Shown here: one piece after another, positions 1-64,000 of the stretch
Layout: each line of letters begins with the position of its first letter
Numbering within the stretch: position 1 is the first letter of the stretch
IMG/VR virus record: IMGVR_UViG_3300027793_000052
Coordinates: 62,001-126,000 of that record
Strand: one strand, 5' to 3'
Length of the DNA: 64,000 nt
Position numbers and translations under genes: made by a program
Notes under the pieces: generated by a model
Seen by the model: only the letters and a program-made list of their open reading frames with translations
What the model was told of the DNA's origin: nothing
Databases searched by the model: none

Positions 1-99
1 TTAATTCAAAAAATATTAGGTCATTATTCAGTTAAAACTACAGAAATATATACACATGTCTCAAATCAATTATTGTCAAAGGTAAATCTTCCTATTTAA

Positions 100-131
100 T
101 TTTGCCACCAAATAGATAATCACTATATTTG
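100..131 (+). promoter_or_regulatory. Bacteroidota-type (early) promoter
   Basis: TTTGCCA followed by TATATTTG (124-131), just upstream of the ATG at 136; matches the TAnnTTTG -7 consensus. Confidence 0.6.
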
Positions 132-135
132 TTAT

Positions 136-384
136 ATGAAAAATACATTATTAGTTTTATTAGGTTTATTTCTGATGTCAACCACGGTTGTGACTGTAAA
201 TAAAATGTCAGACAGAAGTAAGGAACAAAAGGTTATTCTAGGAAGAAATCTTAACCAATTAAAGGTTGAAATACAAGATAACTTTAAATTAGGTTATCGT
301 GTTGTGGCTATGGTTAATCAAAACCAAGACACTTATAGCAATTCATCACCAAACGATGAGATAATGGTTGTAATGGAAAAATAA
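136..384 (+). CDS. hypothetical protein with N-terminal signal/TM segment
   Basis: ORF, hydrophobic N-terminus, promoter upstream. Confidence 0.7.
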   Translation: MKNTLLVLLGLFLMSTTVVTVNKMSDRSKEQKVILGRNLNQLKVEIQDNFKLGYRVVAMVNQNQDTYSNSSPNDEIMVVMEK

Positions 385-389
385 TTATC

Positions 390-701
390 ATGTCAACAAA
401 ATTCAAATTCAATAACGGTAATATGGCATTAGTATGTTCTTCTTGTGGGAGGATACTAAAAACAGGCGGTGAGTTTACAGAACAAGAATGGAGGTGTTTA
501 AACGGTGAGGTAGATTTAGGTGATAAGTATTGTTCTGATTGTGAAGATAATGTTAAACCTGAAGATAAAACTGGTGATAACATGATGTCAAATTTAGAAC
601 ATATAAAAAATATTTTACCACATATTAGGAATGATGAAAATTTTCAGTTAAATTTGTTAAATAGTTTAATGAAAAAAATCAAAAATGATAAACAATCGTA
701 A
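390..701 (+). CDS. hypothetical Zn-finger protein
   Basis: CSSC and CSDC pairs. Confidence 0.65.
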   Translation: MSTKFKFNNGNMALVCSSCGRILKTGGEFTEQEWRCLNGEVDLGDKYCSDCEDNVKPEDKTGDNMMSNLEHIKNILPHIRNDENFQLNLLNSLMKKIKNDKQS

Positions 702-1098
702 ATTTAAAACAAACTTATTAATAACAATTTTTAATTTCTTATTTGGAATAAGTTTGTTTGGTCAAAATAGTTATGTTGTACTAAAATATAGTAATATTAA
801 AATAGTAACTCCTACCGATACAACAATACACAAGATACAAAATTATTTTTATTTTAACGAATGTTCTTTTGTTATATCTTCACAATCAACAAGGGTTTAT
901 GATATTCTAATACCTTCTGTAAATGAATTTGATGTTACAGGTGTTAGGGTATTACAAGATACTGGTGTGAAGTTGGAGGATGGTGGTGTGATTTATGAGG
1001 CACCAATGCATAAGAGACAAGTTGCAGTTTATTTTAGTGAAGGTTTAACCGAATTAAAAATAATGAGAAAAGATAAAACAGGTGTTATATTTTATTAA
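685..1098 (+). CDS. hypothetical secreted protein
   Basis: signal-peptide-like N-terminus; tight gene packing. Confidence 0.6.
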   Translation: MINNRKFKTNLLITIFNFLFGISLFGQNSYVVLKYSNIKIVTPTDTTIHKIQNYFYFNECSFVISSQSTRVYDILIPSVNEFDVTGVRVLQDTGVKLEDGGVIYEAPMHKRQVAVYFSEGLTELKIMRKDKTGVIFY

Positions 1099-1100
1099 TT

Positions 1101-1370
1101 ATGACGTTAGAGGCACAATACAAAGAATTTAAAACAAAAAACCCAGATTCTGCTTTGACATTTGAAGAATGGTATGAAAGTAAGTTTTACAGGATTAATG
1201 AATTAATTGTTGAAAAATTAAAAGAGAAAAAACATGGTTTTAACATAGAACATATGTATCATTTTTTTTGTGGTGATTGTAAAGAATTATGGTCATTAAG
1301 TGAGTATAAACCAAGTAAAGATAAAATGTTAACTTGTCCACATTGTGGGTTTAAATCAAATATTATTTAA
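1101..1370 (+). CDS. hypothetical protein, C-terminal Zn ribbon
   Basis: CGDC and CPHC pairs. Confidence 0.65.
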   Translation: MTLEAQYKEFKTKNPDSALTFEEWYESKFYRINELIVEKLKEKKHGFNIEHMYHFFCGDCKELWSLSEYKPSKDKMLTCPHCGFKSNII

Positions 1371-1374
1371 ATTT

Positions 1375-1530
1375 ATGAAAGAAGTTATTGGAAAATCAAA
1401 GGTTAGTACTGCCTTAATATTAATGGGACCTATAGCTAAGGGATATAATCTTAGACTTAATCGTGTCAAAGAATTTAAAAAGGTACGTGAAATTGTGGAA
1501 AGTAAGTATAAAATCATAAAATGGAATTAA
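1375..1530 (+). CDS. small hypothetical protein
   Basis: start re-assigned to ATG 1375 (MKEVIG) after the upstream stop. Confidence 0.5.
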   Translation: MKEVIGKSKVSTALILMGPIAKGYNLRLNRVKEFKKVREIVESKYKIIKWN

Positions 1531-1808
1531 AAAAGAATATATTACCTATAATTTTTAAGACCAAAGTTGGTGAGTTATACAAACCAATAGATAATTCTTG
1601 GGCTTATTGTTTAGATGATGGTTATAATCACTTTTTGGCCGGTACAGGATTTCCTAATGATGAACCACCACAAACTGTTATTATAGTTAAAGGTCCTTAT
1701 TATTTAAAAAAGAAATGGATAGGCGATGTAATTTATGATTTAAAATTTGTTACAGTTAAATGTCAAAAAGGATTATTACACGAAGTATTATATCATGGAG
1801 AAGATTAG
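1521..1808 (+). CDS. hypothetical protein
   Basis: ORF overlapping both neighbours, operon-like. Confidence 0.6.
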   Translation: MELKKNILPIIFKTKVGELYKPIDNSWAYCLDDGYNHFLAGTGFPNDEPPQTVIIVKGPYYLKKKWIGDVIYDLKFVTVKCQKGLLHEVLYHGED

Positions 1809-2073
1809 AAAAGGTGATTATGTTTTTATCACAGACGGACAAACTTGGATATCAAAAAACTTATTCGATAGAAAATTTTTATGTATGAAACCCAATAAGT
1901 TTTATAGGGTTCTAGGTTTGAATGATAAATCTGTTTTTTTAACTTGTGAACCAAATGCGGGTAAATTCACTAGAATTAAACTAGAAAGTCCAATACTTGA
2001 AAAATTAACGTTTATTGGAGAAGAAGATTTTAAAGAAATTGAGAATTTAGATTTTTTTGAGTATGCGTTATAA
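1795..2073 (+). CDS. hypothetical KOW/SH3-like protein
   Basis: start re-assigned to ATG 1795 (MEKIRKGDYVFI). Confidence 0.55.
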   Translation: MEKIRKGDYVFITDGQTWISKNLFDRKFLCMKPNKFYRVLGLNDKSVFLTCEPNAGKFTRIKLESPILEKLTFIGEEDFKEIENLDFFEYAL

Positions 2074-2081
2074 GTCACAAA

Positions 2082-2636
2082 ATGAAATTTATATTAACCC
2101 TTATATTATCAGTAATAACCTTTATTGGTGTTTGTCAAACAAGGGTAACAGCCGTTATAATTAATGGTGATACCTTACCCTATGTTAAATTAAAACCTTT
2201 TATAATAAAGGAAAAGGGTAATTGGGGTGTATTTGTTTCTTGGGAACGTAGTCGTTTAGAAAAAAAAGTTAGAAAAGTTTTACCTTTGGTCAAGGTGCTA
2301 TCCCGAGAACTTAATAACAGAAAAGAAAACCTAAATTCTACAAATCCAATTATACGTAAAAAAGAACTTCATGAGATGGAAGTTTATTTAAAAAGTAATT
2401 ATGGTAAGACAATAAAAGATTTAACCATAAGTGAAGGTAAGGTATTATTAAAACTTATTCATAGAGAAAATGGTATGTCACCTTATGAAATTTTAAAAAT
2501 GTTAAAGGGTGAAAGAAAAGCAGAATTTTGGGATGGATTTGCAGGACTATTTGGCACAGATTTGGAATCCAAATGGGATCCTGAAGGTGAAGATAAAATG
2601 TTAAATCAAATTGTTATCAAAATAGAAAATGATTAA
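2082..2636 (+). CDS. DUF4294-family protein (Bacteroidota)
   Basis: signal peptide; GDTLPYVKL, LTISEGKVLLKLIHRE and FAGLFG..L...WDPEGED motifs. Confidence 0.75.
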   Translation: MKFILTLILSVITFIGVCQTRVTAVIINGDTLPYVKLKPFIIKEKGNWGVFVSWERSRLEKKVRKVLPLVKVLSRELNNRKENLNSTNPIIRKKELHEMEVYLKSNYGKTIKDLTISEGKVLLKLIHRENGMSPYEILKMLKGERKAEFWDGFAGLFGTDLESKWDPEGEDKMLNQIVIKIEND

Positions 2637-2859
2637 TTGGATAAAGCCCCAAGACAGATGGATAGAAGGTTATTATAACTCTATTAGACTTTATATACAT
2701 TTAACCAAAGAACAAAAAGTTGATGGTTTATATTTCATTGAAGGTAACCATAAAGAAAAGGTGGTACCTGAAGATGAACATGAGGCAGATATAGATTTTA
2801 TGAAATTGATGGCTGAATATATTATAAAAGAAAAATACATTAACAAATATGGAAATTAA
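2629..2859 (+). CDS. hypothetical protein
   Basis: ORF in operon. Confidence 0.6.
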   Translation: MINWIKPQDRWIEGYYNSIRLYIHLTKEQKVDGLYFIEGNHKEKVVPEDEHEADIDFMKLMAEYIIKEKYINKYGN

Positions 2860-3028
2860 TTTAAGAGGTAATTTTAACAACAAGGTAGTTGAAATTATGG
2901 ACATGGAATTTGGTAGGTTGGAGACAATTAAGTTACCCGTTATAACCAAGTTTAAAATTAAGGATGGTGCTGATGAAAAATGGGTTGACGCAAGTCTGGT
3001 TGTGATGTTGGAAAGGACTTTCAAATAA
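2849..3028 (+). CDS. small hypothetical protein (59 aa, not in track)
   Basis: ATG 2849 to TAA 3028, MEINLRGNF...ERTFK; fills the gap on the operon strand. Confidence 0.55.
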   Translation: MEINLRGNFNNKVVEIMDMEFGRLETIKLPVITKFKIKDGADEKWVDASLVVMLERTFK

Positions 3029-3062
3029 TTAAATCTTCACAATTCTGTGATATTTATATTAT

Positions 3063-3728
3063 GTGAGAAATCTTATTAAATCTATTTTAAAAGAAGAATA
3101 CGAAAGGGAACCACAAGTTGGTGATAATTTGTTATGCCACACTGTTACACCTGCTTTTGAACCTTATTTAACAGTAAATAAAACATATAGAGTAATTGAT
3201 GTAACATATTTTGATAATAGATTAGAGGTTTTAGTTATAAAAGACGATACTGGTATAAATCGAATGTTTACAATAAAACCAGTAATGGGGCATTCTTATA
3301 AAACATGGTTCCATTTATTAGATGATATTGATGATGAATATTTTTTTGAAAATATGTCGGAATCTGAAGAGGGTGATTTTGATTGGGTGGGTGATATCAT
3401 TGAAAAATCCAACATGTGGGAAACATTACCAAGAAATGGAAATTATATATTGTTTTATTTTTATCCAAAAATATCTTCAGAACAATTTAAAAAATATGTA
3501 ATCCCAATTTTATTAGAACAAGACATTAGAATTGAAAGTTCTGCGTCACGTAGTGGTATGGATCATCTAGAAATACATCCTAGTACACGTATACAATATA
3601 ATAATAAACTTGTTGCCTTGTTTGGTGATGTTGAATATTTCGATAAAGATGAAGAGGGATTTATTAAACAGTTATCAGAAGACGGTTCAACACCTATAAA
3701 CGGTAGAGAATTTTTTAACATACCTTAA
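3063..3728 (+). CDS. leader-bearing two-module protein (putative head-internal protein)
   Basis: GATATTTATA upstream; MRNLIKSILKEE leader; internal FFENMSE-SEEGDFDWVGDII linker. Confidence 0.7.
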   Translation: MRNLIKSILKEEYEREPQVGDNLLCHTVTPAFEPYLTVNKTYRVIDVTYFDNRLEVLVIKDDTGINRMFTIKPVMGHSYKTWFHLLDDIDDEYFFENMSESEEGDFDWVGDIIEKSNMWETLPRNGNYILFYFYPKISSEQFKKYVIPILLEQDIRIESSASRSGMDHLEIHPSTRIQYNNKLVALFGDVEYFDKDEEGFIKQLSEDGSTPINGREFFNIP

Positions 3729-3746
3729 ACAAATCTTTTAAAAACT

Positions 3747-3790
3747 AAAAACCCCCAATCTAATATTACATAGATGTGGGGGTTTTGTTT
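3747..3790. terminator. intrinsic terminator, probably bidirectional
   Basis: AAAAACCCCCAATCTA...TAGATGTGGGGGTTTT hairpin. Confidence 0.7.
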
Positions 3791-4010
3791 GCCGATAGAT
3801 TTATTCACATGAAAGGGAACCTTTGTTGACACCGTAAGGTAGGTGTGACAAGAGGGTTTTATCGATGTTATAATCGAGATCGGTCTTGTTTGTGTTTATA
3901 ACACGTGTTAAGGGAATCGGTGGCTTTTGGGTTAAGGTGCCGTGATCGTTGATTCCCGTGTGGATGATCAGTCCACTGATTAAACCTTGTGAGAGTGTGA
4001 AAGTTCTCCA
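3791..4010. ncRNA. candidate structured ncRNA A
   Basis: no ORF; ~43% GC; hairpins ACACC/GGTGT, GGGAATC/GATTCCC, GTGGA/TCCAC, TCGAT/ATCGA. Confidence 0.4.
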
Positions 4011-4049
4011 ATTTTTTTATTTTAACTATTGTGAAGTTTAATAAAAATA

Positions 4050-4305
4050 CTATGACCCGTTAAAAAAAGAACAACATCTTTGAACACCACGATTGCTTTT
4101 ACTTTCCCTGTTTTTAGAGAGGTTTCAGCCTGTGTCAGTCAATTATCGGTTTCACGATGGTTCAGGACTTAGCTTCCTCTGTGGTAAACATTTACAGTTT
4201 TTATGGTGTTACAGTTTTTATTTATGAGTGGTGTCATGTCGGATGGTCGTGTTACTCTTTACTCGGGAGATTTAGGACCTTTACTTTCCACTCATTCACT
4301 TCTTC
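4050..4305 (-). ncRNA. candidate structured ncRNA B
   Basis: no ORF; minus-strand TAACTTTG promoter at 4305-4312; inverted repeats 4224-4231/4288-4295, 4083-4089/4204-4210, 4118-4122/4176-4180. Confidence 0.45.
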
Positions 4306-4438
4306 AAAGTTAAACATTCTTTTTTAAACTATCAAGAGGTTTTTAAAAATTATTTTTTTTATTTTCCCCTTACCGTTATCAGGTTGTTTAACTTAACACA
4401 ACAAAGATATGTAATTTATTTCATACCGTCAACAAAAT
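4305..4438 (-). promoter_or_regulatory. two tandem minus-strand Bacteroidota-type promoters
   Basis: CAAAGTTA (4305-4312) and CAAAGATA (4402-4409) read TAnnTTTG on the minus strand; no ORF downstream. Confidence 0.5.
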
Positions 4439-4529
4439 CTTTGTTTTTTTTTTATTGTTGTGTTTTTATGTCAAATAACTTGTACAAATATATAAACAAT
4501 TTTTAACATAGACAAGATATTTATTGTAA

Positions 4530-5948
4530 ATGGAAAAAGAAATTTTAGATTTTATCTTTCAAAGTGGTGGTATTGGTTTACAGTTCTACAATCCTGAAGA
4601 ATATAATAATGAAGGTATTGTTTATACTATTATAGATTCTGATGAAAAGTATATTGATTTACAGTGGGAAGACGATGAAGAAATTTACTATAATAGTGAA
4701 CCTTGGCACGTTTTTTTATCACATTTAGAGAGTGGTTTTTATGTTATTAAAAATATGGATTTCTTATGCCAAACTATGGGTGTTGATTTAGATATTGATG
4801 ACGTTTTTGGTTCCTTAAATGAAAATGAATCGTCACATATAGTCGGTAATATAGAAAGATTATTACAAGAATGGAATTGGGTTGTGATGCCTGTGTCAGA
4901 CATCACAGAAGAACAGTTCCAAGAATTACAATTATATCTATACTCAAAAGGTATATATTGGCAAAGTGGTGGTGATGATGTTAGAAGTATGCCACCTGAT
5001 TTGGGTTGGATATATATCGGAAGATACCCGTATTATAATGGTAGGCCACCACATGCACAAAGAGCAACCATAGGTTGGACATTTTACCAAGATGGTATAT
5101 GGAGACCAGAAGAGGATCCAAGTTACGCTGAAGACTATAGATTATGGAATCCTAAATATAAAATAGTTAGTTATTACGATATTATTTTAGACGATGATGA
5201 TTTAGATATGGATGATGTTTTTGGTTCCTTGAATGAAGGAACTTATCAACCTATTTTAAATTTGAGGTTTGACCCACCATTGAGAAATGAATGGGAGTTA
5301 CTTGAAGTAATGAAAGTAATTCAAAGAAATTACGACGATGTCACTTGGCGGTCAGGAGGTATACCAACTAATTTACCTTATTTGGATCAGATATGGGAAG
5401 ATCCTTCAGAGGGTATTTGGTATATAACAATTGGTTTTTTTAAATCAAATCCGAAGAATATAACTTACACATCCGGTGATATAGATGACCCGTCTATATC
5501 AGATGAGGAACATCATATGTATAAACATTTAAATGGAAGAGAATGGGTTAGAAGTCACGACTTTGATGCGGATGAAACTAGTGATATGTTTGGTCCTTTA
5601 ATTGAGACGAATGAATTTGATTGGGTTGGTGATATAATTGATGATGATGCTAATAGATTTTCAAAAATACCAAGTTATAATCATGAAAGATATATATTAC
5701 GTTTTTCACAACCTATGCTTGCTAGTGATGTTATGGATTTATTAAAGTTTTTAAAAGAAATTGGTTGGGATGTTGGTGACAATATTGTGCGTGATTATAA
5801 TTTTGATGATTTAGTTGAATACTCTTCAAATGGAACTGGTTATATACATTTGAGGCCTAATGGTAAAGTTACTTATGCCGATGATGTTAAATTATTTTCA
5901 GATTATACCGACATTAAACTTGATACTGTCAGACAAATATGGGTATAG
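4530..5948 (+). CDS. four-module acidic protein (putative polyprotein)
   Basis: ATATTTAT upstream; linkers LDIDDVFGSLNE, LDMDDVFGSLNE, FDADETSDMFGPLIE. Confidence 0.75.
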   Translation: MEKEILDFIFQSGGIGLQFYNPEEYNNEGIVYTIIDSDEKYIDLQWEDDEEIYYNSEPWHVFLSHLESGFYVIKNMDFLCQTMGVDLDIDDVFGSLNENESSHIVGNIERLLQEWNWVVMPVSDITEEQFQELQLYLYSKGIYWQSGGDDVRSMPPDLGWIYIGRYPYYNGRPPHAQRATIGWTFYQDGIWRPEEDPSYAEDYRLWNPKYKIVSYYDIILDDDDLDMDDVFGSLNEGTYQPILNLRFDPPLRNEWELLEVMKVIQRNYDDVTWRSGGIPTNLPYLDQIWEDPSEGIWYITIGFFKSNPKNITYTSGDIDDPSISDEEHHMYKHLNGREWVRSHDFDADETSDMFGPLIETNEFDWVGDIIDDDANRFSKIPSYNHERYILRFSQPMLASDVMDLLKFLKEIGWDVGDNIVRDYNFDDLVEYSSNGTGYIHLRPNGKVTYADDVKLFSDYTDIKLDTVRQIWV

Positions 5949-5969
5949 ATAATTAAAATTTTTTTTATC

Positions 5970-5997
5970 AAAATCCCTCCAGTGTGAGGGATTTTTT
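5970..5997 (+). terminator. intrinsic terminator
   Basis: AAAATCCCTC-CAGTGT-GAGGGATTTTTT. Confidence 0.75.
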
Positions 5998-6010
5998 GTA
6001 TATTTGTTTT

Positions 6011-6292
6011 ATGGAAACTAAATCATATAAAGTTGGTGGTTATCTTTATTGTATCAAACCTGTTATAATGAAAAACGGTAAACTACAAGGTAAAGCTGTG
6101 ACCAAAGTTGGTAAACACTATAAGATATTAGATGTAACGAAAAAAAGGTTTTACATAAGGGATGATAATAAACAATGTCATTCATTTGATTTTGATGGTT
6201 ATAGGGAATGGTTTATACATACCGAAAAAATGATTAGAGGTGTTAATAAAATTGTTGATGAAATTATCGACAACGATGTTTTTTGGGAATAA
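6011..6292 (+). CDS. hypothetical SH3-like protein
   Basis: start re-assigned to ATG 6011 after TATATTTG; similar to modules in 3063 and 25499. Confidence 0.6.
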   Translation: METKSYKVGGYLYCIKPVIMKNGKLQGKAVTKVGKHYKILDVTKKRFYIRDDNKQCHSFDFDGYREWFIHTEKMIRGVNKIVDEIIDNDVFWE

Positions 6293-6315
6293 ATTTATTA
6301 TATTATATATAAAAA

Positions 6316-6510
6316 ATGGAAAATAACGAAAAAAATATAGGTTGGTCTAAAGATAAAGCTGAAAAATCTAAACAAGAATTACTAACTGAATTAAAAAAAG
6401 AATACGGTATCTCAGATGATAATTTAACTTGGGTGGATAAAATGTTGACTGAAATAATTCAAGAACAGGATGATAAGTTAAAACAAAATAAAAATGAGAA
6501 AAAGAGGTAG
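6316..6510 (+). CDS. hypothetical protein
   Basis: ORF. Confidence 0.55.
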   Translation: MENNEKNIGWSKDKAEKSKQELLTELKKEYGISDDNLTWVDKMLTEIIQEQDDKLKQNKNEKKR

Positions 6511-6766
6511 GACAATGTATGTATCACAAGATGTTGATGTGGAAATCTATTTTGATGATATCAGGAATTACGTAAATGACTACGCATCTGAGGATGAGTT
6601 AAAAATATTGGCCAAAGATTTGGAAAAAAATTATTTGGGACAACGTAATGTTGAGGTAAAAACCTTAGAAGATGAATTTAAATTAGAATTACTAATGTTA
6701 GCTTTTAACAAGTACTCATTATCAGAAATAGAAAATAAATTGGGTACAAAATTTGATTTAAGTTAA
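6494..6766 (+). CDS. hypothetical protein
   Basis: ORF in operon. Confidence 0.6.
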   Translation: MRKRGRTMYVSQDVDVEIYFDDIRNYVNDYASEDELKILAKDLEKNYLGQRNVEVKTLEDEFKLELLMLAFNKYSLSEIENKLGTKFDLS

Positions 6767-6770
6767 AATT

Positions 6771-7025
6771 ATGAAATTCGAAATAGGTGACAGAGTTAAG
6801 AAAAAGAACGGTGGCTTATTTTACTGCACACAAGAAGAATGTGGTACCATTGTAGGGTTTAGTGACCATGGTTCGGATCCTTGGGTCCACATAAAAGGTG
6901 AATATTATATGATAGATGGAATTAAGCAGATAAACCACCACAATCCTAGATTTTTGGTGAAAGTTGAAAAAATAAATTTTTGTGAAAAAAATATTAAAAA
7001 AATAAAAATTACCTCATGTGATTAG
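6771..7025 (+). CDS. small KOW-like protein with basic C-tail
   Basis: MKFEIGDRVKK...NIKKIKITSCD. Confidence 0.6.
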   Translation: MKFEIGDRVKKKNGGLFYCTQEECGTIVGFSDHGSDPWVHIKGEYYMIDGIKQINHHNPRFLVKVEKINFCEKNIKKIKITSCD

Positions 7026-7052
7026 AGGATTATCGGAAATGGATATAAATAT

Positions 7053-7325
7053 ATGAAAAAACATTTAAAAGAATGGTTTGATTTATTTTGGATATGGGGA
7101 CCAATGTTATTAATAATATTGGTTCTATATGGTAACATGTATTATACATCACATTATTGTAAAGAATACACATATAAGTCAATTTGTAGAGAGTGTGCTG
7201 AATGGAAGACTACAGATAATGGTCACACAGGTAGGTATAGGAGAGAGTGGACGGAATGTGTTCGTTGGGTTGATTACGAATGTGAGTTAACAGATGATTC
7301 TTGTGGGTGTGTTAAATTAAAGTAA
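7053..7325 (+). CDS. membrane-anchored Cys-rich protein
   Basis: one TM helix followed by 7 Cys. Confidence 0.6.
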   Translation: MKKHLKEWFDLFWIWGPMLLIILVLYGNMYYTSHYCKEYTYKSICRECAEWKTTDNGHTGRYRREWTECVRWVDYECELTDDSCGCVKLK

Positions 7326-7487
7326 TTATTTATTATTATTTTTGTGGTAATTTATAATATCTTGTTTTACCATAGGTAATATACTTTTTAGTTTATCTGA
7401 CCAACTTTTTTCTCGTTCCTCTTTTGACGGTATGTTCAAATATCTACATTTTCTTTATCTTTGGTGTTATCTTTATTTTTTAACATG

Positions 7488-8111
7488 TCATTTAAGTTTT
7501 GGTAATATTGATAATAATCTTTCTTCCCATTTTTTATTAATTTCCTCGATAGGTGGGATGTCTAAGTACTCAGTTTCCGTTGTTTCATTTTCTTGGATAT
7601 TATCAACCAATTCCATTACCCAAAAATCAGTACCATCGGTATTTTTACCTTTTTTTGTTAGTTTATACATAAATTCATTTATAAATATTTTTGTAATTTC
7701 ATCATATCTAACTAAAGAGTTATTATCTAAAACTTCATGGGTCGTTCTAATAACTTTGTTAGGCTTAATATTTGTTAATAGTCTTCTAGTTAACCCCAAA
7801 ATTATAGATATAACCATTCTTTTATTTTTAATACTATTAGGTATATATCTACTAACCTCATCTCTTTTTAACATAAAACCTGTTATAGGTTTATTGTTAG
7901 TATCAACAACCATAAAACAATATGAATATTTACTGATATCGTTATTTATTTTTTCAAAACCAACGAATAAGTATAATTTATCCCCATTATTATCATCTTT
8001 AGATATTAATGTAGTAAACACACCTTCTTCCGGTGAATAGACATTAGATTCCCACTCATCTATTTTAGAAACCATTTCCTCAATTAATATCTTCTTAATT
8101 AAGTCTCTCAT
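7488..8111 (-). CDS. leader-bearing hypothetical protein
   Basis: MRDLIKKILIEE leader; ATATTTAT upstream on the minus strand. Confidence 0.7.
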   Translation of the reverse strand: MRDLIKKILIEEMVSKIDEWESNVYSPEEGVFTTLISKDDNNGDKLYLFVGFEKINNDISKYSYCFMVVDTNNKPITGFMLKRDEVSRYIPNSIKNKRMVISIILGLTRRLLTNIKPNKVIRTTHEVLDNNSLVRYDEITKIFINEFMYKLTKKGKNTDGTDFWVMELVDNIQENETTETEYLDIPPIEEINKKWEERLLSILPKLK

Positions 8112-8148
8112 GTTATTAAATATAAATTGATTTTATATTTTATAAATA

Positions 8149-8180
8149 TTATATTTGTATAATGAAAGGTACATTAAACT
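8149..8180 (+). repeat. 32-bp exact repeat (promoter plus gene start), copy 1; copy 2 at 11319-11350
   Basis: TTATATTTGTATAATGAAAGGTACATTAAACT present at both sites. Confidence 0.85.
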
Positions 8181-8191
8181 ATAATTAAAAT

Positions 8192-8674
8192 ATGAAAAAA
8201 ATAAAAATTTGGGCTTCGGCCTTAGCATCAATGTTGTTAATAACATCTTGTTCAGAAAATTATTCTAACGGTGAAAGAATTGGTTTGGTTACACAATTCT
8301 CCAAAAGTGGTATAATATGGAAATCATGGGAAGGTCATTTGAACATGACCCAAACTGGGATGAACTCTTCAACACCATTTGATTTTTCTATTGATAATGA
8401 CAATCAAGATGAAAATTTGGTAAAATCATTGGATAGTGCTGCTAATTACGGTTGGAAGGTTAAAATTGTTTATCATGAAACAGCTGGGTATAATTGGTTC
8501 AGAAATCGTGGTGAGACAAGTCATTTTGTGACCAAAATGGAAGTTTTAGATAGAAATCCTATCGCTACGGCATTTGGTAATAGCACGTCCCCTGAAAGTA
8601 AATCAGGTTGTAACTGTAAAACAACTGGTAAAGTAATTGACACAATTTATGTTGTGATTGATAAAACAAAATAA
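8192..8674 (+). CDS. conserved Bacteroidota-type lipoprotein
   Basis: lipobox ITSC; YSNGERIG...FSKSG..WKSWEG motif. Confidence 0.65.
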   Translation: MKKIKIWASALASMLLITSCSENYSNGERIGLVTQFSKSGIIWKSWEGHLNMTQTGMNSSTPFDFSIDNDNQDENLVKSLDSAANYGWKVKIVYHETAGYNWFRNRGETSHFVTKMEVLDRNPIATAFGNSTSPESKSGCNCKTTGKVIDTIYVVIDKTK

Positions 8675-8677
8675 AAC

Positions 8678-8791
8678 ATGAAAAAAATAACAATTTTGTC
8701 TTTATTAATTTGTCTATTGGCAAGTTCTTGTAAAAATTATTACTATCAACCATGTCCTGCATATGGAAAGGTTGAAACCAAAAAACCTTAA
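8678..8791 (+). CDS. small lipoprotein (37 aa, not in track)
   Basis: MKKITILSLLICLLASSC...QPCPAYGK. Confidence 0.55.
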   Translation: MKKITILSLLICLLASSCKNYYYQPCPAYGKVETKKP

Positions 8792-8833
8792 TTTTTACTT
8801 TTTATATTTAATTATTTTTCATATCATTAAAAT

Positions 8834-9376
8834 ATGAATATATTTGTTTTGGATAAGGACGTTAAAAAATGTGCTGAATATCACTGTGACAAACATTTGG
8901 TAAAAATGATTACAGAACACAATCAAATATTAGGTACAATATCTTATATCCGACGAGGTATAAAAAATAAAAAAGAAATTACAGAAGATTTTATATATAA
9001 AAATTTTCAAGGGTTTCCAAGGCAAAAAGATGATAAACCTTTTCCATATGGAATTGGTTTTGTTAACCATCCATGTACAAAATGGGTTAATACATCATCA
9101 AGTAATTATAAATGGTTGACGGAATTAACTCATGAGATGTGTAAAGAATACACCAAAAGATACGGTAGGAAACATGCTGGTGAGGATATTAATTTTTGGT
9201 ACCGTGACAACATGCCAGAAATACCTGATATTGGTTTGACACAGTTTTCACAGGCAATGCCTGACGATTGTAAAATGTCAGACCCAATAGAAGGTTATAG
9301 AAATTATTATAAAAAATATAAAGTAAGATTTGCCAAATGGCAACATGGTCAAACACCAAAATGGTACCTAGTATGA
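8834..9376 (+). CDS. pyrimidine dimer DNA glycosylase / endonuclease V-like protein
   Basis: MNIFVLD...HCDKHLVKM..E..Q, NHPC..W, F.QAMP, YRNYY. Confidence 0.8.
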   Translation: MNIFVLDKDVKKCAEYHCDKHLVKMITEHNQILGTISYIRRGIKNKKEITEDFIYKNFQGFPRQKDDKPFPYGIGFVNHPCTKWVNTSSSNYKWLTELTHEMCKEYTKRYGRKHAGEDINFWYRDNMPEIPDIGLTQFSQAMPDDCKMSDPIEGYRNYYKKYKVRFAKWQHGQTPKWYLV

Positions 9377-9711
9377 AAAAAATAAAATCAGAAGAATATA
9401 TTACATGTGCTGCCATATGGTATAAAGATTTACCTACACAAAGACTATTACCTAAAAACATTGATAAAGGAATTGTTGTTTGCGGTCACAGACATGGTAA
9501 TTGTATTGATATCGTGTCAACACTTTCTCAACTGAGGACAGTACAATTTGGTCCCGATAGTGTGGGTGAAACCGAACAGGGTTTTATGACATCCAAAAAT
9601 AGGTTTGTCGATAGAATAGAAGCTATGAGTATTGCAGTAGAAAATGAACAAGTGAATGAAAATGAATTACATAATCCAATGATAGGTTTATTTAGTGAAG
9701 ATTTATATTAA
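9373..9711 (+). CDS. conserved phage hypothetical protein
   Basis: ATGA-coupled start at 9373; CGHRH, QGFMTSKNRFVDR.EA, LFSEDLY. Confidence 0.7.
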   Translation: MKKIKSEEYITCAAIWYKDLPTQRLLPKNIDKGIVVCGHRHGNCIDIVSTLSQLRTVQFGPDSVGETEQGFMTSKNRFVDRIEAMSIAVENEQVNENELHNPMIGLFSEDLY

Positions 9712-9720
9712 ATTTAAATT

Positions 9721-10098
9721 ATGACAAAAGAAACATTAAAACAATTAATTGAAATTGAATTCGATAGGGTTGAAACAATATCACAATTTAAATCAGAAGT
9801 CTTTAGACTTATTGATTTGTATGAACAAGATAAGCCATCTACAGTAGTACCTATCATAAGTAATGAACCTGATGAGGTTATGTATGCTGAAATTTGTGGA
9901 TGTAACCCTAAAAATGGTGGCAGTGGTATGTGCGGTTGTATAATGGGAAATAAAATGGTACCCAATCCTAAAAAATATGGACAACCTAAATCAAATTTTG
10001 GGACCACAACGGGGATAGATATAGATTTACAAAATCCTTATTCACCCACAGCTAAGTGGATAACATCAAATAATATAAGATCAAATAATATAAGATAA
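9721..10098 (+). CDS. hypothetical protein
   Basis: CGCNPKNGGSGMCGC motif. Confidence 0.6.
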   Translation: MTKETLKQLIEIEFDRVETISQFKSEVFRLIDLYEQDKPSTVVPIISNEPDEVMYAEICGCNPKNGGSGMCGCIMGNKMVPNPKKYGQPKSNFGTTTGIDIDLQNPYSPTAKWITSNNIRSNNIR

Positions 10099-10101
10099 AA
10101 C

Positions 10102-10293
10102 ATGAAAACATTTATACAATTATCATTAATAGGAGTTTTACTGATGTACTTGGCCTTTTCATTTATTTCATGGAAATTAAACCCCTCATGTTGGGAACAA
10201 GGTACTAGAGCCATGTTGGTATTCATATCTTTTGGTTGGATACTTATATCGGGTATTATTGCCGCAGGAATAGAAGATATGAAAAACAAATAA
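10102..10293 (+). CDS. small membrane protein
   Basis: two hydrophobic segments. Confidence 0.6.
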   Translation: MKTFIQLSLIGVLLMYLAFSFISWKLNPSCWEQGTRAMLVFISFGWILISGIIAAGIEDMKNK

Positions 10294-10294
10294 T

Positions 10295-10531
10295 ATGGAA
10301 AATAAAATAAAATATCCCATACTTGCTTACGCTCCAGGTTTCTATTTGAGTAAGTGTGTAAACTGTGAAGAAGAATTCATGGGTGATAAGTATGCAAGAC
10401 AATGTGAAACTTGTGCAATAAACCAATTAAATGATTTATACAAAGAAACATCACAAAAGTTGATGGAGGCAAATAAGACGATATTGAAATTAAAAGAAAT
10501 TAAAGAATTCCTAAATAAAACTGAACTATAA
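10295..10531 (+). CDS. small Zn-finger protein
   Basis: CVNC...CETC. Confidence 0.6.
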   Translation: MENKIKYPILAYAPGFYLSKCVNCEEEFMGDKYARQCETCAINQLNDLYKETSQKLMEANKTILKLKEIKEFLNKTEL

Positions 10532-10536
10532 ATAAC

Positions 10537-10734
10537 ATGGAAGAGATAACGATTTATAAATTTCAACTTGAAAGGATAGTTGAAGCACTTAGAATTACTT
10601 CAAACATACATAATTGTAACAAGTTAGAAACATCACATGATAGACAAGTTAGGTCTGCCTTACAATACGCTAAAAACGCTTTAGAAGGTAACAAAGAGGT
10701 GGAAGTAAATTATATGACAGGAAAAAATAAATAA
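10537..10734 (+). CDS. hypothetical protein
   Basis: ORF in operon. Confidence 0.55.
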   Translation: MEEITIYKFQLERIVEALRITSNIHNCNKLETSHDRQVRSALQYAKNALEGNKEVEVNYMTGKNK

Positions 10735-10735
10735 T

Positions 10736-11311
10736 ATGGGACTAATAGAACACGCAAAATTAGAATTAGAGATGGCTGGTTTATTTTCTGGTGAAGGTGA
10801 CTTTTATGATGGTATGACAGGTAAAGCAGTCATGGAATTAATAGAAGTATTTTCCAAACAAGGACATTCAGGGATGTCAGCACCCATTGTCACCGACTTA
10901 TTTCGTAAATTGGCTAATTATGAACCATTACAACCTATCACTGGTAAAGATGAAGAGTGGGGTGATGTGAGAGATTTAGGTGATGGGCGATCTTGGTATC
11001 AAAATAAGAGATGTTCGGCTTTATTCAAAGACGGTAAAGACGGAAGACCTTATTATATTGATGCTATTGTTAAAAGAGACCAAAGAGGTATAACATGGAG
11101 TGGAATGGCTTGGTTAAATGAAGAAGATTGGTTAAATGGAGATAGAACCAAAATGATAGATAAACGGGGTTATGTTAAATCATTTCCATTTACACCTAAA
11201 ACCTTTTATATTGATGTAAGGGATGTTGAAGTTGCAAAAGATGATTGGGAAAGTTTTATTGTTGACCCATCACAACTAGATGAAGTTAGAGAATATTATG
11301 ATTTAAAATAA
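10736..11311 (+). CDS. conserved phage hypothetical protein
   Basis: HAKLELEMAG, FSKQGHSGMSA, QNKRCSALFK. Confidence 0.7.
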   Translation: MGLIEHAKLELEMAGLFSGEGDFYDGMTGKAVMELIEVFSKQGHSGMSAPIVTDLFRKLANYEPLQPITGKDEEWGDVRDLGDGRSWYQNKRCSALFKDGKDGRPYYIDAIVKRDQRGITWSGMAWLNEEDWLNGDRTKMIDKRGYVKSFPFTPKTFYIDVRDVEVAKDDWESFIVDPSQLDEVREYYDLK

Positions 11312-11331
11312 TTTTTCCTTATATTTGTATA

Positions 11332-11706
11332 ATGAAAGGTACATTAAACTTAAAAGACACTGGGTGGTTTGTATTATATTGGGATAGAGATCCGCATTAT
11401 TTCGGACCACAAGGAATGTTGAAACAGAGGGTTAAAGAAATATCTGTTCATCGAGAAAGTCTATCCAATCCATTCCTATCAACATATTGGGTTGATGGTA
11501 GAGAAGTTGAATTTGAAATCATTTATGAAAGTGATACTGATGGTTGGTTTGATGGGAAATCGGCTAAGATAATTCACGATGATTATATTGGTGAAGATGG
11601 TTGGGATAGAATTGTAAGGGAATTATCTGAACAAGATATAAATGGTGTTTACGAAACTATGAAATGGTTAAAGGAAAATTATAACCCACCAAAAAGGAAA
11701 GAATAA
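11332..11706 (+). CDS. hypothetical protein
   Basis: own TATATTTG promoter. Confidence 0.65.
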   Translation: MKGTLNLKDTGWFVLYWDRDPHYFGPQGMLKQRVKEISVHRESLSNPFLSTYWVDGREVEFEIIYESDTDGWFDGKSAKIIHDDYIGEDGWDRIVRELSEQDINGVYETMKWLKENYNPPKRKE

Positions 11707-11710
11707 TATC

Positions 11711-12001
11711 ATGGTACATTATTTAAGAAATGAAAAAAACAATACAATAATTGAGTGTGAAACAATCAAAAAGTTGGGTGAGGATAACGACTTACATTCT
11801 AATATTGATGTGGCAGAATATTCAGACTTGTTATACTTTAACCAAAATAAGTTTTATGAAATCAAATGGGATTTTGATATTTTACATAATATAAGAAGAG
11901 AATGGTTTGAAGGGTTTCCAGAAAGTTCAATGGATGACTTTGTAAAATACCATTATAGTAGAATTGCTAATAAATATAATCTAAACTATATGACAGATTA
12001 A
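11711..12001 (+). CDS. hypothetical protein
   Basis: ORF in operon. Confidence 0.6.
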   Translation: MVHYLRNEKNNTIIECETIKKLGEDNDLHSNIDVAEYSDLLYFNQNKFYEIKWDFDILHNIRREWFEGFPESSMDDFVKYHYSRIANKYNLNYMTD

Positions 12002-12002
12002 A

Positions 12003-12281
12003 ATGAAATCACAAGAAGAAATAAGGAAAATAGCTACTAAGTTTTATAGAAATAATGGTAGTGGTGGAGGACAATATACTGAAGGTTACATAGATGGTAC
12101 GTTAAACGGCTTTGTTGATGGTTACACTAAATGTCAAGAAGATAAAAAATACACTGAAAGTGAGGTTATTGAGTTAATGAAAAAATCTATTGAATGGGGT
12201 GTTGAATTAGGGAATGGAACAGTTCAACCAAGCGATTATGGTAATACAGATAATTGGATTAAAAATAACTTAAAAAAATAA
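12003..12281 (+). CDS. hypothetical, GFxxGYxxCQE family paralog 1
   Basis: GFVDGYTKCQED. Confidence 0.65.
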   Translation: MKSQEEIRKIATKFYRNNGSGGGQYTEGYIDGTLNGFVDGYTKCQEDKKYTESEVIELMKKSIEWGVELGNGTVQPSDYGNTDNWIKNNLKK

Positions 12282-12282
12282 C

Positions 12283-12549
12283 ATGAAATCGAAAGAACAA
12301 ATAAATCAACTAGCTAAATCAGAAATAGAGAGACATAGAGCTTCTACTAGTTCTGTCGACCCTTCAAAAGATATGGAAAGGTTCAAAGGTTATGTGTTAG
12401 GTTATACTCAATGTCAAGAAAATATGAAAAAAGAAATGTATGAATTTGGTAAAAAAGTCTTAGATACGTTTCATTCTGAGGGTAAAACACATAGTGGTGA
12501 GGATAGATTGGCAAGGATAAAATATCATGAATGGTTTAATGGATTGTAA
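12283..12549 (+). CDS. hypothetical, GFxxGYxxCQE family paralog 2
   Basis: GYVLGYTQCQEN. Confidence 0.65.
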   Translation: MKSKEQINQLAKSEIERHRASTSSVDPSKDMERFKGYVLGYTQCQENMKKEMYEFGKKVLDTFHSEGKTHSGEDRLARIKYHEWFNGL

Positions 12550-12640
12550 TGAAAAAACTAAGTGAAGACACTATTGTTGGTTTAATTTTTGGTATTATAG
12601 GTATAATTTATATTGTTTTATTAGTTGAATTTATATTAAA

Positions 12641-12997
12641 ATGAAAAAGTCAGATGATGAAATACAAACTCTATCAGAAAAAGAGTTAAAACTAATAGAC
12701 AATGTTGTTCATTTAACCTCAACAACTGAAGAAGAAAACATATTCCACCAAGGGTTTTATTCTGGTTATAGAACTTGTGAAAAAGAAGATTATAAAAAAG
12801 GTTCAGAAAACTTTATAATGGGTGCTGAATGGGTTGAGGAAAAAATTAACTCTATCACAGATAGGGATATAAAAATACAGGCAGAAATAGAAAGTGTTGG
12901 TGAATACTTAAGTGGAAGTCCGTATCAAAAAACATATGAAGATGGTTTTATTAAGGGTATTGAATGGTTTAAATCATTAATTAAAAATAAGTTATGA
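12641..12997 (+). CDS. hypothetical, GFxxGYxxCQE family paralog 3 (repeated motif)
   Basis: GFYSGYRTCEKE, FIMGAEW, GFIKGIEW. Confidence 0.65.
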   Translation: MKKSDDEIQTLSEKELKLIDNVVHLTSTTEEENIFHQGFYSGYRTCEKEDYKKGSENFIMGAEWVEEKINSITDRDIKIQAEIESVGEYLSGSPYQKTYEDGFIKGIEWFKSLIKNKL

Positions 12998-13383
12998 AAG
13001 CATCAGAATTAAGAATAGGAAATTTAGTAAATTTAATGCTAAACCATGAAGATTTTGAAACAATACGTGTTGATGTAACTGATTTGATAAACATACCTAA
13101 TGGAGGTGTATATGAACCTATACCTGTAACTGAAAAATGGTTTGAAAAGTTCGGGTTCTATAGAGATGGAGAATATTGGAGTAGGGGTATTAATGATTAT
13201 AAATATTGTTTTAAATATAGGGATTGGGCTGATAACTGGGCATTTTATCAAGAGTTTACTGACAGTCCTGATGATAGAGATGATGGCGTAAAATACCCAA
13301 TTTCATTTGATATTAAGTATGTACATCAATTACAAAACTTATGGTTTGCTTTATTATTTGAAGAATTAACAATAAAGGGATAA
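12994..13383 (+). CDS. conserved flavophage-type hypothetical protein
   Basis: MKASELRIGN...YEPIP.TE.W..KFGF...IKYVHQLQNL.FAL. Confidence 0.7.
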   Translation: MKASELRIGNLVNLMLNHEDFETIRVDVTDLINIPNGGVYEPIPVTEKWFEKFGFYRDGEYWSRGINDYKYCFKYRDWADNWAFYQEFTDSPDDRDDGVKYPISFDIKYVHQLQNLWFALLFEELTIKG

Positions 13384-13384
13384 A

Positions 13385-13810
13385 ATGAAACCAAAATTTA
13401 ATGTTGGGGATAAATTGGAAGCCAACCAATTTGAAAGAGAACAATATGGAATTGAATATGTTACCATCACATCCATCAATGAGGTTGGACAGGTTTATTA
13501 TTGCGAGGCAGATTGGAACAATAATAAAATATATTTGGGCCATTTTTTTGATGAGGCAAAGATTTATGAAGATGGTTATGATGTATACTGCCCCATTTGC
13601 ACGGGCTGTGGTGAAGAAGGTTGTTGTAGCCCATTAATGTGCAAACAATCACAAGACGGTCATTATTGTGAAAGTTATTTAAGGGATTTAAAATTTGGCT
13701 ATAAAATGTATAATGACATTTATGATTTAATCCCAAAAGATGAAGAAACAAAGAAAAAATTGGATGAGATATTCGATAAAAATTATGAACGATATTATAC
13801 CCCAAAATAA
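13385..13810 (+). CDS. KOW-like plus Cys-cluster protein
   Basis: MKPKFNVGDK N-terminus; CPICTGCGEEGCC...C...C. Confidence 0.65.
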   Translation: MKPKFNVGDKLEANQFEREQYGIEYVTITSINEVGQVYYCEADWNNNKIYLGHFFDEAKIYEDGYDVYCPICTGCGEEGCCSPLMCKQSQDGHYCESYLRDLKFGYKMYNDIYDLIPKDEETKKKLDEIFDKNYERYYTPK

Positions 13811-13849
13811 AAACCAAAGCTTTTTATCTTATAAGAATATTTATAAGAT

Positions 13850-14332
13850 ATGAGAAATCTCATCAAAAAAATCATAAAAGAAGAACTTAAAAAAGATAAA
13901 ACCATAACCTGCAACAATTGCGGATGGTCTTGGAAATTATCTGAAGCAGGAAATGATCCTTTTAATTGCCACAAATGCTTATCCAACAACAATCAAGTTA
14001 CAATAAAAGAAGAAACAAAAGAAAAATACCCAATTTCAATTGGTGATGTTTTTAGGGTTAATAAGGAAAACATATTGATTATGATAGAATCAATCAAATG
14101 CAACCCCAAAAAAGCTAGGGTAATGACAAAACATACAATATTTGGGAACCATGAAATTTTCCATGATGGTTGCGATGTTTATTATCTCAGAAGCATAGAC
14201 GGTGGTGAAACATGGTATGATGATGATGAATCTAAAACAGAACTTAATTGGATTCCGGTCATAATTTCAAACGGCCATTGGAAATTGTTACATGGTGGGT
14301 CAGAAGATATTGGAGATTTTTTCCCAGAATAG
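13850..14332 (+). CDS. leader-bearing Zn-ribbon plus KOW-like two-module protein
   Basis: ATATTTAT upstream; MRNLIKKIIKEE; CNNC/CHKC; internal TIKE-E junction. Confidence 0.7.
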   Translation: MRNLIKKIIKEELKKDKTITCNNCGWSWKLSEAGNDPFNCHKCLSNNNQVTIKEETKEKYPISIGDVFRVNKENILIMIESIKCNPKKARVMTKHTIFGNHEIFHDGCDVYYLRSIDGGETWYDDDESKTELNWIPVIISNGHWKLLHGGSEDIGDFFPE

Positions 14333-14336
14333 TTAA

Positions 14337-14366
14337 TTGCCAAATAAAATAAAATTCTTATATTTG
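14337..14366 (+). promoter_or_regulatory. Bacteroidota-type (early) promoter
   Basis: TTGCCA-N16-TATATTTG. Confidence 0.65.
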
Positions 14367-14370
14367 TGGT

Positions 14371-14712
14371 ATGATAATAACAATAATCATATCATCCGTT
14401 ATATTAAACATTGTTTTAAGCACAATGGTTTATTCTTTAACCAAAGAAAAACCCAAAATAATTTATAAGGAAAAACCTGTGGAGAAAATAGTATATAAGG
14501 ATAAAATTATATACAAGGATAAGATTGTGGAAAAAATTGTCTACAAAGACAAACCCATACACCAATTTATTCCAAAGGTGGAACCAAAAGTTAGCAAAGA
14601 AAAACAAGAACTTTTGGATGCCCTTAATGAATTAAAGAAGAAAAAGAAAAAATCCAAGAAGGACCAAGAAAACATATACACAATAGAAAAAGTTTTACCA
14701 AACCTTAAATAA
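14371..14712 (+). CDS. membrane-anchored protein with IVYKDK repeats
   Basis: N-terminal TM; repeated EKIVYKDK. Confidence 0.65.
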   Translation: MIITIIISSVILNIVLSTMVYSLTKEKPKIIYKEKPVEKIVYKDKIIYKDKIVEKIVYKDKPIHQFIPKVEPKVSKEKQELLDALNELKKKKKKSKKDQENIYTIEKVLPNLK

Positions 14713-14844
14713 TTTAAACCATGACAGTAATATTATTATTATTTATTTTCATAACCTTGGCATCAATCAATAACAAAATTAAAAGATAAAATGTAGAAAG
14801 TTTAAAATAATTTTATATCTTTGTAACATTAAGAAATAGAAATA

Positions 14845-15249
14845 ATGACAAACGAATTTATCCCATACGAAGAAGCATTAGCCCTAAAAGAATTAGGGTT
14901 TAATGATGAATGTTTTGGATTTTATGATGACCAATATAATAAAGATAATGGTTTATATTTAAACGATAGTATAAACTTAAAAGGGAGATTTATTTATACA
15001 AAAGCACCAACATTCTCACAAACATTTAGATGGTTTAGAGATGAAAAAAGTATATCTGGAGAAGTTTACTCTGGAGATTTTGGAGGATGTATAGAATATA
15101 GCTTCCATATAAGAGATTTATATACTGAAAAAGAAATATTTGATAACTTTTTTGGGGCTGGAGGTTCTTATAGTGGTACATTCAATACTTATGAAGAAGC
15201 AGAACTTGCTTGTCTTAAAAAATTAATTGAAATAGTTAAACCTAAATAA
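14845..15249 (+). CDS. conserved flavophage-type hypothetical protein
   Basis: FIPYEEALALKELGF.D.CFGFY, APTFSQ.FRWFR, YEEAE.ACL.KLIE. Confidence 0.7.
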   Translation: MTNEFIPYEEALALKELGFNDECFGFYDDQYNKDNGLYLNDSINLKGRFIYTKAPTFSQTFRWFRDEKSISGEVYSGDFGGCIEYSFHIRDLYTEKEIFDNFFGAGGSYSGTFNTYEEAELACLKKLIEIVKPK

Positions 15250-15307
15250 TATGAATAAAGAATTAAAGTTTGATGAACCTTGTTTTGGGTTTTATAATGA
15301 ATTATGT

Positions 15308-15337
15308 AAAACCCTGAGATAATCCTCGGGTTTTTTT
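15308..15337 (+). terminator. intrinsic terminator, near-identical to 17088-17114
   Basis: ACCCTGAG-ATAATC-CTCGGGTTTTTTT. Confidence 0.75.
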
Positions 15338-15403
15338 ATTTCTAGGGACGTAGTCCGGGTATATATTTACACTATCCACATAAATCATTAGATTTACAAT
15401 AAT

Positions 15404-15637
15404 ATGGAATTAAAAGTCGGCAAAACATATATAACAAATAACCATCCTGAAATAGATAGTGATTTGCATAATAAGAGATTTATGGTTATAAGTTCTGAGA
15501 AAATACAAGATACACAAATTTACCTATTAAAGTTTGACCATTGTGAAAAACAACGTATGATAAATGAAGTTAATGTTAGTAAATATATCACAGAATCTAT
15601 AGAACCATTAAGACATTTAAAACTACATAAGATATGA
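15404..15637 (+). CDS. small KOW-like protein with basic C-tail
   Basis: MELKVGKTY...IEPLRHLKLHKI. Confidence 0.6.
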   Translation: MELKVGKTYITNNHPEIDSDLHNKRFMVISSEKIQDTQIYLLKFDHCEKQRMINEVNVSKYITESIEPLRHLKLHKI

Positions 15638-15807
15638 AAAAAGAAAATCATAAAAAAGATTTATCCCAACAAAAAGAAGAATTATATAAGAAGTGGGAAA
15701 ATACAGGAATATTCGATAATCTAAGAGGTGGTTTAAAAGAAAATATTTCAAAGTTATATGAATGTTGTGCTTCATCAATTATTTTATCTGGGGATACAAA
15801 GAAATAA
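15634..15807 (+). CDS. 57-aa protein resembling the N-terminal arm of T4-type major capsid proteins (not in track)
   Basis: ATGA-coupled; KKWENTGIFDNLRGGLKENISKLYECCAS. Confidence 0.5.
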   Translation: MKKENHKKDLSQQKEELYKKWENTGIFDNLRGGLKENISKLYECCASSIILSGDTKK

Positions 15808-15867
15808 TATATGGATGAATTTAAATATGACACATTTGAAGAATGGTTTGATAAAGATAAGTAAATT

Positions 15868-16146
15868 ATGAAGGTAATAAATGTAGAATATCCAACAAAC
15901 CCCAAACAATTATACGAAGGGGAGTTTGTCAAATACTCAACCCAAACAAGTAGATATCCACAATCACTTGGTGGTATATGGTATTTTATGGATGAGGTAA
16001 AAAAGAGTTGTGAAAAATTGGGTTACCCTGGCATATTCTTATACAATGTAGAAGAAATGGCAGATGTACCTATAAACGATAGACTAGAGAAATCGGTATA
16101 TATTAGATGGGATTTTATTAGAACACATAACAGAAGAAATGGTTGA
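15868..16146 (+). CDS. hypothetical protein
   Basis: ORF. Confidence 0.55.
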   Translation: MKVINVEYPTNPKQLYEGEFVKYSTQTSRYPQSLGGIWYFMDEVKKSCEKLGYPGIFLYNVEEMADVPINDRLEKSVYIRWDFIRTHNRRNG

Positions 16147-16254
16147 TGCCTATGTTAAAGAAAAATCACAAGAGTTTGAATGGTCATTTAAAACCTTTCT
16201 TATGGTTAAATTGGGATATATTGGCATGGATGATAATGGTAAATGGATTAAGGA

Positions 16255-16452
16255 ATGAAATACTTTAAGAACAGTGAAGTAAAAAAGGCACTAAGAGAAA
16301 GAAACATACATATCATAAATAATTGGTTACACTTAAATTTTAAATGTGGCCCACAGGCAACAGTTACATATGATAATGATTTCCCAATCACCTTACAAGG
16401 AAAATATGTTGGCGTTGAATGTAACTGTGGTAAAACATTTTATGAAGAATGA
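16255..16452 (+). CDS. small Cys-containing protein
   Basis: C...CNCG. Confidence 0.55.
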   Translation: MKYFKNSEVKKALRERNIHIINNWLHLNFKCGPQATVTYDNDFPITLQGKYVGVECNCGKTFYEE

Positions 16453-16691
16453 AAATCCGTAAACATCTAAAAACCTTATGGGATGATGAAATAAAAATCA
16501 TAACCAATCATGAAGAATTTATGCAGTATGGTAATGAAGTTTGTAGAAGGGGAAAGAATTTCTGGAATGACCCAAATCGAACAACAATAAGTTTCGATGA
16601 ATTTGATAATATTCCTTATGACTGGGATAAAGAATATCTAAAAATAGTAAAAAGAAGGAATCACGAAACCGTATATAGAATAAAGTATTAA
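16449..16691 (+). CDS. hypothetical protein
   Basis: ATGA-coupled ORF. Confidence 0.55.
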   Translation: MKIRKHLKTLWDDEIKIITNHEEFMQYGNEVCRRGKNFWNDPNRTTISFDEFDNIPYDWDKEYLKIVKRRNHETVYRIKY

Positions 16692-16711
16692 TAATAGATA
16701 TTTATTCTTAT

Positions 16712-17098
16712 ATGAGAAACCTAATCAGGAAAATATTAAAGGAAGAAGTTATTAAAAGTTTTCTAATGGAACTTGATTCTTTAAATATACCCAAAGAAGA
16801 TTATATCATATTTGGTTCAGGCCCCATGGCAATTAAAGGATTACTTGAACCTTCAGACCTTGATGTTGTGGTAAGAGAAAATGTATATAAGGAAATGTTC
16901 GGTAATAAGGAACCAATAAGAATCGGTAATATAGAATTATGTTATACATGGCCTGATATGGATATAGAAGAATTATTTAATAATGTAGAATGGTATGATG
17001 GTTATCCATTTGCCTCCATTAGTATGGTAAGACAATATAAGAAACAAATGAATCGACAAAAAGACATAGAAGATTTAAAGTTATTAGACCCTGAGTAA
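16712..17098 (+). CDS. leader-bearing minimal nucleotidyltransferase (pol-beta superfamily-like)
   Basis: MRNLIRKILKEE; IIFGSGPMA...SDLDVVV (hG[GS]...DxD); RQKDIEDL. Confidence 0.65.
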   Translation: MRNLIRKILKEEVIKSFLMELDSLNIPKEDYIIFGSGPMAIKGLLEPSDLDVVVRENVYKEMFGNKEPIRIGNIELCYTWPDMDIEELFNNVEWYDGYPFASISMVRQYKKQMNRQKDIEDLKLLDPE

Positions 17099-17114
17099 TC
17101 CTCGGGGTTTTTTT
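17088..17114 (+). terminator. intrinsic terminator
   Basis: ACCCTGAG-TAATC-CTCGGGGTTTTTTT. Confidence 0.75.
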
Positions 17115-17511
17115 ATGTTATAGATGTATCGTTAGACCTGAAGTCTACTCGGACTGATGTACTGAAAACTAACACTTATTAGTACCATAATTATATTCAT
17201 GTGTGGATACCCTCGATCCGGTCAATAGGCAACGCTATTTGCCAAATGGAGTAAAAATCTCGATCTTGGTGGGGGTATGTGGTAAAAAGTGGTAAATAAG
17301 GGTAATTTATGACACGAAATGTTTTTTATGCCACGGTAAGTACTATAAGAAATCCATTGAAAAAGTTTGCCAAACCAAAAGGGAACTGACCCCTCCGCGA
17401 ATTTCCTGACAAATTTTCAGGCTAGTCCTCCCCATTTTGTCATGTGACAATATGACATGTTGAGAAAAGCCAGTGTACCGTAATTGGGTTTTACAGTACA
17501 CCGACATTTTG

Positions 17512-17640
17512 TCATCCTACTTGTACTTGTATTACACCCTTCTCTGATCGGGATGTAGCGTATATTAGACTTGGCGTCCAATATTCAACACCTTTAACAA
17601 CATATTTGTAAAGGTAATAAGGTTCATTTATTGTTTCCAT
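17512..17640 (-). CDS. 42-aa hypothetical protein (not in track)
   Basis: METINEPYYLYKYVVKGVEYWTPSLIYATSRSEKGVIQVQVG; promoter-like TATCTTTA upstream. Confidence 0.5.
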   Translation of the reverse strand: METINEPYYLYKYVVKGVEYWTPSLIYATSRSEKGVIQVQVG

Positions 17641-18024
17641 ATATTAAAGATAATAAGAATTTTTCTAACTATCAAGATATTTATATTATATACGTTAGGT
17701 TTTTCTACATGTTTTATTACCTATCCCGAAAAAAATGTAGGACAAGAGGTTAATAGGATTTATCCCGTCCCAAAACTATTAAGACATATATAAACAATAA
17801 ATCACTTATGATTAAGGTTTATTTAAATTATTTCTCCTGGTAGAGATTAGATAACAGTTCTGAGGGACTTCTTTATGATGGTTTAAAAAAAATCGATAAA
17901 TTATAAGGTTTTAAAGTTTTTTTTGATACACCTAGAGATGGGTGTTTTGTTGTGCTCATCTGTACAGATTGTATGTATTCTTAATATTAAATTTTATTTT
18001 ATTATCTGAATATTTATTATTGAT

Positions 18025-18831
18025 ATGAAAAATCTAATTAAAAAGATATTGAAGGAAAATGATTTTAATCCAGATGATTTTAGTTGGGTTAATTTGGAAT
18101 TGGAACCAATTAGAGATCGTAAACATAGATCGGAAATTATTGAAGATACAATAGCCAAAGTTAAAGAATATAAGGGTTGGAGAATATATAAGGATAAATT
18201 TAATGGTGTGGTTTATTGGGATGGTACTGAAGGTTACACTGGTATGGCGACACCTGAATGGGATGAGGCTTTTAAAATACCTGTTGATATAAGCTATCAT
18301 AATGATTATGATAATGTAACTGTTATACATACCCCTGAATTTAAATACGTTGTGGAGTTACAGGAATGGTATAGTAAAAATTATTTTGAGATTGTGTATA
18401 AAGTACTAACCGATTATATAAACCAAGATGAGGTACCTGGTATAATTGAAACAAAAAGTTTAATTAAAAAGATATTGAAGGAAAATGAATGGGAATGGGC
18501 AGAAGATTTGATTGGTGGTGATAGTTTATATGCCAAAGCCATGTCATTAATTCCTGAAAACCTTAATGAATATAATAGATGTCTTATTTTATTTGAGAGG
18601 GAATTAGATTGGGATGAAGCCCAAATTTTATTAAAAGTCCTTAGGGAGAAAGGTTGGAAGATAACTGAAGTTTCGGATGATAGTAGAATTAAATGTATTC
18701 TTAAATATAGTAAAACTCACGAAGGATATGTTAATTTAAAAAATCCTTTTATTTCATTTGGGGATTCTAGGTATACGTACAACAATGTTAATTCTGTTAA
18801 GTGGGAAGATGTTTTAAAAATTAAAATTTAA
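18025..18831 (+). CDS. leader-bearing protein made of two fused leader genes
   Basis: MKNLIKKILKEN at the start and KSLIKKILKENEWEW internally (18451-18500). Confidence 0.75.
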   Translation: MKNLIKKILKENDFNPDDFSWVNLELEPIRDRKHRSEIIEDTIAKVKEYKGWRIYKDKFNGVVYWDGTEGYTGMATPEWDEAFKIPVDISYHNDYDNVTVIHTPEFKYVVELQEWYSKNYFEIVYKVLTDYINQDEVPGIIETKSLIKKILKENEWEWAEDLIGGDSLYAKAMSLIPENLNEYNRCLILFERELDWDEAQILLKVLREKGWKITEVSDDSRIKCILKYSKTHEGYVNLKNPFISFGDSRYTYNNVNSVKWEDVLKIKI

Positions 18832-18969
18832 ATTTTTTATTGCCAATTAAATTATTTTCCTTATCTTTGTGGTATATTGATATGATGTTATAATCATATC
18901 TTGCCACTAACAAATCTTCTTTAGGGGCCGTGTATACTCCAACACAATCAATTTAAAAAATTTCATTAT

Positions 18970-19156
18970 AAGGCAGGGTCTTAGCTGTTGGCCTCTCACC
19001 ATCTCTCATAGTATAAAGGTACGACTTTTATTTCAATTGGCCAAAAAAACAACATGACAATGTGTCACTTTTTTTTAAAAAAGGCAGGTGGCGTTCTGGT
19101 TGCCTCTCACATCCTCTGTCACAATGTAAAGGTACTAATAATTTTTTAATTGGCAA
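18970..19156 (-). repeat. two tandem promoter plus short GC-rich RNA units
   Basis: units 18970-19044 and 19081-19156 share AAGGCAGG, GCCTCTCAC, TAAAGGTAC and AATTGGC. Confidence 0.65.
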
Positions 19157-19174
19157 TGAATATTTATAAGATAT

Positions 19175-19861
19175 ATGAAAAATTTAATTAAAAAGATATT
19201 AAGGGAAAATGAATGGGAATGGGCGGAGGAAACATTGGACCGAGCAGTTGATCCTTATAGAATGGATGTAAATGAATTAGTTTATTTTCTTAATCAATTT
19301 TTTCAACAAAATAAATCCCCAAGATTTAATAGAACATATGTGGCAGAATATGATAGAGGTACCTTTACCATTGGTGATGAAACAGGATTATATGTTTCAA
19401 TGTTAGATACGGATGAAACTTTTTATTATGCCATAAAATCTTTAAAAAGAAGCATAATAAGTCTAACCAATAACAGAGAACTATTGGATGAATATCAGGA
19501 TTTATATGATACATTAATACCTTTGATAAAAGAAGATATAATGGAACAGGCAAACGATATGGACTGGTTTAATATCGATGATATGCCAGAACCAAAAGGA
19601 ATTGCCCTAGCAAATATAATTGAAGAATATTTCAAAGATAATAATTTACCTTATCATATTATGATAAGACAAGATAATGCCGTTATATACATCAAAGATA
19701 CCAATTTTATATATTTTAGCGGATGGACCGAATTATTCACCATGGATAATATTATTAATGATATAATGATTGATTTAGATTCCTTACAATCATCAAAAAG
19801 CATTAATAGATGGAATATCTTATACAACAATCTTAAATCTTTATTTGATAAATTAAAATAA
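19175..19861 (+). CDS. leader-bearing protein with two tandem homologous modules
   Basis: MKNLIKKILRENEWEW; internal PLIKE-DIMEQANDMDWF junction. Confidence 0.75.
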   Translation: MKNLIKKILRENEWEWAEETLDRAVDPYRMDVNELVYFLNQFFQQNKSPRFNRTYVAEYDRGTFTIGDETGLYVSMLDTDETFYYAIKSLKRSIISLTNNRELLDEYQDLYDTLIPLIKEDIMEQANDMDWFNIDDMPEPKGIALANIIEEYFKDNNLPYHIMIRQDNAVIYIKDTNFIYFSGWTELFTMDNIINDIMIDLDSLQSSKSINRWNILYNNLKSLFDKLK

Positions 19862-19887
19862 TTTTCTTACATTTATTCCATATAAGA

Positions 19888-20187
19888 ATGGAAATAAAAG
19901 AAGGAGATAGATTTCTTAATTTAAACACAGGCACCATTATTAAAATAGATTATATTGTTAATAGACCTGAATTTTATTTTATTGGCAATGATGAAGCAGG
20001 AGAAGAATTTTCAACAATAATGAGGGATGAATGGATATGCAAGGTTAGCAATTTAACCGACCCAACCAAATCCAAAGAAATTCCTTTGGATAGTCTAAAG
20101 GGAATAATAGAAAATTCCAATCTTATACAAGCTTACAAGGAAGAACCCATTAAACCAATAAAACATATAAAACAATATAAACTATGA
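19888..20187 (+). CDS. small KOW-like protein with basic C-tail
   Basis: MEIKEGDRF...PIKPIKHIKQYKL. Confidence 0.65.
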   Translation: MEIKEGDRFLNLNTGTIIKIDYIVNRPEFYFIGNDEAGEEFSTIMRDEWICKVSNLTDPTKSKEIPLDSLKGIIENSNLIQAYKEEPIKPIKHIKQYKL

Positions 20188-20444
20188 TAATCTTAAAAAC
20201 ATTGGCCCCAATTCTAGGATTGATTGCCTTTATTATGGCAATTAGAGAATTCTTGGGCAAAGAAAGACCCAAGAAAAATTGGTATAGAGTTTATTTAAGC
20301 CTTGTAACTTTAATTATACTTACCACATTGGCAATACATGATTGGTTCTCGGTAACCATTTGGTTAATTGTATTTGTAATTTGTTTTTTTAGGCTAGAAA
20401 AGGATGGTATTCACATATTCAAGAATGACAAGATGACAGAATAA
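20184..20444 (+). CDS. small membrane protein
   Basis: three hydrophobic segments. Confidence 0.6.
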   Translation: MIILKTLAPILGLIAFIMAIREFLGKERPKKNWYRVYLSLVTLIILTTLAIHDWFSVTIWLIVFVICFFRLEKDGIHIFKNDKMTE

Positions 20445-20467
20445 AAATTTGGAACAAGATTTGTACT

Positions 20468-20725
20468 GGATGGCCGGCCTATGGGGACCCCCTGTATAGC
20501 CCCCCGGCGGGGGTGCCCGTATCCCCCCTCCCCCTCTGGGAGGGTCTGCGGGGTAGAAAGCGGGGTTCGGTTCCCCATTCATATCCGGGACCTGGTGGCA
20601 AAATTTTCCGGGAAAAATTTAAGCCAAAAAAGCGTTCCTAAAATTCCGGGAAAAATTGTCTAGAAAAAGGACCCCACCCCCTACATAGTTAAAAACCTAT
20701 TCCGGAATTTCCGGGAAAAAATTCA
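20468..20725. other. GC-rich non-coding island with TTCCGGGAAAAA repeats
   Basis: 83/120 GC over 20471-20590; repeats at 20606, 20644, 20709; hairpin CCCTCCC/GGGAGGG. Confidence 0.7.
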
Positions 20726-20767
20726 CCCATATTTGTTTCTCTATATGGGAATTATTATATTTGTGTT

Positions 20768-21019
20768 ATGGAATTTAAATCAGGAGATAAAGTTATAATA
20801 ACAAAACGGTATAAGGGTAATTATGCCGATGTGGGCATGGAGGGTGAGTTTATTAAATCGGAAGAAGATTGGGATGGTGACGAAAGTTCACCAACCTATG
20901 GTACAATGATTACATTCTATCAATTAAAAATTGGTACCCAAAAAACTTGGTGTGTTGGTATTAAACCAAAAGGTGTACATGATTGGAATGGTGAGGGAAT
21001 TAAATTTAGATTTGTATGA
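20768..21019 (+). CDS. small KOW-like protein with basic C-tail
   Basis: MEFKSGDKVII...GIKFRFV; TATATTTG upstream. Confidence 0.65.
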   Translation: MEFKSGDKVIITKRYKGNYADVGMEGEFIKSEEDWDGDESSPTYGTMITFYQLKIGTQKTWCVGIKPKGVHDWNGEGIKFRFV

Positions 21020-21020
21020 T

Positions 21021-21263
21021 ATGGAATATAAGGTGGGAGATATTCTTATCCTTAGGGAAGTTATAGATGATATAAAGTTATATAAGACAGAACTAGGTAA
21101 GGAACAAGTTATTGTGGAGATAAGAAAGAATGGTTTTCTTCATACAAGATTCCGTAATAGTTTGTTATCCCATTATCTTCATCCTGATGGTACATATGTT
21201 AAATGTTGTGAGCATAGGAGAGATTTAATTAGTAAGTGGGTACCACAATTAAAAATTATATAA
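21021..21263 (+). CDS. small KOW-like protein
   Basis: start re-assigned to ATG 21021, MEYKVGDILI...VPQLKII. Confidence 0.6.
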   Translation: MEYKVGDILILREVIDDIKLYKTELGKEQVIVEIRKNGFLHTRFRNSLLSHYLHPDGTYVKCCEHRRDLISKWVPQLKII

Positions 21264-21266
21264 AAA

Positions 21267-21524
21267 ATGAATTTTACCAAATTAAGAAAAGGTGATATTG
21301 TAAGATGGGATCTAGACTCAATCCTATATAAAATATTGGATATTGATACCACCCAAGATAATCAAATACTTTGGGGTTGGATTGGTAGTGATTGGGATGG
21401 TGGTAGTATATATAAAACAAGGTGGCATAATTCTTATGATAATATAAATGATTTAATATCCAAAGGTCAAATTAGTATTATTGAAAGAGGTGGCTTTTAT
21501 TTAAAACCATTAAAGTTTATATAA
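21267..21524 (+). CDS. small KOW-like protein with basic C-tail
   Basis: LRKGDIVRW...YLKPLKFI; paralog of 21526. Confidence 0.65.
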   Translation: MNFTKLRKGDIVRWDLDSILYKILDIDTTQDNQILWGWIGSDWDGGSIYKTRWHNSYDNINDLISKGQISIIERGGFYLKPLKFI

Positions 21525-21525
21525 T

Positions 21526-21792
21526 ATGAAATTAAACATTGGGGATAAATTTGTTTGGTCGGATGAAGGGATTATTTATACCGTCATGGATATTAATACC
21601 TCAAGGGACATAGGTCAGGTTTTGGTTGAATGGTGGTCACATGATATTTATGGCATATATGGAAAAAAGATTACGTGGGATTCCACCCTTCAAACCTTGG
21701 AAGGTTTTTTATCTGATGGCACAATATGCCTTATTTATCAGGGCAATCTTTTGGGACCAAAAGGATCCGTTAAAAAATTAAAATTAATTTAA
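21526..21792 (+). CDS. small KOW-like protein with basic C-tail
   Basis: MKLNIGDKFVW...PKGSVKKLKLI. Confidence 0.65.
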   Translation: MKLNIGDKFVWSDEGIIYTVMDINTSRDIGQVLVEWWSHDIYGIYGKKITWDSTLQTLEGFLSDGTICLIYQGNLLGPKGSVKKLKLI

Positions 21793-21795
21793 TAT

Positions 21796-22032
21796 ATGAA
21801 TAAGGTTAAAATTGTTGGATATCATAAAAAAACTTATTGGTATTCTAATTATGTTGGCCAGATTTTTGATTTTATTCGTATTGAGGAAGATGGTTCTTAT
21901 ATTGTTCTTGGCACATCTGTTAATCCTTATCATACTCATGTTATTTATCATATATGGTCTGAGGATGGCAGGCTTGTATTTGATAATTCATTTGTTTTAT
22001 CGCCATCTAAAATTAAATTTAAATTTATTTGA
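21796..22032 (+). CDS. small protein with basic C-tail
   Basis: KTYWYSNYVGQIF...PSKIKFKFI; paralog of 22995. Confidence 0.65.
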   Translation: MNKVKIVGYHKKTYWYSNYVGQIFDFIRIEEDGSYIVLGTSVNPYHTHVIYHIWSEDGRLVFDNSFVLSPSKIKFKFI

Positions 22033-22156
22033 ATAATTTAAAAATGTGTGGATGGGGAAAAATATCCGGATTACGTCCATTTATCCCCCCGCCCCCTTTT
22101 TTTTATTTGTTTTTTAAATTCTTTTTCTTATCTTTGTTTTATCAAATTTATGATAT

Positions 22157-22393
22157 ATGAAAACATTTGTTAAATTATTAATGGTTATTTCTTTTATTCT
22201 ATCATTCATTTTTGTTGGTGATATGGTTGTGGATGCAATTATGGGTTTATTTCCCATTTCAGCAAATGAATGGTTTCCCATTCTTAGATTTTTGGTTTGG
22301 ATATTTACCTTCACCTTTAATTTGGCTTTAACAATTGTTTTATATTTTATTGTGGTTTATATTATTTCTTTGATAATAGGTTTATTGGATTAA
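22157..22393 (+). CDS. small membrane protein
   Basis: hydrophobic; TATCTTTG upstream. Confidence 0.6.
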   Translation: MKTFVKLLMVISFILSFIFVGDMVVDAIMGLFPISANEWFPILRFLVWIFTFTFNLALTIVLYFIVVYIISLIIGLLD

Positions 22394-22517
22394 AATTATT
22401 ATTTTTGAAGTTTTTTATGGCGGATAACCAGATGAAAGGTATATAGTGCATATCACATTTAGTGTATCAAAGAAATGGAACCGTCACCCTCCCATGTAAA
22501 AGTGGGAGGTTTTTAAT

Positions 22518-22613
22518 AGTCAGGTGGCGGAATATGGTGTTAAAATAAGGAGGAGAGGTTACCGAGCCGCAAACCATGCGGGAGCTTCACAGGTTCGATT
22601 CCTGTCCTGACTA
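22518..22613 (+). tRNA. atypical tRNA-like element (anticodon undetermined)
   Basis: 7-bp acceptor AGTCAGG/CCTGACT, T8, T-arm ACAGG-TTCGATT-CCTGT; D and anticodon region expanded and non-canonical. Confidence 0.55.
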
Positions 22614-22782
22614 CAACGGCAGGTGAGGTGTATTATCCTCTGAAATAGTTTAGACTGCACAAGTCCTTAAATGGGCAGACATATCGTGATTAGTCCACGA
22701 TGACTTTCTTACTTGGAAAGAAAAGTGACGTTTATGTTATAACTTGTACGAGAACAAGTTTTTACAAAAAAAATTAAAAATC

Positions 22783-22995
22783 ATGGAAGAAAGATCGATT
22801 GAATTTAAAGATATTTTTGAGCAATTGTGTCAAACATTTAATGAAATCAAATATAACAATGGTGATATATCTGATGTTGGCAATGAAATTGGTTTTTCTT
22901 TGGGTAAGATATTGCCAAATTTATCAGAGGGTGAGATTAGAGATTTTATTTATGGTATTCAACATGGAATTAGTTTAAGTAATAATCAACATTAA
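22783..22995 (+). CDS. hypothetical protein
   Basis: start re-assigned to ATG 22783; DISDVGNEIG motif. Confidence 0.6.
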   Translation: MEERSIEFKDIFEQLCQTFNEIKYNNGDISDVGNEIGFSLGKILPNLSEGEIRDFIYGIQHGISLSNNQH

Positions 22996-23222
22996 TGGAA
23001 AAAATTAAAGTTATTATTACAAAAAGTTCCAAGGACACTTATTGGTATGCTAATAAGTTGGGTCAAACTTTTGAATGTTATTTAAATCTTTATGGGAAAA
23101 GTTTTCAAGTTGTTAGTGATACAACACATGGTTATATCGAAACCAAATATATTAATATTGAAGATTGTATTTCTTTTGATACCATATCTCATCGGTATAT
23201 AAAAAAATTTAAATTTTGTTGA
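22995..23222 (+). CDS. small protein with basic C-tail
   Basis: DTYWYANKLGQTF...RYIKKFKFC. Confidence 0.65.
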   Translation: MEKIKVIITKSSKDTYWYANKLGQTFECYLNLYGKSFQVVSDTTHGYIETKYINIEDCISFDTISHRYIKKFKFC

Positions 23223-23261
23223 TAACAATTATTGTGAATTTTATTTTGAAACGTTTATAAT

Positions 23262-23558
23262 ATGACAATAGAAGATAAATTGGCTTATGCCAAAAAAATA
23301 TATAAACAACATTCTAAGATTAGAGCTGTACTATATAGTGATGGTAGTTGGTGTAACCTTATACGTAGATCGTTAGGTGAACCACGAATTTATCAAGATA
23401 TTCAAGGTTATGAATGGATTATAAGTAATCATAATTTATACAATCCTATTACAGATACTTGGTCTTTGGTTTATGACAAGGATTTAGATATTTGGATAAA
23501 CCCAAAAGAACAGGTATTTATACCAAAAATATTAAAACGATTTATTTTTGCCAATTAA
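23262..23558 (+). CDS. hypothetical protein with basic C-tail
   Basis: ends FIPKILKRFIFAN. Confidence 0.6.
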   Translation: MTIEDKLAYAKKIYKQHSKIRAVLYSDGSWCNLIRRSLGEPRIYQDIQGYEWIISNHNLYNPITDTWSLVYDKDLDIWINPKEQVFIPKILKRFIFAN

Positions 23559-23577
23559 AATAATTTCCATATCTTTG
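23547..23577 (+). promoter_or_regulatory. Bacteroidota-type (early) promoter
   Basis: TTTGCCA-N16-TATCTTTG. Confidence 0.65.
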
Positions 23578-23581
23578 TTGT

Positions 23582-23980
23582 ATGGAAATTAAAGCTGGAA
23601 CCAAAATTAAGGATTTATCTAAAAAAGATTTTAAAAAAGTTTTTAAGCACGCCATTTTTTTCTGTGAACAAAATTTGGGTCTTAATAGACGTAAGTCCGA
23701 ACCTTTACAAGTTTTATGGTTAAACAAAGAAACCAAACAAACTTATGGTTGGTATGACCCTGTGGATAATTCCATTCAAATTAACGCTGATTGCAAAACC
23801 GTTTCTGATTTAACAAAAACTTTAATTCATGAATGGACCCATCATTTGCAACCAATCTTAAGTCAATATGGTAAATTATATAAAAAATATGGTTACGCCA
23901 ATCACCCAATGGAAATTGAGGCTTATGATGCGGAAAAAAAATGGAACCGTAAAATGTTGGCCTACCTAAGGTCCGTATAA
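23582..23980 (+). CDS. zincin-like metallopeptidase
   Basis: LIHEWTHHLQ (HExxH) and Y.NHPMEIEA. Confidence 0.7.
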   Translation: MEIKAGTKIKDLSKKDFKKVFKHAIFFCEQNLGLNRRKSEPLQVLWLNKETKQTYGWYDPVDNSIQINADCKTVSDLTKTLIHEWTHHLQPILSQYGKLYKKYGYANHPMEIEAYDAEKKWNRKMLAYLRSV

Positions 23981-24038
23981 TTGTATGCCCAAATCCGTTA
24001 TTTTCTTTTTTTAATTTTGGTTGATATTTATTTTGTAT

Positions 24039-25046
24039 ATGTATCAACCAAAGCTATATTTAAGATTCGATAAGCCAATTCAAAATGATAAAATCGGTAT
24101 TGAACAATTGAACAAAATTTTGCGTTTGATTGAAATTGTTTACCCTGAAGTTAGTTGGTGGGATGGTACATCACCATCTGGATGGAATCCATTTACTGGT
24201 GAAAATGATGATATACCAGATATAGTTAAATCTTTAACCATTGGCTATTGGCCTGATGGACCAAATAAATTAACTTACGGTATTTGGGATACAAATGACT
24301 ATAACTATTCAAATGCTATTGATGGTTGGGCATGGTTTAACAATTTTAATTTTGATGCGGATGAAACCAGTACAATGTTTGAACCCATTGATGAATCCAT
24401 TAAACGTGATTGGACGATTGATGATTTAAAATTTTTACACGATGATAAGGTTTTATTTTATGAAATTGGTTCCGATGGGAATGCAATAAAACACCCTGAT
24501 ATTATGGGTGATGACATGGGTGATATTTTATATATCGGAATTCAAGATGGTAGATATACTGTTTGTTATAAATTAGAAGGTGGTGAAGATATAAAAGGTA
24601 TTGAAGAATGTTTAATGTCGTCTGAAAATTCTATTCTTAAATGGTTAAATGACGGAACATTACAACCAACACATAAATTTATAAATTTTGATATAGACGA
24701 TATGCTTCAACCAATTAACGAGTCCAATCGTAAAAAAGACGATATTTTTAGAATTGGTGATTATGTCATTGTTAACGGTTATTATAACGGCGACATAGGT
24801 TCAAGTAATAATAAAATCGTTTATTTTGATGATGATTTTGCTCAAATAATTGATACCTATATGGGAAGTGATGGTTTATGGTATTTGTTAGAATTTGAAA
24901 CTAAAAGAATTAATTTCCCAAAATCAACACCAAGTAATCAAATTTATCTTATGAACGATAATTTTGATGGAAGTAGTTTTAAAATGGAAATTACCATCGA
25001 ATACCCCGAAGAGTTAGATTTGGACACAATTTTTGGGTATAATTAA
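24039..25046 (+). CDS. three-module acidic protein (putative polyprotein)
   Basis: start re-assigned to ATG 24039 after ATATTTAT; linkers FDADETSTMFEPIDE and FDIDDMLQPINE. Confidence 0.7.
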   Translation: MYQPKLYLRFDKPIQNDKIGIEQLNKILRLIEIVYPEVSWWDGTSPSGWNPFTGENDDIPDIVKSLTIGYWPDGPNKLTYGIWDTNDYNYSNAIDGWAWFNNFNFDADETSTMFEPIDESIKRDWTIDDLKFLHDDKVLFYEIGSDGNAIKHPDIMGDDMGDILYIGIQDGRYTVCYKLEGGEDIKGIEECLMSSENSILKWLNDGTLQPTHKFINFDIDDMLQPINESNRKKDDIFRIGDYVIVNGYYNGDIGSSNNKIVYFDDDFAQIIDTYMGSDGLWYLLEFETKRINFPKSTPSNQIYLMNDNFDGSSFKMEITIEYPEELDLDTIFGYN

Positions 25047-25091
25047 ATAATCAATATTCACAGTTTTATTAATTTTTATTATTTTTAAAAT

Positions 25092-25313
25092 ATGATAAGA
25101 ACTGTTTACGTTACATACAAGAATTTAGATTTAATTGTTACTGGGTATTATTCCGAATATAAGAGTGGTGATAGAGAACAACCACCAGAACCGGAATCTT
25201 TTGAAATTAGTCAAATTTATCGTGGTGATGTTGATGTTACAAACATTTTTATTGAATTACTTCATGATTGGCAGGACTTGGAAATGGTTTGTCTTGAAGA
25301 ATTAAGAGATTAG
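25092..25313 (+). CDS. hypothetical protein
   Basis: GDREQPPEPESFEI motif. Confidence 0.6.
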   Translation: MIRTVYVTYKNLDLIVTGYYSEYKSGDREQPPEPESFEISQIYRGDVDVTNIFIELLHDWQDLEMVCLEELRD

Positions 25314-25318
25314 TACAA

Positions 25319-25483
25319 ATGGAAGATATTAGAGATTTAATCAAACACATCGAAGAAAAAATTGAAACTGAAAATCGTTTTGCTTTAATGGGTGATTTTT
25401 CTAGTAAAGTTTTGGTTGAAGAATTAACCAAAATACTTGTACGACTTAATAAAGTCATTGAAAGTAATTACGCCAAATCATGA
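25319..25483 (+). CDS. small hypothetical protein (54 aa, not in track)
   Basis: MEDIRDLIKHIEE...NYAKS. Confidence 0.45.
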   Translation: MEDIRDLIKHIEEKIETENRFALMGDFSSKVLVEELTKILVRLNKVIESNYAKS

Positions 25484-25498
25484 TATTTATAGTATGTC

Positions 25499-26173
25499 AT
25501 GGGTTTAAGAAATAAAAATATAAACGAAAATCAAAACTTCTTAGATAAGAAATATATAATATTTGACGACGAGGCTACCAAACGAGATATTATAAAAATT
25601 TATAAGTTACTAATATCTATGGATGTTACACCTTTATCTGTTATTAGGAGTACTAGAAATACAACAGAAAGTTGGATTTATGCTTACGTGGATGAGATTG
25701 AAGATTTTATCGATACATATGGTGGCGCTTATTTTAGAATATGGGTTACAAGTTATGATAAACAATTAGCCTTAGATTACGGTGCTATACATAAAAATGA
25801 TTTAAATATTGATAGTGTTGAAGATAGTAGATTAATTTATTTTAAAGATTTGTTAGACACTTCTGATATAAATTTTTTTCCAGAAAATCTTAATGAAAAT
25901 TATAAAGATAATGACACACCTGAAGTTGGTGATAATTTAGTTTGCCACAAGTCTGTAGTTATGCAATACAGTGGTGAAGTTGAAGCAACTGAAGGTAAAT
26001 TGTATGAAATAGTACTTGTAACACATGATAGATTAGCTATAATAAATAATTCTAATCATGAACATTTTTTTTCTATAAAAAAAGGTGACGATAGTTTTTA
26101 TAAAAAATGGTTTAGCCCATCTATGTCTATTGAAATAGACACTTTTTTGAACCTTTGGATTAGTCATTTTTAA
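25499..26173 (+). CDS. two-module protein
   Basis: ATATTTAT upstream; NINE at N-terminus; internal INFFPENLNE linker; second module similar to 3063 module 1. Confidence 0.7.
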   Translation: MGLRNKNINENQNFLDKKYIIFDDEATKRDIIKIYKLLISMDVTPLSVIRSTRNTTESWIYAYVDEIEDFIDTYGGAYFRIWVTSYDKQLALDYGAIHKNDLNIDSVEDSRLIYFKDLLDTSDINFFPENLNENYKDNDTPEVGDNLVCHKSVVMQYSGEVEATEGKLYEIVLVTHDRLAIINNSNHEHFFSIKKGDDSFYKKWFSPSMSIEIDTFLNLWISHF

Positions 26174-26228
26174 TATAAACATAACCATAATAACTACCTT
26201 TTTAAGATATTTATAATAACAAACCCGC

Positions 26229-26567
26229 ATGGTTATGGAAGAATATAGTACAAAAGCTCTTTATGATGTTATAAAACTTAACTTATTGTTAAAAGATAAG
26301 GATTTGTTACGTTTTATTAGAACTAGTAATGATGAAATATTGGCCGAATATAAAAAAATAAAAAATAAACCTAGTTTAACATTAAATGATATAACCAATA
26401 AATATGAAAGTTATACAATCGTTTACATGACAATTAGAGGTATTATGGCAAATGTTAATATTGTAAAACATCAGGAAGTAGCTAGAGAAATAACAAATTT
26501 ATTTTTAAATGATGTACTAGAAGAAAAATTTAATGATAAACCAGCATCAACATACGATAACGATTAG
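26229..26567 (+). CDS. hypothetical protein
   Basis: ATATTTAT upstream. Confidence 0.6.
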   Translation: MVMEEYSTKALYDVIKLNLLLKDKDLLRFIRTSNDEILAEYKKIKNKPSLTLNDITNKYESYTIVYMTIRGIMANVNIVKHQEVAREITNLFLNDVLEEKFNDKPASTYDND

Positions 26568-26592
26568 TAACATATTTATATAAAAAATATAA

Positions 26593-27474
26593 ATGAAAAA
26601 ATTATTAGTAACAGAATCTCAGTTAAAAAGTATTAAAAATTATCTGATAGAGGCTAAATTAAGGTCTTACGTTTTTGATTGGGACGACAATATATTAAGA
26701 ATGCCAACAAAAATATTCCTTAAAAGTGATAAGGGTGATGTTGTTGGTATGTCTACAGAAGATTTCGCCACCTATAGAAGTAAAGTGGGTAAAGAACCTT
26801 TTAAATATGAAGGATATGTGATTACAAATTTTGATGATGATCCTTTTAGAGATTTTAAAGATTATAAATCATTTATAAGAGACACAGAAAAGGCCATACA
26901 CAACCAAAGTTTTGCACCAAGTTACAAAAAATTTATTGAAGCTTTGATTTATGCCAACCCTTTCGCTATTAATACAGCTCGGGGACATAATCCTAAAGCA
27001 CTTAAAGAAGGTGTTAAAGTATTTATTAACATGGTGTTAGAACCAAAAGAAAAAGAAATAATGGTTAGTAACATCAAAAAAGAATTACCAGTTAACCTAA
27101 CAAAAGGTTTAAATAATGAACAATTAATTGATTTATATTTAGATGAAAGGGGTGAGTATTATCCCGTATCATCCGAAGAATTCGGTCAAAGATTTGGTTT
27201 GGAAACTTCTGGTGGGGCAGCCAATCCTGAACATGCAAAACAAGTAGCTATAGAACATTTTGTTAAAAAACTTTTAGATGGTGTTAAAACATATGTGGTT
27301 AAAGGTAAGTACAAAAAAATATCTTTAGGGTTTTCTGATGATGACATTAGAAATGTTAAAGGTGTTGAGGAATTTATCGAAACGGAACTAAAAAAATTAT
27401 ACCCTGAAGTAAATTTTGTTATCTATGATACTTCTGAGGGTGGTAAGAAAAAAATGGTGGTACAAAAAGATTAA
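26593..27474 (+). CDS. HAD-superfamily phosphatase-like protein with leader
   Basis: YVFDWDDNI (DxD), INTARGH, GFSDDD; MKKLLVTESQ...LIE leader. Confidence 0.65.
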   Translation: MKKLLVTESQLKSIKNYLIEAKLRSYVFDWDDNILRMPTKIFLKSDKGDVVGMSTEDFATYRSKVGKEPFKYEGYVITNFDDDPFRDFKDYKSFIRDTEKAIHNQSFAPSYKKFIEALIYANPFAINTARGHNPKALKEGVKVFINMVLEPKEKEIMVSNIKKELPVNLTKGLNNEQLIDLYLDERGEYYPVSSEEFGQRFGLETSGGAANPEHAKQVAIEHFVKKLLDGVKTYVVKGKYKKISLGFSDDDIRNVKGVEEFIETELKKLYPEVNFVIYDTSEGGKKKMVVQKD

Positions 27475-28433
27475 TGAACTTAAAAAGTTTAATAAAGGAA
27501 CAATTAATATTTGAAGGTAGAATAGAAGATGCCAAATCTTTTGTCGTTAAAGATTTCCAAGATTTATTAATACCACAATCTTACAAAGAAGGTGAAAGAA
27601 TGCCAGAATGGTTTCAAAAGTTAGTGGATAGTGATCCGTCTGGTAATCAAAAATATTTAATGTGGGCCTTAAAACAAATTAAAAAACACTCAGGTAAGTT
27701 CCATCCTTTTATATTAACCGATGTGGTCTTAGAAAAAATTATAGAAGGTTTTGTTAATTTTCATAAGTTACAAGACAAACTAAATAAAGAAAATATAGAT
27801 AAAGTGGTGTCTTGGAAAGCTGTATCGAACCCAACGGAATTTAACATAAACTACGGTATGGATTCACCTTACTTTAAGTTTAGATACCCAATAGAAGAAC
27901 TAAATAAAGTATTGAGTAATCCGAAAGACATAAATTCTTACTATGACTTTTATATGTTATGGGAGATGGTGAATGCTGTAAAACAATTACCTACTAGAGC
28001 TGACTTGAAAAAGGAGGCCGTAAAACTTACTGATGATAATTATTGGTTGGTGATAGTACCTATGTCACATAGGGCTTCATGTAGTTACGGTTCCAATACT
28101 AGATGGTGTACAACATCAAAAGAAGATACACAATACAATAAATATCAATCCAATACAAGTAGTTTGTTTTATTTCATACCTAAAACAAACCCTTTAAAAT
28201 CACACCAAGATTATTTTGTAGAATATATGGATGTTGAATATGATTTAAGTAAAATTGCATTACATATGAATTTTGAGGGTGATTTAATTTTTTATGACGC
28301 TTCTGACGGTGAAATAGAAAGCTATGACGTAACAAATCTTGTTGCTCAAGTATATGGATTAGAATCCGCACAATCTTTCGGTACAAGTGTGTTAAAAGCT
28401 GAAGACTATCATAAATCCAAAATAGAAAAATAA
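27474..28433 (+). CDS. YGxxTxWC-family protein, paralog 1
   Basis: LIFEGRIED, DPSGNQKYL.W, ASCSYGSNTRWCTT. Confidence 0.7.
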   Translation: MNLKSLIKEQLIFEGRIEDAKSFVVKDFQDLLIPQSYKEGERMPEWFQKLVDSDPSGNQKYLMWALKQIKKHSGKFHPFILTDVVLEKIIEGFVNFHKLQDKLNKENIDKVVSWKAVSNPTEFNINYGMDSPYFKFRYPIEELNKVLSNPKDINSYYDFYMLWEMVNAVKQLPTRADLKKEAVKLTDDNYWLVIVPMSHRASCSYGSNTRWCTTSKEDTQYNKYQSNTSSLFYFIPKTNPLKSHQDYFVEYMDVEYDLSKIALHMNFEGDLIFYDASDGEIESYDVTNLVAQVYGLESAQSFGTSVLKAEDYHKSKIEK

Positions 28434-28618
28434 CCAAAATTTTTTAACGTCTTAACCATTTCGTCACTTACTTCAGAAAAAGTTTCTGCATTTAAAGTTA
28501 CTTTTTGATTTACATTGTAAACGGTTGTGTTACTATATATTACTCTACCTACTATTTTGCCGAATATTTTTACACCTTTAACCAAATAATTACCGTTAAA
28601 ATAATACTTAGACTTCAT
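28409..28618 (-). CDS. hypothetical protein
   Basis: ORF in minus-strand operon. Confidence 0.5.
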   Translation of the reverse strand: MKSKYYFNGNYLVKGVKIFGKIVGRVIYSNTTVYNVNQKVTLNAETFSEVSDEMVKTLKNFGYFSILDL

Positions 28619-29063
28619 TATTTCTAATATCTTTTAAAATTTTTTCTAGGGATTCTTTATCTCTGTTAACCAATTCAACTTCTACATTACTACGTCTTTT
28701 ATCAATACTTTTGGTAAACCTAGTTTTAATTCTATTGTAGTAATATTCATTGAACCAAACATCGTAATGGTAATTTGTTTTAGCAGATTTATCAACACCA
28801 GACACATTAATTATACAACCATTTGATGCTTTGTTTATGGAAAGAAAAACATTTCCTTTTTGTATTAATTGTTTTTCAGACAATGGGGCATATAATAAAT
28901 CAGCCTCTTCATCTCTAACCAATGTATTAAAAATGTTTAATGTGGTTTTTTGTATTTCATTTAAAGTTGTGTTTGATGAGTTAGCACTTTGTGATATACC
29001 AATAATGGTTCTGGCATATCTCATTTTAAAAAATAATTTAATTTTTCTAAAGATTTTTTTCAT
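28608..29063 (-). CDS. hypothetical protein
   Basis: ORF in operon. Confidence 0.65.
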   Translation of the reverse strand: MKKIFRKIKLFFKMRYARTIIGISQSANSSNTTLNEIQKTTLNIFNTLVRDEEADLLYAPLSEKQLIQKGNVFLSINKASNGCIINVSGVDKSAKTNYHYDVWFNEYYYNRIKTRFTKSIDKRRSNVEVELVNRDKESLEKILKDIRNNEV

Positions 29064-29064
29064 A

Positions 29065-29289
29065 TTAATAATTTAACATACTTTTATAAGGTAATTCACT
29101 AAAATCACAACCACTTAATTCTTTGTATTTAACTTTTAAACGACTTTTAAAGGTTTTATTATAAACCTGATAATCCATGTGTTTATCCAACCAAAACCCC
29201 AACATTCTTGCCGCACCTTTTAGTTGTTCGATAGTCTCACAACTATCTATAACATTCAATACTTTGTAGTAATCTTTCCAAATTTCCAT
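29065..29289 (-). CDS. hypothetical protein
   Basis: ORF in operon. Confidence 0.6.
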   Translation of the reverse strand: MEIWKDYYKVLNVIDSCETIEQLKGAARMLGFWLDKHMDYQVYNKTFKSRLKVKYKELSGCDFSELPYKSMLNY

Positions 29290-29759
29290 TATGATAAGAA
29301 TTTAATAATTTTTTCTTTAATACCTGTTTGTTTAATACCTTCCATGTCTTTTGGACAATGAACAAAATTATCTAAAGAGAACATCTTTAAATCATCCACC
29401 GCCACCCAATGGGTAACACCTAACTTTTCTTTGTTTTGTTTCAACCACAGGTTGATTTCAACAACTCTTCCACCCTCCAAATCAGAACCATTTGGTGTTG
29501 GTAATTCGGGTGTCATATCAAACGGTGCTTTAATAACACCATTAAACTCCATGAATATTTCTTTGATTTGGCCCAAACTGTAGTGGTATTTCCAATCGGA
29601 AGATAAAACCATTTCAGCCCCAGTTTCTTCTAGGATTTTATTTAAAACTTTTACAGCCTTTTTATCAAATGGGTATGCATTCCATTTGTTATCCTGTGAC
29701 ATATCCCAACAAGGGGCTGTCGCTAATACACCATCGATATCGATAAAAATTAATTTCAT
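29289..29759 (-). CDS. HAD domain protein, Swiss-Army-Knife RNA-repair type
   Basis: FIDIDGVL, VLSSDW, R..EI..WL, WVAVDD. Confidence 0.75.
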   Translation of the reverse strand: MKLIFIDIDGVLATAPCWDMSQDNKWNAYPFDKKAVKVLNKILEETGAEMVLSSDWKYHYSLGQIKEIFMEFNGVIKAPFDMTPELPTPNGSDLEGGRVVEINLWLKQNKEKLGVTHWVAVDDLKMFSLDNFVHCPKDMEGIKQTGIKEKIIKFLS

Positions 29760-29782
29760 GATTACAAATATAAGAATTTTTC

Positions 29783-30484
29783 TTACATATCTCTACCACT
29801 TTCAAAAATATGTTTTAAAACTGGGAACCTTAGACTTACACCACCTTCTTGATTTTGTGTTTCTTCAAAAAATTGTATAGTAGCCAATTTACCAACAATC
29901 TTTGACGGGTCCCTGAAAAATTCTTTACGTTGTTCAAGCGTAAAACCACTACCAACACCAACTTCATAACCTTTATGTTCGATAACAATTTGTGATGTCA
30001 TGGTTTCAGTAACTTCTTTACCATCCACCACGATACGAATTGGACCGTAATTAATTCCTTTAACAACGTATTCAGCATCATGAAAGTTTTTAGCTTTTAA
30101 TAAATCCTTACTACGTTTACCTTTATACCCAACATCTTTACGAACCATAACACCCTCCCAACCGTTGTTCTCAGCCTCATCTAACCATTTTTGAAAGTGT
30201 TGGATGTTTTCTACCTTTTCTTGGGGTAAAATTTCACAAGTACCCAAGAGGTGTGGGGCTTTATTTAATAAAACTTGTTCAAAAGCCACAAAATTACTGG
30301 ATAAAACTTCTAATCTTTTAGATAAATTACGTACACTAGTTTTGTTACTAAATTCTTCTAATGATAACATATCAAAAATTTTGTACTTTACATTATCAAT
30401 ACGGTGGTTTTTACGACGAATTTCTTTCATTATGTTAGTGAAATTCTCTGAATAATAACGTGTAATTTTTTTAATTTTTTTCAT
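29783..30484 (-). CDS. lig: ATP-dependent DNA ligase, C-terminal half (motifs IIIa, IV, V and OB domain)
   Basis: start re-assigned to ATG 30484 (MKKIKKITRYYSENF); KIFDML, WEGVMVR, KRSKDLLKAK, GVGSGF, SLRFP. Confidence 0.85.
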   Translation of the reverse strand: MKKIKKITRYYSENFTNIMKEIRRKNHRIDNVKYKIFDMLSLEEFSNKTSVRNLSKRLEVLSSNFVAFEQVLLNKAPHLLGTCEILPQEKVENIQHFQKWLDEAENNGWEGVMVRKDVGYKGKRSKDLLKAKNFHDAEYVVKGINYGPIRIVVDGKEVTETMTSQIVIEHKGYEVGVGSGFTLEQRKEFFRDPSKIVGKLATIQFFEETQNQEGGVSLRFPVLKHIFESGRDM

Positions 30485-31241
30485 ATTTCCAAATGTAATT
30501 TTTAAACTTATCTCGTCTACCCTTACAACAATCAATAACACCGTCCCTGGATATACCCAAGTCTTTTGTGATATCCCCACCACAGTCCCAAATTTTTACT
30601 AATTCACCGTTTAATGTGTATTGGCCTATCTTTTTCTTTTTTTTGGCTTGTGATAATAGTAATATTTTTTTATGTTCATCTGTTAGTTTAGACCCATATC
30701 TGGGGTTACCTTCACCTTTACGATTTTGAGAGTGTACGTTTTTGGATGACTCACTCCAAGAAGAACCCAAATTAAAACCCCTACCTTGGTTATTTTTAAT
30801 AGATTCCATTAAACTTTCTCTCATTTTATTAACCCTGTCCGGGTTATGTTTAACACCTAATAAAGATTTCCTTATTTTATCACCAAAACCAATTGGTTTT
30901 GGTTTTCGTAATTTATCTTTAGTTTCTTCAGTATGTTTTATATTATTTTTTAATTTTTCATATATTCTACTACTTATGTTATAATCTCTTTTTTGATTTT
31001 TATTGTTTAATTGGTTACTCATAGCCCAAAAGGCGAAAAACAATTTTTTTTCTTTTGGGTATATCTCACATAGTAATTGGTGGCACAAGTAATGTTCTCT
31101 TGCTGTTAAATAAACTAAATTTTCCTTTTCATCAGTACCACCCATACATTTAGGTATTATGTGGTGAAGTTCTTTATAAGATGTTAATTCTCTATTTTTA
31201 GCTCTATCTATTATTTGATAGTAAATTTTTTGATAATTCAT
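30471..31241 (-). mobile_element. free-standing HNH homing endonuclease with NUMOD-type C-terminus
   Basis: ELHHIIPKCMGG...NLVYLTAREHYLCH; IGQYTLNGELVKIW...IWKY; sits between the ligase halves. Confidence 0.85.
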
Positions 31242-31273
31242 AATTATAATGTATTATTATAAATATCATAAAA

Positions 31274-32065
31274 CTAATAACTTTCATTATAGTTTGAAAT
31301 TATATCGTCATCGTCAGTTAAATCACTAACTAATTTTATACCATTAGTTGTTTCTACCAAATCAGTGTTTTTATACCTCTCAACGGAACCGTCCTCAAAT
31401 TCTATTTCAACATATTCGTCAACCATACAGATTTCACCATCAAAAACTATGTTACTAAAGTTTAATTGTGATATCGCATCTTCCACTTTACCTAACGTGT
31501 CAAAAATCTTACCTTGTCTAGAAAAAGAAGTTACTTTACCGTTTTCATCTATCACAACAATACAACGTACACCATCCAATTTACGTGAAACAAACCAATC
31601 TTCTTTTTCAAAATCAACCATCTCAGGTTCAAACTTTTCTGCCAAAGCCACATCAAATGTTGGAATGGTTCCAGGAACCGCCTTATTAATTATGGATTCA
31701 CCAATACGACATTTAAGGTCTTTGTCTATTATATCATAAATAACTTCTTTATGTTCAATATTGGCAGCAATAAAAGAGTTAACAAGACCTATTGCGTTAT
31801 GTCCTGTAACTTCACGAGTACGCAATTCATCCAATAATTCAAATATGGTATAGTTTTTTTCTGTTAATGCCAAAATGGTTTCATTCTTTTTACAGTTATC
31901 TGATGTTATATGAAACTGATAGAATGGGTTATAAACATACATGAATAGTTTTTTTAATTCACTATCATGAAAATATTCTTTAATTAAACTGATTTTGTTG
32001 TTAGAAGATGAGTTAGATTGTAACCTATCAATCAACTCTTTTGTACGACCTAAAATATTTTTCAT
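31274..32065 (-). CDS. lig: ATP-dependent DNA ligase, N-terminal half (motifs I, III) plus 46-aa Hint-like tail
   Basis: SRKLDGVRC, SRQGK, FDGEI; TATATTTG upstream. Confidence 0.85.
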   Translation of the reverse strand: MKNILGRTKELIDRLQSNSSSNNKISLIKEYFHDSELKKLFMYVYNPFYQFHITSDNCKKNETILALTEKNYTIFELLDELRTREVTGHNAIGLVNSFIAANIEHKEVIYDIIDKDLKCRIGESIINKAVPGTIPTFDVALAEKFEPEMVDFEKEDWFVSRKLDGVRCIVVIDENGKVTSFSRQGKIFDTLGKVEDAISQLNFSNIVFDGEICMVDEYVEIEFEDGSVERYKNTDLVETTNGIKLVSDLTDDDDIISNYNESY

Positions 32066-32119
32066 ATCACAAATATAGTTATTATTTATTTAATACACAA
32101 AATATAGTAAAATTATTAT

Positions 32120-32533
32120 ATGAATGAAGAGTTAGAAAGTAAAATTAGGGGTATTGTTGGTTTATATAACTTTTACAAATACCATATGAACACACCACAA
32201 CGAGTTGGTTTACTAACTCTATGGATTGAAGTTAGTGTCAGCAAAGAGGAGTATGAGGTGGCAGATGTCCTACAAAAAGAATTAAATAAAATATTAAATG
32301 GTGAGGAAGAATATTTTTTAACCCCACCATCTAATATAACTTTTATACCCACAGATACCGATAATTTAAAAGATAAAATTTGGGATATAATGGGAAAACC
32401 CAAAAACAAACCTATTTTTAAACCTGAAAAAAAATTAAAATGGGTAAACTTATGGGGTACTGGTAAGTTTAAGTTGATAGATATATCTCTTAATACTTTT
32501 ATTATTTTTAATTTCGGTGTTGAATTTAGTTAA
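32120..32533 (+). CDS. hypothetical protein with UVR-like motif
   Basis: KEEYEVADVLQKELNKI. Confidence 0.55.
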   Translation: MNEELESKIRGIVGLYNFYKYHMNTPQRVGLLTLWIEVSVSKEEYEVADVLQKELNKILNGEEEYFLTPPSNITFIPTDTDNLKDKIWDIMGKPKNKPIFKPEKKLKWVNLWGTGKFKLIDISLNTFIIFNFGVEFS

Positions 32534-32954
32534 AGGTAAATTCAATTAAAGACCAACTACCTTTATAATCGTTAATACCTGTTTGTTTAAACCACTCAAC
32601 AGACATGTAGTTAGTATCACTTATTTTAACTTCTCTCTTACTAACTAAAACATCATCAATTAAAATACGCATTTCAAACCAATAATTTTGTTTTGCGGCA
32701 ATATTAAACATAACCTTATCACCCCTTTTTAAACCCCAATAATTAATAGTTTGTATTTTAGTATTATCAATCACTCTTAAATCAAAATCCTCATGAGATG
32801 GTTCAGTTCTTACATTAAAATCGTTGGCGGGCATTATAATAGTGGGGAAAAATTCTAACTCATAAGTTATTTTATGGAACTCAACATTTTCTTTTTTACA
32901 AGAAGAAAATAAAAAAACACTTAGTAGAACAATCGGTAAAATAAATCTTTTCAT
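32526..32954 (-). CDS. lipoprotein
   Basis: lipobox FSSC-KKE. Confidence 0.65.
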   Translation of the reverse strand: MKRFILPIVLLSVFLFSSCKKENVEFHKITYELEFFPTIIMPANDFNVRTEPSHEDFDLRVIDNTKIQTINYWGLKRGDKVMFNIAAKQNYWFEMRILIDDVLVSKREVKISDTNYMSVEWFKQTGINDYKGSWSLIEFTFN

Positions 32955-33000
32955 AATTAATTATTTTTACAAATATAAAAAATAAAAATATATAGGCATA

Positions 33001-33030
33001 AAAAATGGGGATAAAAATTACCCCCATTTT
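33001..33030 (-). terminator. intrinsic terminator
   Basis: AAAATGGGG...CCCCATTTT. Confidence 0.65.
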
Positions 33031-33033
33031 AAA

Positions 33034-33210
33034 TTACTTAACAACAGTGGTGTCTACAACAGTAACATCAACTTGGACACTATCTTTTACAACAGTAGAA
33101 CTATCTACTTTTGGTAATGAATCCGTTTTAACTGCTTCACCTTCAGTGGCGGTAGAACCACAAGAAGCTACTAAAGTAACAATACTTAAAATAAAGAATA
33201 ATTTTTTCAT
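33034..33210 (-). CDS. 58-aa lipoprotein rich in D-S/T motifs (not in track)
   Basis: MKKLFFILSIVTLVASCG...TDSLPKVDSSTVVKDSVQVDVTVVDTTVVK. Confidence 0.65.
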   Translation of the reverse strand: MKKLFFILSIVTLVASCGSTATEGEAVKTDSLPKVDSSTVVKDSVQVDVTVVDTTVVK

Positions 33211-33278
33211 TTTTTTAATTTAATTTTTTTTTATTAATTGTTTTTTAATTATAGGAAATATATCCCATACAGTAAATA

Positions 33279-34178
33279 TCAAGAAACAATCAAAGTGTTA
33301 AAATTTTTACGATATTCTAATACTGATAATTCTTTGGCTTTGGACTCAAACATTAAATCTAAATTATGACCATATGTATTAACTTCATTACGTACATAAT
33401 CATGATGTGCTCTAACATTTTTATTATCACGTGGTTCCGATACATGAACAACAGGTGTAATACCTTCAGGCCATGTAGATATGGCCAATTCTAAAGCTTC
33501 TTTAGTAGACATACCATCATTATGACAATTGTGGTGATGATAATCAAATACAATAGGAACACCTGTATGTTCGTGTACATACATAAGGTCAGCTACTGTA
33601 AACATATTGGGTTTATCATCGTTTTCGATTGTAAGACGGGATTTGGCGGTGTCACCGAGTAAATGAAAATTATCCACCCAACGTTTAAGTGCATCGGACT
33701 TATTACCATAAGCACCACCAACATGAATATTAATTTTAGAAAAAGGTGTTTTAGGTAAACCAATCATATCCATTATTTCAGAATGACGATTAAGTTCTGC
33801 AACAGTTTTAGTAATAACGTCTTGATTTGGTGAGGCTAGAACATTAAAAGGTCCGGGGTGAAAACCAACTCGATGGTTATATTGTTCGATAAGATTACCT
33901 AAACCTGTCATTATATTTTTAATTTTAACAATATCGGGTAAATTATCAAAACTATATTCACTTGACCATGGAAACATATCCGAACTCATACGATAAAGTG
34001 TGATATTGTGTTTTTCATTCCATTTAATAACCTCAACAAGGTCACGAACATTTTGTAAAGAAAGTTCAGAGGCATAAGGTAAACCTTTATTCTGAAAAGT
34101 TTTTTTAATCATACCACGATTAGTAGTAATACCTTGTTCCCCCAAGGTCATATTAATACAAGCATATCCAATTCTCAT
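33279..34178 (-). CDS. uvsE: UV DNA damage endonuclease
   Basis: MRIGYACIN, LYRMSSDMFPW, FHPGPFNVL, INIHVGG, RLTIENDD, PIVFDYHHH, AHHDY. Confidence 0.9.
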   Translation of the reverse strand: MRIGYACINMTLGEQGITTNRGMIKKTFQNKGLPYASELSLQNVRDLVEVIKWNEKHNITLYRMSSDMFPWSSEYSFDNLPDIVKIKNIMTGLGNLIEQYNHRVGFHPGPFNVLASPNQDVITKTVAELNRHSEIMDMIGLPKTPFSKINIHVGGAYGNKSDALKRWVDNFHLLGDTAKSRLTIENDDKPNMFTVADLMYVHEHTGVPIVFDYHHHNCHNDGMSTKEALELAISTWPEGITPVVHVSEPRDNKNVRAHHDYVRNEVNTYGHNLDLMFESKAKELSVLEYRKNFNTLIVS

Positions 34179-34222
34179 AAAACAAAGATAACTTTAATTT
34201 TTTAATTAACAAAATATATTTA

Positions 34223-34477
34223 TTGTATATGAGTAACAACGAACATACCAGCAAAGTTTTTGTTTTATTAGAGGCAATCAAACAATCAAAAGCACGTTAT
34301 ATTGAAATAAAATCAAAAGAAGGTTTATCAATATATAAAATGAAATTATTGTTAGAAGATAAAGATTTAGTCGAACTTTTAGACGGGTTTTTCGATGAAG
34401 GTTTTATCGTAAAAGAAATTAGTAAAAAAGAATTTGATGATTTTGAAGGTGTGGAAACTTTAAATTTTAATCTCTAA
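34223..34477 (+). CDS. hypothetical protein
   Basis: ATATTTAT upstream. Confidence 0.55.
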   Translation: MYMSNNEHTSKVFVLLEAIKQSKARYIEIKSKEGLSIYKMKLLLEDKDLVELLDGFFDEGFIVKEISKKEFDDFEGVETLNFNL

Positions 34478-34667
34478 TATACTCTTCTTTAATTTTTTCA
34501 ATTAAAAAATGTTTTTGTGAACCAAGAGAGGGTGGTAATTCATTTTCTGTAAAATCTACTATTTCGTTTATTAAATTATTAATAAATTTTTTAATAACCA
34601 CTTCTTTATTATCAACATCACTATTTGATAATACTAACATTAAATCTTTTTCCCACTTTTTCATCAT
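34467..34667 (-). CDS. hypothetical protein
   Basis: ORF. Confidence 0.45.
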   Translation of the reverse strand: MMKKWEKDLMLVLSNSDVDNKEVVIKKFINNLINEIVDFTENELPPSLGSQKHFLIEKIKEEYIRD

Positions 34668-34721
34668 AAAACTGTTTATAGTTATAAATTTAGTTATATT
34701 TATTTAATAAATAAAGGTATT

Positions 34722-35114
34722 ATGAAAAAAAGATTAGTGATGGATAATCACAAAATAAGAAAAATTGTTAGTGAAAAACTAAAACAAGACGGTACCTTCA
34801 TTAAAGAAGATAAGATAGATAAAGCTATCAAAGATTATTTAAACGAAAGAAAAGATAATCAATCAGATTTTGAAGGTGAAGAAAATTCATTTAGTCCAAA
34901 AGCCAAAAAAGCTTTTGGTGATATGATACGTGGTTTAAATGATATAATAGAAGATTTACGTATTATACAAGTGAAAGAACCAGATATTTTGGTTGATGAA
35001 ATGCCAGGAGCCGGTGAATTTTACTCGGAAAATGCGATAGAAGAAATTATAAACACGATTGAATCCGTTTTAGACAATTTAGAGTATTTAAAAAATTTAA
35101 ATTCTGATGTTTAG
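34722..35114 (+). CDS. acidic hypothetical protein
   Basis: ATATTTAT upstream. Confidence 0.65.
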   Translation: MKKRLVMDNHKIRKIVSEKLKQDGTFIKEDKIDKAIKDYLNERKDNQSDFEGEENSFSPKAKKAFGDMIRGLNDIIEDLRIIQVKEPDILVDEMPGAGEFYSENAIEEIINTIESVLDNLEYLKNLNSDV

Positions 35115-35156
35115 TATTGTTTTAAAAATATTTAAATTTTAACAAATATTTTAAAT

Positions 35157-35396
35157 ATGATAGATGAGTTATACGACAATGTTGTAAGTTTATGTAATGA
35201 AATTGGTTATTTGGATTTAGTTAATGGTTTTAAAACAGAAGATTACTTAAGATGGTCTTCAAACAAAATATTTCAATTTGACAATATACACATTAAAAGG
35301 GAATATCCTTTATGTGCTTTATCTTATGATAATTTTTTTCGTTCACCATTTTCTATCGTTTTTAGTGAAGATGGTACAATTACGAATATTTATTAA
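35157..35396 (+). CDS. hypothetical protein
   Basis: ORF. Confidence 0.5.
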   Translation: MIDELYDNVVSLCNEIGYLDLVNGFKTEDYLRWSSNKIFQFDNIHIKREYPLCALSYDNFFRSPFSIVFSEDGTITNIY

Positions 35397-35398
35397 GT

Positions 35399-36535
35399 AT
35401 GGGAATTATAGGACACAAAGAAAGAGCTTTAATACGTAGAGGTTTATATGTAGAAAACGCTTTAAAAAGAAGAGATTTAATTGTTGAGGACGATCAATTA
35501 GATATTTTTGGTAATAATGAAACAAATAAGTCTAAAAACATTAAAATATTTAAAATAGTAGACGATTCTGGCAAATTCAATTCTAAAAATTTTAGAAATT
35601 TCATATTATTTGATAGTGGTATTTACCCTAAATGTTCACCGGAGGTTTTAAATACAACTGAAAATATCGTATCACCTTGTGTTGGTAAAATTGATACTGA
35701 AAACTGTAAAACAGGTGATGGTATTATAGGTGGTAGATATACTAGTGAGTCTCGTGGGGGTGTTGGTTTGTGGTCTGTAATAAATTTTTTTGACACAAAT
35801 AGTGATGTTGAAAAAGTGATAAAAGAAGTACATCAAAAAAGTAGTACAGATTTAAATTTAAATGAGTGGATAAATATTAATATTAAAGATTTAGTTGGTG
35901 ATAACGGTAAATATACTAGTATTTTAGCTGATAAGGTTTTAACAAAAACATCTGGTACCAGATTTAAAGGTAATAAAAATGAAGAGGTCGTAATTAAAGT
36001 CTTAGAAAAAAATTACCCTGGTATTGTAATTAATAGATTTTGTGATGGTGATGTTAGAGATAGAATAGAAGGTCAAGATTTAATGATTACATTTGACGGT
36101 ATCACTAAATACGTTCAAGTAAAACCTTTATATGGTAATGTGGTTTTACATACTAAAATGGATGGTGATGTTTATTTTGAAGTACCGTCTTATACTGACA
36201 TTTTAGGTAAATACTCACCAAATAAAGTACAAAAATTGGCATTTGTAAGTGGTGAAGATTATATTATTTTTGATTATAAACATGATTTGGTACAACAAAA
36301 ACTAAATCCTGTTACTTACTCTAAAGCACCTAAATACTTATTAAATTTCAAAAACGAACCATCATTAAAATCTGCCTCTCTAAAAATAAAAGAGGTTGAT
36401 GAGTTAAAAAATACACCTAAAGACGAAAAAGTTAAAATTTTAAAAAATAAATTAAATGATTATAAATCTTTAATTTATGATTATAATCAAAAAATTAAAT
36501 TTATACAACAGGCTATTAAAAATTTAGGTGATTAA
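35399..36535 (+). CDS. putative PD-(D/E)xK nuclease-like protein
   Basis: GNKNEE...D...G.D...QVKP; paralogous to 36532. Confidence 0.5.
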   Translation: MGIIGHKERALIRRGLYVENALKRRDLIVEDDQLDIFGNNETNKSKNIKIFKIVDDSGKFNSKNFRNFILFDSGIYPKCSPEVLNTTENIVSPCVGKIDTENCKTGDGIIGGRYTSESRGGVGLWSVINFFDTNSDVEKVIKEVHQKSSTDLNLNEWININIKDLVGDNGKYTSILADKVLTKTSGTRFKGNKNEEVVIKVLEKNYPGIVINRFCDGDVRDRIEGQDLMITFDGITKYVQVKPLYGNVVLHTKMDGDVYFEVPSYTDILGKYSPNKVQKLAFVSGEDYIIFDYKHDLVQQKLNPVTYSKAPKYLLNFKNEPSLKSASLKIKEVDELKNTPKDEKVKILKNKLNDYKSLIYDYNQKIKFIQQAIKNLGD

Positions 36536-37338
36536 ACTTTGTAAACACTTTTACCAGTTGTTGTATTAAAGTTTATTAAAACTAACATTAATTTTTTTGG
36601 TATTATCACAGTGTTTTCTGTAAAACTGAAAAAATCTGGTTGATTTCTAAACACAGCCACATGATATTCTGTACCCGTATCTTTACCAAATACGATTAAA
36701 TCTGTATCATATTCTCTTCTTAAAGAGTTTGTTTTTACAATATAATAATCACCTTCTTTTTCAAGACCAGTAAAAGGTTTAACTTGGGTTGTAAGTCCAG
36801 AACTTTTTGGTGGTAAAATTTTACCGTTTGAAAATATTTTCATGTCTATTCCCATAAAATCTAAAGTACCTCCAGCTTCAGCCAACATATCAACTTTAAT
36901 TACCCCTGGTAAAGTTTCTATTGTACTTTTAACATAATTTTCTCTTTTAGTCCCACTACTTCTTGTTTTATTTATAGCATCAACAATAGAATTTTTTAAT
37001 GCTGAATTAGGACCAAATATTTCAAACATATCTTCTATTATTTTTTGTAAAAATAATTTATTTTCTTCACTATTTTTTTGTGAAAAATTTTTATTATAAG
37101 TAATATGATTGCCGTATTTATTTTTTAAGTAAGGTAGTACAACTTTATCTCTAACAGTCCAATGTGTGTTTATAAAATTGTAATTAGACCAATTTGGGTC
37201 GTCGTTAGGTGTTATTGGTCTTATAATACCATAATTACCTGAAGGTCCACGACCCCAATATTCGGTATTACCATAAATTTCTTTTAATATATTATTTATA
37301 ACAACTTTATATTCGTTTTCAAAAGGAGAATAAGCCAT
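36532..37338 (-). CDS. putative PD-(D/E)xK nuclease-like protein
   Basis: GTKREN...LDFMGID...QVKPF. Confidence 0.5.
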   Translation of the reverse strand: MAYSPFENEYKVVINNILKEIYGNTEYWGRGPSGNYGIIRPITPNDDPNWSNYNFINTHWTVRDKVVLPYLKNKYGNHITYNKNFSQKNSEENKLFLQKIIEDMFEIFGPNSALKNSIVDAINKTRSSGTKRENYVKSTIETLPGVIKVDMLAEAGGTLDFMGIDMKIFSNGKILPPKSSGLTTQVKPFTGLEKEGDYYIVKTNSLRREYDTDLIVFGKDTGTEYHVAVFRNQPDFFSFTENTVIIPKKLMLVLINFNTTTGKSVYKV

Positions 37339-37356
37339 AATTATTGATTATTTTAG

Positions 37357-37370
37357 ATATTTATAAATAT
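37357..37370. promoter_or_regulatory. palindromic bidirectional ATATTTAT (putative late) promoter
   Basis: ATATTTATAAATAT between divergent genes 37338 and 37389. Confidence 0.6.
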
Positions 37371-37388
37371 AGTAAAAATTTTTAAACA

Positions 37389-39071
37389 ATGAAAATTATT
37401 TTAGATAAAATAAGAGAAGTATTAACGGAAAGTAGGGTTGAAGATGTAAAAAAGAGATTCCCCAACGTTGATTCACAAATTATAGATTATTTCGTAAATA
37501 ATGACCCATCCGGCAATCAAAAATATTTGGATTGGATGGTTAAAGCTATAACACACAAGCCAACATTACAAACTATTGGTAATATAATGGGTAATAATGA
37601 ATACCTTGATGGTGGTTATTGGGGTGGGACAGCCGCTTTTATTTCTGTTTTAATTAATAGATTCCATAACCTATTACCGTATTTAGTACATGAAGAAAAC
37701 GGTAAAAAGGTGGGTACTACTGATTTATATCAATATAAGTTTAGTGATAGTGAAATGATAAATTATTTGATTTTTGATTTAGATAGAGCTGAAGAACGTA
37801 AAAAAAAGAAAGAATTATCTAAAAAATTAAAATCTGAAGCTGATAAAATTTATGAAGATAAAAATTGGTTGGTTGTAAGAGCTAGGACTTGGGAGGCTTC
37901 CTGTCATTATGGTGCTGGTACAAAATGGTGTACAACTTCAAAAGAAAGTGATACCCATTTTAAACGTGAAACAGACCGTCAATTTTTGATTTATGTAATT
38001 AATAAAAATGAAACTTCTGAAAATCCATTATATAAGGTGGCTTGGCAAATACCTTATGATAAAAAAATTAATAAATACATGAAATTTGGTTTAGAAGGTG
38101 ATTGGGAGATTGATTGGTCAAAGATTAAATTGTGGAATGCCGAAGATACAAATATTGCAAATCGTTTAGGTAGTGAATACTTACTTTCTGTACCTAAAAA
38201 AATTAAGGCAGAGATTTTAAAATACATGCAAAATAAAATGGATGAGATGTATGAAAATATGGGTTATGTTGATGATCCAAATATTCAGGCATTGGTTACA
38301 TATTTGGGTTTAACACAAGAAGAGGCTGACGAGGTAATAGAAGAAAGGTATACACATTATGGTTTAAAAATTTATACAAATGATGATCATGGTTCATACG
38401 CTGTGGGAATATTTGAAGAGGCACAAAACGCTTTAAGAGAATGGGCTGAAGGTTATTATGATGACATTGGTCCTTTTGAAATAATGGGTGATAGAATTAA
38501 ATATTATGTCACAATACCTGATGCTGATAATATAGCCTCGGAAGATGCTACTTTTTATGTTGATGATATTAGTGATGATGATTTAATTGATTACGCCAAA
38601 GGTTATAGTGATGATATTGATAATCTTATTGAGGAGTATAATATTAATAGTGGTATATTGGAAGGTTTTGACGATGAAATATCTGAATTGATGACCAAAT
38701 TAGAACAACAAGAAATATCGGAAGAAGAATATAAAAAAGAAATGGAAGAATATGAGGCCGAAAAAGAAGAAATGGAAGAATATCAACCAAAATTATTAGA
38801 AAGAATACGTGAAAAATATAGGGATGAAATTTATAAAGATAAATTACGTCAGATGGAAGATGACCCATGGGATTGGTTGCGGGAAATGGGTTGGGCAGAT
38901 AGAAATGGTTTAAGTAAAAACGCAATAAATAGTGGTCTTGTTGAAATTAATCGAGAATCTTTAATTGATGACCTTGTAGATGGTTGGGATTTTGAGGTAC
39001 TTAGTGATGATGGTCGGTGGGATGAGGTCAATGTTGATAGTAGAACTTATTATATATTTAATGTTTCATAA
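37389..39071 (+). CDS. YGxxTxWC-family protein, paralog 2, with acidic C-terminus
   Basis: LTESRVED, NDPSGNQKYLDW, ASCHYGAGTKWCTT. Confidence 0.7.
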   Translation: MKIILDKIREVLTESRVEDVKKRFPNVDSQIIDYFVNNDPSGNQKYLDWMVKAITHKPTLQTIGNIMGNNEYLDGGYWGGTAAFISVLINRFHNLLPYLVHEENGKKVGTTDLYQYKFSDSEMINYLIFDLDRAEERKKKKELSKKLKSEADKIYEDKNWLVVRARTWEASCHYGAGTKWCTTSKESDTHFKRETDRQFLIYVINKNETSENPLYKVAWQIPYDKKINKYMKFGLEGDWEIDWSKIKLWNAEDTNIANRLGSEYLLSVPKKIKAEILKYMQNKMDEMYENMGYVDDPNIQALVTYLGLTQEEADEVIEERYTHYGLKIYTNDDHGSYAVGIFEEAQNALREWAEGYYDDIGPFEIMGDRIKYYVTIPDADNIASEDATFYVDDISDDDLIDYAKGYSDDIDNLIEEYNINSGILEGFDDEISELMTKLEQQEISEEEYKKEMEEYEAEKEEMEEYQPKLLERIREKYRDEIYKDKLRQMEDDPWDWLREMGWADRNGLSKNAINSGLVEINRESLIDDLVDGWDFEVLSDDGRWDEVNVDSRTYYIFNVS

Positions 39072-39108
39072 TCTTGAATAACAAGATATTTATAAAATAA
39101 AATAATAA

Positions 39109-40398
39109 ATGACATTTTTTACTAATTTAACACTTAGAGGTATTAAAAAATCAGCATTAACACATGCTGAATTAGATAATAATTTTGTTGCTCTCGACAG
39201 TGGGTTATCTAATTTACAAAACCAAGTAAGTTTTATAAGTGGCGGTAGTCAAACTCTTGCTCAAACATTGTCTAATGGCAATACATCAGGAGCGTATGAT
39301 ATTTTAATAAACACTGGTCAAAAAATAGGATTTAAGGATGGTAATAATACTTACACAACATATATTTCCAACAACCAAACTCAGGCCGGAAATAGAACGG
39401 TTTATTTACCTTTATTTGATGGACAAATTGCATATCACGCCACCGGATCACCGTTAACAACAAATTATATCTTAAAAGGCACTACAAATGGGGCTATTAC
39501 TTCGAGTAGTTTAATATACGACAATGGGACTAATGTAGGTATAGGAACGGCAAGTCCTTCTTATAAATTACAAATAAATACAGCATTAGCCGATTTTGAT
39601 GGTTTACAAATAAAAAACACAAGTACAAATGCAGCGGCAGGTGCTTATTTGTTATTTACTAATGGAAGTGGTGCTAATGCTGAAATTGTTTTAAAACAAG
39701 GTTCGTCTTTTGCTGGATATGGAGCTGCAAATGACATGACTTTTAGAGCTGGTGTAGGAGCAGCTTATATGAATTTTGTTTCTGAAAGTACTAACGGTTT
39801 TAGATTTTATCCAAGTGCAGCTGGTGGAGCATCTTTAGCAACATTAACTCCTACATTAGCTATCGCAGGAACCGAGAGAGTTGGTTTTGGTATATCGTCG
39901 CCAAACGCTAAAGCGCATATTGTGGGTGCAACCTCCGCCGCCGGCGCATACGCATTAAGGGTAGATGATAGTTCAAATAGTCCATTATTTTGTGTTCAAA
40001 ATGATGGAACGGTAGGAATTGGAACAATTAGTCCGGTTGTAAAATTACATGTAGAGGGGTTATCTTATTTAAACGGTGGTGCAAGGATTACAAGTGTCGG
40101 TATTGGTGGATATTGGGGTGGATTAGCAAATGAAATTTTAACTTTACAAGCAACAACAGGAAATCCATTAATCTTACAATATACAGAAGTTGGGCAAGTA
40201 GCTATTGGAACAAATGCACCAAACACATCATCGATATTAGATATTGTTAGTACAAATAAGGGTGTTTTATTGCCCCGAATGACTACCGCACAAAGAACTT
40301 CTATTCCTTCCCCAGCTATAGGGTTAATAGTTTATCAAACAGATGCAACAGAAGGTCTTTACATATATAAATCTAGTGGTTGGACATTCATAGCATAA
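39109..40398 (+). CDS. tail fibre-like protein 1
   Basis: Gly/Thr/Asn-rich; repeated VGIGT.SP; ST.KG.L.PRMT C-terminal module. Confidence 0.75.
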   Translation: MTFFTNLTLRGIKKSALTHAELDNNFVALDSGLSNLQNQVSFISGGSQTLAQTLSNGNTSGAYDILINTGQKIGFKDGNNTYTTYISNNQTQAGNRTVYLPLFDGQIAYHATGSPLTTNYILKGTTNGAITSSSLIYDNGTNVGIGTASPSYKLQINTALADFDGLQIKNTSTNAAAGAYLLFTNGSGANAEIVLKQGSSFAGYGAANDMTFRAGVGAAYMNFVSESTNGFRFYPSAAGGASLATLTPTLAIAGTERVGFGISSPNAKAHIVGATSAAGAYALRVDDSSNSPLFCVQNDGTVGIGTISPVVKLHVEGLSYLNGGARITSVGIGGYWGGLANEILTLQATTGNPLILQYTEVGQVAIGTNAPNTSSILDIVSTNKGVLLPRMTTAQRTSIPSPAIGLIVYQTDATEGLYIYKSSGWTFIA

Positions 40399-40440
40399 AA
40401 ATTATTAATATATAATAAAAAAATAAAAAAATAAAACAAC

Positions 40441-40710
40441 ATGAAGTACAAACATTTAAAAACAACAATTTTAGCAGGAAGTGCTAACGTAGATGTTCCA
40501 GCTAATACATCTACTTTTCAGGCGAATATCAAATTTGAAATCTTACCTGAAATAGAAGGTCATGAAATACCTGAACAATACAAAACACCTGAGTTAACTT
40601 TCTTTGGATTAGTATTTAATACATTAAATATGGAAGAAGTACTAAATCAGGCGGACAGTAAGGGTGTTGAAAGATTGAAAGAGGTTTATGGGGTGACTAA
40701 TATAGAGTAA
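40441..40710 (+). CDS. small protein after fibre gene (possible assembly factor)
   Basis: position between the fibre genes. Confidence 0.5.
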   Translation: MKYKHLKTTILAGSANVDVPANTSTFQANIKFEILPEIEGHEIPEQYKTPELTFFGLVFNTLNMEEVLNQADSKGVERLKEVYGVTNIE

Positions 40711-40722
40711 ATAACTTAAAAA

Positions 40723-42453
40723 ATGGGAAATTTAATATTAAAAGAACAATCGGTATCAGGTTTTACTGCTGCTCCATTAAACAAAATAAAAATTGCTTAT
40801 GGAAATGATGATAACCTATACAGAATTGATGATGCTAATAACGCGGTTGTAATTGGTGGCGGTGGTGGTAGTCAAACTCTTGCTCAAACTTTAGCTCTGG
40901 GCAATACATCAGGAGCGTATGACATCTTAATGAATACAACCCAACGTATAGGGTTCAAAGATGGGGATAACACTTACACAACTTATTTAAGTAACAACAT
41001 TACAACTGCGGCCAATAGAACGGTTTATTTACCATTGTTTGATGGACAGTTAGCTTATCATGCTACTGGAACACCACCAACAACAAATTATGTTTTAAAA
41101 GGAACAACTAATGGGGCTATTACTTCGGGGATAATCTACGACAATGGAACAAATGTTGGTATTGGGACATCATCACCAACAACTAAATTATCTGTTTATG
41201 CAGGAACAGTAACTAATACAGATTTATTTTCAGTAAAGATAGCTTCAAATCAAGCAGCATTAAATGTTAATGATGCGAATTGGGTTTCCATTAATTCAAA
41301 CACAAGAGTTGGTACTGAAAGTTTATATATTAATGGTACGCAAGTAACAAGTGAAATATCTATATTAGGAACTAATATGCTTAGATTTGCTGATAGTGGT
41401 TTTTCGACTATAACAAGTCCGAATTTGGATTTTGTTGGAACAATGAATGGTGGTTATCAATTTAATGGTTATGGAACATTACCGCACGGTAATTCTAACT
41501 TTTTATCGTTAATACCAAATACTAATAACGGTTCATTAGCTACTTTCTTTAATAATTTAGTTAGAATAAAGGCAAACGGTAACACTGATACACAAAAATA
41601 TTTTGCAGTAACCAGTTTCACAGCGGATACTATACCAACAGATACTTTAACTTATTTTAAAGGTTCCACCTCCGCAGCAGGTGCATATGCTTTAAAGGTA
41701 GATAACTCAAGTAGTAATCCTTTATTACATATAGCCAACACTATTAACGGACAAGCAAATGGGTTAAATCAAGGAAATGGCAATTTGGCGATGTATTACG
41801 ACACATCGGGGGCCGGATATGCTGTTTTACGTTCATTAAATTATAATTCCGTTTCTTTTGGCACACATTCATCACCTTATAGAATTATATTAGGTAGGGA
41901 TGGAAATGTTTATACAAATGACAGGTTGTTTGTGATGTTAAATGATCCCATTGCCGCAGTTACCGAAACGGTAAGTGTTGGTAGAACTACTCATGGAGTT
42001 AATGGCTCTACATCATCAATGGTCGTATTAAATATAACGATGGGTTCAACTAATTCAGGTTTAGGGTTATTTGCTATTGGTGCCACTGGTCAAGGTGGAA
42101 CAACCGGAAACGCAACGATGAATTTTAAATATGATCCAATAAGTTACAGTGGGACAGTAAATTCAGCTAATAACAATTATTATCGTGTTGCAATTGGTAA
42201 ATCCCCATCAACGGATTATAGATTAGAAATTTCAGGTGGAACAAGAATTGAATCGGATAGTTATACCACGTCGGCTGCTGTTTTAGAGTTATCGTCTACT
42301 ACACAAGGTCTATTATTACCTAGAATGACATCTACACAAGCTAGTGCTATAACGGCCGTAAATGGTTTAATTTTATATGTAACCGATACTAACTTAACAT
42401 TCACTTCTGTAGGTTTTTGGGGTTATGAGAATGGGTCATGGGTAAAACTTTAA
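40723..42453 (+). CDS. tail fibre-like protein 2
   Basis: shares ~105-aa module and C-terminal module with fibre 1. Confidence 0.75.
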   Translation: MGNLILKEQSVSGFTAAPLNKIKIAYGNDDNLYRIDDANNAVVIGGGGGSQTLAQTLALGNTSGAYDILMNTTQRIGFKDGDNTYTTYLSNNITTAANRTVYLPLFDGQLAYHATGTPPTTNYVLKGTTNGAITSGIIYDNGTNVGIGTSSPTTKLSVYAGTVTNTDLFSVKIASNQAALNVNDANWVSINSNTRVGTESLYINGTQVTSEISILGTNMLRFADSGFSTITSPNLDFVGTMNGGYQFNGYGTLPHGNSNFLSLIPNTNNGSLATFFNNLVRIKANGNTDTQKYFAVTSFTADTIPTDTLTYFKGSTSAAGAYALKVDNSSSNPLLHIANTINGQANGLNQGNGNLAMYYDTSGAGYAVLRSLNYNSVSFGTHSSPYRIILGRDGNVYTNDRLFVMLNDPIAAVTETVSVGRTTHGVNGSTSSMVVLNITMGSTNSGLGLFAIGATGQGGTTGNATMNFKYDPISYSGTVNSANNNYYRVAIGKSPSTDYRLEISGGTRIESDSYTTSAAVLELSSTTQGLLLPRMTSTQASAITAVNGLILYVTDTNLTFTSVGFWGYENGSWVKL

Positions 42454-42549
42454 TGGTAAAAATATTACAAAATAATTTTATAAAATTATATTTTACTTTT
42501 TATAAAATTATTTTATTTTTTAAATATAAAATAAAAATTTAAAATAAAA

Positions 42550-42732
42550 ATGAAAATGAAAGATAAAGAAATAACATTAAAATTTAACTTAGATGAAGTT
42601 AATGTAATTTTGACCGGTTTAAGTGAGTTACCTAGTAAAATAAGTTATGGTTTAATAACTAAAATCAAAAATGACGCTCAAAATCAAATAGAAGATGAGG
42701 ATGCAAATAAGTTAGATTTAAAAAATGATTAA
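42550..42732 (+). CDS. small fibre-associated (chaperone-like) protein
   Basis: L..DEVNVIL.GL.ELP.K.S..LI.KI motif; follows the fibre gene. Confidence 0.55.
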   Translation: MKMKDKEITLKFNLDEVNVILTGLSELPSKISYGLITKIKNDAQNQIEDEDANKLDLKND

Positions 42733-42767
42733 ACAAAAAACCCCACAATTTGTGGGGTTTTGTTTTT
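42731..42767. terminator. bidirectional terminator
   Basis: AAAAAACCCCAC-AATTT-GTGGGGTTTT between convergent genes. Confidence 0.8.
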
Positions 42768-43872
42768 AAAGTACAAACTCTGTATCAAACTCTTTTTTAA
42801 ACATATAAAGACCAGCATGTTTTCTTAAATCATTTTTAGAGTGTTCACCAATACCCATACCATAATCGTGTGAACCAACATCAGTTAAAGAATTTAATAA
42901 ATCCCAAGTCGTCATATCGGTTTTGGCGTTTTTCCAATGACGGTTTGTCAGTGTTTCCAAATTAATACCTCTTTCTTTATAAGAAGATTGAATTTCACCT
43001 ATTGGAAAAAATTTATCCAAAACCGCTTCAACACGAGCATCATTTTTATCTGTAACCTTACTACTAACCAAATCACGGAATTTTAAAACTTCATTATATG
43101 AAGCTGAAATTGTACTCATTTTTTGAACTTGATTGGTAAATATACCTTGAAATTTCTTATTGGTTTCACTTAAAGACTTAACTTCTCTCATAAATTTGTT
43201 GATGTTATCAACCGAGTTACTTTCCAAACGTGGACCCATTTCAAGACGACGAGGACCAATTAAACCATTTTCACAAACTAAACGAATTACATACGGGTCA
43301 ATAGCAATATCTTCAGTGGGACCGGCTGTTACAATAACACCTGTGTGAAAACTTTCATCTTTTAAATCAGGTACGTCAAAAGCCCATCCACTTTTAACTG
43401 TTGATATTTGAATGTTACCCTCACCAGAAATAGACATACTACCAATGTCTAAATTATTATCATTAATCACATTTTCAACCATATCAAAATAAAAATCAGG
43501 TGAAATGTAAGGTTTAGACGCGTCAGTGATAGCCACAACCATTTTAGTTGATGGTGAAATGTAAATTGACACCAACATATCTTTTGATGTGGCAATTTTA
43601 TTCTTAATAACTTTAACTAATTGATTACGAGAATTCATACCAAAAATATCGGTAAATTTACCCATAAAAGCGTCAGTTATTTTGAGAGTTTTAAGTAAAG
43701 ATTTGAAAGCGTTTGAAGATAGTTTTAAACTAACGCCTTCAATATTAATACCACCGTTACGATTTTCAGGATTTTCAAAGTCAATATTTAACTCGGAGAT
43801 TGTTAAGTTTTTACGAATTGGGTAATTGGATTTTACCTCTTTTTTAAATGTTTCAAATTTTGTGTTTTCCAT
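42766..43872 (-). CDS. DUF932-like protein
   Basis: RLVCENG motif, T.WDLLNSLT; early promoter upstream. Confidence 0.55.
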   Translation of the reverse strand: MENTKFETFKKEVKSNYPIRKNLTISELNIDFENPENRNGGINIEGVSLKLSSNAFKSLLKTLKITDAFMGKFTDIFGMNSRNQLVKVIKNKIATSKDMLVSIYISPSTKMVVAITDASKPYISPDFYFDMVENVINDNNLDIGSMSISGEGNIQISTVKSGWAFDVPDLKDESFHTGVIVTAGPTEDIAIDPYVIRLVCENGLIGPRRLEMGPRLESNSVDNINKFMREVKSLSETNKKFQGIFTNQVQKMSTISASYNEVLKFRDLVSSKVTDKNDARVEAVLDKFFPIGEIQSSYKERGINLETLTNRHWKNAKTDMTTWDLLNSLTDVGSHDYGMGIGEHSKNDLRKHAGLYMFKKEFDTEFVL

Positions 43873-43937
43873 GTAATAATATTTTAGACTACAAATATAA
43901 GTTATACTTTCAATAAATACAAATTTTTTGTTTAAAA

Positions 43938-44870
43938 TTAATCTTCCACGTCGATTAGTTCGTCATTATCAACAGGATTAGTTTCAACCAAGGTTTCTTT
44001 AATTTTGGTTTCCTCATTTTCTTGATTTTCTTGAGCTTGTTTCAATAAATTTTCCAAAAGTTTATCATTTTCGGTTTGAAAACTATCCATTTCTTTTTGG
44101 ATTTGAATGGCTCTTTCAAGTTCGTTAAATTTTTTGGAATCGTAATTAAGTTCACCAGTTTCTTTGTCTAAAACCATGTATAATTTTTTACGAATATCAC
44201 CTCTACGATTTTTAACATAAACTAAATAACGTTGACCTGTAATTTCGTCAATACGAACATACATCATTGCGGTTGTGTTATGTTTTAACTTGGTAGAACC
44301 CGCATATTCACCACCTTTTGTAATATGCTGGATAACGTCAAATGCTGTATATTTTTTTGATTGATTTTCACCCTTAGTGTGTTTAACCAATAAATTAATT
44401 AACCAAGTTTCAACAGAAGACGCTGTTAATTTGTTTTGACTATCTTTAATTTTGTCTTTTACATCCATAAAGGAGTCAATTAAAACATAATCCCAACCCA
44501 TATCTAAAGCTTCTTCAACAGCTTTTTTTGGATTTTCATAGTCAGCCAAATAAAGTGTATTTAAATTCATTAATTGAGGTAAATCTTCAGCCAATTCACG
44601 GTTATCAATTGGGTTCATTTCAGAAGAAATATATAAACAAGTCCTACCTGGATTATATTTTTCAATTCCTGACATTTTATCAACTAATAATGTGGTTTTA
44701 CCCGAACCAGGTTCACCTACAACTACTGTAATAGTGGCAGGCATTGTACCACCCTTCTTAGATATAATATTATCCACAAATTTACCACATTTTAAAGGTA
44801 TAAACACTTCAGGCGGAAAATTAAAATCCGTTAATTTTACAATTTGTACTTTTTGTTCAGACTTTGCCAT
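43938..44870 (-). CDS. RadA/Sms-like RecA-family ATPase
   Basis: GEPGSGKTT, LYISSEM, VLIDSF, HITKGG..AGS..LKH, KNR.G. Confidence 0.75.
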   Translation of the reverse strand: MAKSEQKVQIVKLTDFNFPPEVFIPLKCGKFVDNIISKKGGTMPATITVVVGEPGSGKTTLLVDKMSGIEKYNPGRTCLYISSEMNPIDNRELAEDLPQLMNLNTLYLADYENPKKAVEEALDMGWDYVLIDSFMDVKDKIKDSQNKLTASSVETWLINLLVKHTKGENQSKKYTAFDVIQHITKGGEYAGSTKLKHNTTAMMYVRIDEITGQRYLVYVKNRRGDIRKKLYMVLDKETGELNYDSKKFNELERAIQIQKEMDSFQTENDKLLENLLKQAQENQENEETKIKETLVETNPVDNDELIDVED

Positions 44871-44939
44871 ACAATTTTGTTTAGTTTTTAATTATGATTA
44901 CAAATATATAACATTTAGATTAATTACACAAATTTATTT

Positions 44940-45179
44940 ATGGAAAATAAAGAAATGGTAAATCACCCGCAACATTATGGTGGTAAAGATAATAAATATG
45001 AGGCAATTAAAGTAATAGACGCGTGGGGTTTGGGGTTTTCTTTAGGAAATACCGTAAAATACATATCTAGAGCAGGTAAAAAGAACCAAGAAAAGGAGTT
45101 AGAAGACCTTAAAAAGGCATTATGGTACTTAAATCACCATATCCAAACATTAGAGAGTAAACTGAAAGAAAATTCGTGA
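44940..45179 (+). CDS. DUF3310-family protein
   Basis: VNHPQHYG, GN.VKYISRAGKK, EDLKKALWYL. Confidence 0.8.
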   Translation: MENKEMVNHPQHYGGKDNKYEAIKVIDAWGLGFSLGNTVKYISRAGKKNQEKELEDLKKALWYLNHHIQTLESKLKENS

Positions 45180-45182
45180 TAT

Positions 45183-46889
45183 TTAATCACCCCACACCCA
45201 TTTTTTATTACCACAATCCCAAATAATGTTGTAACCACGTTCATACATTATTTGTTTTTCAGTCTTATTCGGATCATAACCATCTTTAATTAATTTATCT
45301 TTCCTAAAATTATATCTGTGCATTCTAACCAAGTCTTTGAAATACCAATAATTTAATTCGGTATTTTTTAAAAATTTAAAGCCCAATTTTTCATATAAAC
45401 CACCATCAAAATACCTGTTATCGGAATAAGATACGACATTTTTTGGTTTATAATTTTGTATGAAATGTCCGAACAATTTTGAAGCCCCACCAACTATTTT
45501 TGTGTTTAATTTATTACAAAATCTTAACATCTCATATTCATAATTGTTGTTACCCACACCTGAACGATTACCGAATGTCATAACAGAAACCAATTCGTCT
45601 TTATAATATAAACCCAAATTTATAGACGCGTTAACAGACCCTTGAATGTGGTTATTACCCAAAAATTTCGATGATTCTTTATTGGTTATTGTTTTTATAA
45701 CACACTTTCTTGCGAATATATTGGTATCGAATATGTTTAAATTAGCTTTTATAATAGATAATACAATATCTTTTTTAAATAACCACTCATCTTCAAAAAT
45801 ATGTAATAGTTTAATATTTTTATCTTTACATAATAACGTCTTATTTATGTGATATGTTTTACTTTTATTTATTTCACTATGCCAATACAATCCATCATAT
45901 TCTATGGCTAAATTTTTCTGCGGTATGAAAATATCCAATTCACAACCACCGAGTATCTTTTTATTATTAATCTCAACTAACATCCCAGTCAAATTCTCTA
46001 TATAACTAACAATATCTCTATGTGGTTTGGTGTAGTTTGATCCGTTAAGTGGGAAACAATTGATGCATATTTCATACCCCAACCTATTTCTTTGATTAAA
46101 TAAATAATTGTCTATTTTAAAAATTTTGTCACATTTATCACATTTTAATGTTAATACTTTATTTTCGTAATCAATAAAAGTATACCCACTGAAATTATTT
46201 AATTTATCTATTATTTTGTTTTTAAAAATCACATTTTTAAACTCTTCACTTTGTGAGTAGTTCTCTACATTAAATTTTGTTAAATTAGTTTTTTTAGATT
46301 TTTCTTTAACTTCTTCTAACTGAAAAGGGTTTGATACGCCGTATTTTTTAATAAGATTCTCTTTTCTTAAATTCTTTATATCGTCAGAATACCAATGGTG
46401 GGTAAAACCGTATCTTTCTAAATTAGTTTTTTTTACTTTATTTTTTATTTCATCATTATGTAAACTACATGTTACACCATACTTTTCTAAATTAGTTTTT
46501 TTTACTTTATTTTTTATTTCATCATTTCTTAAAGGACTTGTTACACCATATTTTTTTACATTAGTTTCCTTTATTTTATTTTTAGTATTTTGGTTATTTA
46601 CACCACATTTTATAGAACAGTTTTTATTATAACCCTTTTTTAGTGAGATAAATTTCACATCATTTACCCCACAAACCTCACATTTAGGTGGTTTGTTAGT
46701 ATTATTTATATATAAATAAATTTTCTCTTTAAAAGTTAAGCTGTCTTCTTTATTGAAGTTTATTATTTTTGAGTATAAATCGTAGTTATTGTCCCGTAAC
46801 CAACTTTCTCTAACCCTAAGACCGTTATTATTTTCAGTAAAATAATCCAGTAAATTTATATTATCCATATTGTATGACTTATTTATCAA
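45183..46889 (-). mobile_element. Hef-like / Vsr-type homing endonuclease
   Basis: KTNLEKYG repeats; ELDIFIP..NLAIEYDGLYWHS; FARKC; GGASKLF; IWDCG. Confidence 0.75.
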
Positions 46890-46943
46890 TAAATATATTC
46901 ATTTTTAGCCAAAGTCAAATATTTATTTAAAAAAGTGTAAATA

Positions 46944-47060
46944 ATGATAATATCAGAAAAAATATTTGAAAAGATCCTGATAGAAAGTGGAATACGTAAT
47001 ATACGTAATTTGTCTTATAGATACGATAAGGCAAAAATCTACTTTCATCAGGATCTTTGA
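46944..47060 (+). pseudogene. N-terminal 38-aa segment of the DHH phosphoesterase (not in track)
   Basis: ATATTTAT upstream; MIISEKIFEKILIESGIR...KIYFHQDL-stop; continues as DGV after an 11-nt offset. Confidence 0.7.
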
Positions 47061-48379
47061 GGGAACTTGATGGTGTTACAACGGCTATAGCTATGAAAAA
47101 ATACCTAGAAGATAACGGTATTAAGGTTGTAGAGTGTGAAGTGATACAATACGGTGACCAAGAATTTTCCATTAAAAAACCAATGGCAAGAGGTGATATC
47201 ATGCCAGTTTTAGTTGACTTCGCTCACGGTAAACCGATGTTTGTTATACATACAGATCATCACGATAAGCAAGTAGGTGCTGAAGCTGGAGCTTCCAAAT
47301 CATTTAGACACTCTAGGTCCAACGTCGAGACAATTTCTCAAATAATATCAACTAAAGAATTATTCCCTAGTTTTGATATTAATATGATTTCCACTATAGA
47401 TAGTGCTAATTACGCTAAAATGGGTATATCTCCTGAACAGGTGATGAATTATGTATTTGGGTTAGATAAAGAGAAAAGTTTAGAGGATAACAAAAAGGCT
47501 ATGGCTCTTGTTTGTAATAAACTTTTGTTGGCTTATAAAAACAAACCAAGATTTTTAGAAAGATTGGTTATGGAATCTAGTCCATCATTGTTAAACATAT
47601 ACCAAAACATAGTTAGAATGGCTAAAGAAGAGGGTTATTCCTCACCAGAGGTTATGTCACAATATTCTAAAGAATATGGTGAAACTATGAAGAATAGTGA
47701 AAATGTGAAATATGATGAAAAAACAGGTATTATTTCACAATATGGTGGTGGTTCTATGATTAAACCCGGATCTTATGACAGATACGTACCTTTTAAAAAC
47801 TTTCCTGACGCTAACTTCTTAATTATAGCTTGGCCTTTAGGTTTACTACAGGCATCATGTAACCCATTTAAACCTGAAAGGTCTATAAAGGGTATAAATT
47901 TGGGTGAAATAGCACAGGAAGTATTAAAAAAACACGAACAGGAGTTAAAAAACACAATAATAAGTGTAGACACTTTAAAATACTTCGCCGAAAAACACAA
48001 ATCTTTTTCAGAGGAGAGTGTTGGTTTTACATTTAAAGATTTAATGTCACTATATGGTGATATTGGTGAAGGTGTTAGGGGTTTAAACACAATTCCAGAA
48101 GGTGCCGCACCTGATTATACGGTTGAAAGATGGCAAAACGCTATAAAAAATGTGATGGACAAACATTACTCAACTTTGGGTGAAAGAGAAATTAAGGCAT
48201 TAAAAATGTTGTCTATAACTGGTTGGGATATTATCCAAGCAAACAGTGGGGGACACAAATGTATAACTAACATATCGGGGTTAATGTATTTCGGCAAGGA
48301 TGGTGTTCTTTGGCTTAAAAAATTACAATCCGAATTTATTGAAGAATTAAAAAACTTAATATTACAAAATGAAAACTAA
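47057..48379 (+). CDS. DHH-family phosphoesterase, main body
   Basis: LDGV, VDFAHG, IHTDHHD, SRSNVET, SGGH. Confidence 0.75.
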   Translation: MRELDGVTTAIAMKKYLEDNGIKVVECEVIQYGDQEFSIKKPMARGDIMPVLVDFAHGKPMFVIHTDHHDKQVGAEAGASKSFRHSRSNVETISQIISTKELFPSFDINMISTIDSANYAKMGISPEQVMNYVFGLDKEKSLEDNKKAMALVCNKLLLAYKNKPRFLERLVMESSPSLLNIYQNIVRMAKEEGYSSPEVMSQYSKEYGETMKNSENVKYDEKTGIISQYGGGSMIKPGSYDRYVPFKNFPDANFLIIAWPLGLLQASCNPFKPERSIKGINLGEIAQEVLKKHEQELKNTIISVDTLKYFAEKHKSFSEESVGFTFKDLMSLYGDIGEGVRGLNTIPEGAAPDYTVERWQNAIKNVMDKHYSTLGEREIKALKMLSITGWDIIQANSGGHKCITNISGLMYFGKDGVLWLKKLQSEFIEELKNLILQNEN

Positions 48380-48617
48380 ATTAAAACAAATTTTACTACA
48401 AATATTCACAACCAAAGTTGGTTGGTTAGGATTTTCTATGTTTTGTGCCATATTATTTGGTACAATAGCGGAAGATTATGAATGGGCACAAATACCTTTT
48501 ATTTTATCTTGGATTTGGCCGGTTCTTTATACTTTAATTGGTATCACATATGCTTGGATTATAAACCCAATTAGACAATACAAAGAAACTAAAAAATTAA
48601 AACAAAATAAAAAATGA
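48369..48617 (+). CDS. small membrane protein
   Basis: two TM segments. Confidence 0.6.
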   Translation: MKTKLKQILLQIFTTKVGWLGFSMFCAILFGTIAEDYEWAQIPFILSWIWPVLYTLIGITYAWIINPIRQYKETKKLKQNKK

Positions 48618-49027
48618 TTTATTTTTCATTGGTTTTTATAATATTAGCATCTATTTGTAATGCGGTTATGGATAAATCTACCCACCATTACCATACTTCA
48701 ATTTTTAAAAAATTTAATAATGAGATGTGGTGGAATGGTGAAATATCTTGGAAAAATAAATATGTTGATGGTGACTATTCTAAAGGTAGGGTTAAATGGT
48801 TTTTTGGTTTAAACAAACCTGTACAATTAACAGACGCTTTTCATTTTTTCAAAATGTGGATGGTTATATTTATCTGTTTAAGTATTATAACATTCGATAA
48901 ATGTTTGGTTTTTGTGGACTGTAGTTATCGTTGGTACAGTTTTTTAATAGTATTGGGTGTGTACGGTACTTTATGGAATACAACATTTTCTTTATTTTAC
49001 AATAAAATATTGGATCAATCCAAATAA
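48614..49027 (+). CDS. membrane protein
   Basis: SWKNKY, LTDAFHFFK; hydrophobic segments. Confidence 0.65.
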   Translation: MIYFSLVFIILASICNAVMDKSTHHYHTSIFKKFNNEMWWNGEISWKNKYVDGDYSKGRVKWFFGLNKPVQLTDAFHFFKMWMVIFICLSIITFDKCLVFVDCSYRWYSFLIVLGVYGTLWNTTFSLFYNKILDQSK

Positions 49028-49608
49028 TTATCGATATTATCTCTAATTTTCTTTAAATCCTTTAAGTAATCAACATTAGCTGGGTGATCCACATCATAGT
49101 AGTTCATCTCCTTCAAGAAGTTTAGATACTCTTGTTCAGTTTTTAACTTACTCAGACCAACAAAGGATTGGTACATAGCGTAATCTATCACAGCATCCTT
49201 CCATGTATTATAATAAGCATGATTAAACTGTGAACCGTTTTGTTTGTTAGGTCTTTTGGACGCCTCTTTCATACCAAAAGGGTTATGGTTAAGTTTAAAA
49301 ATATGTGATTTTAAACCACTTTCTTTTATCGCTTGAGCGAATACCAATTCAGGAAATCTAATATTAACTTCTTTTAAGTAATCATAAAATTTTCTTTTTG
49401 TAAAAGAAGAATTTTCGGTTTCATTATAAATCATAATAATATCTTTTTCCATTATTTCTGATTTAATGCCTTTATTAAAACCGTAATTATACACTAAAAT
49501 GGTAAAAGTTGTAATTAAAATTGTTAGAAAAAATATAATTTTAATACTTAAATTCCTACTCAAAACTGAATAAGAAAGAGATTTTTTATCCCAAAAATAA
49601 ACTTTCAT
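49015..49608 (-). CDS. membrane-anchored glucosaminidase-like (GH73) peptidoglycan hydrolase
   Basis: AQAIKESG, NHNPFGMK, YNTWKDAVIDY; N-terminal TM. Confidence 0.7.
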   Translation of the reverse strand: MKVYFWDKKSLSYSVLSRNLSIKIIFFLTILITTFTILVYNYGFNKGIKSEIMEKDIIMIYNETENSSFTKRKFYDYLKEVNIRFPELVFAQAIKESGLKSHIFKLNHNPFGMKEASKRPNKQNGSQFNHAYYNTWKDAVIDYAMYQSFVGLSKLKTEQEYLNFLKEMNYYDVDHPANVDYLKDLKKIRDNIDNYLD

Positions 49609-49650
49609 ATTATTAATAATTTATATAAAAATAAACATTTTATTTTAAAT

Positions 49651-49677
49651 AAAAAACCCCTCGATAAGAGGGGTTTT
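49651..49677 (-). terminator. intrinsic terminator
   Basis: AAAAAACCCCTC-GATAA-GAGGGGTTTT. Confidence 0.8.
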
Positions 49678-49680
49678 AAA

Positions 49681-52203
49681 TTACTCACTTTTATCTTCTT
49701 TCTTTTTAGAAGATTTAGGTTTTTTAATTGTAACCTTAATGTCTTCGATTTTGGTATCGTAAGATATTGTTACAATATCACCTAATGAGATGTCACCGTC
49801 TAAGACTTTTTCCGCGACAGGATCTTCAACGTATTTTTGAATGGCTCTGTTAAGTGGACGTGCTCCATATTTTTCGTCATAACCTTTTTCAATCAAATAC
49901 TCTTTTAAAGTATCATCTAATTTAAGAGTATAACCCATTTCTTTCACACGTTCAATTACATCATTAAGTGGGATATCGACAATTTTACCAATTTCTTCCT
50001 TACCTAAAGATTTGAAAACAATAACGTCATCAAGACGATTTAAAAATTCAGGTGAAAATGCCTTTTTAAGGGAGTCCTGAATAACATTTTCAGAATCATC
50101 ATCAATTCTATCAAGTTTAGCTTTGGTACCATACCCTACACCAGTACCAAATTCTTGTAGTTTACGAGCTCCTACGTTTGATGTCATAATGATTAAACAG
50201 TTTTTAAAATCAACCTTACGACCTAAACCATCACTTAAATGACCATCATCAAAAACTTGTAAAAGAATGTTGAAAACGTCTGGGTGTGCTTTTTCTACCT
50301 CATCCAATAAGATAACAGAAAAAGGTTTTCTTCTGATTTTTTCGGTTAATTGACCACCTTCTTCGTACCCAACATATCCTGGAGGAGCTCCAATCAGTTT
50401 AGATACTGAATGTTTTTCCATGTATTCCGACATATCAACACGAATTAAAGCGTCAGTTGAACCAAAAATACTTTGAGCCAACATTTTAGCCAAATAAGTT
50501 TTACCAACACCAGTAGGACCTAAAAACATAAAAGAACCAATTGGTTTGTTTTTGTTTTTAATACCTATTCTATTACGTTTAATAGCTTTGGTAATCTTAT
50601 CGATAGCGGAATCCTGACCAATAACTTTTTCTTTAATCTCTTTATCCATGGTACGGAGTTTTTCGGTTTCTGTTTGACCTACTTTGGTTACAGGTATACC
50701 AGTTACCATAGATACGACTTTTGCTACGTCATCTTCTGACACAACAGGTCTTGATTTATCCAAAGATTTTGACCACTCGTTAGTTGCGTTTTCTAACTCA
50801 TCTTGTAATTTCTTTTCTTCATCACGAAGTTTTGCTGCGTCTTCATAACGTTGAGCCTTCACTACATCGATTTTTTGTTGACCTATTTCGGAAATTTTTT
50901 CTTCCAAATCCATAATATTTTTTGGTGGTTTGATGTGAACTTGTAGTCTTGCACCAACCTCATCCATAATATCAATAGCTTTGTCAGGTTGTTCACGGTC
51001 ATTAATATAACGGTCAGCTAAATTAACGCAGGCTTCAATAGCTTCGGTTGTATAATTAACCTTGTGATGGTCTTCGTATTTATTCTTAATATTGTTAAGA
51101 ATAATCAAAGTTTCATCTTTTGACGGCGGTTCAACAAGTACCATTTGAAAACGTCTAGCTAAAGCTCCGTCTTTTTCTATGTTTTCACGATACTCATCAA
51201 GAGTTGTAGCCCCAATACATTGTATTTCACCCCTCGCTAAAGCTGGTTTAAGAATGTTAGAAGCGTCCAATGAACCTGAAGCGTTACCGGCTCCAACCAT
51301 AGTATGAATTTCATCTATGAATAAGATAACATCGTCAGCTTTTTCTAATTCCTGCATGATACCTTTCATTCTTTCTTCAAATTGTCCACGGTATTTAGTT
51401 CCAGCAACTAAAGACGCTAAGTCCAAACTAACCACACGTTTATCAAAAAGAATACGAGGACATTTTCTTTCAACAATCTTAAGAGCAAGTCCTTCGACTA
51501 TTGCTGTTTTACCTACACCTGGTTCCCCAATCAAAATCGGATTGTTCTTTTTACGTCTTGAAAGAATTTGTGAAACCCTTTCAATTTCATCTGCTCTACC
51601 AATAATTGGGTCTATTTGACCGTCAGAGGCTAGTTTAGTAATATCCCTACCAAAGTTATCTAAGATAGGTGTTGTTGACTTACCCTGTGAAGCTTTTTTA
51701 GCTTTCTTACCGTAGTCTTCAATTTCTTCAAAATCTCCTGTCATATTAATTATTTTTTGTTCTTTTAAATTTAATAAAGTTTCTTTAAAAGTTCTATAGG
51801 TTATACCCTGATTTCCTAAAACTTTTGTTCCATCTAATGTACGATTTTTAAGTATTGATAAAACAATGTGTTCAACATTTATTGTATCATCCTTTAATTT
51901 ATCTGATTCCAATTCAGCCGAACTTAAGGCGTGTTTGGAGGATTCACTTAAGGGAACTATTTTTACTTCTACAATATTAGGGTTTTTTATTTTAAGTCTC
52001 AAGTAGCCTTCCAATTTTTCCATTAAATCTGTTACATCTGAACCCATTTCTTTAAAAACATCAACCGCACCATTTTCTTTATCATTAAAAACTGCTAATA
52101 ATATGTGTTCAGGTTTAATTTTGTTGTCATTAAGTCTAATTGATTCCTTAAAAGCACTTTTAAGAATACCTTTTAATTTAGGTGTCATTTTTTTCATCAT
52201 CAA
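49681..52203 (-). CDS. clpC: ATP-dependent Clp protease ATPase subunit (ClpC-type)
   Basis: Clp-N repeats; GEPGVGKT; UVR motif [13 protein letters not shown]; GPTGVGKT; GARPL.RAIQ. Confidence 0.9.
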
Positions 52204-52323
52204 CCAATTTTATTTCTTGATTAATATATTTAAAAATAAATAAAAGGAAAGTTTTAGATATAAGGTCTATAAATACTGTTCTTTTTGAAAAAAATTAATT
52301 AAGTTTTATAAAAAATTAATATT

Positions 52324-52530
52324 ATGGTCTACAAAAAGGTTACTATTTGGTTTAAAACAGACCCTACGGCTAGGGAGTTTGATACATCTGTTATTGCAAA
52401 CGATTATGACAAAGTTTCTGTCACAATTTCTGGTGATTATTTAATTTTATCATTACACGGTGAAGAAAGTGTTACGACAGAGGTGCATCATTTAAGTACC
52501 ATAAAAAATTGGATTACATACATGAATTAA
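52324..52530 (+). CDS. hypothetical protein
   Basis: ORF. Confidence 0.55.
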   Translation: MVYKKVTIWFKTDPTAREFDTSVIANDYDKVSVTISGDYLILSLHGEESVTTEVHHLSTIKNWITYMN

Positions 52531-52531
52531 T

Positions 52532-52834
52532 ATGTTTATAGATAGAAAAGAAAACGAAAACGGTGTAGTTTCATGCCTATTTAAATCATCAAACATTTTG
52601 GCATCTGATTATGATAAAGATAAAAAACAGTTAGTTATTACATTTAATGCAGGACGTAGATATACGTACTCAAATGTAGACCCAAAAGATTATCATAGGT
52701 TTGAAATGGCTGAAAGTCAGGGTGAAATGTTTAGTAAACATATTAAAAAATACCCCACAGTTAAAAACCCAGATGTGGACCCATCAGAATTGTTGAACAG
52801 AGTAAATCAAATTTTAAATGAAATTAAAAAATAA
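52532..52834 (+). CDS. KTSC domain protein
   Basis: SSNI...YD....L.I.F..G..Y.Y.NV...AESQG..F...IK. Confidence 0.8.
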   Translation: MFIDRKENENGVVSCLFKSSNILASDYDKDKKQLVITFNAGRRYTYSNVDPKDYHRFEMAESQGEMFSKHIKKYPTVKNPDVDPSELLNRVNQILNEIKK

Positions 52835-53006
52835 ATATAAAGAAATTAAAACGGGTTTTATCTTTAAAGTTACGAATTTCACCACCACTTTGGATGGTAT
52901 TGTGGATACTGTACATTTGAAAAGAATAGATACTGATGATACTTTAGAGGTGGGCGAAGATAGATTTCAGAAAAACTTTATAAATGTTTATGATGAACAA
53001 AAATGA
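52818..53006 (+). CDS. small hypothetical protein
   Basis: ORF overlapping both neighbours. Confidence 0.5.
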   Translation: MKLKNKYKEIKTGFIFKVTNFTTTLDGIVDTVHLKRIDTDDTLEVGEDRFQKNFINVYDEQK

Positions 53007-54163
53007 ACGTAATGGATAAACAATACACAGACCTTTTAAAGGATATATTGGAGAATGGTGTCGAGAAAGATACTAGAAACGGTAAGGTTTTAAGTGTGTT
53101 CGGGAGAACAATACGATACAAATTTAAGGATGGAAAATTCCCACTTCTTACGACCAAAAAAATGTATTTCAAAGGAATTGTAACAGAATTGTTATGGTTC
53201 TTACGTGGTGATACAAACATCAAATACCTTGTTGATAATGATTGTCATATTTGGGATGGTGATGCGTATAAGAACTATGAGAAAGAAATTTTAAGACAAC
53301 GTGAATTACAAAAGAAAGAAGTAGAAAGATTGCGTAATTCTGGTAAGAGAGTTAAAGTATCTCTAATTGAACTACTATCAAAAGAAGAATTCATAAACAA
53401 AATAAAAACAGATGATGAGTTTGCTAAGAAGTGGGGTGAATTAGGTCCAATTTATGGTAAACAATGGAGAAGTTGGAATGGGAATGGAAGTCCATTAACA
53501 AAAGATTACGAAGGTAATATAAGTTCATATTTAGTTAAACCAATAGACCAAATCGCAAACCTAATCCGAGACCTTAAAACAAATCCAGACTCAAGACGAT
53601 TAATGGTTAATGCTTGGAATGTTGGTGAATTGGATACGATGGTTCTCCCACCATGTCATTATGGATTTCAAGTTTATACAAGAGAGTTGAGTTTAGAAGA
53701 GAGAGAATCTCTAATGGATAAAATCTACGGGTTAAATAAAGAAACAAGACAAGTACCTTGGCATATAGTTGATATTGATAAAGCTAACATTCCAACCAGA
53801 GCAATCTCTTTACTTTGGAATCAACGCAGCATCGATACTCCATTGGGTTTGCCGTTTAACATAGCATCATATGGTTTATTATTAGAAATAATTGCTAAAG
53901 AGGTTAATATGGTTCCTGATGAGTTAATTGGTAATTTAGGTGATACTCATATCTACTTAAATCAAATTGATGGTGTTAAAGAACAAATTACACGAGAAGG
54001 TTTTGAATTACCTAGATTAAAAATAAAAGGTATAAATGATAATCATATGATATATCCTAAACTAATACCAACAACTGGTGAGGAGGAATTTTATGAAATA
54101 TCTGATTTTATATTAGAAGGATATCAATCTCACCCAACAATTAAATTCCCATTATCAAATTAA
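53003..54163 (+). CDS. thyA: thymidylate synthase
   Basis: FPLLTTKK, ELLWFL.G, GPIYG.QWR, SRRL, LPPCH, QRS.D..LG.PFN, GDTHIY.N. Confidence 0.95.
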   Translation: MNVMDKQYTDLLKDILENGVEKDTRNGKVLSVFGRTIRYKFKDGKFPLLTTKKMYFKGIVTELLWFLRGDTNIKYLVDNDCHIWDGDAYKNYEKEILRQRELQKKEVERLRNSGKRVKVSLIELLSKEEFINKIKTDDEFAKKWGELGPIYGKQWRSWNGNGSPLTKDYEGNISSYLVKPIDQIANLIRDLKTNPDSRRLMVNAWNVGELDTMVLPPCHYGFQVYTRELSLEERESLMDKIYGLNKETRQVPWHIVDIDKANIPTRAISLLWNQRSIDTPLGLPFNIASYGLLLEIIAKEVNMVPDELIGNLGDTHIYLNQIDGVKEQITREGFELPRLKIKGINDNHMIYPKLIPTTGEEEFYEISDFILEGYQSHPTIKFPLSN

Positions 54164-54167
54164 AATT

Positions 54168-54470
54168 ATGTTTTCATCAGGTCATCTTTGGGTAATGATA
54201 TTAGGAATATTTACTTCCTTAACTTTCATAGTGGGCAGTGCGTATTTTGTATATCAAATGTTCGCCAAAAACACAAAAGAAATATTAGTACGTTTTATAC
54301 TTGTCGTGTTTACATCTCTTGTTGCACTTTTTATTGTGGATAAAACAATTGCGTGGAAAGTTTCACTACTGACAGTAGAACAGAGTAATCAATTATTTGA
54401 TTTAATAAGGACTTTGGTTTTAATGATATTTTCTTATTATTTTGGGACTAAGGAAGCAAAACAAGAATAG
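54168..54470 (+). CDS. membrane protein
   Basis: three TM segments, ends YYFGTK. Confidence 0.6.
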   Translation: MFSSGHLWVMILGIFTSLTFIVGSAYFVYQMFAKNTKEILVRFILVVFTSLVALFIVDKTIAWKVSLLTVEQSNQLFDLIRTLVLMIFSYYFGTKEAKQE

Positions 54471-54631
54471 TGTATGAGTAATAAAAAGAAAGTTATGGTA
54501 AGATTTCCAAATGAAATAACCCATATACAAATAGAAATAGATATGGATAAATTTATACCCGTTAATGAATTTACAGATGAAATTTTTGGTTGGTATGGTG
54601 ATGTTTATATTTCAATAAAAAAATAAAAGTT

Positions 54632-54934
54632 ATGAAAGAAGACGTAGTAGGTAGTAATTTTGTGTTAGTTAATGATACAACATTTCTTACATATTCTGCA
54701 CAAAGTGATATGTATAAAGTAAATGGTTTTCAAGCGAAATTATTAAATAAAAAATATGGTGTGGACATATATTGGCACTCACTAAAAAGAGATGGTGCTG
54801 AGTTTAATTCGTACCTAGCGTATTTTGGGTATCCACATGATAAAAACTTTTGGATGGAAGTAAAACTCAAAAAGTTTGAACTGGAATTTTTTAAAGAACT
54901 AGACTCTAATTACGGGACTGGTACGGATTATTAA
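54632..54934 (+). CDS. hypothetical protein
   Basis: ORF. Confidence 0.55.
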   Translation: MKEDVVGSNFVLVNDTTFLTYSAQSDMYKVNGFQAKLLNKKYGVDIYWHSLKRDGAEFNSYLAYFGYPHDKNFWMEVKLKKFELEFFKELDSNYGTGTDY

Positions 54935-54951
54935 AGTTAAAAATAAAAGTT

Positions 54952-55254
54952 ATGAAAAAATTATTAATTATTACAAGTGTGTTATTAACTGGATGTGTAA
55001 CACTTAAAAAGTATAATACTTCTGGATTCTCCAGTAATGGTCATTATATACTATATAATTCAGATACAGTGGCGAAGTTAAGTAATATTGAATATTCTTT
55101 GGATGGTGGTAAATTTGTTAAGGAAATGACATTTAAATTACTTGATATGAGGCATGGTCAGAATGTCGAAAACATGATTTATTACATACACCAAAAGAAA
55201 TCTGATTGGGAAATTGAAATTGATTATCCTGTTGAAAATTATAAATTTGATTAA
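54952..55254 (+). CDS. lipoprotein
   Basis: lipobox LTGC. Confidence 0.6.
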   Translation: MKKLLIITSVLLTGCVTLKKYNTSGFSSNGHYILYNSDTVAKLSNIEYSLDGGKFVKEMTFKLLDMRHGQNVENMIYYIHQKKSDWEIEIDYPVENYKFD

Positions 55255-55701
55255 ATGGAATTAATATCAACGCATATTTGTAAAGGTAAAGAAGAAGGTG
55301 TTCATGGTAACATTTTTGGTGGCGTTCTATTATCAATGATAGATGAAGGATCTGGTGCTTACGCTTCCCAAATCTGTGACACACCGAGAATGGTCACAGT
55401 AAAAATAGATGAGTTAATTTTTAAAAGAGCGGTAAAGGTTGGTAATATTATTAAATTGTACGCTAAAGTAACTGAATTTGGTAATACTTCAGTTACTTTA
55501 TATGTTGAACTTAGAAAACATAATGTATATACAGGTGAACAGGAAATTGTTTTACACACCAATATAAAGTTTGTTAGAATAGACGATGAAGGTAATCCAA
55601 TACCTATATCTGAACGTGTTAAAAAAAGATATTACGAAAGATTAAAAAAATTCGGTAAGGGATTGTTAACTACAGAAGAAAAATTGGTTGAAAATAACTA
55701 A
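55255..55701 (+). CDS. acyl-CoA thioesterase (hotdog fold)
   Basis: GVHGNIFGG.LLS.IDE, MVT..IDELIF, FGNTS. Confidence 0.8.
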   Translation: MELISTHICKGKEEGVHGNIFGGVLLSMIDEGSGAYASQICDTPRMVTVKIDELIFKRAVKVGNIIKLYAKVTEFGNTSVTLYVELRKHNVYTGEQEIVLHTNIKFVRIDDEGNPIPISERVKKRYYERLKKFGKGLLTTEEKLVENN

Positions 55702-56030
55702 ACTTCTCTATATACGTGAACATCGTAAACAGATAAACAAGGTTTGTCTTCAGCTGTCACTTCAGATTTTGTTTTATAAACAAAAATAGGTCCTTCTGTA
55801 TATGTAATATAACGAAGATTTTTAGTTTCTTCATCATGACCTAAAAACATAACCCTAACATCATCATAACCATATTCACCTAATATTTTTTTAACCAAAT
55901 ATTTTAAATCTTCACCAGTACAAGTTATCGAATCTAATCTAGATGCAATATCCTCAACGTTAAAGTCGTTAATACGAGCTTCTATTAACTTTTTTATCTG
56001 ACTTTCTTTTAAAATTATCTTTTTTGCCAT
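55698..56030 (-). CDS. leader-bearing hypothetical protein
   Basis: start re-assigned to ATG 56030, MAKKIILKESQIKKLIE. Confidence 0.65.
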   Translation of the reverse strand: MAKKIILKESQIKKLIEARINDFNVEDIASRLDSITCTGEDLKYLVKKILGEYGYDDVRVMFLGHDEETKNLRYITYTEGPIFVYKTKSEVTAEDKPCLSVYDVHVYREV

Positions 56031-56038
56031 ATATTTTA

Positions 56039-56059
56039 ATAAATATCCGGAATATTTAT
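56039..56059. promoter_or_regulatory. divergent pair of ATATTTAT (putative late) promoters
   Basis: ATAAATAT-CCGGA-ATATTTAT between divergent genes. Confidence 0.6.
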
Positions 56060-56067
56060 AATGTAGT

Positions 56068-56868
56068 ATGAAATCAAAGGTAAAAATAAAAGAAGTAAAG
56101 AAAATAACTAAAAGTGATAGAACCATCGACCTAACTGGTTTTAAGATGCAAGACCATCTTAATCCTAAAATATGGGATGATAATCAAAAATTACGTCCTG
56201 AAATTAGAAAAACTTTACTTAAAATAGCTGATGATTATTTTGAAGGTTTGGAACTTGAGGGTGTTGATATAGAAGATGTGACATTTACTGGTAGTTTAGC
56301 TAATTATAATTGGTCACAATATTCAGATGTAGATTTACATATATTAATAGATTATAAAGAAGTACCTGTAGACGAAAATTTGGTACAAGATTTTTTAAAA
56401 ACTAAAAGTACTGCTTGGAATAATAATCATGATATAAAAATATATGGTTATGACGTTGAATTATATGTTCAAGATATCACCGAAGAACATGTCTCAACAG
56501 GTGTTTATTCTATATTATACGATAAATGGTTAACACAACCAAGTAGAAAAAAAATTACTGTTGATGATATAAATGTAAAGTTAAAGGCCAATCGTATAAT
56601 GGATTCTATTGATGATTTATATGATGAAATGAAAGATGAAAAAAATTACGATACTATAGTAAAAAAAGCAGATAAAATTAAAGATAAAATAAAAAAAATG
56701 CGTCAAGCAGGATTAGATGAGGTTGGCGAGTTTTCGGTTGAGAATATGGTTTTTAAAGTTTTAAGACGTAACGGTATGTTAGAGAGATTATCTGATATTA
56801 AAACTGTTTCCTATGATAAATCTGTAACATTAGAAAATAACAGATATTTATATAAAAATAAAATTTAA
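56068..56868 (+). CDS. phage nucleotidyltransferase (pol-beta superfamily)
   Basis: TGSLANYNWS.YSDVDLH, YDVELYVQD, EFS.EN.VFK.LRR. Confidence 0.75.
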   Translation: MKSKVKIKEVKKITKSDRTIDLTGFKMQDHLNPKIWDDNQKLRPEIRKTLLKIADDYFEGLELEGVDIEDVTFTGSLANYNWSQYSDVDLHILIDYKEVPVDENLVQDFLKTKSTAWNNNHDIKIYGYDVELYVQDITEEHVSTGVYSILYDKWLTQPSRKKITVDDINVKLKANRIMDSIDDLYDEMKDEKNYDTIVKKADKIKDKIKKMRQAGLDEVGEFSVENMVFKVLRRNGMLERLSDIKTVSYDKSVTLENNRYLYKNKI

Positions 56869-56870
56869 TA

Positions 56871-57140
56871 ATGACAGGAGATATTATACACTCATTGGCT
56901 AATAGTGATTTTGATGATTACTATTATTTTGCCGTATTAATACCTAATGGTGTTGCTTGCACTATTTACGGACAATCTTTACCATCTATGGCTGCACCAA
57001 TAACAGTTAACGTTGGTATTTCACAAAAATCTAATGTAACTGGTAGTGTGTTTTTAATTGGTAGGAAAAAACCAGAAGCTATGGCAGATTTCTTGTCTAA
57101 CGATCCAGGTAATGCTGACGGAACTTATTCGATAAAATAA
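56871..57140 (+). CDS. hypothetical protein
   Basis: ORF in operon. Confidence 0.55.
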   Translation: MTGDIIHSLANSDFDDYYYFAVLIPNGVACTIYGQSLPSMAAPITVNVGISQKSNVTGSVFLIGRKKPEAMADFLSNDPGNADGTYSIK

Positions 57141-57143
57141 ACT

Positions 57144-59360
57144 ATGGGAAATATAACAAATAAACAATTAGAAAGAATGAAAGCTTTAATGGGCGGTGTT
57201 AAACCTGTTAATGAAGGTGTTAATCTTTCTTCTATCACTTTAACAAAAAAAGCACCTAACGATAAGTATTATGGTATTGTTAAAGAAATTAATAAATATT
57301 TCATTAAGGAATCAATAGACGGTGTTAACTATGACTATATCGGTGGTTTAGGTAATAAAAATAAAAACCAATTCAATTCATATGAAGAGGCCACTAGACG
57401 TTTAAATTTAATGTTTGAGGATTTTAATAGAACTTATGGTGTTGAAAAAGGTACTAATATTTTAACACCTGATTTAATCCAAGAAAAAAAGTTTGTAATT
57501 AAAACAAAAAAGAAAAAAAAATCTAAAGGTTCGGAAGAAGCGACAGGTTTTGACTTTGGCGGTGAAGAAGAAACAACTGATACAGAAACAGAAGGCGGTG
57601 AAGAATTTGACTTTGGTGGCGGAGAAGAAACAACTGATACCGATACTGAAACAGAAGGTGGTGAAGAATTTGATTTTGGTGGTGATACTGAAGGTGAAGA
57701 AGAAACAACTGACACAGAAACAGAAGGTGGTGAAGAATTTGATTTCGGGGGTGAAGAAGAAACTACTGACACTGAAACAGAAATTACTGATGATGAAACT
57801 GATGAAGATTTAGATTTAGAAAGTGATAGTGAAGATAACATTAAAGATATACAAAAATTAACTGGTAAGTTAGGTCAAAAACTTAGAGACACTGAAGATG
57901 TTTCTTCAGATTTAAGTAAATGGGTGGCTAAAAGTGTTATATCCGCATTAGATTTAGACCTTATGGATAGTGAGGATAAAAAAGATATTATTCGTGCAAT
58001 TAAGAAAAAAGGTAAAGAAGATTCCGACGCTGAATTTGATTTTATGAGTAATGATCCTGAAGATGATGAAGATGATTACGATATTTGGTATCCGGATCAA
58101 GATTTTAAAACAAGATTTTTATCGGCACATGATGAAGGTGATTATATAGAAGATGATGATGTTGAATTTGATTGGAGTAAATTAAGTGATGCAGAAAAAT
58201 CTAGATTAATGACTACTGAGGATGAAGAAATTGATTACGGTCCGGGTGGTGAAGAGGTTGAAGGTTCTGAAATTATTTTAGATGATTATATGGAAGATAG
58301 TGATGACGACTTAGTTGATTGGAATAGTTTATCCGATGAAGAAAAAACAATGGTTTTAAATCCAAAAGAAGATTATATGAGTGGTTGTACCGATTATATG
58401 AGTGGTTGTAAAGATTACATGGATGACCCTTATATGATGCCAAAAACAGCACCAACAAAACCAACAACAAAACCTGACGTTAAACCTGGTACGGACAGAC
58501 CAAGTCCTAGTAAAAAACCTTTTACTCGTCCACCACATATTCCACCAGATGAAGAATCAGCCCCTAAAGCTTTAGAAGATGAAGATTTTTACGGTATAAA
58601 CTATGACAATGATGAAACCATAGATTATATGGGAGATAATCCAAATATTATTAAACGTTCTGAAATAGATTACATGAATGATTATGTAATGAAAGAAGAT
58701 CATTTAAATACTAAAATGGCTACTATAGAACAAGAAATGGCTTATGAAGATGTTGAATCTATGGCTAGACAAAATGGTTTAGAAATATCGTGGGATAAAA
58801 AAGATAAGTCCTCAGATCCTGAAGAAGAAACTATTTATTTAAACCTTAAACGTGGTAATAAAATTGTGGGTAGTGTTAGAATTAACGCTGTTGGTGATGT
58901 TGAAGTTGGTGGGCCTATGAAAAAATCTTTTAAAGGACAACCTCTTGACAATCTTAATGATTTTTACGAATATTTGGGTGAAAAAAATATAGAAATGAGT
59001 CCAAAAACAGCACCAACAAAACCAACAACAAAACCCGATGTTAAACCTGGTACTGACAAGCCAACACCGTCAAAACGTCCTTTTACTCGTCCACCACATA
59101 TTCCACCAGATGAAGAATCAGCCCCTAAAGCAAAAACAGAAGGTTATATAGCGACTAATAAAAAAAAGATTAGTGAGGCAGTAAAAGTGACTAAAACACA
59201 ACTTTTTAAATCATTAGACAAAAAAAATCTTAGTAATGAGAAACTAAATGATTTAGATTATTTAAAAAAATTAATAGACAACGTATTAGATACAGAATTT
59301 GACTTTGTGGCTGACAATACTGAAACTTTAGCTAAGGAATACATTTCTAAAAATCAATAA
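57144..59360 (+). CDS. large acidic low-complexity protein (scaffold/core candidate)
   Basis: EFDFGG-E/T repeats, DYM micro-repeats, duplicated Pro/Thr/Lys block. Confidence 0.7.
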   Translation: MGNITNKQLERMKALMGGVKPVNEGVNLSSITLTKKAPNDKYYGIVKEINKYFIKESIDGVNYDYIGGLGNKNKNQFNSYEEATRRLNLMFEDFNRTYGVEKGTNILTPDLIQEKKFVIKTKKKKKSKGSEEATGFDFGGEEETTDTETEGGEEFDFGGGEETTDTDTETEGGEEFDFGGDTEGEEETTDTETEGGEEFDFGGEEETTDTETEITDDETDEDLDLESDSEDNIKDIQKLTGKLGQKLRDTEDVSSDLSKWVAKSVISALDLDLMDSEDKKDIIRAIKKKGKEDSDAEFDFMSNDPEDDEDDYDIWYPDQDFKTRFLSAHDEGDYIEDDDVEFDWSKLSDAEKSRLMTTEDEEIDYGPGGEEVEGSEIILDDYMEDSDDDLVDWNSLSDEEKTMVLNPKEDYMSGCTDYMSGCKDYMDDPYMMPKTAPTKPTTKPDVKPGTDRPSPSKKPFTRPPHIPPDEESAPKALEDEDFYGINYDNDETIDYMGDNPNIIKRSEIDYMNDYVMKEDHLNTKMATIEQEMAYEDVESMARQNGLEISWDKKDKSSDPEEETIYLNLKRGNKIVGSVRINAVGDVEVGGPMKKSFKGQPLDNLNDFYEYLGEKNIEMSPKTAPTKPTTKPDVKPGTDKPTPSKRPFTRPPHIPPDEESAPKAKTEGYIATNKKKISEAVKVTKTQLFKSLDKKNLSNEKLNDLDYLKKLIDNVLDTEFDFVADNTETLAKEYISKNQ

Positions 59361-59773
59361 TGAAAGAATTGTATTTAATATATATAAATAAAGTAGGTAC
59401 TAATCATAAAGGGGAACACATTTTTGAGTTCCTCTTTTCAAATTCCGTAAATTATGATTGGGATGAAAGTTGGTACGAATCCTCGGTTGTTACAGATAAG
59501 AACGATTTAACACCAGACCCAAGTTTTATTAAATTTGTTGGAAATATTAAAACATCCGACTTTGATTTAGAATTAATACAAAATTCAGGTGTATTTCAAA
59601 TATACAATGCTGTAGAAGGTATCGTGGCTTTAGGTTGGGAAAAATTAGAAGATAATGGTGATTATCCTGAAGAACGTTTAGTATTTAAATTTGGTGATAC
59701 TTTAAAATCAGTTGAAGAAAAACTATATTCATTAGATTTGGTATTCGACAAAGATAAAAAAATTAAAACATAA
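59360..59773 (+). CDS. hypothetical protein
   Basis: coupled ORF. Confidence 0.65.
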   Translation: MKELYLIYINKVGTNHKGEHIFEFLFSNSVNYDWDESWYESSVVTDKNDLTPDPSFIKFVGNIKTSDFDLELIQNSGVFQIYNAVEGIVALGWEKLEDNGDYPEERLVFKFGDTLKSVEEKLYSLDLVFDKDKKIKT

Positions 59774-61584
59774 TGTCTAAAAAATTAAGAGAAATAGAAG
59801 AAACTAGTTTCGAAGATAAAGTTAAATCTTTAGATGATAAGATTTTAAATCTTAAAAACAAATCAAAAGAAGTAAATAATCAAATTATTAATAGTAAAGC
59901 ACAATCTACAGCCGCATCCACACAAGCTAGTAGAGCTGTCGGTGTAACACCAGAAGTTGAGGCTCAAGACAGACAAATGAAAACAGCACTAGCAAAAAAA
60001 TCTAGAGAAGAGGCCAAATACTTTCAAGGTGAATTAGACAAGGTTAAAGATGAAATTAAATCAGTTGAAGTGGAAAAGGCTAATTTATTAAAAAATAAAA
60101 ATATACAACAAGAAAATACTATGGCTAACTTAACTAAACAAGATATTTTACGTATATTGGAGTCTTCACAGTCAGCTATAATGACTAAAAGTGAACTAGT
60201 AGAAACAATATCAAAAAAAATATTAACAGAAGACATGAATGACGATGTAAGAAGAAAATTTGAAAGTGGTGAAAATGACTTTTCAGAAATTTTAGGTAGG
60301 GATTTAACCAATCAATTAGCTAGGGAATCCTTCGAAGAAATAGCTAGAAATATCAGAGAAAAAACTGGTAAACAAAATGTAACATTTAATGATGTTCAAA
60401 GAATTATGAGTAATTCCTTGGTTAGTGCGGCAAAACAAGAATATCGTATGGGTATTCAAAATTTAGAGGCTAAAGCAGTTGAAATGGTTAAAAAAAGTTT
60501 TAAAATCCCTGAAGGTTCTATCGAGTTTGAGGCCACAATATCAGGTTTACCACCAGCTATGTTAGGTTTACCTGAAGATATTTCTGAAGAAGAAATGAGA
60601 CAGGCTTCTGAACAAAATGGTTTTAAAATTGGTAAAATTAATCGTGGTAATCTTAGAATAAATACCCCAGAACCTCAAAAACCAAGAGGTAAAAATGAAG
60701 ACCAATTAAAATCGGCGGTTAAAAGACGTAGATACACTAACGCTATGACACATGGTGCGGCAAGGAAATCACAAAATTTACATATGCTAGATGATGAATT
60801 CCGTAGACAAAATCAACGTTTGGCTAAAGATTATAGTGATTTAATGGCGGCCAACGACGCTAGTTATTTTTTATTGGATGATGAAACTATAAAAGACCAA
60901 GGAAGTAGTGGTGTTCATGCGGGAAATGTTAAGATAACCACAACAAGTGAAGGTAAATATAAAATTATAGCACAAGGTATGACATTCCCAATACTTTTAC
61001 ATGAATTAGGTAAAGGTGTTATAGATCTAATGTCGGATTGGGGTAAGTCTAAGGATCCTGAAATTAGAAAATATGTGGCCGAAAAAGTGGACACATTAGA
61101 AAATGAAACCAATGATATTCGTTTAGGTACTAAAATTTGGGAAAAATTCGTTCAACAAATACCAGTAGACAATCAAGAAGCTATATCATTAACTTGGCAT
61201 AAATTACAAGAATTAGAAGACGATGAGTATAATAAAATAGTTGAGGGTTTAATAGCCAACAAAACCGAAGCTCAAACAAAAGTTAGAAGGTTGGCTGATG
61301 AGGCTATAAGAGAACTAAGAGAAGAAGAAATGCAATCTTCTTTTGGTGGAGATGACGATGAACCAATCGATGATAAAGGTGAAACACCTACAGCTGATGA
61401 CGAGGAAGAAGAGGAGGATGATATATTAAAACGTATAATGGGTAAACAAGAACCAGAAGATGTTGTGGATAGTCCTGAAACTTGGTCTAAAAAAGAATTA
61501 GAATCGGCTATTGATCAGGCTTTAGATGACGAAGACTATGGGTTGGTTAAAAAATTAACCGATATACTGAATAGAAAATATTAA
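59773..61584 (+). CDS. large hypothetical protein with C-terminal UVR-like motif
   Basis: RRRYTNAM.HG, FPILLHELGKG, IDQALDDEDY..VKKL. Confidence 0.7.
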   Translation: MSKKLREIEETSFEDKVKSLDDKILNLKNKSKEVNNQIINSKAQSTAASTQASRAVGVTPEVEAQDRQMKTALAKKSREEAKYFQGELDKVKDEIKSVEVEKANLLKNKNIQQENTMANLTKQDILRILESSQSAIMTKSELVETISKKILTEDMNDDVRRKFESGENDFSEILGRDLTNQLARESFEEIARNIREKTGKQNVTFNDVQRIMSNSLVSAAKQEYRMGIQNLEAKAVEMVKKSFKIPEGSIEFEATISGLPPAMLGLPEDISEEEMRQASEQNGFKIGKINRGNLRINTPEPQKPRGKNEDQLKSAVKRRRYTNAMTHGAARKSQNLHMLDDEFRRQNQRLAKDYSDLMAANDASYFLLDDETIKDQGSSGVHAGNVKITTTSEGKYKIIAQGMTFPILLHELGKGVIDLMSDWGKSKDPEIRKYVAEKVDTLENETNDIRLGTKIWEKFVQQIPVDNQEAISLTWHKLQELEDDEYNKIVEGLIANKTEAQTKVRRLADEAIRELREEEMQSSFGGDDDEPIDDKGETPTADDEEEEEDDILKRIMGKQEPEDVVDSPETWSKKELESAIDQALDDEDYGLVKKLTDILNRKY

Positions 61585-61587
61585 AAA

Positions 61588-61668
61588 TCTTAACGTTTAG
61601 GACCGTTAAGTTATGTGGGGTGAAAGCCCCCGACTAACCCGTGTGTTCGCTCCATACGGGTTTTTTAA
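61588..61668 (+). terminator. triple-hairpin element ending in an intrinsic terminator
   Basis: TTAACG/CGTTAA, GGGG/CCCC, ACCCGT/ACGGGT plus T-run. Confidence 0.65.
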
Positions 61669-61706
61669 TGTTTATTTTATATTATAAATGATGATATTTA
61701 TTACAT

Positions 61707-64000
61707 ATGAGGACTAAATTTTTGTTAGAAGAATTAATATTTGAAGGTAGGTTGGAGGATGTTAAAAAAAAATATCCTGAAGTACCTGAAGAGTTTGTAG
61801 AAGAATTATCAAGGAAAGACCCTTCAGGTAATAACAAGTATTTGGATTGGATGGTTAAACGGAAATCGTCTGATGTAACAATACCTATGATTGTTAAATA
61901 CACAAATTTATTCCATAAAAATTTAAATAAACTAACTAAAGAAAATTTAGATGAGTTTGTTAAAAGTAGTAGTAGATTTGATTGGTTGTTAACAGACGAC
62001 AGTCCAATCGCTAAGGAATTTCAAAAAATATATAAATCACCAAAAGATATAAATCAATATACGGATTGGGTTTTATTTGTTGAGGTAGTAAAATTCATTG
62101 ATGAATTACTAACTAAATCTGACGTTAAAAAATTAGAAACTAAAACATTATATAATGATGATAATTTATTAATATTAATACCTTTATCACATAAAGCGTC
62201 TTGTTTTTATGGTTCTGGCACTAAATGGTGTACAACAAATAAGGAATCTGACAATTATTTTAAAAGTTACAGTTCAAAAGGCACCCTATTCTATATAATA
62301 AACAAAAAAGAACCTCAATCAAACCCTTGGTATAAAGCGGCCATTTTTTTCAACAATGACGGCAATGCTGAAGCTTATGATGCTCCAGATAAACCAACAT
62401 CTATTAAAGTAGCTAAAGATAGTATACCTAATTGGGATACTGTTCGTGATGTTATTGTGGATTACTTATCATCTAACAACAAAAAAGGTATTGATAAGTT
62501 ATATTTCGGTGATGAACTAATAACTTGGGTTGATTCATTAGGTTTGGATCCATTAAAAACTTTATCTTATGATAGATTTATTAAAGAATTAGGGGTTGAT
62601 AAGGCATATGAATATATGGTTAAAAAACAAGTTGATCCTATAGATTACATTGAAGGTGCTGATAATATATTTTATTTTTACTCACAATTAATTAAGGATG
62701 AACTTAAAACTGTTAAAACCTTATGGGAATTAGCCAAAAAAAGAAATTACAACCCTTTTGATTTTTTAGATTTTTCTTCTTCTAGTGTTAAATCATTATT
62801 AAATGCAATAATAGAAAATATTATAAGTTTAGATGATTTTTTAAACGAAATCATGAAACATAAATACAGTATAAATAACCTTTTCGGTCATCTTAGTAAT
62901 GCTACCACCGCTGAATATATTATTAAACTTTTTAAAACAAATAATACTGATAGTAATAAAGAGGCTGTTAATTTATTTTTTAATTTTTGTTTTGAGGCTG
63001 ATATAAACCCTTTTAATAATTTAAACCAAAGAGTTATAAAAATTATTTTAGATGTTTATAGTATTGAGGAAAAAATAGATTTTATTTTAAAAAATATTAA
63101 TTTAGTACCAAATGACGTTGAATTATACAAATACGGTATAGATGATGGACAAATATTTGCTTATTGTGATGAAGAAGAAATTAAACTAATATTATCAAAG
63201 AATTTACTTAGTGATATTAATTTAGATTTGTACATAAAAGTTTTTGGTAATTCACCAGAAACTTATTGGAGGTATATTTCACATATAACAGGGTTACATA
63301 TTGATATTATAAAATATAGATTAATTAATACTAGAGATTTTGTTGAAACTTATTTATTTGTAACAGGGGTTAGAAAAATATTCCCAACACTTGATGATTT
63401 ACAAAAATCTATAAACGACTTAGTTGGTTTGGACGAAGATGGTGATAATATAGTTGATGTGTTGTACAACGTCTCAACTCAAGTTGTTGTGGATGATTTT
63501 TTTAACAAAAATTATTATGAAGCTTATTTAAATTATAAAAAATTAGATATCTTGGATGATTTTGATGATTTATTTAAAATTTGTGCTTACAATTCCGCAC
63601 CACCAGAAGATAAAGAAATTAAAGAAGAAGTTCTATCTATTATTGAACATAGTTTTGGGGGTTACCGTAACGGTCAAATTAGGGAAGAGGGTGGAAGTTT
63701 TTATTTAACAATCGATGATTTATGTTATTTAGAAGATTTGTATACTGAAGTTTCTGGTAAAATTGTCTGTGGTGAAGATATTATAGATTGGTATGGTTAT
63801 GATGCTGATGAAGCTGTCCCAAGTGTTTTAGAAGTAAAGGGTGTTTCCGAATTAATTAGAGACTATTTGATGGAAGAAATGCGTAATAAAAAAATAACTT
63901 TAAAAGACTATTATATTGACGATTTTGAAAGTTGGGTGGAGGATTACGATGAAGATAACGGTAAATTTTCAATTACGTTATATGATGAAAGAATTGTGGG
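61707..64000 (+). CDS. YGxxTxWC-family protein, paralog 3 (runs off window end; not in track)
   Basis: ATATTTAT upstream; MRTKFLLEELIFEGRLED, KDPSGNNKYLDW, ASCFYGSGTKWCTT. Confidence 0.75.
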   Translation, partial: MRTKFLLEELIFEGRLEDVKKKYPEVPEEFVEELSRKDPSGNNKYLDWMVKRKSSDVTIPMIVKYTNLFHKNLNKLTKENLDEFVKSSSRFDWLLTDDSPIAKEFQKIYKSPKDINQYTDWVLFVEVVKFIDELLTKSDVKKLETKTLYNDDNLLILIPLSHKASCFYGSGTKWCTTNKESDNYFKSYSSKGTLFYIINKKEPQSNPWYKAAIFFNNDGNAEAYDAPDKPTSIKVAKDSIPNWDTVRDVIVDYLSSNNKKGIDKLYFGDELITWVDSLGLDPLKTLSYDRFIKELGVDKAYEYMVKKQVDPIDYIEGADNIFYFYSQLIKDELKTVKTLWELAKKRNYNPFDFLDFSSSSVKSLLNAIIENIISLDDFLNEIMKHKYSINNLFGHLSNATTAEYIIKLFKTNNTDSNKEAVNLFFNFCFEADINPFNNLNQRVIKIILDVYSIEEKIDFILKNINLVPNDVELYKYGIDDGQIFAYCDEEEIKLILSKNLLSDINLDLYIKVFGNSPETYWRYISHITGLHIDIIKYRLINTRDFVETYLFVTGVRKIFPTLDDLQKSINDLVGLDEDGDNIVDVLYNVSTQVVVDDFFNKNYYEAYLNYKKLDILDDFDDLFKICAYNSAPPEDKEIKEEVLSIIEHSFGGYRNGQIREEGGSFYLTIDDLCYLEDLYTEVSGKIVCGEDIIDWYGYDADEAVPSVLEVKGVSELIRDYLMEEMRNKKITLKDYYIDDFESWVEDYDEDNGKFSITLYDERIV

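What the first reader, a model, noticed from the sequence alone, without database searches (positions are those of the whole stretch)
3063..19861. Shared N-terminal leader (M[RK]NLIKKILKE) on unrelated cargoes: candidate capsid-targeting sequence
Seen: near-identical leaders ending in (L/I)xE on unrelated proteins at 3063, 8111(-), 13850, 16712, 18025 and 19175. Looser variants occur at 26593, 27474, 37389, 46944, 56030(-) and 61707. Each leader gene (or, for 27474, its operon) lies behind ATATTTAT, never the host-type TAnnTTTG. Established: T4 internal proteins carry a ~10-aa capsid-targeting leader (e.g. IPIII MKTYQEFIAE) that the gp21 protease removes after Glu at (L/I)xE sites. Inference: this phage uses a portable leader to load a diverse cargo set (nucleotidyltransferase, HAD, DHH, Zn-ribbon, unknown domains) into the head for injection.
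Basis: partly seen in the sequence, partly recalled or inferred. Interest (0 to 1): 0.8.

Follow-up and report, generated by a model that had tools for sequence, protein, structure and literature searches.

The report
Shared address-tag on phage proteins
A large uncultured T4-like phage puts the same 11-residue tag, ending in the cutting motif of its own head protease, on many unrelated acidic proteins. This most likely marks them for loading into the phage head, as T4 does with its internal proteins, though nothing here shows loading or cutting directly.

Summary
The core observation is real. Six ORFs (3063+, 8111-, 13850+, 16712+, 18025+, 19175+) start with M[KR][ND]LI[KR][KS]I[LI]xE, and a seventh copy lies inside the 18025 protein. 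The six 'looser variants' are not the same motif.

The leader is the first half of a ~25-residue module: a basic amphipathic helix ending (I/L)xE, an acidic stretch, then [DE]F[DE]W. This module heads at least 584 protein clusters in metagenomes, almost always at residue 1. It has 59 matches in viral contigs and none in 596 Gb of cellular genomes.

In multi-domain relatives every domain junction reads (L/I)(N/K)E|S-acidic-FDW.

Walking about 12 kb past the window reaches a T4-type head module: TerL, gp20 portal, a gp21-family prohead protease (Pfam S77, 8e-30), a scaffold-like protein and a gp23 capsid protein. Leader genes share the ATATTTAT promoter motif with these head genes.

Best reading (about 0.5): a T4-style capsid-targeting propeptide plus protease sites, greatly expanded and extended to polyprotein-like arrays.

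Main caveat: the cargo is very acidic (median pI 4.5), whereas T4 internal proteins are basic, and there is no proteomic evidence.

I rate it a new variant of a known kind.

The parts
3063..3728 (+). Leader gene 1 (221 aa, GTG start). Leader MRNLIKSILKE at 3063-3095. Two modules joined by the junction NMSE|SEEGDFDWVGDII at 3354-3401.
   Evidence: leader 18.9 bits; junction 6.2 bits
7488..8111 (-). Leader gene 2 (207 aa). Leader MRDLIKKILIE at 8111-8079.
   Evidence: 28.5 bits
13850..14332 (+). Leader gene 3 (160 aa). Leader MRNLIKKIIKE at 13850-13882, then a CxxC...CxxC zinc-ribbon-like segment.
   Evidence: 28.8 bits; homologue with a leader in L084
16712..17098 (+). Leader gene 4 (128 aa). 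Leader MRNLIRKILKE at 16712-16744, on a minimal nucleotidyltransferase-fold domain (GSG...DLD).
   Evidence: distant homologues P0163 and P0164 lack the leader; AF2 pLDDT 87; top fold matches are nucleotidyltransferases, prob 0.96, E 0.04
18025..18831 (+). Leader gene 5 (268 aa, two modules). N-terminal leader at 18025-18057. Internal leader TKSLIKKILKE at 18451-18483, preceded by GIIE.
   Evidence: 34.7 and 28.3 bits; L042 carries the same two modules as two genes split exactly at the leader; AF2 gives helices at 2-11 and 143-153
19175..19861 (+). Leader gene 6 (228 aa). Leader MKNLIKKILRE followed by NEWEWAE, at 19175-19230.
   Evidence: 37.3 bits; 83% DNA identity to 18441-18506 (D1)
4530..5948 (+). 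Multi-module protein (472 aa) without the N-terminal leader. Its domain junctions all end in (L/I)xE: DDVFGSLNE| (4781-4823 and 5195-5237) and GPLIE|TNEFDWVGDII (5598-5645). It lies behind ATATTTAT.
   Evidence: D7, D13
24039..26173 (+). Two further multi-module proteins behind ATATTTAT (24039-25046 and 25499-26173), with junctions PIDE|S, PINE|S and NLNE|N. In 25499 the VGDNLVCH domain follows NLNE|N; in 3063 the same domain follows the leader ILKE|E.
3050..3057 (+). ATATTTAT promoter-like motif ending 5-7 nt before the start codon. Others at 13837-13844, 16698-16705, 18010-18017 and 19160-19167, and at 8142-8149 on the minus strand.
   Evidence: The same motif precedes TerL, portal, protease and the scaffold-like gene outside the window.
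39109..40398 (+). Tail-fibre-like gene behind the same ATATTTAT motif (39086-39093). Used to assign the promoter class to virion genes.

Best explanation
The leader is a T4-type capsid-targeting propeptide. It is an 11-residue basic amphipathic helix (hydrophobic M1, L4, I5, I8, L9) ending in (I/L)-x-E. The proposal is that it docks the protein onto the scaffolding core of the assembling prohead, and that the phage's gp21-family prohead protease then cuts it off after the Glu.

The same (L/I)(N/K)E|S site recurs at every domain junction of multi-domain relatives. One N-terminal tag could therefore carry a string of ~110-residue acidic modules into the head, where the protease separates them. 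The freed modules would then stay in the head and enter the host with the DNA, like T4 IPI-III and Alt.

Shown here: the motif and its portability, the protease and T4-type head genes in the same genome, the shared promoter class, and the equivalence of leader and junction. Inferred only: binding to the core, cleavage, retention in the head and injection. The role of the conserved acidic-FDW segment after the cut site is unexplained.
For: 1. Portable tag. Six strict copies sit on unrelated proteins in the window. 584 clusters among 1.84 billion representatives match at E<=1e-3, and the best match starts within the first two residues in about 90% of the 150 listed. 35 unrelated cargo clusters were found. 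Almost no Pfam family appears among 150 members.

2. Add-on to known enzymes. The 16712 nucleotidyltransferase family has leaderless distant homologues. A PolyA_pol/CCA-adding enzyme next to the protease carries the leader.

3. Protease present. Pfam Peptidase_S77 at 8.1e-30 and 104 bits against a cut-off of 27. It is 34% identical to T4 gp21, E 2e-27, with the His and Ser motifs kept. It lies in a module with Portal_T4 (1.4e-74), a Gp23 capsid protein and TerL.

4. Same grammar as genuine T4 propeptides read from NC_000866: gp24 MAKINELLRE|S, IPII/III MKTYQEFIAE|A, gp22 MLKEQLIAE|A. This phage's capsid protein has LISE|TSTAGGGS aligned with gp24 LLRE|STTTNSNS.

5. Junctions. 112 of 121 internal FDW motifs have [LIVM]xE within 12 residues upstream, against 21% at random positions. 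P3 is L or I in 86%, P2 is N or K, and P1' is Ser in 82%. 15 of 16 junction-bearing ORFs start with the leader or a short variant of it.

6. Leader equals junction. The 769-aa PolyA_pol protein reads ...KPNINE|NVVRKKINMDLP internally. Its 510-aa orthologues start MKNLIRKILKE|EVVRKKIHMDLP. The fused 18025 protein corresponds to two genes in L042, split exactly at the leader.

7. Promoter class shared with TerL, portal, protease, the scaffold-like gene and a tail-fibre-like gene.

8. Linkage to the head module and clade restriction. 31 of 46 loci whose protease is at least 65% identical have a leader ORF within 10 kb of the protease, against 3 of 34 in the 52-56% clade. Six leader contigs also hold the protease.

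9. Suggestive avoidance of the site inside cargo. [LI]xE observed/expected is 0.96 in cargo bodies against 1.25 in other proteins of the same loci, while [LI]xD is 1.28 against 1.09.

10. Precedent. T-even internal proteins are diverse defence inhibitors that share only the targeting sequence (PMC3012670, PMC12373910, PMC5694885).
Against: There is no proteomic, structural or biochemical evidence that any leader protein is in a virion or is cut.

Cargo bodies are very acidic: median pI 4.48, with 97% below 6. T4 IPI-III have pI 9.0-9.7 and sit on the DNA.

The leader shares no sequence with the T4 targeting sequence; the match is one of pattern only.

The conserved acidic-FDW segment lies after the proposed cut and has no role in the T4 model.

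(L/I)xE is a short motif and is common in this A+T-rich proteome, at about 2.6% of positions.

The depletion signal is weak. Offset +3 is also low, and the bootstrap intervals only just separate.

Some junction-type proteins in the window (4530, 24039, 25499) lack the N-terminal leader.

In the AF2 model of 16712 the leader is the start of a continuous helix 2-23, not a detached peptide.

The nearest cultured relative by capsid protein, Flavobacterium phage immuto, has the protease but no leader in the 150 of 160 kb scanned. The leader is therefore not required by this kind of head.
Confidence: 0.5

Rival explanations
1. The proteins are targeted to the prohead core and cut, but for assembly rather than delivery. 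The acidic modules would act as core or scaffold filler, like T4 gp22, gp67 and gp68. They would be degraded or expelled before DNA enters and would not be injected.
For: The strong acidity of all modules resembles acidic T4 core proteins more than basic internal proteins. The gene directly after the protease carries its own conserved leader, MKKxIKLTExDIEKLVKKIIKE, on variable bodies. The 493-aa scaffold-like protein is also very acidic.
Against: The cargoes include enzyme folds (nucleotidyltransferase, PolyA_pol/CCA-adding enzyme, a SprT-like protease, one beta-lactamase-fold). It is hard to see such folds as filler. Folded ~110-residue modules could not leave through capsid pores. The huge diversity (584 clusters) fits an arms-race repertoire better than a structural role.
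Confidence: 0.15
2. The proteins are cytoplasmic modular proteins unrelated to the capsid. The helix and the acidic-FDW segment would be a conserved linker or short binding motif that ties many small domains to a common partner, to a membrane or to each other. The (L/I)xE would be incidental.
For: The FDW segment is as conserved as the helix and is not explained by the T4 model. A basic amphipathic helix followed by an acidic stretch could serve membrane binding or oligomerisation. Some junction proteins lack the leader. AF2 merges the leader with the first domain helix.
Against: This does not explain why P3, P1 and P1' of the junction match the specificity expected of the co-encoded S77 protease. 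It also does not explain why the leader is confined to a clade with that head module and is enriched beside it. Nor does it explain the shared promoter class with head genes, or why junction and leader are interchangeable at the same boundary.
Confidence: 0.2
3. The signal acts at the nucleic-acid level. The conserved first 33 nt would be a translation-start or initial-transcribed element for near-leaderless late mRNAs, or a recombination joint that shuffles gene cassettes, in the way conserved motifs do in T-even tail-fibre and IP loci.
For: The promoter motif ends only 5-7 nt before the ATG, so the mRNAs may be almost leaderless. Codon 8 is ATA in 56 of 61 copies against 41% genome usage. 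Gene fusion and fission occur exactly at the leader. Promoter-plus-start cassettes of the other class are also duplicated (D2 and D3).
Against: The other codons vary synonymously at about genome-wide frequencies while the residues stay fixed, with six different Leu codons at position 4. More than half of the IMG/VR copies have no promoter motif in front. Internal junctions keep the peptide pattern without any start site. The early promoter class is equally close to its start codons, so closeness is not special to leader genes.
Confidence: 0.07
4. The leader is a recognition tag for the phage's own Clp-type AAA+ chaperone (49681-52203, minus strand), marking the proteins for unfolding, disaggregation or timed removal.
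For: A ClpB/ClpC-like protein with Clp_N and two AAA+ domains is encoded in the window. N-terminal tags are a common way to address Clp machines.
Against: No co-variation or linkage was tested or seen. This does not explain the internal junctions, the Glu-Ser boundary or the link with the head module.
Confidence: 0.05

Closest known systems
T4 capsid-targeting sequence of internal proteins IPI, IPII, IPIII and Alt, and the gp24 propeptide
   Same: A 10-20-residue N-terminal peptide shared by otherwise unrelated proteins. It ends in (L/I)xE followed by a small residue. The genome has a gp21-family prohead protease and a gp20/gp22-like/gp23 head module. The genes sit in variable regions and the cargo repertoire is diverse (PMC3012670, PMC12373910).
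   Different: No sequence similarity to MKTYQEFIAE. The tag is a Lys-rich helix followed by a conserved acidic-FDW segment. The cargo is acidic (pI about 4.5) rather than basic. The scale is hundreds of families, against about ten reported IPs. The same site recurs at internal junctions of polyprotein-like arrays, which has no T4 counterpart. Packaging has not been shown.
Propeptides of phiKZ/SPN3US-type giant phages (protease family S80)
   Same: Many head-internal 'ejection' proteins are processed by a gp21-related protease, sometimes at several sites, in a jumbo phage (PMC5694885).
   Different: Those propeptides are mostly over 100 residues long, are not shared between unrelated proteins, and are cut at S/A/G-x-E. 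Here the protease scores as S77, P3 is L or I, and the tag is 11 residues long.
Encapsulation peptides of bacterial microcompartments and cargo-loading peptides of encapsulins
   Same: A short amphipathic helix is enough to address unrelated enzymes to the inside of a protein shell. This comparison rests on my own knowledge of those systems and was not tested here.
   Different: No microcompartment or encapsulin shell gene was seen in about 95 kb of this genome. Those peptides are not removed by a protease. The shell here would be a gp23 capsid.
Viral polyproteins cut at conserved junction motifs
   Same: Multi-domain ORFs have a short conserved motif at each domain boundary, and a virus-encoded protease has matching expected specificity.
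   Different: Polyprotein processing is not an established feature of tailed-phage accessory proteins. Here the modules also occur as separate genes, each with its own leader.

Membership tests
T4-type capsid-targeting sequence / internal-protein system | A short (10-20 aa) N-terminal peptide shared by otherwise unrelated proteins of one phage | tested here: met
   Six strict copies in the window and at least 11 in about 110 kb of this phage. 35 unrelated cargo clusters.
T4-type capsid-targeting sequence / internal-protein system | The peptide ends in the gp21 cleavage motif (L/I)-x-E followed by a small residue | tested here: met
   ILKE, ILIE, IIKE or ILRE in all six. E11 is at least 90% conserved in 55 sequences. 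Junction P3 is L/I in 86% and P1' is S in 82%. This is sequence pattern only.
T4-type capsid-targeting sequence / internal-protein system | The genome encodes a gp21-family prohead protease within a T4-type head module | tested here: met
   Peptidase_S77 8.1e-30, Portal_T4 1.4e-74, Gp23, and TerL phrog_5989 at 2.6e-29. 34% identity to T4 gp21.
T4-type capsid-targeting sequence / internal-protein system | Expression together with head genes | tested here: inconclusive
   The ATATTTAT motif is shared with TerL, portal, protease, the scaffold-like gene and a tail-fibre-like gene. TATATTTG sits on replication and repair genes. There are no transcript data.
T4-type capsid-targeting sequence / internal-protein system | The proteins are found in proheads or virions with the leader removed | not testable with these tools
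   No cultured member exists. There were no matches in GenBank phages. The nearest cultured relative lacks the leader.
T4-type capsid-targeting sequence / internal-protein system | Sequence homology of the leader to the T-even sequence (MKTYQEFIAE / MKTFKEF...) | tested here: not met
   Comparison with T4 N-termini read from NC_000866 shows only the M-K start, the length and the (L/I)xE ending in common.
T4-type capsid-targeting sequence / internal-protein system | Cargo is small, basic and DNA-associated (typical of IPs, but not required for targeting) | tested here: not met
   Median pI 4.48, with 97% below 6. T4 IPI-III have pI 9.0-9.7.
phiKZ/SPN3US-type (S80) head propeptides | Cleavage at S/A/G-x-E and long, protein-specific propeptides | tested here: not met
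   P3 is L/I/V/M, the tag is 11 residues long and it is shared between proteins. The protease matches Pfam S77.
Microcompartment or encapsulin cargo peptides | A co-encoded shell protein (BMC-H/P or encapsulin) | tested here: inconclusive
   Pfam hits on record for the called genes of the flanks and scans of selected window proteins show none. Only about 95 of 318 kb was seen.

The most novel reading that the evidence does not exclude
A lineage of T4-like, probably Bacteroidota-infecting, large phages has turned the capsid-targeting principle into a general delivery system. One N-terminal tag loads strings of acidic ~110-residue modules into the head. The prohead protease cuts them apart at (L/I)(N/K)E|S junctions, and the freed modules are injected as a large, fast-evolving effector arsenal. 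If so, the tag is a sequence label that picks out injected proteins directly from metagenomes: hundreds of families, nearly all without a known domain.
Probability: 0.3. Interest if true: 0.85.

Novelty: new variant of a known kind. Interest (0 to 1): 0.68.

Why it matters
Injected phage proteins act before any phage gene is expressed. In T4 they are specific inhibitors of host restriction systems, but outside the T-even phages they can hardly be recognised from sequence.

If this tag is a capsid address, it identifies hundreds of candidate injected proteins in uncultured aquatic phages. It would also show that the T4 targeting principle is old and widespread within the T4-like head lineage. 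It would add a new twist, polyprotein-like cargo cut apart inside the head. And it would provide a short peptide that might be used to load foreign proteins into such capsids.

Even if the capsid reading is wrong, the bipartite module is an undescribed element. It marks domain boundaries in a very large set of 'dark' phage proteins.

Tried and rejected
- Megablast of 25 kb of the window against GenBank phages found no match.
- tblastn of the 18025 protein, of a five-module relative and of a 24-residue consensus against GenBank phages found no match. The low-complexity filter may hide short hits.
- A word-indexed protein search restricted to residues 1-40 returned only the query's own cluster, so it was useless as a census.
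- Pfam and PHROGs on the leader proteins gave nothing usable. Pfam on 150 leader proteins gave four single hits.
- A literature search for the peptide strings found nothing relevant.
- The looser variants were rejected by HMM score.
- An enrichment of [LI]xE near the N-terminus of ATATTTAT-class genes (18/29 against 33/103, p=0.005) is driven by the strict leaders, so I do not use it.
- TAnnTTTG is not enriched overall (139 against 121 expected, with 7 of 100 shuffles reaching 139). Only the TATATTTG form sits in front of genes.
- AF2 of the 18025 protein was mediocre (pLDDT 62.7) and its fold search gave no significant match.
- Flavobacterium phage immuto, the closest cultured relative by capsid protein, has no leader in the 150 of 160 kb scanned.
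- Rfam found nothing in the window or in the ORF-free stretches next to the leader genes.

Full report
**Observation**

The window is A+T-rich (about 29% G+C), has no tRNA genes and is densely packed with small ORFs, mostly on the plus strand. Two independent scans were run: a six-frame regex scan and a profile HMM built from 55 related N-termini. They agree that exactly six ORFs begin with M[KR][ND]LI[KR][KS]I[LI]xE: 3063 (GTG start), 8111(-), 13850, 16712, 18025 and 19175. A seventh copy lies inside the 18025 protein at 18451. These score 19-37 bits, and nothing else in any frame exceeds about 6 bits.

The DNA copies differ by synonymous substitutions. Across 61 distinct copies, codon choice follows genome usage at most positions; the main exception is ATA at codon 8. 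The peptide is therefore what is conserved.

Three of them are paralogues of a separate family (PSGNxKYL...GTKWCTT, phrog_17056) with its own N-terminus.

**Extent beyond the window**

A degenerate DNA pattern for the leader finds 59 places in IMG/VR. All are at ORF starts, in contigs of 28-34% G+C and up to 380 kb. The same pattern finds none in 596 Gb of bacterial and archaeal genomes.

One contig, IMGVR_UViG_3300027793_000052 (317,983 bp), encodes proteins identical to those of the window. By coordinate arithmetic the window corresponds to roughly 62-126 kb of that contig.

With the first 28 residues removed, 65 leader proteins fall into 35 clusters with no detectable similarity between them.

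A profile of the N-terminus, searched against 1.84 billion representative proteins, gives 584 clusters at E<=1e-3. The best match starts within the first two residues in about 90% of the 150 listed, and many proteins have 2-7 matching stretches. Only 4 of 150 such proteins hit any Pfam family.

**Anatomy**

Alignment shows that the leader is the first half of a bipartite module: M[KR]NLIKKILKE, then 0-6 mostly acidic residues, then [DE]F[DE]W[VIA]x[DE][IV].

In multi-domain relatives, modules are spaced about 108 residues apart (median). Each boundary reads (L/I)(N/K)E-S-(E/D)n-F-D-W. Of 121 internal FDW motifs, 112 have [LIVM]xE within 12 residues upstream, against 21% at random positions. 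P3 is L or I in 86%, and P1' is Ser in 82%. Fifteen of 16 junction-bearing ORFs in the fetched loci start with the leader or a short variant, M-x-[LI]KKIIKEE.

Leader and junction are interchangeable:
- The 769-aa PolyA_pol protein has ...KPNINE|NVVRKKINMDLP internally, whereas its 510-aa orthologues begin MKNLIRKILKE|EVVRKKIHMDLP.
- The fused 18025 protein exists in L042 as two genes, split as ...EVPGIIET(stop) followed by MKNLIKKILKEE.
- In the window, the VGDNL(L/V)CH domain follows the leader in 3063 and follows NLNE|N in 25499.
- The window's other multi-module proteins (4530, 24039) use a different linker, DDVFGSLNE| or PI(D/N)E|S, that again ends in (L/I)xE.

**Genomic context**

Walking right from the window with exact-protein look-ups gave the following, in window-equivalent coordinates:

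| Feature | Position | Evidence |
|---|---|---|
| TerL with a LAGLIDADG insertion | about 64.5-67.7 kb | phrog_5989, 2.6e-29 |
| T4-type portal | about 68.0-70.0 kb | Portal_T4, 1.4e-74 |
| Leader-bearing PolyA_pol protein, opposite strand | 73.7-76.0 kb | Pfam PolyA_pol on record |
| Prohead protease | 76.06-76.87 kb | Peptidase_S77, 8.1e-30, 104 bits against a cut-off of 27 |
| Small ORFs | after the protease | gene calls, no family hit |
| 493-aa acidic protein (scaffold-like) | about 78.8 kb | position and composition |
| Capsid protein | about 80.3-82.1 kb | Pfam Gp23 |

The protease is 34% identical to T4 gp21 over 176 residues (E 2e-27), with the ELNHP and SSRG motifs conserved.

The capsid protein's nearest cultured relatives are Flavobacterium phage immuto, Microcystis phage Mel-JY01 and Pelagibacter phage HTVC008M. 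This is therefore a distant T4-like phage, probably of Bacteroidota.

**Comparison with real T4 propeptides**

T4 N-termini read from NC_000866 are IPII/III MKTYQEFIAE|A, gp24 MAKINELLRE|S and gp22 MLKEQLIAE|A. The new capsid protein has ...LISE|TSTAGGGS aligned with gp24 ...LLRE|STTTNSNS.

The literature states that T4 head-internal proteins associate with the core through a 10-20-residue targeting sequence that gp21 removes. It also states that T-even internal proteins are diverse and share only this sequence (PMC5694885, PMC3012670, PMC12373910).

**Promoter class**

ATATTTAT occurs 38 times against 24 expected, and 0 of 100 shuffles reach 38. It ends 5-22 nt before the start codons of the leader genes, the multi-module genes, the PSGN family genes and a tail-fibre-like gene.

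Outside the window it precedes TerL, the portal gene, the 335-aa gene after it, the protease and the scaffold-like gene. The ligase, ATPase and DUF932 genes instead carry TATATTTG, the Bacteroidota-like TAnnTTTG form. Leader genes therefore belong to the promoter class of the virion genes. That this class is late is an inference.

**Clade distribution**

The protease has 418 relatives in IMG/VR. A leader ORF lies within 10 kb of the protease in 31 of 46 loci with at least 65% protease identity, but in only 3 of 34 of the 52-56% clade.

The ORF directly after the protease carries a second conserved N-terminus, MKKxIKLTExDIEKLVKKIIKE, on variable bodies.

The cultured immuto phage has the head module but no leader in the 150 of 160 kb scanned.

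**Further tests**

In cargo bodies, with leaders and junctions masked, [LI]xE is at 0.96 of the expectation from composition. In other proteins of the same loci it is at 1.25. [LI]xD shows the opposite, 1.28 against 1.09. This suggests avoidance of the site but is not decisive, because offset +3 is also low.

Cargo bodies are very acidic: median pI 4.48, against 5.74 for controls and 9.0-9.7 for T4 IPs.

AF2 of 16712, run with 11 sequences, gives pLDDT 87 and a helix from residue 2 to 23. Its top fold matches are nucleotidyltransferases (TM1012, prob 0.96, E 0.04), which is consistent with that fold but not significant. Distant homologues of this domain lack the leader.

AF2 of 18025 is mediocre. 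It places short helices on both leaders and models the first module with good confidence.

**Conclusion**

The best-supported explanation is a T4-type capsid-targeting propeptide with prohead-protease sites, expanded to hundreds of cargo families and to polyprotein-like arrays. I put this at about 0.5, because every step after 'the motif and the protease are both there' is inferred.

The main open points are the acidity of the cargo, the unexplained acidic-FDW segment and the absence of any virion data. The rivals are listed separately with their refuting results: core filler, a cytoplasmic linker or binding motif, a nucleic-acid-level signal, and a Clp tag.

No paper in the searched library mentions the peptide. 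The closest precedent is the T-even targeting sequence, so I rate this a new variant of a known kind.

Noticed in passing
window 46944-48379 (+): The DHH-type phosphoesterase gene lies in two frames. After ...KIYFHQDL there is CTT TGA GGGAA CTT GAT GGT: a CTT codon followed by a stop, then a second CTT 11 nt downstream, after which the frame continues with DGVTT. The 11-nt insertion is present in three independent assemblies and absent from a diverged homologue (L156), which reads HQDLDGVT without a break. It could be a fixed frameshift (pseudogene), a -1 frameshift, or gene-60-like ribosome hopping with matched take-off and landing codons.
   Followed up: partly
window 29783-32065 (-): An ATP-dependent DNA ligase appears split into an N-terminal ORF (31274-32065) and a C-terminal ORF (29783-30583) by an HNH endonuclease ORF (30471-31241). 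The endonuclease ORF has its own ATATTTAT motif.
   Followed up: no
L060:14777-17935 (about 0.5-3.7 kb right of the window): The large terminase is 1052 aa and has a LAGLIDADG_3 hit between its N- and C-terminal terminase matches. It probably carries an intein.
   Followed up: no
window 27474-28433, 37389-39071, 61707-end: Three paralogues of a family with PSGNxKYLxW and GTKWCTT(S/N)KE motifs (phrog_17056, function unknown). All sit behind ATATTTAT and share the N-terminus ..IFEGRxEDxKK. The third is 923 aa and lies just before TerL.
   Followed up: partly
L064:16847-17236 and orthologues in L072-L109: The gene directly after the prohead protease has a second conserved ~22-residue N-terminus, MKKxIKLTExDIEKLVKKIIKE. 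It contains two (L/I)xE sites and is followed by bodies that differ completely between phages.
   Followed up: partly
window 20460-20600: An ORF-free island of 56% G+C in a 29% G+C genome. It has no Rfam match and folds no better than shuffled sequence (z = 0.2). Milder G+C-rich ORF-free stretches lie at 3800-4000 and 17200-17600, next to leader genes.
   Followed up: partly
window 8127-8182, 11297-11352, 14357-14391, 20733-20780: Duplicated cassettes of the other promoter class: TTATATTTGT(A/G)TAATG plus the first codons (ATGAAAGGTACAT...). The copy at 8148 opens only a 7-codon ORF before the 8192 gene.
   Followed up: no
window 57144-59360 (+): A 738-aa protein with four acidic repeats (TETEGGEEFDFGG) and two copies of a 44-residue Pro/Lys-rich segment (PKTAPTKPTTKPDVKPGTD..PPHIPPDEESAPKA). 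It lies in the operon that leads to TerL. No family match.
   Followed up: no
L064:12066-13202: A glutamine-synthetase-like gene (Gln-synt_C) sits inside the head gene cluster, between the portal and the protease.
   Followed up: no
window 3061-3065: Leader gene 3063 starts with GTG. The ATG that the other copies use is present 2 nt upstream but out of frame (ATGTGAGAAAT against ATGAGAAAT), which looks like a 2-nt insertion rescued by the GTG.
   Followed up: no
window 39109-40398 and 40723-42453: Two tail-fibre-like paralogues share a GGSQTLAQTLSNGNTSGAYDI segment and a C-terminal (L)LPRMT..(Q/A)...I....G(L)I(V/L)Y.TD motif. No Pfam or PHROG hit.
   Followed up: no

What the first reader, a model, noticed from the sequence alone, without database searches (positions are those of the whole stretch)
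4530..5948. Multi-module polyprotein with repeated acidic-aromatic-(L/I)xE linkers
Seen: four ~100-140-aa modules separated by LDIDDVFGSLNE, LDMDDVFGSLNE (33/36 nt identical; 4788-4823 vs 5202-5237) and FDADETSDMFGPLIE-TNEFDW. Similar linkers occur in 3063 (FFENMSE-SEEGDFDW), 19175 (PLIKE...DMDWF), 24039 (FEPIDE, LQPINE) and 25499 (FFPENLNE). The D/E-F/W-D/E-W motif that follows the N-terminal leaders also follows several internal linkers. Inference: prohead-protease-cleaved polyproteins that release several small effectors from one gene.
Basis: partly seen in the sequence, partly recalled or inferred. Interest (0 to 1): 0.72.

Follow-up and report, generated by a model that had tools for sequence, protein, structure and literature searches.

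The report
Modular phage protein with cleavage-like junctions
A gene of an uncultured freshwater T4-like jumbo phage strings four independent small domains together with a conserved acidic-aromatic peptide ending in Leu-x-Glu, the cutting signature of T4-type head proteases, so it is probably cut into separate small proteins inside the capsid, although no cleavage has been observed.

Summary
Window 4530-5948 is one intact 472-aa ORF. It has three junction peptides, LDIDDVFGSLNE, LDMDDVFGSLNE (33/36 nt identical) and FDADETSDMFGPLIE, the last followed by EFDWVGDII.

The window lies in a 318-kb phage record that encodes a T4-type prohead protease (Peptidase_S77) and a gp23-type capsid protein.

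An exhaustive search found 37 relatives of 85-1039 aa. They are strings of up to about 8 modules from at least 14 families, in shuffled orders. The same peptide joins them: D-x-D-x-T-S-D-(I/L)-F-(D/N)-(S/Q)-L-N-E|S.

- Close relatives lack module 2 exactly between the two repeats.
- The modules also occur as stand-alone genes.
- Module 3 folds alone (pLDDT 85), with a disordered tail that holds its most conserved residues.
- Glu at the predicted P1 position is present in 88 of 98 internal tails and in 0 of 10 tails at true C-termini.

Best reading (about 0.5): a polyprotein cut at (L/I)-x-E by the prohead protease.

Three points are not shown. No cleavage or packaging has been observed. This protein lacks the 11-aa MKNLIKKILKE leader carried by at least 17 other genes of the phage. 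The modules have no recognisable fold, so "effector" is a guess.

In passing: the ORF-free 0.8 kb upstream gives a hugely abundant, conserved RNA.

The parts
4517..4524 (+). Promoter-like octamer ATATTTAT, 5 nt upstream of the ATG
   Evidence: The same octamer lies 4-30 nt upstream of about 70 ORF starts in the genome. These include most leader-bearing genes, the prohead protease and the terminase, but also a helicase. It also lies 4 nt upstream of the relative P0029. Its temporal class is not resolved.
4530..5948 (+). The 472-aa multi-module ORF (P0001), stop codon included
   Evidence: The identical protein is on 9 contigs. No Pfam or PHROG family matches.
4530..4787 (+). Module 1 (aa 1-86)
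   Evidence: The same module occurs stand-alone (P0019, P0027, P0033, P0039; 85-89 aa). It also occurs at internal or last positions of other strings.
4788..4823 (+). Junction tail 1, LDIDDVFGSLNE (aa 87-98); predicted cut after E98
4824..5201 (+). Module 2 (aa 99-224)
   Evidence: It is absent, exactly between the two repeats, from P0002 (98% identical elsewhere) and P0003. In P0004 and P0007 it sits between different modules.
5202..5237 (+). Junction tail 2, LDMDDVFGSLNE (aa 225-236); predicted cut after E236
   Evidence: 33/36 nt identical to tail 1.
5238..5561 (+). Module 3 (aa 237-344), the YQPxLNLRFDPP type
   Evidence: There are 58 copies in relatives. Several proteins start directly with it as M-YQPKLNL. 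AF2 gives pLDDT 85.2 and a compact alpha/beta domain. The paralogue at window 24039-24395 matches with E 1.5e-16.
5562..5606 (+). Junction tail 3, FDADETSDMFGPLIE (aa 345-359); predicted cut after E359
   Evidence: In the model the tail has pLDDT 41-47 and reads as disordered. Its F, L and E are among the few invariant or near-invariant columns of the 51-copy alignment.
5607..5945 (+). Module 4 (aa 360-472), starting with the head motif TNEFDWVGDIID
   Evidence: It is homologous to aa 154-266 of ORF 18025-18831 (E 4e-9). There the module follows an internal copy of the leader SLIKKILKE. It is also homologous to ORF 3063 aa 105-189. The stand-alone relative P0025 (122 aa) carries the N-terminal leader MKDLIRKILKE before it.
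5970..5995 (+). Terminator-like hairpin followed by a T run
3063..3728 (+). Paralogous two-module ORF: leader MRNLIKSILKE, module, junction FFENMSE|SEEGDFDWVGDII, module
18025..18831 (+). Paralogous ORF with the leader at its N-terminus and again internally (aa 146), before a module-4-type domain
19175..19861 (+). Leader-bearing ORF: MKNLIKKILRE|NEWEWAEE, with an internal PLIKE...DMDWF
24039..25046 (+). Paralogous three-module ORF starting directly with a module-3-type domain; junctions MFEPIDE|S and MLQPINE|S
25499..26173 (+). Paralogous two-module ORF with the junction INFFPENLNE|N. Its second module is homologous to the module that follows the leader in ORF 3063

Best explanation
P0001 belongs to a phage family of cassette polyproteins. 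These are small autonomous domains of about 95-135 aa. Each ends in a flexible acidic-aromatic tail, D-x-D-x-T-S-D-(I/L)-F-(D/N/G)-(S/Q/P)-L-(N/I/Y)-E, and the domains are fused in frame.

I propose three steps.
1. The precursor is incorporated into the prohead.
2. The phage's T4-type prohead serine protease cuts after the Glu of each (L/I)-x-E junction (E98, E236, E359).
3. This gives four small proteins that stay in the head and enter the host with the DNA, as T4 internal proteins do.

The 11-aa N-terminal leader MKNLIKKILKE on at least 17 other genes of this phage would be the equivalent of the T4 capsid targeting sequence. The tail may be a second, C-terminal form of such a signal.

The repeated junction also serves as an in-frame recombination joint by which modules are gained, lost and swapped.

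Shown: the anatomy, the modularity, the shuffling, the presence of the protease and capsid genes, and the junction-specific conservation of Glu. Inferred: packaging, cleavage, and delivery into the host. Unknown: what the modules do.
For: **The phage has the T4-type head machinery**
- It encodes a Peptidase_S77 protease (E 7e-31; E 8e-30).
- That protease matches the solved T4 gp21 structure 5JBL (E 4e-20) and keeps the GELNHP and SSRG motifs.
- It encodes a gp23-type capsid protein (E 6e-63; matches to T4 gp23 structures).
- T4 gp21 cuts after L/I-x-E. It cuts core proteins into several fragments and removes 10-residue capsid targeting sequences from internal proteins (PMC9026906; PMC5694885).
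- The capsid protein's own N-terminal region has ALLYE51|N and TLISE60|T close to the position that aligns with the T4 gp23 maturation site.

**The junction logo fits a cleavage site**
- Over 96 junctions with full flanks in relatives, P3 is L (88) or I (8). P1' is small: S 72, G 7, T 4.
- A test anchored only on the upstream half of the tail finds Glu at P1 in 88 of 98 internal tails. The Glu background is 7.9%. It finds Glu in 0 of 10 tails that end a protein (nominal Fisher p 5e-9).
- Those C-termini are real stops inside their contigs.
- So the Glu-Ser pair is needed only where another module follows, whatever the family of that module.

**The tail behaves as a linear motif, not as part of the fold**
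- Module 3 is predicted as a compact domain (pLDDT 85.2) with the tail at pLDDT 41-47.
- Tail residues F, L and E are invariant or conserved in at least 90% of 51 copies. Only three other columns reach that level.
- Codons at the conserved positions vary synonymously (TTT/TTC; TTA/TTG/CTN; GAA/GAG; TCN/AGT). Selection therefore acts on the peptide.

**The modules are autonomous and shuffled**
- At least 14 families occur in many orders, and stand-alone versions exist.
- There is a precise module-2 insertion/deletion between the two repeats in relatives that are 98% and 77% identical.

**Leader and junction are interchangeable**
- Module-4-type domains follow FGPLIE| in P0001.
- They follow an internal SLIKKILKE| in ORF 18025 and the N-terminal MKDLIRKILKE| in P0025.
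- The ORF 3063 N-module follows the leader there but follows FFPENLNE| in ORF 25499.

**Weak support**
- [LI]xE is under-represented inside module bodies (154 observed, 181 expected, z -2.2). It is over-represented in the rest of the proteome (1207 vs 987).
Against: - There is no proteomic, structural or biochemical observation of cleavage or of virion location. The phage is uncultured.
- P0001 and several relatives lack the N-terminal leader: they start directly with a module. If the leader is the only ticket into the prohead, they would never meet the protease.
- The tail is kept on last modules and on stand-alone modules, where nothing needs cutting. It therefore has some function other than, or besides, being a cleavage site.
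- T4 gp21 needs few determinants beyond L/I-x-E. The 14-residue conservation is not explained by cleavage alone.
- A few junctions have M or V at P3 (NMSE in ORF 3063, NVSE in genome ORF 40204-42819).
- The module bodies still contain many [LI]xE, and the depletion is modest.
- The shared upstream octamer also precedes a helicase gene, so co-expression with head genes is not established.
Confidence: 0.5

Rival explanations
1. An uncleaved beads-on-a-string protein. The domains stay linked, and each tail is a short linear motif that binds a common partner. That partner could be a host hub protein or a phage assembly or scaffold protein. The tail could also act as a C-terminal tag. The Glu-Ser pair would simply be a conserved linker.
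For: - The tail is present on last modules and on stand-alone modules, so it works without any cut.
- It is disordered and more conserved than the domains, as binding motifs are.
- P0001 has no capsid-targeting leader.
- The extended conservation exceeds what gp21-type cleavage needs (PMC9026906).
Against: - Glu at P1 is present in 88 of 98 internal tails and in 0 of 10 terminal tails. The small P1' residue is conserved although the following modules belong to many unrelated families.
- A passive linker of three residues would not be this constant.
- The exact match to the specificity of a protease that the phage encodes would be a coincidence.
- The N-terminal leaders that replace the tail upstream of the same module types also end in L-x-E.
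Confidence: 0.27
2. A polyprotein that is cut at the junctions, but not by the prohead protease inside the capsid. A Glu-specific host protease or another phage protease would process it in the cytoplasm. The products would act during infection without being packaged.
For: - The junction-specific Glu argues for cleavage as such.
- The absence of a leader on P0001 fits a protein that is not packaged.
- The upstream octamer is shared with non-structural genes too.
Against: - No other candidate protease was identified, although I did not scan the whole genome for proteases.
- L/I-x-E with a small P1' residue is the known T4 gp21 motif.
- gp21-type enzymes are active within proheads according to the T4 literature.
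- The leader-bearing paralogues look like T4 internal proteins.
Confidence: 0.12
3. The repeated linkers are only recombination joints or relics of recent duplication. They would act at the DNA level and have no role as peptides.
For: - Tails 1 and 2 are 33/36 nt identical.
- Relatives differ by a precise module-2 insertion/deletion between them.
Against: - Across relatives, the conserved residues are encoded by different synonymous codons.
- The peptide is conserved in proteins whose module bodies share 20-40% identity.
- The junction-versus-terminus difference in Glu is a protein-level feature.
Confidence: 0.06
4. An artefact: neighbouring small genes fused by assembly or sequencing error, or a decaying pseudogene.
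For: The modules also exist as separate genes elsewhere.
Against: - The identical ORF is on 9 contigs from several samples.
- Dozens of relatives from independent assemblies have the same in-frame architecture, up to 1039 aa with no stops.
- The DNA runs laid on the stretch show no frameshifting insertions or deletions in the main allele.
Confidence: 0.02

Closest known systems
T4 internal proteins (IPI, IPII, IPIII, Alt) with the capsid targeting sequence, processed by gp21
   Same: - The phage has a T4-type prohead protease and a gp23-type capsid protein.
- It has many small, fast-evolving proteins of unknown fold.
- A 10-11-residue conserved N-terminal leader ending in L/I-x-E sits on at least 17 genes.
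- The variable cargo lies behind a constant signal.
   Different: - T4 internal proteins are single proteins with one N-terminal signal.
- Here up to about 8 modules are fused, and the repeated signal is a C-terminal tail on each module.
- P0001 itself has no N-terminal leader.
- The leader sequence (MKNLIKKILKE) is unrelated to the T4 one (MKTYQEFIAE, from my own knowledge).
T4 core proteins gp22, gp67 and gp68, which gp21 cuts into several fragments
   Same: One polypeptide is cut at several L/I-x-E sites inside the prohead (PMC9026906).
   Different: - Those fragments are scaffold debris that mostly leaves the head.
- Here the pieces are folded domains with conserved boundaries.
- The sites here sit in a 14-residue conserved context.
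Inner-body and ejection proteins of phiKZ, 201phi2-1 and SPN3US, processed by gp175 or gp245
   Same: - Jumbo phages with large paralogue families of head-internal proteins.
- A gp21-related protease cuts them after Glu at short motifs, sometimes at several sites per protein.
   Different: - Those motifs are S/A/G-x-E with long N-terminal propeptides.
- No repeated shuffled modules with a constant junction peptide are described there.
Polyvalent proteins of phages and conjugative elements (Iyer et al. 2017, PMC5512222)
   Same: - 2 to 15 unrelated domains in one phage polypeptide.
- They are predicted to be packaged, delivered with the DNA and released by proteolysis.
   Different: - Polyvalent proteins are built from recognisable enzymatic and DNA-binding domains and usually carry their own peptidase domain.
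- Here no known domain or embedded peptidase was found.
- Here the modules are small.
- Here a constant junction peptide marks every boundary.
Encapsulin cargo-loading peptides (from my own knowledge, not tested here)
   Same: A short, disordered, conserved terminal peptide on otherwise unrelated cargo proteins, which directs them into an HK97-fold shell.
   Different: - There is no sequence similarity.
- Whether the tails bind the capsid or scaffold is unknown.
- Encapsulin signals are not cleavage sites.

Membership tests
T4-type internal protein / CTS cargo | The genome encodes a gp21-type (Peptidase_S77) prohead protease | tested here: met
   (E 7e-31, 8e-30; E 4e-20 to 5JBL).
T4-type internal protein / CTS cargo | The genome encodes a gp23-type major capsid protein | tested here: met
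T4-type internal protein / CTS cargo | An N-terminal leader of about 10 residues ending in L/I-x-E on the protein itself | tested here: not met
   P0001 starts MEKEILDFIFQ, which is the start of module 1. The leader is present on the neighbours ORF 3063, 18025 and 19175 and on at least 17 genes in all.
T4-type internal protein / CTS cargo | Found in virions, with the leader removed by the protease | not testable with these tools
   The phage is uncultured and no proteomics exist.
Protease-processed viral polyprotein | Independent domains separated by a recurrent site that matches a virus-encoded protease | tested here: met
   The specificity comes from the T4 literature; it is inferred, not measured, for this enzyme.
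Protease-processed viral polyprotein | Cleavage at those sites is observed | not testable with these tools
   The complex prediction of protease with linker gave no answer.
Polyvalent proteins (Iyer et al. 2017) | Several unrelated domains in one polypeptide of a phage or mobile element | tested here: met
   Four modules with no mutual similarity; relatives have up to about 8.
Polyvalent proteins (Iyer et al. 2017) | Contains the characteristic hub or effector domains (zincin-like peptidase, MuF, ART, methylase, ArdC-N and others) | tested here: not met
   No Pfam or PHROG match for P0001. No consistent Pfam match over 51 module copies. No fold match.

The most novel reading that the evidence does not exclude
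A clade of freshwater T4-like jumbo phages has a portable peptide of about 14 residues. It works at once as a C-terminal capsid-targeting signal, as a prohead-protease site and as an in-frame recombination joint. This would let the phage assemble, package and inject combinatorial sets of small host-takeover or anti-defence domains from single genes: a natural cassette system for capsid cargo. The protease's own C-terminus (…KILNSLNKFLK) resembles the tail and would use the same docking site.
Probability: 0.25. Interest if true: 0.85.

Novelty: new variant of a known kind. Interest (0 to 1): 0.62.

Why it matters
T4 internal proteins are the classic case of proteins injected with phage DNA to disarm host defences. 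Their leader has also been used to load foreign proteins into capsids.

A natural system that fuses many unrelated small domains through one constant junction would be new in three ways. It would show how jumbo phages diversify and stoichiometrically package a large arsenal. It would define dozens of new domain families with exact boundaries, ready for functional screening. And it would offer a second, internal or C-terminal signal for loading cargo.

The idea is directly testable with one recombinant protease and one substrate.

If the proteins are instead uncleaved, the tail is a strongly conserved linear motif whose partner is worth finding.

Tried and rejected
- **AF2 of the whole protein** with a 4-sequence alignment gave pLDDT 37.8 and was uninformative. 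The question whether the four modules pack together therefore rests on shuffling and on module 3 alone.
- **Complex prediction** of the protease with residues 214-256 scored 0.00: no answer, and not evidence either way.
- **Fold searches** with the module 3 model found nothing. PDB Foldseek gave no hit at E<=0.001. VIA-align wide gave a best Z of 3.5. AFDB clusters gave a best E of 0.014 with TM<0.5. BFVD gave none. The Atlas gave TM of about 0.5 to unnamed phage proteins, DUF1642 and DUF3850. The Atlas feature search gave none.
- **Family and database searches** found nothing. Pfam and PHROGs on P0001 gave no match. Pfam on 51 module copies gave only scattered chance hits. The phage GenBank collection gave no match by DNA or protein. 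IMG/VR held only identical copies.
- **My first impression that modules 2, 3 and 4 are homologous to each other** was not borne out by BLAST or iterated HMM searches.
- **Late-promoter reading of ATATTTAT.** It precedes the protease, the terminase and a tail protein, but also a helicase, so the class is unresolved.
- **Depletion of [LI]xE inside modules** is real but modest (z -2.2). I treat it as weak support only.
- **Asn-cyclisation self-cleavage at L-N-E** was considered and rejected, because P2 varies (N, Y, I, D, T, H, S) while Glu is constant.
- **A module-2 deletion joint** was looked for in four public runs and not seen.
- **For the upstream RNA**, Rfam gave nothing. Folding z-scores were -0.85 and -1.2, not significant. 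Scans of viral and metagenome contigs found only the same phage.
Full report
**What is there**

Window 4530-5948 (+) is one open frame of 472 aa, kept as P0001. A promoter-like octamer, ATATTTAT, lies 5 nt before the ATG. A terminator-like hairpin follows at 5970-5995.

- Residues 87-98 (LDIDDVFGSLNE, nt 4788-4823) and 225-236 (LDMDDVFGSLNE, nt 5202-5237) are 33/36 nt identical.
- The repeat finder extends this match to 43 nt at 91%.
- Residues 345-359 (FDADETSDMFGPLIE) are followed by TNEFDWVGDII. Its DNA is 90% identical to a stretch of ORF 3063.
- The four modules between the linkers show no detectable similarity to one another.

P0001 has no Pfam or PHROG match and no match in the GenBank phage collection.

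**The genome**

The window is bases 62001-126000 of a 317,983-bp IMG/VR virus record, estimated 96% complete. G+C is about 29%. The phage is found in freshwater metagenomes.

It encodes a T4-type prohead protease.
- Peptidase_S77 matches with E 7e-31 and 8e-30.
- The solved T4 gp21 structure 5JBL matches with E 4e-20, and the GELNHP and SSRG motifs are kept.

It also encodes a gp23-type major capsid protein. Portal, scaffold-like and small core-like genes lie beside these. The nearest capsid proteins belong to Flavobacterium phage immuto, Microcystis phage Mel-JY01, uncultured huge phages and Rhodothermus phage RM378. So this is a distant T4-like jumbo phage.

According to the T4 literature:
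- gp21 cuts after L/I-x-E;
- it cuts core proteins into several fragments;
- it removes the 10-residue capsid targeting sequence from internal proteins (PMC9026906; PMC5694885; PMC3012670).

**A family of strings of modules**

The word-indexed search gave three close relatives.
- P0002 (98% identical) and P0003 (77%) are module 1 + module 3 + module 4. They lack module 2 and one linker exactly between the two repeats.
- P0004 puts module 2 between two different modules.

The exhaustive phmmer search gave 37 relatives of 85-1039 aa. Reading them shows the same construction throughout.
- The pattern F-x-x-[LI]-x-E occurs 99 times in 17,069 residues and cuts the proteins into segments of about 95-135 aa.
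- The logo is (V/I)-D-(Y)-D-(D/E)-T-(S)-D-(L/I)-F-(D/N)-(S/Q)-L-N-E | S-(E).
- Clustering the segments gives at least 14 module families plus singletons, in many different orders.
- Module-1-type domains exist as stand-alone 85-89-aa proteins.
- Module-3-type domains often start a protein directly (M-YQPKLNL...).
- A module-4-type domain exists as a 122-aa protein behind the leader MKDLIRKILKE.

One relative, P0029 (1039 aa), lies on a 76-kb contig among many small ORFs. The same octamer lies 4 nt before its ATG, and a leader-bearing gene lies nearby.

**The leader and the head motif**

At least 17 ORFs of this genome begin with M-(K/R)-x-L-I-(K/R)-K-I-L-(K/R)-E. One ORF (window 18025-18831) has a second copy inside it. 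The codons vary synonymously among copies.

After the leader's Glu, and after many internal junctions, comes (D/E)(D/E)-F-x-W-(A/V)-x-(D/E)-(I/L). Of 31 such motifs in the predicted proteome, 18 have [LI]xE ending within 9 residues upstream, against a 12.4% background. The nominal p is 2e-9.

The same module families follow either a leader or a junction.
- Module 4 of P0001 (after FGPLIE|) is homologous to the domain that follows the internal leader in ORF 18025 (E 4e-9). It is also homologous to the second domain of ORF 3063.
- The first domain of ORF 3063 (after the leader) recurs after FFPENLNE| in ORF 25499.

**Is the junction a spacer, a motif or a cleavage site?**

Four results bear on this.

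1. With a 51-copy alignment, module 3 is predicted as a compact alpha/beta domain (pLDDT 85.2). The last 12 residues, which are the tail, have pLDDT 41-47.
2. In that alignment F11 and the tail's F118 are the only invariant columns. Besides P33, W37 and G100, only the tail's L121 and E123 are conserved in at least 90% of copies.
3. The conserved residues use different synonymous codons in different copies. The constraint is therefore on the peptide.
4. Many proteins end in a tail that stops at or just before the predicted cut...IFNQLD*...IFNQID*...LFNKLD*...SFFD*...VFGDL*...FNSLYDN*. Three of these were checked and are real stops inside their contigs.

A test anchored only on the upstream half of the tail gives Glu two residues after the L/I in 88 of 98 internal tails. 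It gives Glu in 0 of 10 terminal tails. The nominal Fisher p is 5e-9; the copies are related, so these p-values are indicative only.

So the tail belongs to each module and has some role of its own. The Glu and the small residue after it are kept only where another module follows, and that module can come from any family. This is what a P1-P1' pair of a cleavage site would look like. A passive linker would not show it.

The phage's own capsid protein has ALLYE51|N and TLISE60|T near the position that aligns with the T4 gp23 maturation site. LYE is also the second commonest junction variant.

**Verdict on mechanism**

The most likely reading (about 0.5) is a polyprotein cut by the T4-type prohead protease at E98, E236 and E359. 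The repeated junction also serves as an in-frame recombination joint, and the module-2 insertion/deletion shows this directly.

Against this reading:
- there is no observation of cleavage or packaging;
- P0001 has no N-terminal leader;
- the tail has an unexplained extra function;
- a few junctions have M or V at P3.

The main rival (about 0.27) is an uncleaved multidomain protein whose tails are binding motifs. Cleavage by another protease outside the capsid is possible (about 0.12). A purely DNA-level role and an assembly artefact are largely excluded.

What the modules do is unknown.

One weak lead is worth noting. The pattern [ILVM][FL][NDG][SQ]L[NY] occurs only four times in the 101-kaa proteome. 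Two copies are the P0001 tails. One lies at residues 261-266 of the 270-aa protease (KILNSLNKFLK*). One lies near the N-terminus of a 274-aa protein in the head-gene region. This would fit a shared docking site, but with two extra hits against about 0.7 expected it is not significant.

**Comparison with what is known**

The closest known systems are:
- T4 internal proteins with their capsid targeting sequence;
- the multi-site cutting of T4 core proteins;
- the processed inner-body and ejection protein families of phiKZ-like phages;
- the "polyvalent proteins" of Iyer et al. 2017.

This case differs from all of them. It has small, unrecognisable, freely shuffled modules. It has a constant, roughly 14-residue junction tail on every module. 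It has no embedded peptidase. I did not find such a system described in the papers searched. That library is not exhaustive. I rate it a new variant of a known kind.

**Side observation**

The ORF-free 0.8 kb just upstream (window about 3804-4470) has contig depth 13,659 to about 97,800 in two freshwater metatranscriptomes. The flanking genes have depth 4-127 in the same runs, and two DNA runs are flat.

The stretch is 83% identical overall, and about 95% over its first 200 nt, to the corresponding gap in a relative. In that relative the adjacent protein is only 52% identical.

No Rfam family matches. The folding energy is not exceptional on either strand. It looks like an abundant, conserved phage non-coding RNA of unknown kind.

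Noticed in passing
window 3804-4470 (ORF-free stretch 3729-4529): This looks like a very abundant, conserved non-coding RNA. Contig depth is 13,659 (X16) and 23,967-97,793 (X10) in two freshwater metatranscriptomes. The flanking genes have depth 4-127, and DNA runs are flat. The stretch is 83% identical to the equivalent gap of a relative whose adjacent protein is only 52% identical. There is no Rfam match and no significant folding z-score. A sigma-70-like promoter lies at 3845-3874 on the + strand. The strand and the ends of the RNA are not determined.
   Followed up: partly
window 3063, 8111(-), 13850, 16712, 18025, 19175 and genome-wide (genome C1: 6264, 8063, 11853, 39472, 48675(-), 138005(-), 145827, 150098(-), 224619, 235363, 235808): At least 17 ORFs start with the 11-aa leader M(K/R)xLI(K/R)KIL(K/R)E, with synonymous codon variation. 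The leader is often followed by (D/E)(D/E)FxW(A/V). It looks like this phage's counterpart of the T4 capsid targeting sequence.
   Followed up: partly
window 37389-39071, 61707-63998; genome C1:45795-47282(-), 55049-56590: A second family of large proteins (495-923 aa) has a different conserved N-terminus...(I/L)(I/L)xE|GR(L/K/V)EDV(K)KKYP.V. It again ends in L/I-x-E. Pfam gives nothing useful for 37389-39071.
   Followed up: no
window 4517-4524 and about 70 other ORF starts in the genome: The octamer ATATTTAT lies 4-30 nt upstream of start codons, which implies very short 5' leaders. It precedes the protease, the terminase, tail-like genes, the leader genes and P0001, but also a helicase. It is also present before P0029 in a related contig.
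   Followed up: partly
genome C1:135696-138005 (-), next to the protease gene (outside the window): A 769-aa protein has the leader, then two small modules joined by KINE| and NINE| junctions, then a PolyA_pol head domain of the CCA-adding enzyme type (E 2e-35). It may be a nucleotidyltransferase that carries the packaging-type leader.
   Followed up: partly
genome C1:138056-138868 (protease, residues 261-266 of 270) and C1:147606-148430(-) (N-terminus): Both proteins contain KILNSLN, which resembles the junction tail (I/L)F(N)(S)LNE. The pattern occurs only 4 times in the proteome, and 2 of those are in P0001. It may be a shared docking peptide, but it is not statistically secure.
   Followed up: partly
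window 49684-52203 (-), 53003-54163 (+), 45186-46889 (-): The phage encodes a ClpB/ClpA-like double AAA+ chaperone of 840 aa (AAA_2 E 2e-70), a thymidylate synthase (E 7e-89) and a protein with DUF7487 plus a weak Mom-like match.
   Followed up: no
window 4641-4832: DNA run X12 holds a second allele of the end of module 1 and the first junction. It has 26 differences and 2 indels in 192 nt, at similar depth to the reference allele. This indicates population-level variation around the junction.
   Followed up: no
window 2082-2636; locus L027 536-1090: The gene order DUF4294 protein, small ORFs, leader-type protein, ORF-free RNA region, module-string gene is conserved in a related 18.7-kb contig. 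That contig also carries Pyr_excise and T4_Y16D genes.
   Followed up: no

What the first reader, a model, noticed from the sequence alone, without database searches (positions are those of the whole stretch)
19888..23558. Family of small early proteins sharing a basic/hydrophobic C-terminal tail
Seen: about ten 75-100-aa ORFs, many starting with a KOW/SH3-like 'K-x-G-D', end in alternating Lys/hydrophobic tails. Examples: PIKHIKQYKL (19888), GIKFRFV (20768), PQLKII (21021), LKPLKFI (21267), VKKLKLI (21526), KIKFKFI (21796), IKKFKFC (22995), ILKRFIFAN (23262), LRHLKLHKI (15404), IKKIKITSCD (6771). The bodies are otherwise divergent. Inference: a portable C-terminal docking strand or localisation/degron signal, the early-gene counterpart of the late N-terminal leader.
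Basis: partly seen in the sequence, partly recalled or inferred. Interest (0 to 1): 0.6.

Follow-up and report, generated by a model that had tools for sequence, protein, structure and literature searches.

The report
Shared C-terminal K-F-x-F tail motif
Seven neighbouring small genes of a 318-kb AT-rich freshwater jumbo phage, from at least two unrelated SH3-like protein families, end in the same short basic/aromatic peptide ([K/R]-F-x-F), which is conserved in distant relatives and looks like a portable docking tag whose partner is unknown.

Summary
Two effects are mixed together.

1. Loose Lys/hydrophobic ends occur genome-wide. They follow from AT-rich gene 3' ends and the A-rich, Shine-Dalgarno-less start regions of abutting genes. 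The loose pattern is not enriched: 36 observed against 36 expected.

2. A stricter motif, P-h-K-x-[IL]-x-[KR]-F-x-F-x(0-3), is enriched 6- to 10-fold over composition-preserving nulls.
- Seven of its eight strict hits lie in 12 consecutive genes (20768-23558).
- It recurs in metagenomic homologues whose bodies are only 30-40% identical. The hydrophobic positions are 100% conserved, the x positions vary, and the distance to the next gene varies.
- The two families that could be studied have no detectable body homology. Only the tails align.
- One family belongs to a large superfamily (1034 hits) whose other members mostly lack the tail.
- AlphaFold models give confident small beta-barrel cores and low-confidence tails.

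So a portable, protein-level C-terminal tag is supported. Whether it docks proteins, marks them for degradation or localises them is untested, and no partner was found. The examples at 6771 and 15404 do not fit the strict motif, and 21021 fits only weakly. The "early gene" label is unverified.

The parts
19888..20187 (+). 99-aa ORF opening MEIKEGD, tail EEPIKPIKHIKQYKL (tail codons about 20143-20184)
   Evidence: The external-tail matrix scores it 10.4 bits. Orthologues in L007, L014, L016 and L019 end in PLKAINKFVF, PLRSINKFVF, PIKQIKQHTLL and PINFLKQYKL.
20768..21019 (+). 83-aa ORF opening MEFKSGD, tail GIKFRFV (20996-21016)
   Evidence: It is a strict-motif hit. The tail is identical in relative L019. 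No homologue beyond near-identical contigs was found.
21021..21263 (+). 80-aa ORF opening MEYKVGD, weak tail PQLKII (21243-21260)
   Evidence: The gene is absent from close relatives L018 and L019, where the 20768-type stop abuts the 21267-type start.
21267..21524 (+). Family A member, 85 aa, tail LKPLKFI (21501-21521)
   Evidence: Paralogue of 21526 (phmmer E=1.4e-7). The orthologue P0004 (80% identical) keeps the tail. Matrix score 8.5 bits.
21526..21792 (+). Family A member, 88 aa, tail GPKGSVKKLKLI (21754-21789)
   Evidence: It has 31 homologues with K-F-x-F-type tails. AlphaFold gives block-mean pLDDT 85-93 for residues 1-70, 69 for 71-80 and 46 for 81-88, with 84-88 under 50. The fold resembles SH3/Tudor/FeoA/CarD barrels at Z about 5.
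21796..22032 (+). Family B member (TYWY core), 78 aa, tail SKIKFKFI (22006-22029)
   Evidence: Paralogue of 22995 (E=6.6e-5). The next start lies 125 nt downstream, past a terminator-like element, so start-region overlap cannot explain this tail.
22995..23222 (+). Family B member, 75 aa, tail YIKKFKFC (23196-23219)
   Evidence: AlphaFold gives block-mean pLDDT 73-95 for residues 1-60 (lowest for 41-50) and 54-58 for the tail, residues 61-75. The core is an SH3 fold. Relatives end in KRFNFL, KKIKF, KLRFYFV and KKLNFV.
23262..23558 (+). 98-aa ORF, tail IPKILKRFIFAN (23520-23555)
   Evidence: Strict-motif hit, 9.2 bits. Its last codons (TTT ATT TTT GCC AAT TAA) overlap a promoter-like repeat that also occurs at 18840. 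This tail may therefore be partly shaped at DNA level.
15404..15637 (+). 77-aa ORF opening MELKVGK, tail EPLRHLKLHKI; doubtful member
   Evidence: It resembles the 19888 tail only weakly (phmmer E=0.08). It is not among the matrix hits.
6771..7025 (+). 84-aa ORF opening MKFEIGD, tail NIKKIKITSCD; doubtful member
   Evidence: It matches only the loose pattern, which the composition null explains.

Best explanation
The tail is a real short linear peptide motif selected at protein level. Its consensus is P-h-K-x-[I/L]-x-[K/R]-F-x-F followed by 0-3 free residues. In one clade of AT-rich freshwater jumbo phages it has been appended, behind a Pro/Gly hinge, to several unrelated small SH3-like beta-barrel proteins encoded side by side.

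It most likely acts as a flexible docking peptide. The hydrophobic triad (h-3, F0, F+2) would insert into a groove or pair with the edge of a sheet on one common partner, of the phage or of the host. The flanking Lys/Arg would add electrostatic contacts. Each different barrel domain would thereby be brought to the same hub.

Shown: the motif exists, is enriched, is clustered, is conserved independently of the bodies and of the downstream context, and lies outside the folded core.

Inferred: that it docks, and to a single shared partner. The AT-rich coding bias and the A-rich start regions of abutting genes make such Lys/Phe/Ile codons cheap and explain the looser look-alikes. They do not explain the motif itself.
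For: (1) Enrichment over composition-preserving nulls, and tight clustering: 7 of 8 strict hits in 12 consecutive genes.

(2) Conservation in homologues.
- In family A, 31 sequences with mean body-column identity 0.54 keep positions -3, 0 and +2 100% hydrophobic. F is found in 26 and 27 of 31 sequences at positions 0 and +2, and K at -1 in 25 of 31.
- Position +1 varies (S, K, T).
- Across 30 unique external tails, F occupies 21 and 26 of 30 at positions 0 and +2. F makes up only 5.3% of tail residues genome-wide.
- The x positions use Ser, Arg, Val and Thr codons that contain G or C, and K is replaced by R through AAA to CGA or AGA.

(3) Independence from downstream context. The motif is kept whether the next start overlaps the stop (TAATG), lies 19-39 nt away, or lies more than 100 nt away.

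(4) Portability.
- Families A and B share only the tail (hhalign).
- Family B belongs to a superfamily of 1034 hits. Only 6 of its 76 small representatives matched the tail pattern used; P0056 and P0059 carry variants of it.
- Typical members end about 9 residues after the core, against 15-22 for tail bearers.

(5) AlphaFold gives confident cores and low-confidence tails in both families.

(6) Up to 3 (once 6) trailing residues are tolerated, as with internal or near-terminal docking motifs.

(7) The gene cluster is recovered without any difference in contigs from four freshwater metatranscriptome libraries, while 23468-23700 is not covered.
Against: - No partner was identified.
- No sliding clamp is detectable by Pfam models, and the phage family-B DNA polymerase does not end in the motif.
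- All tail-bearing homologues come from similarly AT-rich genomes (31-32% GC), so a DNA-level constraint cannot be excluded by a comparison across base compositions.
- AAA and TTT are the dominant codons, so synonymous variation says little.
- Comparisons with close relatives show few changes in the tails, but not significantly fewer than expected.
- The 23262 tail overlaps a promoter-like repeat.
- A low pLDDT for the tail could reflect shallow alignments rather than true flexibility.
- One family A copy in L007 is frameshifted before its tail, so the tail, or that copy, can be lost.
Confidence: 0.45

Rival explanations
1. By-product of nucleotide composition. Gene 3' ends are AT-rich and overlap the A-rich, Shine-Dalgarno-less start regions of the next gene. 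Codons made only of A and T encode only K, N, I, Y, L and F, so Lys/hydrophobic tails arise without any selection on the protein.
For: - The last 9 or so codons are 72-78% AT against 69% in gene interiors.
- The tail-enriched residues are exactly K (1.86x), I, N, Y, F and L, while A, P and G are depleted.
- Upstream of starts A is 0.51-0.65 at -14 to -10, and G is at most 0.15 from -14 to -1. The same profile is seen where the upstream gene abuts (n=178).
- Tail AT is highest (0.80) where the gap to the next gene is under 5 nt.
- The profile matches translation start regions in Bacteroidetes, which lack Shine-Dalgarno sequences and favour A at -3 (PMC6847099).
- The loose pattern is not enriched (36 against 36.4).
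- Four of the cluster genes abut the next start.
Against: - The strict motifs are 6-10 times above nulls that keep this composition.
- F is 13-16 times over tail background at two fixed positions, while the equally AT-only I, N, Y and K are not.
- The x positions use G/C-containing codons.
- The motif persists with gaps of 19 to more than 100 nt downstream, and after 21796 and 22995 where no start abuts.
Confidence: 0.15
2. Structural element. The tail is the last beta-strand of the small barrel, or a strand exchanged between subunits. It is conserved because it closes the fold or drives homo-oligomerisation, not because it docks on a third party.
For: - An F-x-F pattern with basic neighbours is typical of an amphipathic edge strand.
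- Both bodies are SH3-like barrels whose termini often pair.
- DSSP marks a two-residue bridge at 82-83 in the family A model.
- A distant common origin of all the barrels with an ancestral tail cannot be excluded.
Against: - Tail pLDDT is 46-69 in family A and 54-58 in family B, beside cores of 85-95.
- Most members of the family B superfamily fold without any such extension.
- The h-3/F0 spacing does not fit one face of a simple strand.
- A Pro/Gly hinge precedes the motif.
Confidence: 0.2
3. C-terminal degron. The basic/hydrophobic end marks these proteins for a host AAA+ or tail-specific protease and so limits their lifetime. Models are the ClpX C-motif-2 of MuA (RRKKAI), Lon and Tsp (comparison from my own knowledge).
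For: - The window's own tails end in non-polar residues after two or three basic ones (KKLKLI, IKKFKFC, KIKFKFI), which resembles MuA's RRKKAI.
- The tails are flexible in the models.
Against: - 24 of 43 homologue tails carry two extra polar or acidic residues after the motif (-SD, -SN, -NN), and others carry -VGT, -NVK or -SNVEMS.
- Degrons read with the free carboxylate are, to my knowledge, inactivated by such ends (as with ssrA-DD).
- The conserved part is the F-x-F triad, not the terminal residues.
Confidence: 0.1
4. Recombination scar. The tail plus gene junction is a short DNA homology at which ORF cassettes are inserted and lost in a hyperplastic region, as with the PeSL cassettes of T4-type phages. 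New ORFs would simply inherit the resident last codons.
For: - Gene 21021 is present in the window and absent from L018 and L019. The breakpoints lie exactly between a tail/stop and the next ATG.
- A terminator-plus-promoter-like cassette (22036-22156) is conserved upstream of family B genes in L007 and L014.
- The tails of 20768 and 21796 share 19 of 22 nt.
- PeSL-mediated shuffling is documented in PMC2839356.
Against: - This can explain how the tail spread but not why it stays. The motif positions remain conserved while bodies diverge to 30-40% identity, and the substitutions are class-conservative.
- With K=AAA (85%) and F=TTT (83%), identical peptides give near-identical DNA anyway.
Confidence: 0.1

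Closest known systems
C-terminal clamp-binding peptides: bacterial QL[SD]LF, the PIP box QxxLxxFF, and the tails of T4/RB69 gp43, gp33 and gp55 that bind gp45 (from my own knowledge)
   Same: A short hydrophobic/aromatic peptide at or near the C-terminus, carried by many unrelated proteins. It is flexible, tolerates a few trailing residues and serves one hub. The spacing h..h..F.F recalls Q..L..FF, and RB69 polymerase ends in MFDF.
   Different: Position 1 is K/R, not Q (only 21021 has QLKII). The aromatic residues are separated by one residue. No clamp gene was found with PF02916, PF09116 or PF00712, and the phage family-B polymerase ends in ...KDRFEELQEN without the motif.
ClpX recognition class C-motif 2 (MuA ...RRKKAI) and ssrA-type C-terminal degrons (from my own knowledge)
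   Same: Basic residues followed by non-polar residues at the extreme C-terminus of a flexible tail.
   Different: Homologues end in -SD, -NN, -SN or -VGT after the motif. The conserved core is F-x-F, not the last residues.
T4-type N-terminal capsid-targeting leader, a portable signal in the same genome (comparison from my own knowledge)
   Same: A short shared terminal peptide on otherwise different proteins. This genome has an MKNLIKKILKE(N/E) leader family and a T4 gp21-type prohead protease (Peptidase_S77, E=8e-30).
   Different: It sits at the opposite terminus, has a different sequence and is on different proteins. Nothing links the C-terminal tail to the capsid.
PeSL promoter/stem-loop cassettes of T4-type hyperplastic regions (PMC2839356, PMC4122927)
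   Same: A region of small ORFs of unknown function with cassette-like gain and loss. A conserved terminator-plus-promoter-like element lies between the ORFs.
   Different: PeSLs are non-coding. Here the shared element is translated, in one frame, and conserved as a peptide.
SH3-like, Tudor and KOW small beta-barrels (FeoA; the CarD and UvrD/PcrA RNA-polymerase-binding Tudor domains; uL24/NusG KOW)
   Same: The fold of the bodies. Family B matches SH3 domains at Foldseek probability 0.9-0.99 and TM about 0.5. Family A matches at Z 4-5.
   Different: There is no sequence-family membership: Pfam gives no hit, and PHROGs gives none for family A and only sub-significant matches to unknown-function families for 22995. 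The Z values are in the range of a common arrangement. None of these families is defined by a K-F-x-F tail.

Membership tests
SH3-like small beta-barrel fold (bodies of the proteins) | Five-stranded barrel superposable on solved SH3, Tudor or KOW domains | tested here: met
   The family B model has block-mean pLDDT 73-95 over residues 1-60. It matches SH3 domains at Foldseek probability 0.9-0.99 and TM 0.45-0.58, although E is only about 0.1. Family A matches FeoA, CarD, Tudor and KOW domains only at Z 4-5, the range of a common arrangement.
KOW motif family (Pfam KOW / NusG / uL24) | Sequence match to the KOW profile | tested here: not met
   No Pfam family reaches significance for any of the ten proteins.
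Bacterial beta-clamp-binding motif QL[SD]LF | Gln at position 1 with hydrophobic residues at positions 2, 4 and 5 | tested here: not met
   In the 30 unique external tails aligned on the motif, the residue before the first Phe, which would take the place of the Gln, is K (19 of 30) or R (4 of 30). Among the window's tails only 21021 has Q-L-K-I-I.
T4-type clamp (gp45) binding tails | A gp45-type clamp in the genome, and the same tail on the polymerase | tested here: not met
   PF02916 and PF09116 give no match in the genome. The control genomes could not validate these two models. The family-B polymerase (952 aa) ends in ...KDRFEELQEN.
C-terminal degron read with the free carboxylate (ssrA / MuA C-motif 2 / Tsp substrates) | Non-polar residues at the very last positions, conserved among homologues | tested here: not met
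   The window's own proteins meet it (-I, -V, -C). Of 43 homologue tails, 24 end in two polar or acidic residues and others have 3-6 trailing residues.
Composition / start-region overlap artefact | Motif frequency equals that expected from tail composition, and the motif is tied to the next start | tested here: not met
   The loose pattern meets it (36 against 36.4). The strict motif does not: 4 against 0.44 and 5 against 0.86, with a dinucleotide null of 0.37 and 0.65. The downstream gaps are variable.
Short linear docking motif (general class) | Lies outside the folded domain, has a few fixed positions, is conserved independently of the domain, and binds a defined partner | tested here: inconclusive
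   The first three features are met. A partner cannot be identified with these tools.

The most novel reading that the evidence does not exclude
A clade of freshwater jumbo phages, probably infecting Bacteroidota, uses its own short linear motif system. A C-terminal [K/R]-F-x-F peptide, grafted onto at least five different small SH3-like proteins, recruits all of them to one hub of the host or the phage that is not yet known. This would be analogous to clamp-binding or SSB-tail networks but with a new motif and a new partner.
Probability: 0.3. Interest if true: 0.7.

Novelty: new variant of a known kind. Interest (0 to 1): 0.5.

Why it matters
Most small genes of jumbo phages have no known function and no handle for experiments. 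A shared, conserved 10-residue tag on several unrelated small proteins offers a direct handle. A single tail peptide could be used as bait to fish out the common partner and so assign a pathway to a whole block of orphan genes at once.

The case also shows how AT-rich coding bias and Shine-Dalgarno-less start regions can imitate such tags, and how to separate the two. If the partner is a host hub, the motif would be a new example of phage take-over by linear-motif mimicry in a poorly studied host group.

Tried and rejected
- Megablast and tblastn against GenBank phages found nothing.
- Pfam and PHROGs on the ten proteins gave only sub-threshold or unknown-function hits.
- tRNA and Rfam scans found nothing above threshold.
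- All-against-all BLAST and phmmer within the genome detected only the pairs 21267~21526 and 21796~22995.
- IMG/VR scans with 20768 returned only identical contigs.
- Foldseek against the PDB gave no hit at E<=0.001 for either model.
- A homodimer prediction for family A (complex prediction) gave no verdict, which is neither support nor evidence against.
- The clamp idea was tested: no clamp profile matched, and the polymerase C-terminus lacks the motif.
- Larger proteins that score in the tail scan (thymidylate synthase 53003-54163, a 769-aa nucleotidyltransferase, the S77 protease) look like chance hits.
- A DNA-word test for AAATTTARATTT found too few copies to decide between frames.
- A literature search for a described jumbo-phage C-terminal motif found nothing relevant.

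Full report
CONTEXT. The window is bases 62001-126000 of a single 317,983-bp virus contig (30.3% GC, CheckV 96% complete). The phage occurs in many freshwater metagenomes. It encodes a T4 gp21-type prohead protease, a family-B DNA polymerase and thymidylate synthase. I called 389 ORFs with a codon-usage score. There is no Shine-Dalgarno signal. Upstream of starts, G is at most 0.15 from -14 to -1, A peaks at 0.51-0.65 from -14 to -10, and A at -3 is 0.53-0.71. This is the pattern described for Bacteroidetes (PMC6847099), so a Bacteroidota host is a reasonable inference.

THE OBSERVATION. The region 19888-23558 holds, on the + strand:
- 19888 (99 aa)
- a small membrane protein (20184-20444)
- a GC-rich non-coding element
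- 20768, 21021, 21267, 21526 and 21796, packed 1-5 nt apart
- a terminator/promoter-like element
- a second membrane protein (22157-22393)
- a tRNA-like element
- 22783, 22995 and 23262

BACKGROUND EFFECT. Genome-wide, the last 9 or so codons are 72-78% AT against 69% in gene interiors. The rise is at codon positions 1 and 2. The residues enriched in the last 7 positions are exactly those encoded by A/T-only codons: K 1.86x, I 1.29x, N 1.22x, Y 1.17x, F 1.16x, L 1.09x. A, P and G are depleted. Tail AT is highest (0.80) in the 142 genes whose stop lies within 5 nt of the next start. Abutting genes carry the downstream start-region profile inside their last codons. Accordingly, the loose description "basic residue plus alternating hydrophobics near the end" fits 36 of 389 proteins. 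A null that shuffles residues within each tail column expects 36.4, and a position-specific dinucleotide model expects 28. The 15404 tail likewise does not score with the strict motif.

THE REAL SIGNAL. Stricter patterns behave differently.
- [KR]h[KR]hh$ occurs 4 times (expected 0.44 and 0.37; P=0.0006).
- [KR]FxF.{0,3}$ occurs 5 times (expected 0.86 and 0.65; P=0.002).
- Seven of the eight proteins matching either [KR]FxF.{0,3}$ or h[KR]hh$ lie in 12 consecutive genes, 20768-23558 (permutation P<5e-5).

HOMOLOGUES. Two paralogous pairs are detectable: family A (21267~21526, E=1.4e-7) and family B (21796~22995, E=6.6e-5).
- Family A has 31 metagenomic relatives. Their tails read ...EIEKFKFS[DN]...HLPKFSF[NSG]N...SIKKLKLVGT and ...IKEFTL.
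- Family B belongs to a superfamily of 1034 proteins (E<=1e-3) built around a core of about 58 residues (MKVKIIKASKPTYWYA..IGE.FEV....DCEVV) with no Pfam entry.
- Most small members of that superfamily end about 9 residues after the core. Only the closest relatives of the window's proteins carry a 15-22-residue extension, ending in KLRFYFV, IKKLKF, KKLNFV, KLKFYFV, KLVFKFLK or KRFNFL.
- Distant syntenic contigs (L007, L012, L014, L016; 31-32% GC) show the same tails on orthologues of 19888 (PLKAINKFVF). They also show them on further small ORFs (LKEFRFSVD, KLTFKFG).
- Thirty unique external tails, aligned on the aromatic pair, give P(-7) h(-6) K(-5) x [IL](-3) [KPE](-2) [KR](-1) F(0) x(+1) F(+2), followed by 0-3 (once 6) residues.
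- A matrix built from these external tails finds 9 proteins at 6 bits or more in this genome. The shuffle null expects 1.75 and interior pseudo-termini expect 0.89. The hits include proteins outside the cluster: a 104-aa protein ending GLNKFNFLK and a 161-aa membrane-anchored K-I-G-D protein ending KPFKFVN. A 65-aa protein ending EKILKQYKFI resembles them but scores only 4.8 bits.

PEPTIDE OR DNA? Several points favour selection on the peptide.
- Positions -3, 0 and +2 are 100% hydrophobic in family A, whose body columns average 54% identity. Position +1 varies freely.
- F fills 70-87% of two fixed positions although it makes up 5.3% of tail residues. The equally AT-only I, N, Y and K do not fill those positions.
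- The x positions use TCT, AGT, AGA, GTT and ACG, and K is replaced by R through two-base changes.
- The motif is retained whether the next gene overlaps the stop, starts 19-39 nt later, or lies beyond a terminator.

There are caveats.
- AAA and TTT dominate codon usage, so synonymous sites say little.
- Every tail-bearing relative is AT-rich.
- Close-relative comparisons show no significant deficit of changes in the tails.
- The last codons of 23262 coincide with a promoter-like repeat.

PORTABILITY AND STRUCTURE.
- A profile-profile comparison of families A and B aligns only the last seven residues (VKKLKLI against IKKFKFC), so no body homology is detectable.
- The AlphaFold model of 21526 (31-row alignment) has mean pLDDT 82.8. 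Block means are 85-93 for residues 1-70 and 46 for 81-88, and residues 84-88 are under 50.
- The AlphaFold model of 22995 (84 rows) has mean pLDDT 81.7. Block means are 73-95 for residues 1-60, and the tail (61-75) scores 54-58.
- The family B core is an SH3 fold (Foldseek probability 0.9-0.99, TM about 0.5).
- Family A resembles FeoA, CarD, Tudor and KOW barrels at Z 4-5, a level that may only reflect a common arrangement.
There is no membership of a sequence family.

MECHANISM. The best reading is a flexible docking peptide that brings different barrel domains to one partner (confidence 0.45). Tolerance of trailing polar or acidic residues argues against a degron or PDZ-type signal that reads the free carboxylate (the comparison rests on my own knowledge of ssrA-DD). 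The low tail confidence, and the many tail-less family B relatives, argue against an integral strand, though this rival keeps 0.2. The clamp-binding analogy was tested and not met. Cassette turnover at tail junctions is real: 21021 is absent from L018 and L019 with breakpoints at the tail/stop and the next ATG. A terminator/promoter-like cassette is also conserved in L007 and L014. Both are reminiscent of PeSLs (PMC2839356). This may explain how the tail spread, but not why it is maintained.

EXPRESSION. Contigs from four freshwater metatranscriptome libraries cover 19800-23390 without a single difference. One contig spans 20574-22093, which covers 20768 through 21796 and ends at the terminator-like element. 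Positions 23468-23700 are uncovered in all four. RNA libraries can contain DNA, and contigs show neither strand nor timing, so this is only suggestive. "Early" remains unverified. Genes with the N-terminal MKNLIKKILKE leader (18025, 19175) lie immediately upstream, so the neighbourhood is not cleanly "early".

VERDICT. It is a new variant of a known kind, the C-terminal short linear motif. Interest 0.5.

Noticed in passing
window 13850, 16712, 18025 (and internally at 18441-18506), 19175, 7488(-); genome 138056-138868: A family of proteins begins with MKNLIKKILKE(N/E), and the DNA of the leader is itself repeated (66-nt repeat D1). The genome encodes a T4 gp21-type prohead protease (Peptidase_S77, E=8e-30). 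This fits a cleavable capsid-targeting leader with an I/L-x-E site.
   Followed up: partly
window 20446-20740: A GC-rich (59%) non-coding island in a 30% GC genome, followed by three copies of TTTCCGGGAAAAA just upstream of 20768. It is 86% conserved in L019, and parts are conserved in L007, L012 and L014. It has no Rfam match and may be a structured RNA or a regulatory region.
   Followed up: partly
window 22036-22156: A GC stem plus T-run followed by TTATCTTTG (the Bacteroidetes-type TAnnTTTG box) upstream of 22157. It is about 80% conserved upstream of family B genes in L007 (5449-5527) and L014 (5627-5700). An RNA-library contig ends at 22093. It looks like a mobile terminator/promoter cassette of the PeSL kind.
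   Followed up: partly
window 22518-22613: A tRNA-like element with a perfect acceptor stem and T-arm (GGTTCGATTCC) but a 30-nt insert in the D region. It scores 28.7 bits on the Rfam tRNA model, just under the 29-bit cut-off, and ARAGORN misses it. The summed contig depth in the four RNA libraries is highest there, but the figure includes abundant contigs of other origin that match only 20-30 nt of its ends.
   Followed up: partly
window 18840-18884 and 23548-23584: A repeated promoter-like element, TTGCCAATTAAA..N..TATCTTTGT.GTAT, ends 0-8 nt from an ATG (directly before the 23582 start). Eighteen called starts have TAnnTTTG 2-8 nt upstream, which suggests leaderless or very short-leader mRNAs.
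   Followed up: partly
window 21021-21263 compared with L018 and L019: The whole 80-aa gene is missing in close relatives. The deletion or insertion runs exactly from the stop of the 20768-type gene to the ATG of the 21267-type gene.
   Followed up: yes
L007 4332-4601: A family A copy is frameshifted. Its normal tail (EIEPCKHLPKFSFS) is readable in another frame just after the stop. P0033 is the same truncated form.
   Followed up: yes
window 23582-23980: A 132-aa protein with an HEWTHH (HExxH) motif. It has sub-threshold matches to DUF6782 and SprT-like metallopeptidases. It is conserved after the cluster in L004 and in an ENA contig.
   Followed up: no
window 45183-46868(-) and four paralogues elsewhere in the genome: Five paralogues, 247 to 584 aa as called. 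The window's copy combines DUF7487 with a Mom-like domain. The four long copies (534-584 aa) end in a shared ...WDCGN/YDCGN motif.
   Followed up: no
window 20184-20444 and 22157-22393: Two small predicted membrane proteins sit inside the cluster. The second is conserved in L007 (7248-7475) and L012 (3794-4030).
   Followed up: no
genome 14000-21500 (outside the window): A run of nine non-coding GC-rich islands of 77-165 nt, possibly a tRNA gene block. It was not scanned.
   Followed up: no
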